From: Pavona decussata
Lineage: Eukaryota
DNA length: 64,000 nucleotides
Assembly (NCBI GenBank): GCA_977016875.1
Contig: CDRNST010000004.1
Coordinates: forward strand, 868,001-932,000
Direction: 5' to 3'
The translations under genes were made by a program, and so were the position numbers. The notes below the pieces were generated by a model. It was not told the DNA's origin, made no database searches, and worked only from the letters and a program-made list of their open reading frames with translations. Positions 1 to 64,000 of the stretch are shown here, in pieces. The first letter of the stretch is position 1. The number at the start of each line of letters is the position of its first letter.

Positions 1-535
1 TACACGACACCCATTGTTAAGACGTATGGGGAAGTAAGGAAGTACATTTTGCTGAAACTATGCAAATTTCACATCCCGTCAACCACTGGTCAATATCTCA
101 CCAAATACGCATCAGTTATGCACCACACTCAGAATATCAACTTGGACACCTCAGAATTAGCTGTCTTGTTGTCATGGCAACAGTTACTAGGGAAATGTCT
201 AAATACCTCATTAAGTTGCTTTTAAGGCATATTTTCCAAAGGAAAACTACTCAGAACATTAAATAACCCCTTCCAACTTGCTAGAGATCTCATATTTCAG
301 TGAACATGTCATATTATTTAGTCATAAAACAATCTTGCTTAGCAACCAAGGACTTGTAAATCAAAATGTCTTTATCCATGCAATGCTTGTGAACTTAAAT
401 TCCTTCAACACAAAAATTGCATCAATTGCGTGAGCAAGAATAACGGTCACAGCAGTGTGTTAAAGAAAGTAGGGCTGAACCATACGAATTAAAATAAAAA
501 CTACATGAATGTTAATACTCATGCATATCTTCCTC

Positions 536-1101
536 ATTAATTAAAAGGGATTTGCTGAAGCAAAGACATGCAAAAATTACAGAGATTTAGGGCTCGACGT
601 TTCGGAGTCATCTTGACTCCATTATCAAGAGAAAAAATCAGTTTGTGAACGCGGATATTTAAATAGGCTAGAGCTGAAAATTAACATATTAATAGATGGT
701 TAAACAAATACTTTTGCGCGAATTGAATCAGTTTGCACGTTCAGTTCTGGTTTCAGTTTGCGTATGAATAGCATCTCATGAACGAGGCAATCAAATTTGC
801 TGGTGCATTTCGCAAGAACTTGAAACAGTTCTAAAAAACGCTGTGGTATCTGGTCATTATGTTGGAGATGGTAGTGTTTGAAAATTGAAGACGACCCTCC
901 ATTGTCAACCAATAATGTGTAGTATACGAATTTAAATGTAACCTGTGCGATGCAGGATATGTGGGGTATACGCGTGGGCACCTGCATGAGCGCGTAGACG
1001 GACACAAAAGAAAGTCGTCTTCAATTTACAAACACTACCATCTTCAACATAATGACCAAGATAACTCCGAAACGTCAAGCCCTAAATCTCTCTGTAATTT
1101 T
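536..1101. mobile_element. Truncated, internally inverted Penelope-like retroelement (GIY-YIG end plus pLTR) inserted in the left Academ repeat
   Basis: Plus strand ~897-1058 encodes VVYEFKCNLCDAGYVGYTRGHLHERVDGH. Minus strand 700-895 encodes the endonuclease C-terminus EMLFIRKLKPELN. 569-617 is inverted relative to 1057-1105. A 14-bp duplication TGCATATCTTCCTC flanks it (522-535, 1102-1115). Confidence 0.85.
593..631 (-). ncRNA. Minimal type I hammerhead ribozyme (U3-A8 core variant) in PLE pLTR
   Basis: Minus strand reads CUC-UUGAUAA-U-GGAGUC-AAGAU-GACUCC-GAAAC-GUC-GAG: stem I CUC/GAG, 6-bp stem II, palindromic ACGU minimal stem III, GUC cleavage triplet. Confidence 0.8.
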
Positions 1102-1109
1102 TGCATATC

Positions 1110-2810
1110 TTCCTCGTTGTCCTCATCTTTATCTTCGTCTTCGTCTTCCTGTTCAAAAGAACACTTTGCACAGAAGGGACCAATTTGTCAACCTCTTAGT
1201 TGCCATCTTTGGCCATTTGGATTTTGATCTTCAAAAGACCTTTGAAAGGAATTCTTCTACAGATAGGTTTAATAGTTAGCACGCTTTATGTGTTGTTTAA
1301 GAGCTACTTTTGTTGGAGGAAGCTGATAAGCCTGCATTTTCCTGCTTATGCAGAACATCATATCTGATCTCATTTATTCCTTCTTCGCCACTGCCATTGT
1401 GCAACGGATGTACACGAAGTGCTCTACGTTTGCAATCCCTTCATCTCCTGGTGGCACTACTGCTTCACCGATACCCTCAAGGTTGTCTTTCACCTCTTGT
1501 TTTTCTATTACAATCTTTAAGCCTTTCTTCTTTCCTTGCCCATGCCAGTGAAGGTACCAACAGTGTCACTTGGCACACTGATGAGGTGAGATCTGCATCA
1601 TGTTCCACCGATCGATGATATGCATGCTGAGATAATTATTTGTCTGGTGGAAACAAGCTAGAACTTCGATATTAGTATCTGATGAGCTTATGGCAACTGA
1701 TGTGTGCCTATAGGACAAGGCATGATACGCTTGCAAAAACATCCAAGTGTTGGCATCTTCTTGGTTGCTCCAGAGCTGCAAGGCTACGCTGGGCACAATC
1801 GTTTCATAAACAACTTCAATTTTGGTATGGTTGTTTCCATGTGAAACATGGAGGGTATGAGCTCCAACCTCCTTGTCATACTTGCTAGTTGACCACTTAT
1901 TTATGAGAAAGTGCATAAGCCGGGGTTTCCTGGTGCCATTTGACATAAACGTCTTCCACTGGGGAGGGCAGGGCTGCTGGCGACTGCTTATGGCGAGGAC
2001 TCAACCTGTCCCTACCTCGTTTACTTCTTTCAGTGTTCTTTATTGACAAATCAGAATGCTGATCAGCAACAAAGACCAACCTTGTTGCCGTCCCTGTAAG
2101 CGCTAAAATTTCTGTTAGAAGCACCTCTGACAGGTCTGCAAAGCAATCAGGCACACTTTAGTGTTATCATTTGCAGCATTGCCATGGCATCCATGATGGC
2201 AGCCGTTGTGTTAGGCGGTATGCTTGTCAAGCACTCTACTCCATCTTTTGAAGGTTTCGAGAAATCTGCCTGGTTAGTTTTAGCCAGCGAGTCATGTGAC
2301 GTTGCCAGAGACCATGGGGAGAGACCAAGTTCATGTTTTAGTAGCTCTCGAAGATCAGAACTTCTCGCACCATGTCTCCCGCTTTCTCTCTTGCCTGTTG
2401 TGGTTCCCGCCATAATGTGCTTGTTCTTTCGCAAGCTATTACACAATGTTGCAATTTTTGTTGCTATTTCTCCCGGTTGCTGCAACCTTGGGAATCCCTC
2501 TTTTCTTTCTCTCTTCTCCCACATCCCTTATATTTCATACACCCATAGGCTTGAATAAAGCTATTTCCTCACCTTATGTGTATGCACAGCCCGGGTGTAG
2601 TGTTTTCATTCTAACAAACCAGCTTCAGAACCGGAGCCGACAATAACCACTTTCAACGAGTATATCAGCAAGACCAGCATCCCCAAACCAAACCAATAGC
2701 TGCTACGAAGGCGCAGACTGTGTGGAAGGAGCCCAGCCGAACTACCAAACATCTAAACTGCTCCCCCAAATGACTTCAAGCACTTTTGCATAAATTGCTT
2801 GATCAAGGAT
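1110..2810 (-). pseudogene. AcademX transposase/XPG(PIN)-like nuclease remnant (frameshifts, stops, deletions)
   Basis: Manual translation across frames gives LDQAIYAKVLEVIW, RLGSFH, GDAGLADILVESG..GSGS..KHYTRAVHTHK, HELGLSPWSLA, IMDAMAMLQ, SIKNTERSKR, NQEDANT (HEEADT-like), SSDTNI and LPPTKVALKQHIKRANY, then an acidic tail. Confidence 0.75.
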
Positions 2811-4339
2811 TAGTTTAAAAGAAGTTTGTGCATTTTCAAATGAAATACAGTCATAAAGTATTGATATATAAGGTTAGAAAAGATATAAACTTTCAAATGT
2901 GTTCTTATTTCAAAAAAGTCAAATGCAGTAGCTAGAGACGGAAGATAGTGTACGAGTCACAACTTGCCAAACTGAACTATAAAGATAACTCGTTGTAAAA
3001 TGGCCTTGGACGTTTTTCTGTTCTTGTTGATAAAATTTGCCATAACAGACTTGAAAACTCAATATTGCAAATGTTCACAGCATTGCATGTAAAAAGGGAT
3101 ACATTCAAAAGAGATATTGATGACATTCGCAAATTCACTGTTGCTAATTAAGCAAGATTCTTTTATAACGAAAGAATATTTCATGTGGAACAGTTCACTG
3201 AAACATGAGATCTTTATCAAGCTCGAAGTGATTGTGCGCCTTTCATGCACTGAGGCCTGTGCAAATGTTCTTTGGAACAGAAAGATGAAGATGAAGGTGA
3301 AGATGAGGACAATGAGGAAGATATTTATGAGTATTATTAACATTCGTTTAGCTTTTTTGAAATTCATGTGGTTCAGCCCTAGTTTCTTTAACACACTGCT
3401 GTGACTGTTATTCTTGCTTACGGCAATTGATGCAATTTAGTGCTGAATGATTAATTTCACAAGAATTGTATGGATAATGACATTCACAAGTTCCTGGTTG
3501 CTAAGCAAGATTCTTTTATGACAAAAGAATCTTACATGTCAGGATTGTTCACTGAAATGTGAGATCTCTAGCAAGTTGGAAGGGGCTATTTAATGTTCTG
3601 AGTAGTTTCCCTTTAGAAAATATGCCTTAAAAGCATCTTTATGAGGTATTTAGACATCCCTGGCAACCGTTGCCATGACAACAAGACAGCTTATTCTGAG
3701 GTGTCCAAGTTGATATCCTAAGTGTGGTGCATTATTGATGCATATTTGGTGAAATATTGACCAGTGGTTGATGGGATACGAAAATTCATAGTTTCAGCAA
3801 AATATGCTTCCTTACTTCCCCATACGCCTTAATTATGGGTGCCCTGTACCTTTATATCCTGTCGACAAGATAATAATGAAAGTTTCTCAAGTCAAAAAAG
3901 TCTATATTCGTCATAATGGAAATGTTTTGACTAAAATTTATAGATATCCGCTAATTAATCGAAGTTTTGATATATGAATTGGCCAGAAAAGTAAAACTCT
4001 GCATTTCTTCAATATCTCCTTGGCAACCGTTTCCATGGAAACATGAAAATGCATGACACATATTAAAAAATTTTGGGGATGGTGTAAAATGTATATACAG
4101 AAAATTTGAATAAAATTGGTTGAGTTTCAGCAGAGTTATGAATCATTTTATGTTGTGTGGAATTCTCAGGGAGCAAAATCCACCAGCCCACCCCCCTATG
4201 GAAATAGTCACATATCTCACTTAAGCACAGGTTACATAATTGGCAACAAGTAGATTTGTAGAATACAGGCCACAAGCTTTAATTTGATACCAAATTCACT
4301 ATGTCCCGTGGGGGGTGCAACGAAAATCATTTTTTCAGG

Positions 4340-4546
4340 CCTTGGCTCATGGACTATTACGTGCGTAAGCAAAATAAGAAGCGATGTGGGAGCCGCGTGC
4401 GTAAATGTGACAAGTTGAACAGCGCTCAGCTTTTTACGTTTACGCAAGCCGTTCATACACCGCTTCCTATTTTGATTACGTATGTAAAGCCAGCCCAGTG
4501 CACCACTATACGCACGTGAAATTTACGCAACAGTGGAAATCCACCT
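4340..4546. mobile_element. Partial Harbinger-like MITE
   Basis: One terminus ...aatttacgcaacagtggaaatccacc followed by TTA, plus repeated tacgtgcgtaa motifs. The other TIR was not found. Confidence 0.4.
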
Positions 4547-4774
4547 TAATGCAAAAATGAACGTACCTCAATGCGGACAAACTCCTTGAGTCGTTTGACG
4601 GATTAGATAACAAGGTCCTTCATCCTGCGTTTTTTGTTGTTCCTTGCTGGCTTTGATTACTGGAAGAATTTTTTTGCGAGGAATTAAATGGGACATTTTC
4701 TGCCTGTTTTCTGTGCAGTTGGGCCAGAGCCTCATTCAGCTGAACGACCAACAAGTCTCCTAATTTCAGCTTCC

Positions 4775-5199
4775 TACACCTCCAGAAGAGGAAAGTGCGT
4801 TAAATACGTGTTCAACATGAACGCAACTTTAAACTAAGACAACATTATGCTCACACAAGTGAACCTGGACTTAACTAAACTATCAGTTAACCCCTAAAGT
4901 CCCCATATCTACATTCAAATTCCACATTTTTGTATGGTGTTAGTTGGGAGAAATTGTTAAAGGATCAAAGCAATTACCCTTTGATGATCATTTACTTAAT
5001 TCTCATATCCTCTTTTTTTGAGAGGAAAGCTGGCATTGGTCACTGTTGGGTCCTAAAGGTTGATATTGTGAATGGAAATTTGATGTGGTCACTTTTGGGA
5101 CTACACCTCCAGAAGAGGAAAGTGTGTTAAATACGTGTTCGACACGAACGCGACTTTAAACAAAGAGAACATTCTGCTCACACAAGTGAACCTGGACTT
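4775..5199 (+). repeat. ~97-bp direct duplication flanking a piggyBac-like MITE remnant
   Basis: ctacacctccagaagaggaaagtg...aagtgaacctggactt occurs at 4775-4871 and 5101-5199. The middle begins ttaaccc-taaagtccc and ends ggtcacttttggga. Confidence 0.75.
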
Positions 5200-5559
5200 G
5201 TCATCTGTTCTTTTGGTCTGTCTTTTAAAGGATTGTCGCAATGCCTATTTGACCAAATCGCTATTGTTTTCATACCTTAGTTAATGAAGTGTAAATAATT
5301 CTAACTAACTTTTGTTAAACAATTCGCTTTTGTTGCTTTTCAGTTGAATGCTTTCAGACTGATCACAAGAAACAAGCTAGGTTATAACTCTTTGCAATAG
5401 CGATGGTTTTCAATCTAAAAAACTTGGCAACAAAGCAAGTTTTTCTAGTTTCCGCGGAGTGCACGCATTTCAGGAAGACCCCTGTTTGCTTTTAATGGAA
5501 CGTGCAGGAAATATAGTGGCTGTGACTTTTTTAAGGAAAAAAAGAAAAAAAAGGGATTT

Positions 5560-6460
5560 TCACGTGAATATGTCAAAAAATACTGTTCTAGTTTTAAACC
5601 GACAATTGAGCTTAATTGTATTTTGCTCAATACGATTTTTTAAGTTTTTAGACAGCGTGTGCATTATTGTTTGTTTTCAATCAAGCGTGTTGCACGCAAC
5701 CAAGGTGTGACTTTTTTCCATTGATAGAATAATAGGTCTTTCTCGCGAGTAAACCGGTCTCCAAAGTTTTTCATAGTTTACAACTGAATGCTAATAATCA
5801 ATGTTAAAGTTACACTGATCAAAATTTTACTCTGGTTTCCAATAGCTTGGCAATGCGGGGATAAAATTAAAACAAGGTTAAAAGTGGGAAACATAGTAGG
5901 TATGAGAAACGAAAAAAAAGAAAAACGGGTCTTGCTTGTGAATATGTCCACAAATACTGTTATACTTTCAAACCCAAAATCGTTGTTAAATATATTCTAC
6001 TCAATACGATTTTTTTAAGTTTGCAAAGAGCGCCTGGATTATTTCAGTTTGGTTAATAGTCACTGGAAAAGAAAGACTGTTCAGAACATTTTTTTAAGAT
6101 TTTGCAAAGCCTATGCAACTTTGTAGATATCAATCAAGGGCACGGCACGCAACTAAGGTGTGTTTTTTTTCTCATGAATAGAATATGTCAAATACTAAAG
6201 GTCCTGCTCGTGAGTAAATCGGTCTGCAATGATTTTCAAACTTTTAAACTGAATTCTTACAGTCATTGGAAAAGAAATACTGTTCAGAACATTATTTTTA
6301 GTTTTGGTAGAGCAACTTTGTAGAAATCAATCAAGCGCGCAGCACTCAACAAAGGTGTGACTTTTTTCCCCATAAATAGAATAATAGGTCTTCCGAGTAA
6401 ACAATTCTCTTTCCAAAATTTTCCATAGTTTTATTGTTCAAAATTTTACTCTGGTTTTCG
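5560..6460 (+). repeat. Imperfect tandem/patchwork repeats
   Basis: caatcaag..gcac.caac.aaggtgtg...atagaat...gagtaaa recurs at ~5678, ~6131 and ~6328. gtgaatatgtc..aatactgtt..ctcaatacgattttt recurs at ~5564 and ~5938. Confidence 0.7.
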
Positions 6461-7259
6461 CAGAACATGCGCAACGGTTGAGTAAAACTAAAATCTCTTG
6501 AGGATCATTGAGCAAATGATTTCACAATTGGATTTATCAGTACCAATTACAAAGTCACTAATATGATTTTTTCGGCACACTAGATTCAGTGCCTAAAGGA
6601 AAGATTGTCATGACTGTCAAGGGGTTTAATATAACTGATTCCTGTCATCAGAAGGGTCTCTTTCACAACAGGCCCCATGAAATTCAAGTCACAGTTTGAA
6701 TTTTGATATAATTTGCGACTCTTCGAGTTTACATTGAAAATTACATTGGTAGGATTAGAGACTGGCAAATACTGAACAGGTGCTGGCCAAGTGCCAGAAT
6801 TGATTTATTGGGTTGCTGTTTCCACATATTTGCACACAGTGTGAGCATGTTAAAAACACCAAGTAGTATAATAACAGCTGTGTGTAGGTCTACATAAAAT
6901 AATGTTTACATCAAGGAAATCTTAACAATAGCCAATATTTGCTTTATCACACCTGAGCTACACTTATGGTACCTTGCCATTACATTTAGGCTGAGATAAA
7001 TGCAAGAGTCTCAATTTCAAGCTACAATAGCTCTAGCTCAACTGTAAATATATGAATATTGCTATTTCAATGTGATAATTCCTTAACAGGCTAACGGTGT
7101 TCATGATACAGCAGTTACGTCTATATTCACTGATTACATATCAAATTCATTTTTTTAGTTAATATGAAACACTACTTTACATTTTTTGCCATTTGGTTAA
7201 CCCACATCCTAAATAGCCGCAAAGTTTCAAAGCTAGGAATGTTTCCCAGTAACTGCTTT

Positions 7260-9152
7260 CCCAGCTTAGAGAGGTAGCTCTCTTCATCATAATGCCATTC
7301 ACTAACAACCTCCTGCTTTGAAATCAGTAATTTCTTTCATGACATCAATCAACAGATCATTCCTTTGTAGGAAGAAAAAATTAGAGCTATTATTTTCAGG
7401 GAGATAAGATTGTAAAAACAATATCTGGGTCCCTGTGCAACACATTTGAAAATTTGCTTGAATGAGATGTGACCCTGTGGCTTTCCCTAAAGGGGCTTCA
7501 GAATTTTTTGCCCTGGTTTTCACTTAAACTAGAAATGCTTCTGCAATGCCATCAAGACTAGCTCCATAGTTTGGATTTGTCAGATGCCTGAAAAAGCCAC
7601 AGCTTGATACTGGAGCACCTGTAAGGATGTCATATAAGCACTATCAAGATCACTGGTAACACATAAGTTTAAGGATTGTTGCTTAGCGTATCAGATGTAT
7701 TCAAGGAGCTGGTACTGTTCCTGTTCTACATGTATATGTATTATAAATTTTTTTTCATCATATAGTGTAAGTTCTGATTGGTTTTTATATCAGCCAATGT
7801 AAACATGGGTAGCATCATAGCATCATGTAACATTAATTTTGTAGGCTGTAATTTATAAAAGGAATAGAAAAGGTCTATCTCTGTTGAGTCAACATGATTA
7901 TTAGCTCGCGCCTGCAGCTCAGATTCACAAAAATGCCTGTTTGAGTCATGTTATGTAAGCTTGCACGCCATTTTCTATTTCTTAAAGCAATTCTTTGGTC
8001 CCATTGTTGAATAATTTTCTGTAGGAAACTGTAGTTTGCAATTTTGTAAATTGTAATGCTACACTCACCAGAAAGTTTGGAGAAACTCTGTAAAGCTTCT
8101 TTCTCATAATAGTTTCCTCTTTGAAAATTCTTGAATCTTTTTGGTCTGTAGGTGCTCTTGTCTGCTAGTTAGTTATTTTCTTTTTGAATAATGCTACTTA
8201 AATAGGCACTTCGGTTGGAGAGGTGGAAATACAATGCGGATTGTTTGATTTCATATTTGTTGAATGTCTGAAGATGATTTGATACATCCACGTTGTATTT
8301 TGACACATTACTCAACAGCTGAGTGGTCATTTCAGAAATGTCTCGTTTTAACCGACCACTTTTTTCCTTGCTTACTGATGCAGCGGCAACTTTTTTGCTC
8401 TTCCGTTTTTGTTGCACAGATCTTGCAGACCGGGAGTTTCTAAAGTACTTCAGGCACATGTGAGATGCAGCCTTTGCTTTTGCTTCATTTTTCTTTGCAA
8501 ATGGCCAGTGCTATTTCTGAAGTTTCTCTGCGCATGATAAACACAAAAGAAGCCCCTTGCCGATTGATAAATTTTCCAACTGCAGAAGTATAACTATCAC
8601 ATGGCAACAAAGACCACACTTCCCCACTGGACACTCACAAAAACCCTTTTGTGGAATGTTGTCAACAAACATAATAGTAGCTGTTCGGTTTACCTCTGAA
8701 GAAAAGCTTTTTAAAATGCTGGATTTGATGTATACTTTGTTGCCATCTTGCATGGCCTTCATGGTTTTCATTTCCTCAAAGAGAACAACGCTGTGCTTTG
8801 CGAAACTGCCCAACCATTCCCTGCCGTTTGCTTGATTGATACTTTTTAATCATCTCCTTTTGGAGTTTTGGAAAGAGCAAAGTATCACATCTCCATCGTG
8901 CTGTAGGTGGTCGAATTTCCTCCTTTTCAAGAGATGTTGAAAACTGGTACTTGATGGAGATGTTCTTCACTCTTTATCTCCAGTTAATCTTCGTCTTTGA
9001 ATGGAAGCAATCGCTGGATCGTCATTTTTTGTTCCCGATGATTTAAGTTGGAGCTCATGGCAAAATCTTTCTAACTGTTTAATTTCCAGAGATTCGAGAG
9101 AACCCTTTGACAGCTCTTTTGTTATTGTTCTGGAAATCGTTATTTTCGCCGC
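7260..9152 (-). pseudogene. SAP-SWIM-YqaJ (lambda-exonuclease-like PD-(D/E)XK) gene, ISL2EU/PIF-Harbinger accessory ORF type, with one intron (7619-8068)
   Basis: SAP-like LEIKQLERFCHELQLKSSGTK; SWIM CECPVGKCGLCCHV; YqaJ motifs FQRGNYYEKEA, GASLDG (GASPDG), LV*VKT (EVK) and HLIQANFQMCCTG. A GTGAGT...CTTACAG intron joins KLS|GAPVSSCGFF in frame. Stops and frameshifts are present. Confidence 0.8.
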
Positions 9153-9555
9153 CATTCTGTTTTGGCCACTTCCGTCCAGCAAACAGCCTAACTAGTTCCA
9201 GACCCCCACAGCATGAAATCAGGCAATTATATCACTTTAGCAGTTTCTACTTGTATTATAGTAATAAACATTTCAGCTTCACAGATTACTTAAACTGTAC
9301 ATCTAATTATGGAAGAAAAATTACCTGATTAAATAGTGCTTGCACTATGAATTTTACATCGTCTTTGCATGTGGGATCACCCCAAGCAAATGGGATGTCA
9401 CAAATTTTGGATCTCTCCAATGCCTTCTTTCAAGTATAGTGTACAAAATAAGGAATTGAATATCATTCTCAATTAGTAAATTAATGCAAGTACACCAAAT
9501 ACTTATGCTATTTGTGTCAAAAGCACATTACTATGTTACCAAAAAAATAGGTATA

Positions 9556-10073
9556 TAGTGGAAGCTCTCTAAGTGGACACCCTCGGGACACAAGAAAGGT
9601 GTCCGTAAGTGAGGCTGCCCAGTTAAGAGAATGGTTCTCATAAGCAGCCACTGGGGTTGTAAGGGATAGATGGTTGCTTACGAAAGCTTGCCCAGCTAAC
9701 AATAAACATCGAGGTGCGAAACAAATACCACCTTATGAAATGTTCTTTTGTTTTGTTTTATGCAATGCCACAATAGTGTGATATAAATGCACTGTAAAAT
9801 CATTGTGACAAACAGAGATGTGCGGTTGATTGATTGAAATAAGATTCAGTCTAATGGGATTTCCTTTTGGGTTTCCGCTAACAGGAGCTAAGAAACAAAG
9901 GAAAAATCTGAATCACAACCCCTGAATGTGTTCGTGGCCGCTTATGGTAATGTCCACTTACGGGAATGTGTAACTACAAAGTTTGCATGGGAGTTCAAAT
10001 GGGGTTTTGTGAAGGCGGTTGTAAGTAGAGCTGTCAGCTTACAAGATTGCCCATTATTAGAGAGCTTCCACTG
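9556..10073. mobile_element. Tc1/mariner (pogo/Tigger-like) MITE
   Basis: TIRs (c/t)agtggaagctctctaa / ttagagagcttccactg, flanked by TA (9554-55, 10074-75). Confidence 0.85.
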
Positions 10074-10398
10074 TATTGCAATCTTGAAATTTACTATCCA
10101 ATCAGTGAATAAAACAAATCCAGCAGTCAATAATCCAAGCAAACAATCCATCAATCATTTGGGACAAACTGCAGTAAGCTGAAAACAAAAACGAAAAAGT
10201 TAACAAAAATATACAAACTGGTGAGCATTTGTTTGCTTGAATATAAGGGGTTTTGTGCATGATTCAAGGATAGTTGATCAGGTCATGTCCCTGATAGTAA
10301 ATCTGTCACTCACAGCAGAAAGAACATATATCAGAGTTCAAATAAGTCATACTTGATCATTGAGTGTACATTTTGATGAAAAATACCAAATAGCTAAC

Positions 10399-10702
10399 TT
10401 AGTGCTTCTGAGTTTCCTGTAATGGAAACGCATGCTTTGAGAACTGTTGTTTTTGAGGTCTCTGTATGTCCAGTTAGAAGAACAACAGGGCATGACCCCC
10501 CGACCTGAATGATTCTTTGGTAGCCCAAAGACATGACAGTGGCCCTGAGTAGTGGACATGCTGCCGGTTAGTTGCTTGTCAGCAGCCCTTTAAAAGCCAC
10601 TAGCAAGTTGCGCAAGCCATCTTTAGAAAATGGTTGTTTTACTCTGATTTTCCATCCTTCCTCAGATGCTTCGAGAGTGAAAAAAGGAAACAATAAAGAA
10701 TC
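10399..10702 (-). pseudogene. Isolated exon encoding a P-loop NTPase Walker A region
   Basis: AG/GT-bounded segment translating (with a frameshift and a stop) to PFSKDGLRNLLVAFKGLLTSN*PAA..VMSLGYQRIIQVGGSCPVVLLTGHTETSKTTVLKACVS. Confidence 0.55.
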
Positions 10703-11379
10703 CTGTCGTGCAATTGATTAGGTCATTTTGGTGTCCTGGATAAGACATTAGAATTTTTATATTAGTCTATAGCTATTTGGTCTGGTAATCCTTAAAATGG
10801 TCTACAATGGACTTCTGGGGGATAGGCGGGGATGCAAAAAACTATCGCCCTATCACTTCCCTTAAAGCAGTTTACAAGATATTTGAGCAGTGATTTAGTC
10901 ACCAGCTGATTTGCCACTATGACAAAACTCTGTACTCCAAAATGAGAGTGTACCGGAAGAAAATTGCGTGGACTGACTGTAATAATAATGATAACGTTCA
11001 TCCTTCGCCGGCAAAGATGACCAAGACTTCGTATCACAGGGGTATGGGGTGGGTGCGGAGATGGCTGATCAGGCCGATCTTCGCCTGAAAAAGTAGACAG
11101 ACTGATCGTAGACGATCAGAAACTGGCCGTCAGTACAAAACAACTTGTGTATGTTTTATCTAATGATCTAATGATATGAGTAAGGCCTTCAACTGCTTGA
11201 TTCACTCTGACTGTAAATATTAGTTGTAGGCTTATATTTATTTCCTTAGAAGTGGATCTCTTGACTTGATTTGATGGTTAAGGAGCCCGGAAAAGTTTTT
11301 TGTTGTGTTTTTGTCCACTTTATGGGGAATGGACACTGCGGCACAGATACAAAAGGTGATTATTTATGTGTTAAGTTGC

Positions 11380-11733
11380 GTTCAGGTTAACAATACTAGG
11401 CTTTTTATACAAATAAGTAACAACGTTTCTCCCTTCTTTTTCGAAGTTACTTTAATGAAAAATATACATATATGTAAGCATAAAATATGTTTAATATATA
11501 TTCAATATATATTGAATATATATTTATTTATTAGCGAATCCTTTTTGCGTCACTTGTTTGTTTACTACTTATTTAACTTTTATTTTAGTCAATTTAGTTG
11601 TAAACACCAAATTTATTTGTATTTAGTTTAATATAGACATACCTACCCGCCTCGACTAGCTTCAGCTATTTGCGGGTAGGTATATAACCAGCTTGTAACT
11701 GTCTGTTTTTAATAAAGTTGTTGTTGTTGTTGT
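11380..11733 (+). mobile_element. 5'-truncated CR1/L2-clade LINE 3' end
   Basis: 3' stem-loop acctacccgc-ctcgactagc..gctattt-gcgggtaggt, then AATAAA and a (GTT)n tail. The 5' boundary is approximate. Confidence 0.65.
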
Positions 11734-12110
11734 GTGTGACTGATCATTATTATTATTTATCACTCCATTTTTACAGCCCTAAGTGCTTCAAAATGAACTA
11801 TCTTATACAAGGATATCTTTACCAAAATCTAAATTTAAACATTTATTTGTATTAACACAAATAATTGATCAAAAGTGCCAATAAATAACTGAACTGCTGA
11901 TTAAACTTCTCACTGTTTTGTGGACATTCCACAAGCAATAATATTACTTTTATACATATATTATTGTTATATACCTTGACTTTCGCTCAACAAAACAAGC
12001 ACTGTGATTGGTTGATTGTTGGTCACGTGTCCAATACATTAAGTGTATATTATTGTCAGTACAAGTAATCCGTTGTCTACAGGGAATATATGCAAAGAAT
12101 ATATACTAAC

Positions 12111-12641
12111 CTGAAGAAGATCAAAGTGTACAATTTTCATGAGGACATTGTGTAAGTCCCATATTTGGGACTGTGGCCCATAGAGTCGAATCTCCCATCA
12201 CCACTCCATACAGCGCTCTGGATAGATTTCAACTAGTTCAACAGTTTTGACCTGTAGTCCTCCCAATAATGAAGAACCACAGGAAACAGGAACTTTCATT
12301 GATGTAAAAAGTATGTTCTTGGGGAGGACACTGCCAAGCCCATATGCTTTAAAACCAGCAACACAAGACTTATTGAAGCTCCTGCCATTAGCACACCAAA
12401 ACTCAGTAATATGTTTCCAGCAGGGTATTTGCCCAGCACTACTGGCTGACTTCTCCACTGGAAGCACCTCCCACACACTTTACAGTTTTGTGTGAACACA
12501 GCCATAGTGCCACTTTTTGTCACGGTGATATGTGGCTTCCCCCTCCGACAAAGGAAACAAAACATAGAAAAGAGACTTAACAGCATGGAGTAAAAGGCTA
12601 TGAACTTTGGCTCATCCTCAACTTTGGTATCCGGCTCAACC
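12111..12641 (-). pseudogene. Kolobok-type DDE transposase exon (N-terminal catalytic region)
   Basis: WRSQPVVLGKYPAGNILLSFGVL...HMGL..RTYFLHQ and GDGRFDSMGHSPKYGTYTM. Bounded by CAG acceptor and GTTAGT donor. In-frame stop. Confidence 0.75.
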
Positions 12642-12913
12642 CTGTGTGATTCAAAAAGAAAAAAAAACCAAAATAATAAAAATAGTAATGTAGCCACATC
12701 ATCTGGAGAAAGAGCATTGCAAAAGATGTCTATATTTGATCAGCACTTGCAGCACAATCCAAATTTCAAATAAGCAAGAAACCCTTGCCTAAATTGCTCT
12801 CTATGCAGCTATATATGTAAACAAGTTAAAATTATTACATTTATAGACCATACAGCTCTAGCAGAGAAAACGTTGGAAGATTGAAAGAAAGCATGAAAAA
12901 CTTAGTATATTAC

Positions 12914-13373
12914 CAGATGGCAACTTAATGTATTGGTTTCTTATGGCCAAGGGACTTTTAGTAACCCAATGCATTACTCTTGTGACACTGCGTAATGCAA
13001 CATTAAATCTATCAGCAACAAGTCGTACACTCTCCTGGTTCGCCATGTACCAAAGGTAAATTAAAATTTGCTTCCTTGGGTCGATAGCATGTCTTCCGAA
13101 TGGGTTTCCAGCCGGTATGTTTCCCGTAGCCGTGACCTCGTTCACCACAATTTCACATGTTGCCCTTTGCATACGAAAATGAGCTTTAAATTCATCCAGA
13201 GAATACGTTGGTATCGTTTGCTCAAAATATCCAAGGATTCGATTTAACTTTCTCCTTGCAAATATGGATGCTGCAGCAGCCAAAACAATGGAATCATCGT
13301 CGTCTTCTCCAAAAAAATCATTTTCCAAGTCGTCCGCTAAAACATCTAACAGTACAGGAAGTTCAGCGGCCAT
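12914..13373 (-). pseudogene. PIF/Harbinger (HARBI1-like) transposase first exon
   Basis: YSLDEFKAHFRMQRAT, KQILIYLWYMANQESVRLVADRFNV, YIKLPS followed by a GTAATA donor. The downstream DDE exons are absent. Confidence 0.85.
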
Positions 13374-14350
13374 GTTTCTTGTTGATACGAACCCAGACCC
13401 CGGCCGACTGGCATCCGAAACTTCCCATCAAATGATACAGTTCAATCCGTTCTATTTCCTAAGTGCAAAAAAAGAGGAGTTCCATTTCCCCAGAAAAAAA
13501 CACTGAAAATTCCATTCAAATGGTAAGCATTCCAGGTTTTTGTTTTTTCCTCAGGTCGTTCCCCTTTTGATTAACTGGACGTCTAATTTCTGTCCAATAT
13601 TTTTGGGAAACTCTGTCTCTGTATTTCTTTCTGAAATAAATAAAGAATGGATAAGTGATTTAATTCATACACTTTAAGGCAACGTTTTCCTTTCATTGTG
13701 GGCTTAGGAAGATAACAAAATAATGATACACAATGCAGGTTAGCATGTGTGCCCCACAACACTGGCCTTTGTTACATGCAATATAATTCCATAGCATTCC
13801 TTTAACTATGTGAAAGTAATTTGCACATGCATTTATCACCCAAATTTTACAACATACATGGGACAAGCCTTATGGGTGGAGAAGTGATCAGGATAAAACC
13901 TTAATGCTGAGATCACTGGTTAAGTCATAATGAACAAAGATACTGCTGTGAGATTAAAATGGCAAAAAGAGAAAAGTGAAGCTCATATTTAAGACCTCGT
14001 ATACAAAGTAATTCTTGCCTTACAAACATGAAATCTATTGCAAAGAACCACTATTCACCTACTGTTATTGACGCCGGCTATTATGAGTAGTATTAGTCAT
14101 GGTTCCAAAGATATGCAGTTAAAAAGAAAATTCAATGCACAGTTAAGATCAAGTTAGGTAATGGTGCCTCCAGTAAAATATTGACATTTTCCCTTTCACA
14201 CAGCTGTAACTGATTGAAATGTGTAAGTAGCTATACTTTAAGTGTTGAAATTAATTTATAATAAATAGATGGTTAATGTAAAGCTCCTTTTATACTTAGT
14301 GAATAACATATTCAGTTTGTCAATAGCATGAATAAAGAAAAACTTTCTAA

Positions 14351-14416
14351 AGGAATTTAAACCTATGATGTTACGAGCACCACTCAGATGCTAACCACTG
14401 AGCTACAGAGAAACTT
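14351..14416 (-). mobile_element. Degenerate tRNA-derived SINE head
   Basis: Minus strand has tgtagctcagtggttagcatc (A box) ... cataggtttaaattcc (decayed B box). No full cloverleaf. Confidence 0.5.
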
Positions 14417-14539
14417 GGATGATGAGCAATCATGATCAGTTCCTTTTTGTGATATTGCTTTGTACCGCACTAGTGACATGCTATTCAGTACTTACTTCTC
14501 AACACAGCCACCTACTCACAGTCAAACTTTTTTTCTTTT

Positions 14540-15234
14540 TACATTCACTGATGGGCGGTAGCATACCAGTGAGGAGTTCCTCATGGGTGAAGAGCCCCCC
14601 AGCAACCCTGGTGGTGTATCGAGTTGGTTCTTTAGGGGGAGCCTTAGAGCTGGCAGATCTATGCCATTGTACACCAAAATAACAACTAAAAAAATGATTT
14701 ACTTATAACTTGTTATTTCCACCACTGAAAACAATGAAATTTTTTTGTGAATCCCAGAAGTACTTCCCATACATTCTCTTAGGTAGCTGGTAACAGTTTA
14801 CAGCTTTGCTTAAATGGTTAACAGCTGCCACTCTAGTCTCTTAGACCCCGTCCACACATCTGGATATATTTGAATCTGCAACGATGTTATTGGATTCAAA
14901 AATTTCCTTTCTGGAGAGCGGATTCAAAAATTTCCGGATTTGCTTGGGAATTTGCCGAATGTGTGTGGACGATAGCCGTATCCGGAAAGAAAAAATTGCG
15001 GATTCAAAAATATCCGGATTCGTGTGGACGGGGTCTTAGTAAGTTGATTTTAACATTTTGTAGGAAGCAAATGGCTAAACAGTGAACATGTGATTTCCTT
15101 GAATCATGCTTTAAAACAAACATACTAGGTCATGGTCGACCACATCATCATGTGGCACACCCTGAAGCATGCATAGTAAGCTGGTGAATAGTAAGCCCAC
15201 ACCAAGAGAGCTTGCTACACGGGTTATACAATCT
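14540..15234 (-). pseudogene. Possible BEN-domain gene remnants (two exon-like pieces, ~15126-15234 and ~14540-14674)
   Basis: An AG/GT-bounded piece ends HDDVVDHDL. The next reads VYNGIDL..PKEPTRYTT..LFTHEELLTG across frameshifts, which resembles the BEN LFTxEEL motif. Confidence 0.35.
14844..15035. mobile_element. Harbinger-type MITE
   Basis: Perfect 14-bp TIR gaccccgtccacac/gtgtggacggggtc with TTA TSD on both sides. Confidence 0.9.
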
Positions 15235-16149
15235 GTAGGTGCAGTACTTGTAAATGTAACACCAATATAAATATTAATATTTAGGATGACCTCAGGGTAG
15301 ACTGCTGATTTGTGATCTCGGATCATTCGGATTGGTTCCTTTGATGCAAACGATTTGAGATTACGAATCAGTTTTTGGATTCTTCCATAAAAACGCATCC
15401 TTAGACTTACGTGCATTACATAACCAGAATAGATCATGAGCCAGCCCTGGGTCATTACTTTATCAGAACACAATTTCCAGTTTGACGACAAGTAGCCTAA
15501 CACGAGAATACTAAATCAACATTATACTATCTTTGTGACTCAAACTAGAAGATTTGTTTCCATGTGCAAACATACACCAGCTCATCCCACATAGTAACCC
15601 ACAGGTGTCTTGTGTAAGTGTAACAATCAAATTTTATATGACGAGAGTGTCACTTTTTTGCCGATATTAATTAACATAGTCATGGAAGTCTATTTTCCAA
15701 ACACTTTAGGTGCCAAAAGTAATAAACAATCAACACTTTTTGCTTTAGTATGAGTTAATGAAATGTTGTACAGTATATCTGTTGACTACATGGGAACTAA
15801 TTTTCCTTAAATGGCTATTTACAATGGAGTATGAGTAAAAAGTGGTGAAAAGTTGCTTCTGCAATAGCAGTTCATCCTGCTAAATTTTGCAGGAAAAATA
15901 TATATGTGAGGTTTTACTGCACATAAGAAAAAGACCTAGTCAACTTCACTTTCCTTTGTCAAGGTTGTCCTTGAGCCAATAAAATAAACCACCCAAATTC
16001 AAACAAGGGATGACAAAACAGAATAAGTTAATTAAACAAGCACGGCACTTCCAGAGATAGTTTTATTATCAGACTTACAAGTGCAACATCTGTGTCATGA
16101 ATTAGAAAATGATCTGCAAAAAAGTTTTTCATCACCTGCAAGAACTTCA

Positions 16150-18094
16150 ACTAATTTATTTTAAATACAAAGGTGGCACTGGCGATTTCTACAACCTTTT
16201 TAATATTAGTATCCTTTGTTTCTACGATAAATGCTTTTTGGTTGATGTATATTTGGGCAATGCTTATATGTTTTGATAATTATTTTTCATACGTGTCAAT
16301 CGGACAAGAGTACAAGCTTTCTTCTTTATTAAGAAGGGAAGGTTTTTGTTTCTTATAAATTGCAGCAGCTGTTGAAGTTTCCAGGAGGATACTCTTTTGC
16401 AATTCCATGGCAACGTCAACTGCAGCCCAAAGTTTAGCATGTCTTGTTTTATTTGTGCTGGAATTAATTGCTTTCTATATTTTTTTCCAGCGATCCCTCC
16501 GCTGTACTTCTTTGCAGACCAATAAGTTTGGTGTCCTCATATGGTACTGGTAATTCCTGGCGTCATTTAGTTCTCTTTGCATCAAATTACTCTTTGGATC
16601 ATTCATGTCGAAAAGCATGGCATGCTTTTTTTCTTCCCATTTACCAGGCAATCTCTTTTTGATTTGTTGTTTTGGTTCTCATCAGACTTGAAGCGTGCCT
16701 GCTCTCCTTGTTTTTCTATTTCTTGCTCCTCGTTCTGCCGATCCCTATTCTCTTCCTGTACTCGGAGTTGTTTTTGTTTTAACTGTTCTCAGTTCTCCTG
16801 TTCATTTTCCTGCCGAGCTCTATTCTCTTTCTGTACTTGGGGTCGTTTTTTTTTCCAGCTGTTCTGCGTCCTGTTTTCCCTTATTTTCCAGCCGCTTACT
16901 ATTGTCTTCTTCTGGCTGTTCGTGATTCTCTGAAATTTGTACTTTCTTTTCTTTGTTTTCATTCTTAGACTTTTGTGTCTTCAATTGCTGAGAGCTCTTT
17001 ATCTTCGTTTTCTGATCAAAGTTTTCCTTTGTTCCTTCTGTCTTTATTTCATCTAGCTGAGCTGCAGTTCTGTTTGTGCCCTCTCTCTTCTTGATACTAC
17101 CATTGCCTTCATTTTGCTTGGGCCTTTTCTGATTTTTTTTTAATACATCCGGTCGGTCTTTTCTGGCTGGTTTACTCTCTTGTTTGCCTTTTGTGCCCTT
17201 GTTTTTCCCAGATATTTTGTCACCTTCACTTCCCCTTCTATTGTGTTTTGCATTTTGAGTTACCTTCTTGGTGTTACATTGTTTGGCTTTTCTTTTCTCG
17301 GAGTGTTTTTTCTATTGTTCTGTTTGGAGGCAAACATGCCAAGATTTTGTTTCGTATTTTACTTTACTTGTGCTGGTTTTGTGCCTTGAATGTGTCATGT
17401 CGTTTGAATAATGGTACAATGCGATTCACAGTGAATTTCTTTGAGCAATCTGGCCAACCTTGGGTTTTAGTCCATAAAATCCGAACACATCCAGAATTAG
17501 AAAAACAACGCTGTTGTCTATATTGAAAAGCATTTTCATACACAGGCAAAAGTTTGTGGTTCTGATCAAACTGTTTGAATGATTTGCAAAGTTCTGCTGT
17601 ATGAATAGTTTAGCGACGTTCTGATGATTTCATTTTCAAATGCTGCATCAAAACCCTCTTTTCCAAATACACAGGATGAACCTGCATCAAAACAGGTAAG
17701 ATCACACAAAGTTTCAACTGACATAATACCTGGGCCATGTCTTCCAGACTGGTAATGGATTCTGAAATTCGCTAAGACTGGATGAGTCTTGTAGAAATCC
17801 TTGTTCATGGCCAGCTCAAGGCATGTGCACAGTCGAAGTTCAAATGCGCGGCTTTCATTCTGACAAATAGCCAAATTAGCAGTTGCCATTTCCAGTACTG
17901 CGAATAGGAACTAGAACTGGGTACTTCGAAGGAATAATCCAGCAGGAGATTTCTTCAACTTGGGATGATCTGAAATGTGTTTCGATGTTCCACTCAAGAT
18001 CACACCATCGCTTTTCCATTTGTTTGCATATAGCGAAGAATCTCTTGAAATCATTGCGATTGGCAGCCAAATGTTTCAGATCTTCGAAGGCCAT
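16150..18094 (-). pseudogene. Vertnin-like OTU cysteine-protease ORF with long Lys/Glu/Gln-rich low-complexity region
   Basis: PVLVPIRSTGNGNC (OTU GDGNC motif), ELRLCTCLELAMNKDFY, ENEII..SYS. Multiple frameshifts and stops. Confidence 0.65.
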
Positions 18095-18314
18095 ACTGTT
18101 TCGTGCGTTTAGCAGGCTACTTTGTGAATAAGGATCTAACTAAGCAACTTCACACCTCAGTAACATGTGAAAAGGAATTTAATGCAAGAAGGTGCTAAAA
18201 CTAGAAGAAACAATATGCTATTATTTCCCGTTTTAAAATCGGTCCCAGGCAATAATCGATAAACAATAACCAAACAATAACTGGTTGCCCGTGTCTGTTT
18301 CCCCTCACTATTAA

Positions 18315-18948
18315 GGTTACCCGGTACCTTCAGAGGTGTCTCGCGTCCAAGCGATGTAGCGCGTCCGGTTTAAACTGTAGATACGTGAACCCTTATATCA
18401 AATTAAAGCTTATAGAGCTGGCTATCCAACTAAACCAAGAATTTTGAAATAAAATGAATTGCCGAATTTTTAGCGCTGTTTTCTTGAAAAAAATTTTTTC
18501 GCTTGGAGGATCCACTTCAAAGAGCTTAAACTCAAAAGGAATTTGTCTGTTTGCCTTCAAATTTGGACAGTAGCTAGTTTAACATATAACGGCAAAAACG
18601 TGTCTGCGAATTTTTTCTTGCGAAATATTGTTTCTCCGAGAGCGATTTTTGTACGATTACTCCTTTTTTTTTCATCTTATTTCAAAAATGCTCTATAACT
18701 TTTCACTGTGTTTAAATTGGGTCTGAAAACTGAGGAGCAAATTAAATAGCAAAAAACAAATTCACTTTGATGCTCGCAATTAGAGGTCGTGAAAAATTTG
18801 TCAATTTATTTTATTTCAAAATTGTTGGTATGGTTTGATAGTCAGCTCAACAAGCTTTAATTTGATATAGGGGTTTAGGTATCTACAGTTTAAACTGGAT
18901 GAGCTACATCGCTTAAACGCGAGACACCTCTGAAGGTATCGGGGAACC
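18315..18948. mobile_element. Kolobok-type non-autonomous element
   Basis: ~115-bp TIRs (ggttacccggtaccttcagaggtgtctcgcg... / ...cgcgagacacctctgaaggtatcggggaacc), GG...CC ends, TTAA on both flanks. Confidence 0.9.
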
Positions 18949-21210
18949 TTAAACACTCTTGTTCTCTCAACAGCACTTCGTTGTCTTACTTAAAACAAGT
19001 TTATATTCTTTATTCACTTAACCATGTGATGTATTAAATTATGAGTGCCTGTAGCAACTGTTTTTTTATAAAGTGCGCAGTCCAGAGTTATTGGTTTATT
19101 GACAGATTAATTGATTAACTGGCGAGCGAAAAAAGCCGACAAGACACAAATAAGTAAAACTGGCTTCGCAACACGCGCATGTGTCACCCAAAGGTGAGCG
19201 TTCTCGGAGGCTAATTTTGAATTTGCTACTAGTGATTATTTATAGAGGACTTAACAGGAAATGAAATTTTTCAGACTTTGTTGATGTCTAAAATATTACT
19301 GGAATTTAATAAATTTCATTTGTGTGTATTTTAGAGTCACCTCAAGAGTTTTAGTTAGGGATAAAATTATAAACAATCTGTGAAAGACTGGGACTCTGAT
19401 AGTCGCAATGGCCAAAAAAGGAACACTTATATTGCTTGCCTGAACATTTGGTATTTGAAGGGCAGAGCACTTATTTTACACGAGTGAACAATATTTGGCA
19501 CATAAAACAATAGATAAAATACCGGGGACTTCCAAATCAGTAAATTAAAATTCAGTTCTTTGTAAAAGCATCTAGCTTGCAGTTGTTGTGGTTTTCCGAT
19601 ATGTCTTGCTGTGTAATTGCTGAAAATACTGATGCAATATTGGAATCGTTTCGCCACGGAATGGAAGCACAAGTTGACGACATTCTGTTTCCCTTTCAAG
19701 TTTACATGATTAGTAAACTGCAAGCGTGTCACTGTGGGAGTTAAACAGGAAGCCATTATCAAATTGAAACAGTGCATCAAAGATTCCCACGTGCCTGCAA
19801 TTTATCTAATTCGGGAAGAAACGAAGACCGAAGAATCCGCCATCCCAGTCAGCCCAACATTTCTCAAGATGCAGACAGAGAGGAAAAGGATTTTGTCCGA
19901 CCGCTGACTAAAAAAGGCAAGATTTTGCAACAGCCCACGTTGTTTGATTTACTTCGGTAGCAAGGGCCACTAAGATTAAAATCTATAGCCATACAGAAAT
20001 TGCCAACAGTTCAGGTATGACTAAGGTTTACAGAGCATTTTGGAATGTTAAAGGAGAAGAACTTTGTTGAAACAGTGTGCTAAGCAATTTTAAACCTGGG
20101 GAAATTCAAGGGGCATGGAATGTTGCTTGGACACTGGAAAAATCTAAGCTAATCAAAGATGAGGTGAACAAGGTTAATAACGAAATAAACCAAAAATGTC
20201 CAGATCACTTGCTGAAAAAATTGCAATTATCCAGAGCTACTACAGGATTCACTTAGGAAGGCAATCGATGCGAGACAGAAACTTCTTCAAACACTGGATA
20301 CTATTAGAAGGGTAACTTCATCAAATTCCAGTGGTTTGGAAGACGAAAACAGCACGGTAGAAAGCGTTTCTTCTAGGGAAGAAGGGTAAAGTCGGAGATG
20401 GAACTTTGGACTCTTCATTAAAAAAGGAAAATTTTCTTATTAGTAGCAGTTTTGGTTGTAAAATGTCACGCAATCGTTATTAAGCCAATCCTAATGGTGT
20501 TCTGTTAAAGGGCAATTTGCATGTGACAGATTGGTTTTGGACTGGTCCATGCCATCTATTGTTAGTGACAGGTACTGCTTCAGTGATACTTCAGCTTTTA
20601 GACAGTTTCCATAGTGTATCATCTTTCTGCCCTGAAAATAGGAATAAAACAAAATGTAAACTGTTCGCAAAATCTATGTGTAATTAAACGTACACTGATT
20701 AGAAACCTTAGATAGGCAACTTTTGGCTATTCACTGCAAACGAGACTGAGCACCTTGAGTCTTGAGTACATCAAAAAGCATTCATGAGATGAGTTAGCAT
20801 GCATTGGCACTGCATGATTTTGTTTCACGCTTTATTTCTGAATAATTTTGCCACAATACGTATATATGAAACCTTACATTTGTTGTTCGTTGTGCATTTT
20901 TTTGTGTGTAAAGGTTTTACTTTTTTTCTGTAGTTCCTTGCAAACACAACTTCAAGGCAACACACACGCCAAACTTTGTGAATTTGTTTTCCTGAAAGGG
21001 AAAGACACGAAATCATGCAAAGAAGCTTGAAACCGAACTAAACTGCAGGGGGGCGTACAAGGCGGTTTATAATTTCAGTGAAAAAGTAATGTAGGTGTAT
21101 TTTTTTCAATGCTGAATAAAAAATAGCACTTTCCCACTAGTATGTCTGATCAAGAAGTTACCTTAGGAATAATGACGTTGTGGAATTTAGATGTTCACAA
21201 CCTACAAAAT

Positions 21211-21521
21211 CTGATTTGAATCAATTTGACTGTCCACTGCTTTCCTTCAGTTTTGATTTTGGTGATTTTTCCCTCTTCTCTGTCCTTTTTTCGGATCTTT
21301 TATGTGATGCAACACTTACCACTGATTTGAAACAATTTTACTGTCCATGGCTTTTCTTCAGTTTTGATTTTGGTGATTTTCCCCTCTTCTCTGTCCTCTT
21401 TTCGGATCTTTGATATGATGTAAAACTTACCACTGATTTGAAACAATCTGACCCTCCACTGCTTTTTTTCAGTTTCGATTTTGGTGATTTTTCCCCCTTC
21501 TCTTTCCTCTTTTCGGATCTT
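21211..21521. repeat. ~111-bp tandem repeat, about 2.8 copies
   Basis: ctgatttgaa.caat...cagttttgattttggtgattttt/c...ttttcggatctt occurs three times. Confidence 0.85.
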
Positions 21522-23579
21522 CCATAAGGGCATTACATTAAACTGTTTCGTCTCTGCCCAGAACATGATGAGGAATTTCAGCTTTGACTTCGCCTTTAGT
21601 GTTTTGGGATCTCCACAATTGTCATTGATCAATTGTCATTGATCTGATTCTCGTGAAGCTTATTCAAATCTTTAGCAATTGTTCTAAGGCCATCCATAGT
21701 TGTGAAAGTACCTTCCATGCTACAGAAAAGAGCAATGGTTAGGCAGGATTTCAATTTGACCACCAGCAATGCGCATGTCCCCAACCTGTAATGAAAGTGT
21801 TTAGGAAAAATATATTACGATTTACATGACGAAAGTAGCAGGAGCTACAAAAATAGCAAGCAACAAAATTGTACCTTCTAAATCGTTCCAAAAAGTGAGA
21901 TAAACACCAACACATTTTCCGCTTAAAACCCTTTATTTAAAATCAGTTTCATGGTGTTTAAAGTCAAGAATGATATTTTACAGTTTACAGAAAGACTGTC
22001 TTTGTCTGTTCTTGGAGTTTCCAGTGTCATAAAGGAGGTTGGGTGTACTGGTCGAAAGCCTGGGATTATGTACAATCTTTACTTTCTTCCATGGATGTCG
22101 TTAGAAAAACCATGACATGGTCAGACTTCTTTCTGCCAGTGTGTGGGTCGCTGTCTTCACCCCAGCCAAAGTTGAGCCAATGTATGTCTCGCAGCATCAC
22201 ACGATTGCCATCTGTGTCTTGAGATGGGTCGATACTGGCCACTGATGTAGGACTTCCAATCCTTAAAATGTTCATGTTCCAACCCAAATTTCTATGACTG
22301 TAGAAAGGACGACACCCACCACATAGCAAAAGAGCGTGAATGAACATAAATAGCTTCCTACGAAGCCCAACCTTATTTGTTCCTTCTTCGCAAACAGGTT
22401 TAAAAAAACGAAATATTGAAACTGGCTTTCACCTTTCACACCTTTCACATGACGGCGGTTTCCCAAAACAATTTTTGGGCAGGCTCAAACATTCAGAATC
22501 AGTTTGGTTTCTGAATTATTTTGTACCATTTAATATCATCACTAAAATATTATTATGTGCTTGACAACATAGGTGGTCAACACGTAAGCAATATGTGAAA
22601 TTGTTTCCACAGAACAAGCTAACCTTTCAGTTTCCAGGTGTCCTGAATCCTTCCACTTGTCAAACTCTTGAACTCCATTTTTAAGTAGTTTGGACTAAAT
22701 CGTGTTTGTAATACAAGGTGAAACTTGTGGCGCCACAACGGTTACACTGTTAGTTGCCAAGAGATTACTACCGCCTGGGGCGAACACCCTCTCCCCTTTC
22801 AGCAAAAGTAGAAATAAACTCAAGGCTTTTGCACTTCTCTATGACTGTTGTAGTTCCAGGTATTGTGGACTTATCGTTGCATTACAATTTCGTAGTATAA
22901 AACCTATAACAGTTTTTTATCATCAGTTTTTTTTATGAAAAAAACATTCATCTTTGGTATAAATGCTCTTTGGTCTCCAAGCCAGACCAAGATAAAGACC
23001 AGATAAATCATAGCGGCTCCTGTTATCAAAAGGAAACCTTTAACCACAAGAGAGTGTTAATTCTCTAGAAAATCACAATCTTGTTTATCAAGAATCCAAT
23101 TTGCCGTTGGTATCTAGACAATCAAATTGGCCCAGTAGTCGTGACCAGCAAATTATGCGAATGGCCTCCAAGAACACCTCTACAAGCCCAACACATTTAC
23201 CGAGGTAAACGTTTACTAACTAAACCTTGTTACATTTATACTGGCTGAAATAACCTGTAATCAACCATGATCGTGATCAAATCTAATTGGCGACAAATTC
23301 TAAAATCCATGCATAAAATGCCCTTGTTTATAAGAGAAGCTGTGGCCCCTGCTGTCCTTGCAGTTTTTTCTTGTTCTTGAGCTGCAAACTCGGGTCTCAA
23401 GATTTCAGCGGCTCTTACTTTTTGCGGCATCTCAAGTAGTTAAGGCGAAAGCGATTGATTTTGCCTCAAATTGCTCTTGGAAAAACAAGGCGAGCTAGAT
23501 GTGCATGGTCATGGTGGAGAAAGTTTTTTTGATTTGAAACTCTTTAACACAGAAATTTTCGGGAATTTTTTTTTTTTGC

Positions 23580-23955
23580 CATGACTGGTAGGTAGATTAA
23601 AAACGTGAAAACGAAGTTGTGAAAACGTGATTGAATGAGACTGATGCAAGCTGGACGCCACAGGATGTGAAATACTATGCGACTACAAGGGAATGTATCT
23701 GTTATCTCAACCTTGGTTACCGACCTAAACCATGCCTGATCACAGGGTTTATTGAACTTTTACATTACATGACTGGTAGGTAGATTAAAAACGTGAAAAC
23801 GAAGTTGTGAAAACGTGATTGAATGAGATTGATGCAAGCTGGACGCCACAGGATGTGAAATACTATGCGACTACAAGGGAATGTATCTGTTATCTCAACC
23901 TTGGTTACCGACCTAAACCATGCCTGATCACAGGGTTTATTGAACTTTTACATTA
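23580..23955 (+). repeat. 188-bp near-perfect tandem duplication
   Basis: 23580-23767 versus 23768-23955; one substitution seen (gagactgatg / gagattgatg). Confidence 0.95.
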
Positions 23956-24748
23956 GTTAATTTTCTATTGTCTTGGGTGGAGTTTACCCTAGTATCACTT
24001 GCCGTTTACACACGCAAAATATTTAACTTGGTAAGTAAACTCCAATACCCTGGTAAAACGCTCAAGGCCATTTAACTGAGAGCCATAACTTTTCTTATTA
24101 TAATCTATTATATTCTAATTATATCAGTTTTGAAATACACTCATGAGTACCCTTAAAATGGCATATCTTACATGGACATTGAGTTTTTATTCTTGGATCT
24201 GGAGAAAATGTTGTTTTGCCTCAGGGGTTAAAGGGTCAGGCTGGCTTATTTGATGCTCAAACTTATCTTGTTCATCTACAACTAGTAATAATCAGCGATA
24301 AGCGAGATGCGTTCAACCATTTGGGAAAAGGAAATAACATTAACTGCCCGATATTTTTCACTTGTTTATTAAATCGCAACGGGGGTTTCAAGAAGTTTTT
24401 GCACAAGTGGGTACTTAAGGCTAACAGGCGGGTATATTTGCCGGAAGGGCCTTCGACCCTAGGGGGTCCGGTGGTATGCGCCCCTGGAAAATTTTGAAGT
24501 TGACTCTAGCAGATGCATTTTCATGCATTTTCGGGTCTTTTTTTTCCTTTGTTGTTTCATTTTTGTGCTCCTAAGTCAACTAATTTAGACAAATTTGAAG
24601 AGAATTATGTTACAATGAAGTAGTCGCAGTCAGCTATTTCTATTAAGGTGATACTTTTTAACACTTTCACAATTGGTTTCTTTAAAATGGTCGAAGTTTA
24701 ATGTAGTTTTAGCTCAGGGTTAATCCTTTAATCCAAAACCAAATTTAA

Positions 24749-25814
24749 CCCGTAACGCACCGTGCCGGGCAAAACCGGCCGTAATTTCGGGCACGATCGC
24801 ACTCGCTTCGGGTTTGGGTCCTACCCCTCCCTAGAAAAGATTTTTTTGTCTCGTATTGTTCTCATTGCCTTCAGAAAGGACTGACCAATCAGAATCCACT
24901 TACTGCGCATATATTTTTAGGTCCTTGGGGGACCTAGGTAAAGTAGCTTTCTGTCTATAGCAAGCCAAGTCAAATTTCAATTTTTGTCCCCTCATGGGCC
25001 ACCTGACTAAATTTTTAGTCACCGATTTTTGCATTTTCCAAAGGAAAACACACCTTTTCGGAATGGTAATACAAAAGAAGAACTACTAAGAAATACTTAA
25101 CAGTTTTGACGGGAAATCCGAGAAATAACCGCGAAGAAATTGCGCTTCGAGTAGGAATAGTTATTTTATCAAGGCAACGATCAAGCGGACAGCTCAAATC
25201 ATTGTTCAGGCCAAGTACTTCTGGGAATTGAACAGCGAAAAAATTACAGGTTTGATTGTGAATTTGTACTGAAATACTGTTCTAATTGACCGATTCTTTG
25301 TACTCTGAACAGTTTTTCCAAAATATTTGAAAAACGTGCCCCGCACAGGTCAATAAATTTGCTTTGAAATGGACTTGTAGTTCCTTCAAATTGCTTGCAC
25401 ATCTCTTGTCTCGCCTTTATAATTATACGCATTTCTTTCTAAGGCATAAACAAAGACTTTTCTGAATAAATTTTTCATTTAGGAAAGCTTTCTGTGTGTT
25501 TTTCTTTCTAGTTTCATTGACGAAATGTGACAACTGTACCCTTGCGTAAACAAACACATGCTCTCGAGACGGATCAAATTTCGTCCATGTGGCACGTGGA
25601 TCAAATTTTACGAAATTTCGGAAATTTTTATCCTCAAGCTTGGAAAATTTGTCATTGGGAACTAGTGTATTTTATTCCACTATCTTAGACCAAAGGGGTT
25701 TTTTTTTTTTGCCCTGTAAGTTGTGTATTTTTACTGCACGTGGGGTAGGAAATAACCACTTTGCCAATTTTGCTGAATTTTGGAAAACCTCTGGAATGGT
25801 TGGTGCGTAATGGG
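24749..25814. mobile_element. Non-autonomous piggyBac-type element
   Basis: TTAA-cccgtaacgcacc ... ggtgcgtaatggg-TTAA (11/13 TIR match, CCC/GGG ends). Confidence 0.8.
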
Positions 25815-39169: not shown

Positions 39170-40040
39170 TCAGTTAAAAGCTGGCCTTCTAGGTAAAGTA
39201 GATCAGGCTTACTTTGACTGAGAATGCTGTTTTACCTGCTTCTTTGGCCGCTTTTAATTTTGGTAATTGCCTCTTTCTGGATTCCTGAATGGATTTTGGG
39301 TAATCTGGATAAATGCATACAGTGCTGTCTCTTAAACTTGTTGCACATCGTGTAATCATTTGTCTGTCACTGTAGCTCAAACAGTGGGCAATGATAACTG
39401 TTGGATTCTTGGTTCTTTTACTGCCTACGTAGTGAACACGTTGGAACTCTATTGCATCAGAATCTTCAACTTTCAAGGTGGAGCTTATGAAGGAGTGCAA
39501 GATGGACTCTGTGTCTTCATGGTCTGCTTCACTTTCAGTTGCTAAGGTTCCAGGAATACCCTCCAAAAGTAAATTCTCTCGTCTTAAATAGGCTTTCATA
39601 TATGTAAGCTGCCTATTAAGCCGAATTATTTCTTTAGTGGAGTCTTCTCTATCTGAAGCTTGAGTTGACACTAAAGTGTCATAAGACTTCAAAGTGAAAT
39701 TGACGCTTGCCTTTAGTTCGCCGATAGTTTCATCGACGGCTTTACTTTTACATTCTACAGACTCCACTCTACTCATAAGACGGTTTGCTTGTATCTCAAC
39801 TGTCTCCAGTTTTTTTAGTCTTATTAATTAAGGCTTCCAAACTGTTCAACTTCTGTAGTTTAGTAAGAATTTGCTGAATGTTCGCACCTATATCTTCCGC
39901 CATATTCGAAGCTTCGAAAACCTCGTCGCCTTCTGAAGAATTGTCTTATATCTCGGACACTTTTCAGCTGGCGTGGTGCTTTGGTTTTCGTTTTCACTTG
40001 AAGGTCTTTGTTTTCTTTTTGCTTTTTCCATCAAATTCAT
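39170..40040 (-). pseudogene. LINE ORF1 (L1-type coiled coil plus RRM/CTD); no ORF2
   Basis: YLRRENLLLEGIP, IEFQRVHYVG, VIIAHCLSYSDR, IYPDYPKSIQESRKR. Confidence 0.85.
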
Positions 40041-40098
40041 CAAATGAAAGAACTTAATACCTAAATTGTGTTCAGTAGCGCAGAGCTCAGGGCATGTC

Positions 40099-41168
40099 CT
40101 ACTCCTTATACATCGTGCCCAGTCTGTCAGAGGTATCAAATGATGCTGTGACAGATGATTCTGTGGCATATACAGATGATACTGTGGCCATATCCTTCAG
40201 CATGTCAGCTTGTTGACCAGAGACCGCATTGTCAAGATCATCAGCGAAGTCATCTTCCATAATAAGGAGAGAATCGATGTACTCCATACTCCCCACCCCT
40301 CTCCGCAATGCTCAAATGGTCAATTTCCGTACCATGCCCTTGCTGAGTGTGGCAATAAACTCCTGAAGACATCATGAAAGACAACGTCATTGATATGAAT
40401 ATGCATACTGGTCCCAACATTATAATTTTTCCATAAAAAGTACTGCTGTTTCTTGAAGTGGTAATGTCCAGGGTTTGAAAACTAAAGCAGTCTTTCAATT
40501 GTTGTAGTAGTTTGTTGAGGCAAGTCAAGATAACATAAATCAAACATATAACTGCAGTGCAAAATATGCGTTTTCTCCAGCAGCGCACGTGGGACAGTTT
40601 TGTAATCATATGTGTGAATGAAACTGAAAAGACGAGTTTATAAGTTTCATGGTTTGACAAAGTAAAAGTGTGACACTTGAAAACCGGTAATAGTACCTTC
40701 ACATCATTATGTTCCTTGGCTTTCTGCTGCTCTTCCCTCTGAGAGGTCTCGGTACTCGAGAGCTGAAAACCTTTGTTTCGCGGCCTCCGTTGCATTGCCG
40801 TCCGTGGATGAGTATTTATGTTTTGTAAATTCTGGAAACCGTGAAGTATCATGAGCAAACACAGATTCATTGTGACTTAGTCAACCACAAAAGAAGAAAT
40901 GCCATTATTCACAGCCAACGTACCTTATTTTTGCACGGTTTTTCAGTGGTTCCACACTGGCGTTGATCGGTGCGTGGGATATTGCTTCCTTTGCAAGGAC
41001 ATCCACAATTACCGTCAGGTTTTCTCTTGGTGCTACAAGAACTTTTGCACTTGCAAAAGGCTGGTGAGGGTTCCTTAACATTGCAAAAATAATAATTCCT
41101 GGTTTAGCTGTTTACATATGATCAGTAGCAAAATACATGCAAATATTTCAACTCACCGTCGAATTCAT
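40099..41168 (-). pseudogene. Four-exon Tesmin/TSO1 CXC-like Cys-cluster gene (likely transposon accessory gene)
   Basis: Exons 41157-41168 (MNST), 40924-41073 (CKCKSSCSTK..GCPCK...CGT..PCKNK), 40697-40831 and ~40099-40362. All GT-AG, all phase 0. In-frame TGA in exon 4. Confidence 0.7.
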
Positions 41169-41699
41169 TATGGCCGCCAACTGTTTTCACAAGAATTCAG
41201 CTCTGAGACCAAAAAAAAGTCAAATAATAACAATAGTCATTTTTGTTAATCTAAAGGAATGACCTTTAAGATAAACCACAAATGTTTGGTATATTGATCT
41301 AAAAAAGCTTCTTACGGCCCTCAAACAGTAAGGCAATTCGTAAATTCAAATTCTATAAATCATTTCAAAAATTAATCAACTGAGGATTTAACAGCAAGTT
41401 AATATTTTTTACCAGACTGATCCAAACAACCTTTCTGGGCATAACTGCCTTCCCCAAGCTTTTTCAAATATCTGGTTAATGATTAACCAATCAAAAGAAA
41501 CAGTCATGTCCATAATCCCACGAATTATGGGTTCATACATTTGTAGAATAAACAATCCGAAAATTTAATTTTTTGAACAAGAAAACACCAAATAATATCT
41601 CTTATAAGCATGGAGTTGGCCATACCAGTGCTACAAGTCAGTATGCTATTGGCAATGGTGTGTCACAACTACAGCAATAAGTGAACAGTTTTTGACAAC

Positions 41700-42465
41700 C
41701 AATGGTCAATGAGGTGAAGTAATTATCCAGAAATATATTATATCCTAGTCTATGAAATAGTTCCACAAGTTTCAAAACAATCTTTAGAATCTTGTCCACA
41801 TCCCTTGCCTGTATAAACATTTATGTCTAACACATAGCCATTTTCAGAGTCAGCCAAAGTAAATTCCTTGAGGCCAAATCTTGCTGGTTTGTCCCTCACA
41901 TACTGCCTCCATGAAAGGCGTCCTTTAAACTTCACAAGGGTTTCATCCACTGACAGGTTCCTGCTTGGAACTGGTTTGTAATTAGTTCTAAGAAGGGCCT
42001 ATTTTTTTCCAGGTTGTCATATCCATCTTGACCTCTAAGAATTAATTGTGTATTGTTCACAAAATGTAGATACCTCAAAATTTGTGTAAACCGATGCCTT
42101 GACATGCTATTTTTGAAGAATGGTGTTTGAAGTATCTCATCAGTGGACTAGTAACTATGTATGGTAGGCTTGTTTACCAGCCCCATGGCTAAGATCAAGG
42201 CAATAAATGTTTTTATTTCATCTTTGTCTACTGCGTGCCAAGGCAAACAGTGTTTATCCGGGTTTTTGGCTCTCTCTTGGACAGCATACAAATTTGTTTG
42301 TCCCACAACTAGATCAAGCACGTCACCAGTAAAAAACAGACAAAAATAGCTCACTGGGTCTTTTTGATTCACTCCCATTCGAACTTTAGGGCCTTTGGGT
42401 TGGGTGAAAGGTAGGTCTGAATGCATCCTGATGTCTTCTACCCAAACAGCAGGGGCACCCAACAG
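41700..42465 (-). pseudogene. piggyBac transposase, N-terminal half
   Basis: PVSYFCLFF, QTNLYA, MSRHRF, VDETLVKFKGR..RQY..KPARFGLK, IFLDNYFTS. Confidence 0.9.
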
Positions 42466-42759
42466 ATCTTTTCGGTAAATTATCTGTTCGGAAGGTGCTT
42501 AATCCCCTACAATTTTCTAAAAATAATTTTTGCCTGGAACTTTCGTGATATGGGAAATTTAAGGCCTGGTGTTTTCGGATTGATAAAAATGTCGTTTCGG
42601 GTACCGAGAAAAGGTCAGCTAAGATTTTCGGAAAGGAAATAAGACCTAAGTTTTTTAGGAAATGGACAAAAATGCCCAAGTGATTTCGAAAAGACTCAAG
42701 TTCCCCTAGAATGACCGAACAGATAAGAATTGAAGATTGAAGTATGATGCTGTTTTCCA

Positions 42760-43280
42760 TAATTTAGGCAAGTTGTGATGCTTTTACACTCTGAATATTT
42801 CTGAGGACCAGTGCGATTAAAACAAAGCTAAAAGCTTTGTAGCTAAAACTTCCTTGCATGTGGAGGCTGAAGTGAACAAGGTACGCTCAGAAGGCTTGTG
42901 ATCCTGCCTCTGAGAATAAATGCACTTGCGTGGCTGTTCTCTTCTCTGTTGTATCTGGAACACGTGGTTTGGTTTGTCTCGTTTCTTGAATGTTTTTGCT
43001 TTAAAGTTATCCACTGGGTTTTGGCAATTCCAGAGTCCAAGTGATTGGGAGAATTTCGCGAATTCCAGGTCTCCTACTCAGGGTCATTTCTTACAAGGCC
43101 TCCTGATTGCCGGTAATTTGTTAAGTGTCATTGAAGCTATCCTGTTGAGGACGTGGGGCTGTTTGAGTGTTTCCACACATTGAATGCTGTAAGATAGTTT
43201 CTCGTAGAATTCATGGATCCTTTTAAGGGTTTGCTGTGGGCGTGTATGGCAGATCAAGAATTTCTTTCATAATGCTTTCA
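42760..43280 (-). pseudogene. BEL/Pao gag fragment
   Basis: IHEFYEKLSYSIQ, TLNKLPAIR..VRNDPE*ETW, and decayed Cys/His knuckles (LCFN). Confidence 0.7.
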
Positions 43281-44260
43281 CTATTTCATTCTCCTTTCTG
43301 TACCTGTCTTTGAGAATCGCCACAGCTCAGTTGTATCCTTTGGCAGAATGCAGCAATGGTTCAATTGTTTTCCTCTTTCACTTTTGTGAAAATTTCTATA
43401 AATGCATTCATGCCTTTTGGCTGTTTTTCCAGCCCAGGGTAAAGAAGATTTTAACAGATCTCTTTCTTCTTCATCCTGCTCTTCAGCTGTGGACCTTTTT
43501 CTTTTCCTTTTTCTCTCTGTTCTAGCCTCTGGGCTCAATTCTTGACTCTGTTTCACCAGCACCAGTCGGGGCAGCAGCAGAACTTGAAGCACTTGATCCT
43601 GCTTCTGTTACATTATGTAGCATTACCACATCCCTGCAGCCAAGGACTGTATTTTTTTCTTCAAAGAAATCAGGGTGCCATCCGTGTCCTCCCGTTTTCT
43701 TACAGTTCCAGTCCTTAACACTCTTCTTTTTCTCTATCAGGTACTTTATTTTGTTATGACACTAATTGGCAGTGTGCTTGGTGGAATTTGCGATTTATCT
43801 CTTGGGGAATCTCATCCCACACCTTGCATACATCTTTACTTTCGAGCCATTCATGTCATTTATCCCACAAGCTGACCAGCGTTTTCTGTCGTTCTTTCAA
43901 CAAGTGTTGTATTGTTTCTTCTGAACAGTGCCAAGGGCAGCGCTTTCGTAGATTGCGTCATCCACTTCAAGTGAGTTTGGACTGCCTGAGCTGTCGCTTG
44001 CTATATCTGGGCTGTTGGGCAGGCACTGTTTACCAGCTAAAACCCCACTCGGTCCTGGCAAAGGCTGTTGATAATACTGCACATGCTGTAGACTCATGGG
44101 GAAAGCACCAGGGAAATAATAGAAGGGGAACCGTCCATCCATGTTGGAATAACGTGAAGTTTACAAAATGCCCGTCAATTCCAGAGTTCACAAACAGGTC
44201 AAAACGATTAGTGTGGACATCTCCAGAAGCGGCTTCTTTTGTCTTCTCCAATGTTTTTAA
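43281..44260 (-). pseudogene. Myb/SANT-like DNA-binding ORF (Harbinger ORF2 type)
   Basis: Across frameshifts: WLESKDACKVWDEI, YLIEKKKSVKDWN, FFEE..VLGCRDVV, then a basic/acidic tail. Confidence 0.6.
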
Positions 44261-44499
44261 AATCTGCCTGCCTCACCCGAAAACCACAGTGTCTGAAGTT
44301 TTGACCAGTTGTCCAAACTTTTTATTATTTGTGAAATGCCGGTCGCATTAGGAATGGTGATGTGATGACAGATTTGTATGATTAAGTAAACTAAAATGTG
44401 ATCAAAATTTCCCTACTGCAACCTGGGCCCAGCTTTTGTAATCGAATGCTCAAACAGGTAAACCGAGGACTTACAGATTTACATGTATTTACATGTTTG

Positions 44500-44616
44500 T
44501 AAAATGTAATTATTATTGTACGTTTTCTGGCTTGACTAGCTCTGCTATATGCAGACTGCGTATTTCTCTAATTAATATAAAGATATATTAAATAAAGTTG
44601 TTGTTGTTGTTGTTGT
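44500..44616 (+). mobile_element. CR1/L2-clade LINE 3' tail
   Basis: tctggcttgactagctctgctatatgcaga stem-loop remnant, AATAAA, (GTT)n tail; resembles 11640-11733. Confidence 0.6.
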
Positions 44617-44649
44617 ACTTAGGTCCTCCCGTCATGGTTGCCACGTTTC

Positions 44650-45458
44650 CTGGAGGAAGAGTGTTTGTTGGGTGTGCCAAACCAGAAAACAGTTGCTTTT
44701 ACTGTTCAGGCACAGATGTACATCACATGTCTCACATCTGATTATTGATCTGGCTGGCCTTGGTCTCTTCTCATTTCTGTATTAATGAGACAAACGAGCA
44801 GAACAAACAGTACCAACCCGTGAAGGGCCAATAACTAGAATGTGAAGGCCAATATTTTGCAATCTTGGTTCCAGAGTTGCATTTACTCTTCTCCTCCTTA
44901 GAGGGATGTTGTCCTTGGCGACATACCCGGACATCAGGTGTGTTGCCAATGTCATTGCAAGTTCCTTGGATGTGAGCCCCTTATCAACTTGTGTAGCCTT
45001 AAAGATTAGAAATGCATTGTTTATCGAAGTTTCCAATTGGTGAAACACCACTTTGGGTGGCCAACGCTTGCAGTTCCACCCAACACTGTAGTAGCAGTTA
45101 TCCTGGTCCGCGTGGTCAATCCCACACATATACTTGTTATAATCATGCAGTAATGGTGGACATGGCACAGTAGCTCCACCCTCTTACTTCTCCGTCTAAC
45201 CTCCCTTTGTTCTTGTGGGGTATCTCTTGAATGTTCTGGACTGTGTACAGTACTTAGGAAGTAGAAAGGCTTCTCATGCCATGATACCGCCAGTATTTTT
45301 GGGCACCTTCTCCAGGAGCGTGTTCCTCGAGCTGGTTTTGGTTTCTGTGGAAAGATGAGGTCCTTTGGAAAATGTTTGTTATTAGCTCTCACAGTACCGA
45401 GGCAATCTATACCTCTGGCTAATAGCTATTGAGCCAAAATGGGGCTTGTGTAGAAATG
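44650..45458 (-). pseudogene. piggyBac transposase, C-terminal half
   Basis: FYTSP, CLGTVRANNK, YNKYMCGIDHADQ, KRWPPKVVF..SINNAF, and a C-terminal Cys-rich remnant. Confidence 0.88.
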
Positions 45459-48129
45459 TGCATTTCATGTAAGGTAAAAATTAGGGCGATATTTTAGTTA
45501 ATCGCAATTTTGAGTGTAATTTTTTCCACGGTGTTATTTCCGAATTTGCACATTTTTGCGCGAGCTCATTCTCCTTTTTTTTTCTATTCAACGTGAAACA
45601 AGAGTTTGGTGAGATTTGCGTGTTGGTTGTAGGTTGATGCACATAAAATTGTGTTTGACGTTTTTCTCAGCAGGCCTCGAATTTTTCCACTATACCCCGC
45701 TGGAAAACTAGTTTGGGCAAACTGACCACCTTCCTTCCTGGAAAATCAAATCCCTTGCGTGGGAGGGGGGAGGGGGTATGGATATTTTTTGGAACTACAC
45801 ATTTTGTTCACGGTAATCCAGCCCTTAAAAATAATCCAGAATTAAATTTGTTTACCTTTATATCTGGTCATATAGGGCAAAGAAATCATTCCATTAGTAT
45901 TAAAAGTCTTTTATTAGGTGAGGGACTGGGAACATCCACCCCAAGGAAAAATAGGAAGATAGGAGGCAGCCACAAACAGCTGCATAACATTTGAATCCTC
46001 AAAAACAAAAACAAAAAACAAAAAATGATGACGCCTCCCTCAAGGACATACCCAAAATTTGCCTTCCTTGTTTGATTCCTCCTTTATCCAAATACCTCAA
46101 ATCTTTGTGAGGCTAACTCAAGTCTAAGTGGAAATCTGCTGCCCAGGCTGTCAAACCCTGACCCTGTTTACCTTGTTTATGACATGACTTAATTTTTCGA
46201 AAAAGAAAAAAATATAAATTTATTACTTGCTAATCCGTTTTAACAATTAGTAGGTAGTCAGAGAAAAACAGACGCATTCCTTCCCCCACCCACCCTCAAT
46301 CGGGGAGAAACGCGTGAAGAGCCTAAGAGTCACTGTCTGTATTACAATTCAAACACCATTCTAAACTATTATAAATTGAAGCCACCTTTTGATCAAACCA
46401 ATGGCATTAATAGCCACCTCCATCGCCATATCCACAAGTTAACGATAGTGTCACTTTGATTTTTAGGAAATGTACTCATTAGATTTTTTCCATTTTTTGT
46501 ATCCAGAAAAACTCCCAAAACACTGACACAGTTGCACTATTTTCATGTAATTTTAACAGAGAGATCTCCTTTAAATATTGATTTTGCATTTTAATGTTTT
46601 GTGAAGGTACCCTCTGTTAGATTTAGGTTTCTCTTTGTAGGCAAGTTACACTTTTAGGGAATTATTTTCATGCTAAATGGCACGAAATTCTAATGAGCGG
46701 TTCCTTAGAAAACAGTTCATTTCCACGAAAACAACCAGTCGCAATTTTTTGGACAAATGCGCATGCGTGGCTTTAATTGGGTTTCATGGCAAAGATGAAA
46801 AGCACTCAAAAGGTCTTGGTGAATGACTTTTTTGCTTGGAAAGAAAAGAAAAAGAGTCCAGAAACGAGAAACGTAGTTATTTAGGATCAAAACTTAACTT
46901 TATTATCCATTTCATGTGAAATTGAGGGATCACTTTATCGACCGCCGTATTTGCATACCGCAACCCTAGCGCGTGCTTATAGCATTACTAACAGAATCTG
47001 TAAAGTGTGCGCAAACTGTGTTCGGCCACCTTAACCTTTTCTACCAACTGTTCTGCGAAAATGTTGCGGCAAGAACCAATTCTTCTTTGGCGGCACTTGT
47101 GCCATTTGTCGTTTTGTCAGGGATTCTCAACAGTGACTACCAATTGATTGGCCACATGGATTTATAGTTTGTTGATTTGCCATTGGATACGTGCTGCAAC
47201 AAACACAAGAAAATACTCTCAATTGATCTTTGAATTGAAAAGCAAACTTAGGTTTCCTTGACTTACCAAACCTCGCAAGTAAAACTCTGTTGGAGTATCG
47301 CTTAAATCCACGCTGTCAAAAACGTTTAAACTTAAAATAATCAGAAAAATAATTTTATGGGGAATGCTGCTTATCTGATTTCTTTTTAAACTGTTGAAAC
47401 ATTAAAACGTGAATTGAAGTCCCTCTGTTATTTTTGTTTTCTTTTTTAGGAAGCTTAGTGAATTAGAACCGTTATTCGCAGTTCATGTCATCTTATACCG
47501 GATCATTTTATTGGCTTCTCAATATCAAAAATCCCGAAATATAAGATCAACGAATAGCTTAACTGCAGCAACATGTTATGGCTCAAACAATTCTTGCTGT
47601 GTGATTTCAATACCAGTTATCTTATAATTTCGTGTAATGTCAGTCTCAAGGTTCTAGGAAAAGACATTTCCGGTTGAAGTGCGAGAAAAAACTTCCATGG
47701 AACTGACTAAGTGCTGAAGTTGCATTTTAGTTGTCTAGGTCTAGCACATATCGTTACAAACAACTATCTTAATTTCTAGATTGTCAAGGCTAACTGCTAT
47801 TATCTGTGCGTCTAGTAGACTGGATTATAATTGGACAGAATTAAAATAAAATTGTTGAAGACGTTATCTTGACCTCTCCAGTCTCTTCACCTTTGTTCGT
47901 CCAGAAAACCTTGAATAACCCCTCGTCTAACCCCTTTCTCCCTTTTAATGTAGTATTTGAGTCTTGCCCATGTAGGCTGTTTCTTGGCGACGGTCCACTG
48001 GGCCTAAATTCATCCTGCTAGTCAAAAGTTAAACGGAAACAAACGTGTAGCTCATAAGCAGTCTTTTAAACTTGAAAAAGTGACACCCTCAAAGTTGACA
48101 GTCCTAACTAGAATGCTAGCCTATAAGTC

Positions 48130-51110
48130 AAATTTTTTTTGAGTGGATCTACGCAAAAGTGGCTGACTGTCGGACTGAGAGGCACGAGTTTGATCCTCTG
48201 GAACAGGAACAGGATTGCTTGAACACGACAGATCAGCTTGGTCCAAGAGTTTCGGTAGAGCCGGATGAGGAGCGTGCACACTTGGAGCTGTAGCTGGAAG
48301 CTCTTGTGAGCACTCTTTGTTAGCTAGAGAGCTGAAACCACTGTTTCGAGACTCATCACTGTCATGGGTGATAACTGGTCGCCTCAGACTCTTGAAGAAT
48401 GATGCATTTCTTGTAACTGTGCGGTTTTTTTATTTTTTGCCGTGATCATACTGCCCTTCTTATCCACAGCTGTCAGAGGAGTGGGGTCATAAACAGTTCC
48501 TCCTTTTCATACAGAAATTGGCCTCTTGACCAACACAGTTTCAGCGGGGGATATAGTGCAGGGTTTCACGTAGGTCTTGTTGTCAGCATGAAGCTTGATC
48601 TTGGACTTCTGAGAGGAATCATGTTCGCGGATGATCTCAGACACAGGATCTATATGGTTGGCTTGTGGAAGTTTGTTGCAAACAGGGCGTTGTAACAACA
48701 ACACAGCAGAAGCAACACTGGTGGTTGAATGTGGCGTGGTGCGCTAATTACGCAAAATAGCTTGCAGCACCTTTCTCCAATTTCTCCCATCTGTTTTAGC
48801 AGCCTTAATGCATTTCTTTAGCGTTTTTACAAATCTCTGCAAATCTCCATTGGCCCTTGGCCAGAGCGGAGTGACTTTGTGATGTTTTAAACCAAGCACA
48901 TGAGCAAACTTAGCAATTTCTTCTCCATTGAATGGTGGATCATTATATGACTTGATGACACGCGGAGTTCCAAATGTAGCAAACAGCTGGTCTAGCTTGG
49001 GTATGACAGCACTGGTAGACGTAGATGACACCGGTTCCACAACTGGATATCTTGAGTAATCATCAACCACTAGAAGCAGGGTCATGCCGTCCACATGTGC
49101 AAAGTCAATGCTCAGTTCAAATGGGTTGTCTGGTAGTACAGACATTTCAAGTGGTTCTCTAGTGTAGATTGGGGTAATAACTTGACATGGTGAGCAGGTC
49201 TTAATCTTCATTTCCACCATCTTGTCCATGCATGGAAACCACACCTCCCACAGGAGAGCTTTTGTCTTTACTATGCCCAGATGGCTTTCGTAAAAAATAT
49301 CAACCATTCGCTCTTGCAATACAGCCAGTACCACAAGACGATCTGATTTCAGCAGGACAGTGTCTGTACAAGTTAGTTGATCTTTTACATGTGCATAGCG
49401 TGACAGCTCAGATAGTGACACGTCAGGCGGGGCTTTATGCCAACAGTTAGACTTGACCGCAGACATAACAGCTTGGAGTATAGGATCCTTTGTAGTTGCA
49501 GTTTCTATCTCTGACAATGTGATGGCTTCTGGTACTGCATTCCTTGCGATGAAAGAAATGTGTCCCTCAGATTCTACCTCATAGTTGTGGAATTCTGGAT
49601 CTCCAACAGGGTGTCTCGAAGCATAGTCAGCTGGATTTGAGGCACCTGGGCGATACTCTACAGTGGTACTCTACATATTGCTGCAGCTCCATGAGCCAGC
49701 ATTCAATCCTGGTAGAGGGCTTGTTGAATAGGGCGAGACGGGGTTTGTGGTCGGTGATAACCTTGAACTCCTTGCCATAAACAAACAGGTGAAAGCGTTT
49801 GATTGCCCAGTAAATTGACAAAGCTTCACAATCAATTTTGAGGGTATCTTGCTTGTGTGGGAGTAAGCGGACATCTGGCATAATGCAGCGGTGTCACTTC
49901 TTTATTCGATTCATTTTCTTGGGTCAGGACAGCACCTAAGCCAACAGGGCTACCATCAACAAAGATGGAAGTAGGTTTCTTGGGGTTGAAGTACCCAAGA
50001 GTCATCTTGACTGATAATGCTTTTTTTAGGCATTCAAATGATGACTGCTTTCTTCTGTCCATTGCTAACTCAATCCATCACAGGTCAGCTGCCGAATAGG
50101 TCTAGTAATAATTGCAAAGTCCTTGATGAACCTTGAGCAGAATGCAGCAGAGCTAAGGAGGCTTCGTACTTCTGATACGGTGGTTGATGGGGCAATGCTT
50201 TGAAGAGCTTCAACTTTACTTGGATCAGGTGACATGCCCTTTTCAGAGAACACATGGTCAAAGAAAAGCATGGTGGGAACTCGAAGCTGACACTTAGGTA
50301 AGTTGATCGTCAGATGATCCTTAGATGTTGGTCATGGGTGTCACTGTCTATGCCACCGACATAGATATCCTCACGGATGTTCTCAACACAAGGAATACCA
50401 CAATCAAGTCACTCACTTTCCTCTCGAAGACTTCTGCAGCGCAATATGGACCAAAGTTAAGAGGCTTGTAACGGAACAACCCAACATGGGTGGAGAATGT
50501 TGTCAGAGGTCTTGAGTCAGAGTAGAGCGGAAACACTTTGAAGCCATTTACGTTTGGGCACGACATCATCAGTGATGAAAACAATATGCCGTTCTCTGAT
50601 GATAGCTTTGTGTAGGAACCGCATGTCAACACAGATTCTGATTTCATTCGTCTTCTGGGGTTTGGGTACAACGACAATTGGCGAAACCCACGGGGTTAGG
50701 CCCTCAGCATGTTTAATGATGCCCTCATTCTCAAGCTGCCTCAGTTTCTCTTCTACTTGTTTTTGGATATGAAACGGGATGCGACAGTGAGGCTGTGCGA
50801 CTGGCTTGATAGATTCGTCAACATGTATGCGTACAGGTTTACCTTTGTACTCACCCATTCCACTAGTTAGACTAGGAAAATCCTTGAGGAAATCTGGGGC
50901 ACCAGGTGGCAAATTTACAGGAGGTTGTTCAACCATGCTGACAGCTTTGATGAGATTCAATTTCTGTGATGTTGTCCAGCTAAGTATAGAACCTGATGAA
51001 CCCTCTGCAACATAGAATGTTTCTTCCGATGAGCAATGATCGGTAGCAATGTTGGCGCGGAGTTTGCCACACAGATTGAGCAGTGGTGTTGCTGCGGCAG
51101 CCAAATTTTT
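48130..51110 (-). mobile_element. Ty3/Gypsy pol (RT-RNase H-integrase), degenerate; LTRs not identified
   Basis: PVAQPHCRIPF, WVSPIVVVPK, IRICVDMR, TFSTHVGLFRYK, FVDGSPVGLGAVL, VITDHKP, HLGIVKTK..C..CQ, VVDDYSRYP, WPRANG, in RT-RH-INT order. Confidence 0.93.
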
Positions 51111-51972
51111 CGTACTGATGTTCTTCACTGCTTTTTCAGTACACACATGTTCGATGACCTCTCCCAATTTTGGATCTCCAATAAAGATCTATGAAAAAGG
51201 GAAAATTCGACCTTTTAGTAAAAGTTACAAGCTGAAATTATATCCGAACAGTAGTTTTCCAAGCTTACCTTCACAACTGATTTCTCTTGTTCTTGAGGTA
51301 AGTACATACGTTCTTGAATTTTCTCCTCCATGGTAAAGGGAATACCCTTTCTTCGATTTCCTGCTCTTTTTTTTTTCTTCTTAATGGGTGAAGCTGAGGG
51401 ATCTCCGTGAAGATTTGCCTGTCTCGTTTTTTGAGCGTATCGCGTCTTGGTCTTCTTTGTTTCGCTTCGCTGATGGCGTAACACCAGTCAGTGATCTTAT
51501 CGCTGTGGATCTGTGATCCAGGAGAATGCTCCAATGGGTCAATAGATTATAAGCGCTGAATACGAGTGCACGAAGCGCACAACTTGTTGTGCACAAGGAA
51601 GGCAAGACGGTTTTGAAAAATTATTTCCCTTGTTCAATGAGTGGCCCAGTCTTGAAATTTTGTTCGCTAAAACAACACTGTTGCCCAAGAGTAATTAATA
51701 ATTCCTTAAGCGTCCTCACTCATCCCTAGCTGTACTTTAGCATCCTTACTGATCCCTAGCCAAACTCAAGCGTCCTAACATGTGTAGCCTACCTAAAATC
51801 TAACTTCGTTACAAGATATTATTTTGACCATAAAAGGAACTCCGGAAATTATAGCTATATCTAAACCAAAATTGCAAGAAAAAAAACATTTATAGTATAA
51901 GCATACCGGGTTATGTTTTTTTGTAAATACTAATTCACCAACAAGTGCAGGAGGCGTCGGCCTTTATATGGT

Positions 51973-52088
51973 CTTTTGGCTGTATTTCCAGCCCAGGGTA
52001 AAGAAGATTTTAACAGATCTCTTTCTTCTTCATCCTGCTCTTCTGCTCTGGACCTTTTTCTTTTTTTCTCTCTCTCTGTTCTAGCCTC
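51973..52088 (-). repeat. 116-bp copy of 43414-43529 (piece of the Myb/SANT ORF)
   Basis: cttttggctgt.tttccagcccagggtaaagaag...ctgttctagcctc is present at both sites in the same orientation. Confidence 0.9.
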
Positions 52089-52301
52089 CGAAAAAATAGT
52101 TTGCATGGGAAGAAGCCCTAAGTTGTCTTTTTGTTTGTTCCCATGTGAATTACAATGTAAGACTAGGAAACCTCAACTTCAGTCATTTCACCTGCCAACC
52201 AGCAAAGAACATAACAGGCAATATTTCTACAATTAGTCCTAACAAATCAGGTCTAACAGAAACCAGATCATAAACTAATTCTCCTCTGGATTTTCACCCT
52301 A

Positions 52302-52876
52302 GGCATATTCTTGCTGCCATACACTTTAATTAAAACCTGGTGAGAGAAACAAAAACAAAGGCTGATGGATCTAGTCAGGTGAAGATGATGTATCCAAAAT
52401 TCAAGAATGGAGAAGCTACTGTGCGGGATATCAGGATATCGCCCAAATGTGGTGACTAAATTGTCTCCTCACTTTACTGTTAAGACTGGTTTGGATTATG
52501 TTATGCACTAGAATGCAAAGTACCATGCGAGAAAAGGTCTCAAGCCTTCACCTTTTTACTATAATGATCAAGGCAATTGTGCTTCAGGGTAAAGAAATGT
52601 AACAAACCTTACCCCTCTCCCACCCCACCCTCAAAGAAAGAAAAAAGGTCATTTTACTTTATACCTTCATTTAGAGTATGTTGAGGAAATATACTAGACC
52701 TTCGTGGAATCTGTCAAGACTGGTACTTCGCTAAGTGATGCTGCTAGAGATTTGAGAGAGATAACCCCCTTTCCTATGAACTCAATGCTAGAAAAGGAAA
52801 CTCCTGAAAGTGCATTGGATAAGAGAAAAAAAAGGAAAGAGATGGTTGTAAAAAACGTTCCTACAACAACACCATG
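52302..52876 (+). pseudogene. Kolobok-type transposase C-terminal exons
   Basis: RHILAAIHFN*NL..KADGSSQVKMMYPKFKNGEATVRDI, then after an intron (E)YVEEIY. AG/GT boundaries are visible. Confidence 0.65.
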
Positions 52877-53269
52877 TGAGTAAGGCTATATTTAGAATAA
52901 TCCAATTTATTCATCTGCATGTATTTTTACCCAGAAGGTTTCAACAAAAGCTGAAATTTCCAACCGCCCCAACGGTGATTTTCATCTGAAAAAGCTGAAA
53001 AAGGGGATCGAGCAAACCACGATCAGGCAACAATTATGCTTCAAATACTTACTCCCCTTCTGTGCCTGTCTGCTGGTACCTTCTTCCATCTTGTGTCTTA
53101 TATTTGGCTGCTGCAGATTGCAAGGACCACCGGTTTCAACACAATGGCGCGAAGCCAGGGTGTAGCGTAACACAGCCAGGAGGTGAGTCCAATTCTCATA
53201 GAACTAAGTCGCTGCTAAGCGACTACACGCAACCTTCAATTTCGTGGCAACACTGCTAGGATTACATAC

Positions 53270-53896
53270 CTTGTAATCCCCTCCGAAATGAAAATGTAGG
53301 TTTACTCTTCTACCATCAATGAGCATGTAGCCATCATCTATGAGGGTGTTTACAGCATCAATTACATTCTTGAGACCATCTGATAGTGTGCAATAGTCTT
53401 CAGGTCCCTTGACTACAGCAATGGTGTGGTTCCCTCTATTAAAAGAACAAAAATGAGGATGGCATCTCAAAGAATCATAAGTGATACTGATTTGGTGAGT
53501 AAAAATAAATATTTTAGGCAGTATTTTACGAAGTGAAAGGTGCTTAAAAAATAATTTTATTGTTTGATATTTATTGTAACACTGACAATGGATCATTAAT
53601 GCTCATCCGAAACATGTTTGAAGTAATCTAAATTATGTCTTTCAAAAGCATCATGTTGTATTTGAGAACCATTTTCTTTTACAAAGTCACCAAATGTCAA
53701 AACTCCATAGAGCACACATCATTAAATCTATAACATTATTATTATTTGTTCAGAATACCTGAATTGGACAGCATATGCTGGCCTTCCTCAAGCAGTGAAA
53801 ATGAACAAACAAACAGCGAACTGAGTGTGACATTCTGGCCCCATCCCCTGATATCTTGACCTTTACAGTTGTTTCTTCATCATGTGTGTTAGATAG
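53270..53896 (-). pseudogene. RAG1/Transib-related DDE transposase core, two exons (53759-53896, 53270-53433)
   Basis: VKVKISGDGARM (first Asp), then S|GNHTIAVVKGPEDY...FHFGGDYK (second Asp). A GT-AG phase-1 intron joins them. Confidence 0.7.
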
Positions 53897-54129
53897 CTGT
53901 AATTATGAGACAAAAAAAAAAAAAAAATCAGGGATTATTCAAAACTAAAGTTAAAAGTGCTAGCTAATAGTGTGTTTAAGATAATGTATACCTAGGAAAT
54001 TGTCCTTTGTACTTACACATTTGCTTAATTCCTTTTCCAATAGAACCTTGAATGGGTTTATTTCTTACGAAAAAAGAATAATACAGTGTAAGCATTTAGA
54101 TATTAAAAAAGTCCCTTGAAGCACTGCAT

Positions 54130-55450
54130 TTACGTGTCATAAGCTGATTGGCGAGGTCAATGTAGACTAGGCCCCAATGGTTCACCATGAAGCCTGGTAC
54201 CAGTATTTGTTTCAGGTTTTCAAAACTTTGCTAATTGAGAAGCTTTAGCTGCCAACTGTCTAACTTTGAACGCCTTGTCACCAGTTTCCATCCACTGAAA
54301 AAATTCATTTGGCATGTACAACGTCTTGTCCTTTCCTTTAGTGTCAGCCTCCTTAATGTACTTGCCAATGCATGTGTCAATAACAAAGCTGTCAATGTAA
54401 CTTGCTTTACAAAGATCGCTGAAGGAAATTACATCAATGGCTTTTTTTCAGAGCGCAGAACTGGTTTAGATTTTGGCCTCTTGCATAGGACGTCTTGAAG
54501 AACTGCTAGTTCTCCTGGTGTGGATGTTACTTGTGGAAGCCATCGCGCTTCTGAGGTTACTTTATGTCTTGTCTCGGACATAAAAACAAAACTTGTTCAG
54601 AACTGACAAACCCTGTCCAGAGAAGTGGCCTATGCCTCTAATAGTAACACTCATTGGATTACGCCCTTTTTTTTCTCTTATCCTTGAAGAGCTTTTCTGC
54701 TTGTTTAACAGTGGTTTCACATGGACGCTGGACAAGACAGCATGGATCAGAGTAGACCATACAATTCCATGTGACTTCTGCATGTGAGGAAAGAACAGAA
54801 CTAGTGATAGATGACTCCACTTGGGGTAGTAAAGTGGCCAGTGCAGCTAGTTCAGCTCTGGTTTCAGCAGTTGACATGGCAGACAACAGCTGTGAACCCT
54901 GGTGCAAGTTGTCATCACTTTGACTGCTTGTTTGCATTTGGTCTCCTTCACATTCTTCAATTTCAATAACCTCTGCAGAAGGTTCAGAGGTAGGGGACAC
55001 AACACTACTGGTAGGCATACATGTACTTGGGGTGATTTTGGGTGCACTGATTGCAGATTTGGTATCATGGAAGGCAAGCTTTTTCGCAGCATGATGTTGT
55101 ACAGGTATACACATTGCTGCTGTGTCCCTTTGTTGCTGGAGAACAAGCTCTTCCTCCACATATCCTGATAATTCCTCTCCCACTCTTCATGATTATACTC
55201 CAGAAGTTTTCAGACGTTCTTTTCATGGACAGCTTTACCTTTATCTGTATCACACGAGTATGATAAAAAGTCATTTCCAAATAAGTCACAGTAATTGGTC
55301 AATGGTCAAAATCCAATCTTGTTTCTACTTTGACCAGGCACTGGTATTAACTGGTTTACAGCCACACCCACGAAAAGTAAAATGTTTCTTTCCTGTGACG
55401 TAATAAGATGCAAACCACGCAGTTACATAATGAAGAAGTTTCTGATGTTC
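54130..55450 (-). pseudogene. Ulp1/C48 SUMO-protease-like ORF remnant (transposon cargo)
   Basis: YIDSFVIDTCI, LYMPNEFFQW, LKQILVPGFMVNHWGLVYIDL (HW motif). The catalytic Cys region is missing. Confidence 0.65.
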
Positions 55451-55711
55451 CTTTAACGGTACAAAGTAATAAAGCATTTGTATAGATTTTCATATACACT
55501 GTACAGTATGTGATTAATAGACCTGGGCACCAGGGGACAGAAGGAGGTTCACCCAAAGGAAACTATTATGGAGATGCACACTGGAGAGGGAACAGCAGTG
55601 GATGGTTTAAGATCTTGGGCAGAGGCCATCACTACTGCACAGGACAGAGATTTTTTAGAAGCTAATTCCATGCCCTAATCCAAAAGTAGGAAAAATGAAC
55701 TGATGACGACA

Positions 55712-55950
55712 ATGCAAAAATTACAGAGATTTAACGCGCGACGTTTCGGAGTCATCTTGACTCCATTATCAAGAGAAAAAATCAGTTTGTGAACGCGGAT
55801 TTTTAAATAGGCCAGAGCTGAAAATTAACATATTAATATGTTAACACATATGTTCTGGTTTCAGTTTGCATATGAATAGCATCTCATGAATGAGACAATC
55901 AAATTTGCTGGTGCATTTCGCAAGTATGTGAAACCGTTCTATAAAACGCT
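55712..55950 (-). mobile_element. Second copy of the PLE 3' end seen at 568-842
   Basis: Near-identical atgcaaaaattacagagattta...gacgtttcggagtcatcttgactccattatcaagag... with an internal deletion. It abuts the BEL element. Confidence 0.9.
55737..55775 (-). ncRNA. Minimal hammerhead ribozyme, second copy of 593-631
   Basis: Same UUGAUAA / GGAGUC:GACUCC / GAAACGUC core. Stem I is CUC/GCG, with one mismatch. Confidence 0.7.
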
Positions 55951-58005
55951 AGTAGACTTAATACATTTCTTTTTGTTGCTTCCAACCCCTTAGCCTTGTT
56001 GGCTATATGCTGAAAGTTGAAATGAAGGGTATCGTTTTCACAATCCCGAGCTAGACCCAACACCTTCTCTCCCTTCGTTCCACCCTGGGGTTCTAGTTTC
56101 GACTTGGCATAAGTCTCTTCGTCCTCGAGTCTACCCACTTCCCGGGTTGTTTTGTTTCTCTCGCATGTGCTGATCATTTCCCTTAGTCCCAGGTCATTGG
56201 TCTTCCACTTTCTCAGGGTAAATCCCCCCTTGGCCATTCGCTCCCTTGCGTTCTTGTAAAGGGTAAAGGTTTTATCAACTGTTCGTTCCCCAGTCACTAA
56301 ATCATTTACATAGAATCCCTCCATCATTCTTTTCACAAATTCAGGGTCTACTTCTGCATAGGTAGCCAGATGGTGTCTTATCGTCCCATTCAACAAAAAG
56401 GGTGAGGCATTTAACCCAAAAAGGACGCGATAAAACCTGTACACTGCAACACTCAAATTACTGTCACGCATGTCTTCAACCCACAAAAACCTCAAACTAT
56501 CGCGATCTTCTGGTTCCACAGCTACATTCAAAAATGCCTTTTCAATGTCCCCCAGTAGTGCAATTTTGTTCTCCCTAAACCTTACAAGAATATCGAATAA
56601 GAAGGGATTCAGTGATGGCCCCGTATGTAAACAGTCATTTAGGGAGGTCCCATTCTTGGTTTGTTTCGACGAAGCGTTGTAGACAATCCTTAGCTTCGTG
56701 GTCTCTGCATCCCTATGAATAACTGCATAGTGGGGTAAATAATGGACGTTCCCACCCGGCTTTTCCAATTCGGACACTTTTTTCGATCACCCCTGCGCTT
56801 AGCTGTTCCTTTATGATCGAATCGTATTCGTTCGAAACTTCTGGTTCTCTCTTTAGTCTCTTCAGCTGACCTTTCATGCGCGACACGCTGTTTGCAAAAT
56901 TACTCGGAAGGGGGTCATGCCCTAGTTTCCACAGTAGCTTGACCGAGTACCTCCCCTCTAAAAATTCTATTTCGTTCTCGAACGATTCATGCACTTCGTT
57001 GCTACTTTTTATGCCTAAACTTTCTAGATCCCACAATCTGCTAACTTCACGGTCTAAACTAGCTTTGTCTAGACCTGCACTGTCTTGCGATATAAGTTTA
57101 CTGACACTTCCTGAACACTCGCTTCGCTAAATTCATATCGCCTTTTTAGGGGACCCGATAACACCCATCCCAGTTCAGTTTCTATAGTGACGGGCTCCTC
57201 CTACTCCCCCCGTACCGTTCGACCACTTTGAAATTCCCACAAGTAGTCCGCACCTTTTAGCAGGCCAATTTCGAGCTCTTCTTTAGATTGACAGACGTCA
57301 GAAAACCAAAGGTCACGCAAGTGCGGGAAGTCGTTTTTGACAACCTCAACATGCTCGTTGCTTATGTGTGAGGTTTCTGGCACAACATAAGTTTCGAGCG
57401 CCTGCACACGACTGCCACGAAGAGGCTTTATGTCAAAACGTACAACATCTCGCAGCCCTGATTCTTTGCCTTTCTGGCCAAAAGTACTAATCGTGATCCA
57501 TTCCTTTCTTTCTACGGGTAACTCGTATTTGAGAGCCGCTTTAGCAGTCACAAAAGATCGATGACTTCCAGAGTCAAACAAAACTCTAACCCTCCCTTGC
57601 GAACCCCCCTTAAGGAATGTTTGGGCTGTCTGGAGGGCTATTCTACATTCAGTACCCACAAGTTGAGCGCTGATGTTATTCCCGGGCCGATCGCCATTAC
57701 CTCCCGTTAGTCTATCTTGATTCCCCCCCCCTCCCCCCAAGGCCTGTGGTTTGGCCATGCACCAACAAGAATTATGTTGTCCCTTACATAATTTACATTC
57801 TATTGTTACTTTTAGGACTGTGTGCCGCTTAACAAGTTCAACTTTCTTCTCAGCTTCATAGCTGTTTAGGCACTCGTCAACATCAGGAAGGACTCCCGTT
57901 AGAAATCCTCGATGGCCTGCTCTAACTTTCCTCTTGGACATTCTTTAATCCGGCTATCGATGGACCAGATTTGCAGAATTCTTTTAACCCCGCTCCGCTG
58001 GTTCA
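55951..58005 (-). mobile_element. BEL/Pao element (deleted gag, protease, RT)
   Basis: MSKRKVRAGHRG, RVLFDSGSHRSFVT, HYLPH.AV, TTKLRIVY, SLNDCLHTGP, DIEKAFL, FGLNASPFLL, FYVNDL, LRKWKTN, KVLGL. Confidence 0.92.
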
Positions 58006-58759
58006 AAGAAATCAAGAGGACTGTATCTTTCGTTGTAACAACATGATCTAATCCAATCCGACAATCTACTGCTATGTACAATTCTCACATATTCAACGTT
58101 CGTAACTCAACGATCAACTAAAACATTCTAAGTATACAGTGGTTCTTCTACTAGCCTTGCGCAAGGCAGTATTTTTACATTAATCACATGTACAGTAAAA
58201 GTTCCCATCGTAATGTATCTAAATTAAGTGTCTATTACAAACTCGCACGTTCTTTCACCTTATTTAGCCTACGAAAATGCATGCAGTTACATCATTTTAT
58301 ATCGTAAATATACTCTGACTTTGTCTACATTGTGAAATCTAATGTCACGAAATCTAACTTCTTTGCACTACAAATGTCAATTTCTAATTAATATTTAAGC
58401 ACAGAATAATCAAGTTAAGCATCACCTATTTCTTTCCCAACAACATTTAGCTATCATGAATAGTGGTCAACATAGTGCTTACCAAAGACAATGCAGTCCC
58501 TAGCTTGACGAAAGGGATGTCTCAAGAATAGTAGCATTGTTGCGAACCAGTGTGTAAGAATTTGATCCACTTGAATTGTTGCAAATAAACAAAATTAATA
58601 TATATGCAAGTATTTTCTAATGCAGTCGATAAAAATGAAGGGATGCCTGTAATAAGACTACTGGTCCATTAGGCTGCACTTATGGCGTTCATTACTGCTC
58701 AAAACACTTTGAGCACATTTTGGACGTGCAAACACGTCCAGGAGGTCATATTACTGTCA

Positions 58760-59092
58760 CAAATATTACGCCGTAAAATTTACGACGTAATCATTGCGCA
58801 TCATGTCAACGTCTTGTGAATGTCATATACACGTGTCAACAAAACACGCTGTTAATTTTATTTCATCATTTTACGACGTAAAATTCAAAGCGCATATTAT
58901 TCACGTTGCGATCGCACGACGTAAACTTATCATCGCGTAAAATTACATCGTAAAATCTCGACGTAATATTACGGAGTTCATTCACTGAATCTGAAGGTAA
59001 AATTACAATGTTTGTTGTATTAAGAGTACGACGTAAAAGTATCACGCTCAATTTAGTGAGTAATTTCACGTCGTAATTATTACGTCGTAAAC
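58760..59092. repeat. Cluster of TTACGACGTAA-like motifs in both orientations
   Basis: About ten variants of tacgacgtaa / ttacgtcgta within ~330 bp. Confidence 0.75.
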
Positions 59093-59113
59093 TTCATAAG
59101 TTAAAATCAGTGT

Positions 59114-59355
59114 CATTCTGAATGTTTAATAAGTTAACATTCTCAATGTCTAATAAGTTAACATTCTGAATATTTAATAAGTTAACATTCTCAATGTCTA
59201 ATAAGTTGACATTCTGAATGTTTAATAAGTTAACATTCTCAATGTCTAATAAGTTAACATTTGGAATGTTTAATAAGTTATCATTCTCAATGTCTAATAA
59301 GTTAACATTTGGAATGTTTGATAAGTTAACATTCTCAATGTTTAATAAGTTAACA
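59114..59355. repeat. 24-bp minisatellite, ~10 units, alternating as a 48-bp dimer
   Basis: cattctgaatgtttaataagttaa alternates with cattctcaatgtctaataagttaa. Confidence 0.95.
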
Positions 59356-59728
59356 GTTTGAGTGAATCATTTTCAGTTCGCCGCATTTCAAATCAAGGCT
59401 ACAAAACGCGCAACGGACCTTCATAGAACAAACGATATGTACATCTATTATAATGATAGACATCGAAACATCAACAATGCTACTGAGTACAAGATCATAA
59501 TTGACATGAAATGGCGCCTAATTGATTATTATTTACAGGGGAATAGAAGGCTGCAAAGCGCACAACGGACCTTAGCTTCATAGAAGAAATTAAATGTGTA
59601 AGCGATATTCAACTATAAGGAGAAGAGTGTTTTATTGGAAAAACTTCCTTTTTTGGAAAAACTTCCTTTTTGGAACCAGATCAAAACACAAGAAACTTCA
59701 TAACTGAAACGAAATGGCGCCTTATTGG

Positions 59729-60690
59729 TATTTACATGGAAATAAAAATTAAATGTTATTTATTTTACAATTATAATTGCGAAAAATCAAACTATTTTTA
59801 GAGCATGTATCTAAAGTTACTATAAACAATTATGTACAAAAAGAACGAAATTTCTAAGTTGCAGGACAATCTTTTGTTGTCCGAAATGAACACCTGGTTT
59901 TCACTAGATACGCCGTAGTTCTTATCTTATTATACTAAATTTCAGTTAAAGCCGGCCAAGCGTTCCCGTCGTTAATGGATAATTTTTTCCAATAATTGTA
60001 TCAGTTGGTGTACAGAAATAAAGGCTAAGTGAACATCACAGATTTATTGGGCGCTCGGTCTAGTCTTACACGTTTTGAGAGCGAGGGCAGCCCCGGGAGC
60101 CATGCCACAGCCAGGCGACTCTCACTCCTGAAAGTGTTTGCAAAGGATGAATGGGAAAGAAGGAACAAAGCCTCCCAAAAGGAGAAGGACGGATTCCAGA
60201 GACGAGGGGGCTCCGAGAGCACGGGCCACAGCCAAGCCCCCACCCCCCCCCCCCCCCCCCCCCCCCCGCTTCCTCTCCTCCCTCCTTCTCCAGGAAAACC
60301 CAGACGAGAACTACAATAATCTCGTGGTATCCAATCGATGGAATCGATAATTCATGACAATCGATATCAATCGATACCCAATCGATAGATTAATTGGTTT
60401 CGATTGGTTGCAGATTGACGGCACCGGAATCGACGCATAAAAAACTAGGTATCAATTTCGGGCAACAAAGAATCGTCCTGCAAAAAAGAAATTTTGTCCT
60501 TATTGTACATAATTATTTTATTTACATGGAAATAAAAATTAGATGTTATTTATTTTGCACTTCTAATTGCGAAAAATGTCAAACTATTTCTTAAAAATGT
60601 ATCTAAAGATTGTGTACAATAAAAACAAATTGCTATGTTGCAGGACAATCCTTTGTTGTCTGAAATTAACTCCTGGTTTTCAACAAATCG
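59729..60690. repeat. ~170-bp direct repeats (59729-59903, 60520-60684); the second has an inverted partner at ~60430-60483
   Basis: tatttacatggaaataaaaatt...gttgcaggacaatc.tttgttgtc.gaaat occurs twice. gggcaacaaagaatcgtcctgcaa is the inverted arm. Confidence 0.75.
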
Positions 60691-60729
60691 ACGGCAGATT
60701 TCTATCGTCTATACTCTTTTATAAAAACT

Positions 60730-61110
60730 GAATCATTGTATAATGTAATTCGAGGGATTTGATTGGCTTAGCGGTCATGGTATATGAGCCATTATACCAT
60801 GACCGAGAAATGGCGACCATTTCTTGCCTTCTGGTTGTTCTTGCACAGTGAAATCAGTAAGATGTAGCAATATTTGTTGATTGTTTTTAATAAAACAATT
60901 ATTCCACTCGTGCTTGTTGGATATGATATGATTATAGCCAACTCGGCGCTATGCGCTCGTGGAATAATTGTTAAATAGACCATACTATGACGTCATAAAA
61001 TGTTCAAAACTCAAGTGGAGCCGCAGGCGAGTGGTTTCACTGCCAAGTTGTGGACATTTTATGGCGTCCTTTTATGGTTTTATAAGACTGTAGACCATAG
61101 AAAACTGCCA
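60730..61110. repeat. Adjacent interspersed palindromic repeats/MITE-like elements
   Basis: aacaattattccac...gtggaataattgtt and gacgtcataaaatgttc...gacattttatggcgtc inverted arms. Confidence 0.55.
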
Positions 61111-61628
61111 TCGATTTGTTTTTTTACACTAACATGGAAAAAGTACGGGCGGAATTGGCTTTTTTTTTTCGTTGAGAAAGTGCGCGCGTTACATCTGACG
61201 TCAATTTGGATAGTTATAGTAAAAAAATCTTTTGAGCAAATATGGCCGACTATTTATGGCCTCCTGAAATAACACTCATTGTGACAACGTAACAATCTAC
61301 GTTCATCCTCCAGGATACAATACAAATAACACATTGAAAGGTGGTGACTGCATTAGGTCAGTTCAGAATATAAGCAACCCTTACTTTTTCCAGTAAACAA
61401 CTAGAAGACTCTTGCTTTAGTTTTCGTAAGATATTAAAATTGAAGTTTGAAACGAGGTAGGGGAATAAAACAACATATTTTTATATTTCTCTTTACATGT
61501 GCCTTCGAGATGAGTGATAATTGTTTTGTTTTACTCCCCTAAGCCTTGTTTACAAGCTAGAATTTTAACATATCGAGATTGGTCTATCAAAAAGAAAAAA
61601 AAAAACAAAAAACGAGGGAGGAACCTCT

Positions 61629-63763
61629 CTACTGAAGCAGCTGGATGGTCACTTGGATGTTGAGCGCTCCATCTCCGTCCACATAGCGCGCCTTCACCTC
61701 GTCCAACGGTAGAAATTCCTCCCATCCCAAAGGATCCTCCTGCTGAAGCCACTGTTTTTGTGGTGTTCGTTTCACAAGCACCTCCCTGCCATTCCGCAGT
61801 GCAACACTGTCATATGTAAAATATACCCAGAATATTGGCTTTTATAACAATGTATTTCAACGNNNNNNNNNNNNNNNNNNNNNNNNNNNNNNNNNNNNNN
61901 NNNNNNNNNNNNNNNNNNNNNNNNNNNNNNNNNNNNNNNNNNNNNNNNNNNNNNNNNNNNNNNNNNNNNNNNNNNNNNNNNNNNNNNNNNNNNNNNNNNN
62001 NNNNNNNNNTTCGGGAATTGTTTACTCAAAAAATGGAAAAGGGTTTAGTTACACAGGTCCTAGCATTAAAAGAAGCATACTTTAGATTGAGGCAAAGAGG
62101 AGTTGTCCCTTGACTGGAAACGAACACCCCCATGCCCCCGGCGGCAGACATCTTTGGCACCAAAATTGCTCTCAAAGATGAGAATAATGGACTTTTGATG
62201 CCCACCGCCGGGTGCATGTTATCGGCCAAATTTCTAAAATTAGGAACTTTCTAAGTAAAGGTCATCGCTTGGGATGGTTTTAGTGTTGGTGGCACCTGAA
62301 ATTACAACGTAATCGCCATTATTATTCAGTTTGACAATATAACACTCAATGTAACTTTTTCACCAAAATAATATAGATACTTTACTGCATTTTGTAACTT
62401 ACATTATTGAAAATGGTCGACATTCTGTTGACCATCAGCAAGTCCACGTGGGCTGTTGCCTCCCTTGTCAAATGACCCGCTAGTTTCTCCCGTCTAACTT
62501 TCTCTTTGCAAGTTGACACTGTACAGTCCACAAAGGCCCGCTGACAGGCTAAAGCAATGTGCCCATTCAATTGCACCCTGTGAAAATGATTGATACCTAT
62601 GTTACCACACAGAGCCACTATTGCACGAGATGTTCTTCGTGTTGTACTGTTTAGATGTTCAAAATAGGGTTAACCAGGCTGGAGATCTATAACTTTAACA
62701 AATACAATGAATTAAAACAGTTCACTGTAGTCGTGTGATGAGGCCCCCTATAACATCTATGAATGTCGGAAAGTAACTACTGTTTTCAATTCCAAAATGA
62801 CCATTCAAAGTTTAATTTCTAAGTTTCAATATTAAAGAAACAACACAAAAGAAAATAAATTGGCAAAAAATTGATGTTGTCTTCTCTCCAGATGCTGTAT
62901 AAGTGTTTGTTTTTTTGTTTTGTTTTGTTTTATTTATTTTATTTTATTTTTTTTTGGCAAAAATGTATGGTCTACCTTGACAAAATTACCGTGCAAACGG
63001 TCTACAATATAGAGATTTAGAATTACTTTCACGGCAAATGGCAAATGACAATGGATATGTTTATCTGTGTTTGCCGCTCATTGTTTACATTTCATAGGCG
63101 AACCTAGAAAAAAAATTTGTGTAAGTGTTAAAGGTCAGAATTATTTCCATTATCCTCATCTACGAACTAGGTTTTTTTTTGGTTAATTTTTTTATTTGCT
63201 TTTTGTTTTTAACATGAACGCAAATCTATTCAACGTTTGCTGTTTGCCGTAAATTCGATTCTCAATCTCTACTAATAATTGATACACACCGAGGTATTGC
63301 ACCATGGTTGCAATTGAAGGGGCACATTACCGGTGCCCATCGACATCCGTAATTCTGGCGGGCATCTTGTTGACTTATGGGAAGCTGAATACCACAATGT
63401 GGGCAGTTTTCTGGCCTCATATTACATGTGGCCAGATGTGGATTCAGCTCCCCACGAACTACCACCACGCCACAGCCAGGGTGTGTACACTGCAAGGGCT
63501 CCTTTAGACACTCCCGTCTGTGGATGTTTATCCTGTCCAGGGCACCAGTCCACAAACAACCCGAATCTTTTCGGGGGCAGAAAACCTGCATAGACTCAAC
63601 CACCCTGTCGAAAGCAATTATGTTCCTCAAGTCTGAGGCTTGTAGGGATTGTGTTCCGACAGGGCAGCTGCCGTTGTTATGGGTATTAACCCAACGGTCT
63701 ATGCAAGTTTTACAGAAAAGATGACCCTCTTTACAGGCCACAGCCTCCTTGATGACGTAGCAG
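61629..63763 (-). pseudogene. TRAF-like gene (RING - TRAF zinc fingers - MATH), four visible exons, in-frame stop; first exon outside the window
   Basis: Exons 63290-63763, 62403-62577, 62081-62295 and 61629-61806 are GT-AG and phase-compatible (2,0,2). Motifs: CKEGHLFCKTCI..CPV; VFCP..GCLWTG..H..C; MTFT*KVPNF..SPLF; LGWEEFLPL..YVDGDGALNIQVTI. TAG at 62251-62253. Confidence 0.85.
61863..62010. other. Assembly gap (148 N) inside a TRAF-like intron
   Basis: Run of N. Confidence 1.
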
Positions 63764-64000
63764 CTTTAAAAGAGAAAGAGAGAATTTTTTTATTCCTTTG
63801 TGTTAAAACACACTTGAAGGTAAATTACATTAACCGACATTAAAAACGTATTTAAAAACCCACCCACACCAGTTTTAGCCGTATTACAAATATTGGTTTG
63901 TTAGAACGTATTTTTTTTTCCTCAGACTGAGGCTGAACTTTCTTAAAAATTTTTAAGGTGTCCCTGTCTCCCTTGAGTTTTTTTAATAGCTCCCAAGCGC

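Follow-up and report, generated by a model that had tools for sequence, protein, structure and literature searches.

A gene-poor array of transposable element relics co-oriented on one strand in the coral Pavona decussata, a possible unistrand piRNA locus

Introduction

Does a stretch of coral DNA in which relics of unrelated transposable elements (TEs) lie mostly on one strand represent a unistrand piRNA cluster? The question is raised by a locus of Pavona decussata, of which a stretch of 64,000 nucleotides (hereafter the window) was analysed. Trap-type piRNA clusters immunise the host through insertions that land in the right orientation; the established examples come mainly from Drosophila and mosquitoes, and to our knowledge cnidarian piRNA clusters have so far been defined by small-RNA read density only. 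The flam-like clusters of Drosophila extend over 227-1085 kb and were found through their strand bias, which is carried by Gypsy/ERV elements only (PMC10643416). In Nematostella vectensis 402 of 457 piRNA clusters are unistrand (PMC5731801). Reef corals possess 1U/ping-pong piRNAs and 47-107 proTRAC clusters per species; the clusters predicted in three corals, including a Porites, were reported as TE-poor, which was unexpected and led the authors to suspect a mapping or annotation problem (PMC13343488).

Results

The minus-strand bias of TE relics in the window, proposed in an earlier note, is real and was confirmed by two strand-symmetric tests, ORF counts and Pfam matches. Stop-to-stop ORFs of at least 120 aa numbered 7 on the plus versus 29 on the minus strand of the 64-kb window, and 5 versus 25 (p=3.2e-4) within positions 1-58005 when each ORF overlapping a longer one was dropped. 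Every ORF of at least 70 aa was then compared with Pfam by an identical procedure for both strands (cut-off E<=1e-3). Thirteen families, almost all of them TE domains, were matched by the 111 minus-strand ORFs, whereas none of the 87 plus-strand ORFs matched any family. The minus-strand matches comprised DNA transposon domains (DDE_Tnp_1_7 five times, zf-C17orf113) and retroelement domains (Peptidase_A17, RT_RNaseH(_2) and RVT_1 twice each, rve, Integrase_H2C2 and Asp_protease_2); zf-TRAF/RING came from a host gene, not a TE. Orientation under this unbiased annotation thus departs from 50:50. However, the 24:6 fragment count given previously shrinks to 8 minus and 1 plus (p=0.04) when only homology-supported, independent units are considered, with approximately 10 further minus-strand and 2-3 plus-strand units recognised by long ORFs alone. 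Among the original labels hAT, BEL, the minus-strand Penelope-like elements (PLEs) and the plus-strand one at 38.1k, two piggyBac copies, Gypsy and Harbinger were verified, while Pfam did not recover Academ, YqaJ, P-loop, Kolobok, OTU, LINE ORF1, CXC, Myb, RAG1-like, Ulp1 or BEN.

The following DNA transposon relics were found in the window.

1..4357, minus strand: DNA transposon of ~4.9 kb with ~1.05-kb terminal inverted repeats; no family assigned, orientation from ORFs alone
12299..13427, minus strand: putative Harbinger/PIF-like fragment; two ORFs of 147 and 189 aa
26358..31730, minus strand: hAT-type (FAM200/ZBED5-like) transposase relic, from Pfam and public-assembly annotation
26996..29585, no strand assigned: 2590-bp insertion nested in the hAT relic; joint 26995->29586 in runs X1, X6 and X12
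41753..42498, minus strand: piggyBac transposase fragment 1, N-terminal half; three frameshifted ORFs, profile 1-188
44785..45425, minus strand: piggyBac transposase fragment 2, C-terminal part; DDE_Tnp_1_7 profile 224-349 (E=4.2e-5 and 5.2e-5)

The arms of the first element, which give an inverted self-match of 86.5% over 1070 bp, extend from 515 bp before the window to position 538 and from 3311 to 4357. Its minus-strand ORFs of 125-144 aa (1569-2000, 2150-2527, 3062-3436) matched no Pfam family, and numerous genomic copies at 85-97% identity have the identical layout. The Harbinger/PIF-like assignment is a lead, not proof: the fragment matched no Pfam family, and an ESM Atlas feature search returned HARBI1/DUF8040/Plant_tran clusters at 0.95, with ~203/256 features shared. 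The limits of the hAT relic were set from RNA and DNA contigs of an uninterrupted variant. It carries frameshifts, an N-terminal ORF (30176-31105) and a C-terminal dimerisation ORF (26508-27155), with Pfam matches to zf-C17orf113 (E=3.8e-6), DUF4371 (E=1.8e-3) and Dimer_Tnp_hAT (E=3.6e-3), and a public assembly annotates the same ORF as FAM200-ZBED5_RNase-like. The nested 2590-bp insertion is missing from the variant in both RNA and DNA contigs, which have 189 other letters in its place. The ORFs of piggyBac fragment 1 matched DDE_Tnp_1_7 with E=1.1e-9, 1.8e-7 and 2.3e-13; since the C-terminal fragment 2 lies upstream of it on the minus strand, fragment 2 is a separate insertion.

Retroelement relics were identified as follows.

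32661..36908, minus strand: BEL/Pao LTR-retrotransposon relic with Peptidase_A17 pieces, split by a PLE
33755..35575, minus strand: PLE nested in BEL in the same orientation; RT ORF 34814-35575 (RVT_1, E=2e-7)
38031..38663, plus strand: PLE-type ORF of 211 aa, the sole verified plus-strand TE fragment
47983..51188, minus strand: Ty3/Gypsy relic; RT 50520-51188, RNase H 49630-50077, integrase 48747-49670
55902..57944, minus strand: young LTR-retrotransposon fragment; aspartic protease 57204-57944, RT 55902-56786

The two Peptidase_A17 pieces (36642-36908, profile 2-39, E=6.2e-4; 32661-32924, profile 54-134, E=4.8e-19) follow each other along the profile as expected of a single minus-strand BEL element interrupted between them. 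The PLE within it is present in 25 or more copies across the genome (89-93% identity), with terminal segments of ~220 bp, and contains a weak GIY-YIG-type ORF (33998-34264; T5orf172, E=7.7e-3). The plus-strand PLE ORF has no Pfam match of its own; among its 82 relatives, the named ones stemming from Porites lobata and P. evermanni, several carry PF26215 and one carries PF26215 together with RVT_1, and DNA copies occur at 91-93% identity. The Gypsy relic matched RT_RNaseH_2 (E=1.5e-14), RT_RNaseH (E=3.4e-12), rve (E=1.9e-8) and Integrase_H2C2 (E=3.5e-8), its RT matched the Ty3 RT in PDB (E=1.8e-4), and genomic copies of 47983-51085 are 88% identical. Asp_protease_2 (E=8.1e-5) and RVT_1 (E=2.3e-4) were matched by the young LTR fragment, of which 55948-57809 has at least 5 genomic copies at 95-97% identity.

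Long ORFs without an assigned family occupy two further places.

39192..40876, minus strand: two adjoining long ORFs of 212 and 208 aa; orientation from ORF length alone
43719..44348, plus strand: long ORF of 210 aa, earlier called "CACTA ORF"

The former pair showed a weak Pfam match to the PUMA_CC coiled coil and no PDB or Atlas relative. The latter, at most a candidate TE, had no Pfam or PDB match and a single weak relative (35% identity).

Position 58005, the last of the stretch described earlier, is not a boundary. The bias persists in the same direction across 120 kb of flanks, with plus:minus ORF counts of 9:19 and 9:22 (~70% minus in both) in the two 60-kb flanks and 23:67 over the total of 184 kb (p=3.8e-6). 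Minus-strand domains of the flanks included DDE_Tnp_1_7 (six), zf-RVT (three), GDSL esterase (two), RT_RNaseH, RVT_1, MULE, Tc5 HTH and DUF7869, as opposed to one zf-RVT, one HTH, one helicase and a host Fz exon on the plus strand. The array (contig C4:808-992 kb, at least 184 kb) is gene-poor, with only three host-gene pieces found, and the window is its most biased part. It holds relics of at least ten superfamilies (piggyBac, hAT, Harbinger, MULE, KDZ-like, pogo, BEL, Ty3/Gypsy, Penelope-like and LINEs), and the minus-strand co-orientation spans piggyBac, hAT, Harbinger, MULE, LINE, PLE, BEL and Gypsy. The fragments are degraded and of mixed age (80-97% identity to other copies), and some are nested: a PLE in BEL, pointing the same way as its host, and one insertion in hAT.

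Chance, with a few multi-ORF elements and nested insertions happening to face one way, could be invoked because no more than 8:1 window units have homology support, several ORFs belong to one element, and thousands of windows were scanned. However, the flanks, which lie outside the selection of the finding, point in the same direction both in their ORFs and in their TE units (~13 minus versus 3 plus), the combined units of window and flanks number ~21 minus to 4 plus (p=9e-4), and at least ten superfamilies are involved without internal repeats, so that we consider chance and non-independence very improbable. A tandem or segmental duplication array was also rejected: self-BLASTN of the 184 kb revealed just 67 short HSPs, the longest of 1.3 kb, and no collinear blocks or repeated units sharing order and orientation. 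Local duplication therefore does not explain the bias.

The earlier note had offered a large intron of a plus-strand gene as its alternative. An ORF and Pfam screen, which short exons could escape, revealed no protein gene that crosses the window on the plus strand. A single host exon was seen on this strand in the 184 kb; it encodes an Fz domain and lies 18.2 kb before the window. Within the next 300 bp come a transmembrane tail, a stop codon and AATAAA, indicating that the gene is compact and finishes ~17 kb upstream of the window, and no Frizzled 7TM domain was found on this contig. Plus-strand coding exons flanking the region and spliced across it were thus not found, the Fz exon being terminal and the window having no plus-strand Pfam match. 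A further host gene lies past position 58005, inside the biased domain.

62385..63765, minus strand: host TRAF-like gene fragment; RING and TRAF zinc-finger exon 63265-63765, TRAF zinc-finger exon 62385-62669

Its exons matched zf-TRAF (E=6.6e-6) together with RING families and a second zf-TRAF (E=1.6e-5); no MATH domain was found downstream of them. The intron alternative finds no support.

These observations also bear on a broader explanation, in which Pol II would transcribe the array from the plus strand as part of a long unit unrelated to piRNAs, either a giant intron or a lncRNA, and ordinary selection would act against sense TEs. TEs in animal introns are preferentially kept antisense to transcription, an effect that is usually modest, most pronounced for LTR elements and LINEs, and confined to the gene span. 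The bias of all TE classes is expected from a generic terminator or splice-site filter, and the Fz gene is a plus-strand host gene in the domain, opposite to the TEs. Nevertheless, that gene ends upstream, no plus-strand window ORF has a Pfam match, the TRAF-like fragment inside the domain is on the minus strand, RNA contigs over 26-32 kb showed no canonical GT..AG joint, and a span above 180 kb with a ratio of ~5:1 is far above usual intronic bias. Altogether, we regard such a unit as unlikely. Like intronic bias, the array shows retention opposite to the presumed transcription; unlike it, the array includes cut-and-paste transposons and extends over at least 184 kb, for which the screen detected no spanning gene.

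Contigs of three RNA runs, which carry no strand information, were compared with 6 kb of the window (26001-32000). The contigs of two studies over 26-32 kb derive from a ~94% identical hAT-like variant that lacks two insertions, and not from a long precursor, and the locus-specific stretches 27001-27800 and 28401-29400 had zero RNA depth in two metatranscriptomes. Only 5-6% of the words sampled across 22-32 kb occurred in the RNA runs. The RNA evidence is neutral towards the piRNA-cluster reading.

A regional polarity apart from local transcription, imposed over hundreds of kb for instance by the direction of replication forks or by chromosomal domains that influence insertion or retention, would agree with the weaker but equally directed bias of the flanks. 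The genome-wide co-orientation check was mixed. Relics of piggyBac, DUF7869 and MULE are ~80% co-oriented at distances up to ~800 kb, ~50% at 0.8-1.6 Mb and less than 50% beyond, but no concordance with them was seen in hand counts for Tc5 HTH (18:24), Harbinger (11:11) and BEL (5:3 and 2:3), and restriction to one pair per contig left only 18:9 (p=0.12). Moreover, the 184 kb show no GC skew, and we know of no mechanism that orients cut-and-paste transposons by replication direction. This explanation is in our view distinctly unlikely.

Discussion

On its anatomy, the region may tentatively be read as a unistrand piRNA precursor locus. It would form one long plus-strand transcription unit, and insertions would be retained or lost by orientation as a consequence of that transcription, sense insertions bringing terminators or splice signals or yielding no antisense RNA. 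The unit likeliest to act in this way would be a unistrand piRNA precursor, giving rise to small RNAs antisense to all TE families in the array. Against this reading, AATAAA on the plus strand is not depleted beyond the expectation from base composition. Cut-and-paste transposons in introns are usually only slightly biased in orientation, and their co-orientation here counts for the piRNA-cluster reading.

The flamenco-like cluster proposed earlier is partly supported: the array fits it in TE diversity, nesting and one-strand orientation, but not in class specificity. The 184 kb form a large gene-poor array of diverse, fragmented and nested TE relics, and these are co-oriented on one strand (0/87 plus versus 13 families minus; 5:25; 23:67). 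The bias is not limited to a controlled TE class such as Gypsy/ERV, every class lying on the minus strand. This implies a difference from flamenco in the strict sense, but none from unistrand clusters as a group; a generic transcription-unit filter fits a bias in every class as well. The co-orientation of all classes, host genes of both strands within the domain (Fz plus, TRAF-like minus) and the reported TE-poverty of coral piRNA clusters (PMC13343488) weigh against a strict flamenco analogy. Flamenco and flam-like clusters (PMC10643416) resemble the coral array in being gene-poor TE-relic arrays of hundreds of kb with nested or truncated insertions of mixed age and a strong one-strand bias. 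In contrast to their Gypsy/ERV bias, the coral array co-orients DNA transposons, LINEs, PLEs, BEL and Gypsy, contains host genes of both strands, belongs to a cnidarian and is known from DNA alone. Like the clusters of Nematostella and reef corals it belongs to an anthozoan, a class with a functional PIWI/ping-pong pathway in which most clusters are unistrand; those, however, are defined by small-RNA reads and not by TE orientation, the coral ones were reported as TE-poor, and no antisense-trap architecture has been described for them.

A well-assembled 184-kb array with co-oriented relics of at least ten superfamilies offers a concrete place to ask whether corals use traps. If the locus makes no small RNAs, it would point to some unexplained filter that acts on transposon orientation at large scale. 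A wider proposal, which we regard as rather doubtful, is that this coral has dozens of loci of 0.2-1 Mb in which relics of unrelated superfamilies accumulate in one orientation, and that these would be giant unistrand piRNA trap clusters directed against all TE classes, with the window as one arm of such a locus. If true, flamenco-type trap architecture would be no insect speciality and may date to the cnidarian-bilaterian ancestor.

Transposon-derived ORFs of the window lie predominantly on the minus strand

Orientation was assessed with strand-symmetric tests, the identical procedure being applied to plus and minus. The window corresponds to contig C4, 868001-932000, and with 60 kb added on either side the analysed span covers C4:808-992 kb. 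In the window, 7 stop-to-stop ORFs of at least 120 aa fell on plus against 29 on minus; once ORFs overlapping a longer one were dropped, positions 1-58005 retained 5 and 25, respectively (p=3.2e-4). When all ORFs of at least 70 aa in the window were compared with Pfam, none of the 87 on plus gave a match at E<=1e-3, and the 111 on minus gave 13 families, nearly all of them transposon domains. We localised every minus-strand Pfam match and added the Ty3 reverse transcriptase (RT) via PDB, HARBI1 via Atlas and the longest plus ORF via a homologue search. The homology-supported independent TE units of the window amounted to 8 on minus and 1 on plus.

Homology-supported TE units in the window
12.3-13.4k, minus: Harbinger-like unit (Atlas lead to HARBI1)
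26.4-31.7k, minus: hAT unit
32.7-36.9k, minus: BEL unit
33.8-35.6k, minus: Penelope-like element (PLE), nested in BEL
38.0-38.7k, plus: PLE-type ORF, the sole plus unit (homologue search; named relatives in Porites lobata and P. evermanni)
41.8-42.5k, minus: piggyBac fragment 1
44.8-45.4k, minus: piggyBac fragment 2, separate from fragment 1
48.0-51.2k, minus: Ty3/Gypsy RT-RNase H-integrase fragment, including a PDB match to Ty3 RT
55.9-57.9k, minus: young protease-RT fragment

About 10 more units on minus and two or three more on plus were counted from long ORFs with no assigned family. PDB sequence searches returned no usable match for two long plus ORFs, nor for the ORF at 40253-40876, which also had no match in the Atlas search. 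A public metagenome-type record of the same region, carrying ATG-to-stop ORF calls, was the source of one Pfam label.

These counts confirm the strand bias, which is larger than the earlier note had described. The note's direction and rough ratio hold, whereas its tally of 24 minus to 6 plus fragments overstates the verifiable independent ones, and its labels Academ, YqaJ, P-loop, Kolobok, OTU, LINE ORF1, CXC, Myb, RAG1-like, Ulp1 and BEN were not confirmed by Pfam on ORFs of at least 70 aa. Across 4-60 kb the plus strand carries more T than A, consistent with A-rich TE sense strands on minus; poly(A)-signal asymmetry was uninformative after allowing for base composition.

Several repeats accompany these relics. 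Tandem repeats occupy 23580-23955 (188 bp x2 at 99% identity), 21211-21521 (111 bp x2.8) and 59114-59355 (a 24/48-bp unit x10); the 111-aa minus ORF at 21303-21635 is spurious because it is created by the 111-bp array. Positions 16001-18000 show a strong local AT skew of -0.27, with plus T-rich; here a plus ORF (16571-17523) overlaps a minus one (16823-17910). The stretch 58100-61800 consists of a multicopy repeat, its copies being 80-96% identical. Neither Rfam nor tRNA scanning gave a match in the window.

The bias continues through both flanks

The earlier note had ended the bias at 58 kb. ORFs of at least 120 aa nevertheless remained skewed in both 60-kb flanks (plus:minus 9:19 on the left, 9:22 on the right), giving 23:67 over the whole 184 kb (p=3.8e-6). 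In Pfam comparisons of flank ORFs of at least 85 aa, the minus families included DDE_Tnp_1_7 (six), zf-RVT (three), GDSL esterase (two) and, among others, RT_RNaseH, RVT_1, MULE/Mutator, Tc5 HTH/BrkDBD and DUF7869; the only plus matches were one zf-RVT, one HTH, a frameshifted RecQ-like helicase and a host Fz exon. The helicase, among the few plus-strand coding relics of the biased domain, lies in flank segment L014 (3506-4718, window about +107.5 to +108.7 kb); it is intronless and split into four consecutive ORFs with a DEAH motif and Helicase_C, and may represent either a processed pseudogene or a helicase carried by a TE.

Counted as TE units, the 184 kb hold roughly 21 on minus vs 4 on plus (p=9e-4). 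With the flanks repeating the direction seen in the window, chance co-orientation is improbable. Self-BLAST of the 184 kb yielded 67 short matches only and zero collinear blocks; local duplication, whether tandem or segmental, is therefore ruled out as the source of the co-orientation. Fragments share 80-97% identity with their nearest genomic copies, which implies that insertions of many ages are present.

The bias affects cut-and-paste transposons as well as LINEs, PLEs and LTR elements, extends over 184 kb, is not due to duplication and recurs in nested insertions. For these features taken together, the simplest reading is a long plus-strand transcription unit, running opposite to the TEs, inside which insertions would be retained according to their orientation.

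Orientation of transposon relics elsewhere in the genome

As a proxy for the genomic background we used the coordinates and strands of TE family matches across the host assembly (602 Mb, 1180 contigs). Matches to piggyBac, DUF7869 and MULE relics cluster together and are co-oriented at ~80% up to ~800 kb, at ~50% at 0.8-1.6 Mb and at <50% further apart. A regional polarity of non-transcriptional origin could produce such a pattern; however, one pair per contig gave only 18:9 (p=0.12), and the families checked later did not follow these relics (hand counts: Tc5 HTH 18:24, Harbinger 11:11, BEL 5:3 and 2:3), which makes this explanation unlikely. Against so mixed a background we do not claim a genome-wide rule of co-oriented neighbouring TEs, and the all-family bias seen here is therefore a local property.

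Hand reading of the matches revealed five co-oriented piggyBac relic clusters, at which the DUF7869 and MULE relics are mostly on the same strand.

Co-oriented piggyBac relic clusters
Contig C195, 2.80-3.23 Mb, minus: 7/7
Contig C13, 0.59-1.78 Mb, plus: 5/5
Contig C90, 0.35-0.85 Mb: 5/5
Contig C67, 1.70-1.82 Mb: 5/5
Contig C250, 0.88-1.12 Mb: 3/3

A class of similar loci, recognisable by their piggyBac relics, may thus exist. DUF7869 and the piggyBac DDE may form one element type, since at three loci the former follows the latter on the same strand, 1-5 kb downstream. Tandem arrays of TE-containing units were also observed: on C273 at 5.126-5.167 Mb, seven identical copies of a piggyBac fragment are spaced 5.87 kb apart, and on C139 at 5-43 kb, five identical copies of a Harbinger DDE are spaced 9.29 kb apart.

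Host genes within the biased domain

Two host loci were recognised.

Host gene features
L008:1786-2700 = C4:849786-850770 (window -18.2 to -17.2 kb), plus: compact Fz-domain gene, type-I membrane protein
62385-63765, minus: TRAF-like gene fragment, RING and two TRAF zinc-finger exons

The predicted Fz-domain protein comprises a signal peptide, the cysteine-rich Fz domain, a Ser/Thr/Pro stalk, a transmembrane helix and a short tail. Its exon is the sole plus-strand host exon in 184 kb; the next 300 bp hold the transmembrane helix with its basic stop-transfer tail, then a stop codon and AATAAA, and contig C4 contains no Frizzled 7TM domain. The gene does not span the window, which rules out the window as one of its introns. 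The large plus-strand intron that the earlier note offered as an alternative is accordingly unsupported, with the proviso that an ORF screen would miss short exons; a long plus-strand unit of another kind than a piRNA source, be it intron or lncRNA, is unlikely.

At least 73 Fz-domain exons occur in the genome, many in tandem arrays (e.g. C436 6.33-6.40 Mb). No MATH domain was found downstream of the TRAF-like fragment. A 147-bp N gap occupies 61863-62009, beside the repeat at 58100-61800.

Comparison with unistrand piRNA clusters

For a long plus-strand unit that keeps insertions by orientation, unistrand piRNA clusters would be the best-known precedent. The array is a plausible candidate for a unistrand piRNA source, tentatively put forward and partly supported by its anatomy. 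Flamenco-like Drosophila loci span 227-1085 kb and were identified by the same strand-bias signature (PMC10643416), unistranded clusters make up 402/457 in the anthozoan Nematostella (PMC5731801), and 1U/ping-pong piRNAs are present in corals (PMC13343488). However, coral piRNA clusters are reported to be TE-poor (PMC13343488), which counts against a strict flamenco analogy. Moreover, only Gypsy bears the bias at the flamenco-like loci (PMC10643416), whereas every TE class is biased here, and host genes lie on both strands within the biased domain.

RNA contigs match an uninterrupted hAT copy

In RNA runs, 5-6% of sampled words of 22-32 kb were present. Positions 26001-32000 were compared with contigs of two coral metatranscriptomes, each from its own study, and with those of one RNA-labelled and one DNA run. 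RNA contigs of 2.8 and 4.2 kb aligned to 26358-26995 and 29586-31730 at ~94% identity, lacking both the 292-bp high-copy insertion and a 2590-bp insertion at 26996-29585. Because both insertions are missing and the DNA run contains the same variant with roughly half the local depth, these contigs derive from an uninterrupted hAT-like transposase copy and are ruled out as a precursor spanning the array. In the two metatranscriptomes, depth was zero over the locus-specific stretches 27001-27800 and 28401-29400. The RNA evidence is neutral for this array, as contigs are strandless and small RNAs invisible in them.

The uninterrupted copy may represent an allele, or else a hemizygous paralogue or active copy. 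Two independent coral metatranscriptome studies show expression of this hAT/FAM200-ZBED5-like variant; three 1-nt indels in 29.6-30.0k separate it from the copy in the window, so that its reading frame may still be open. Very high-copy short repeats lie at 26066-26357 and 31730-32000 (word depth up to ~89,000 / 350,000, summed contigs, DNA run), the former being the 292-bp insertion, which looks MITE-like.
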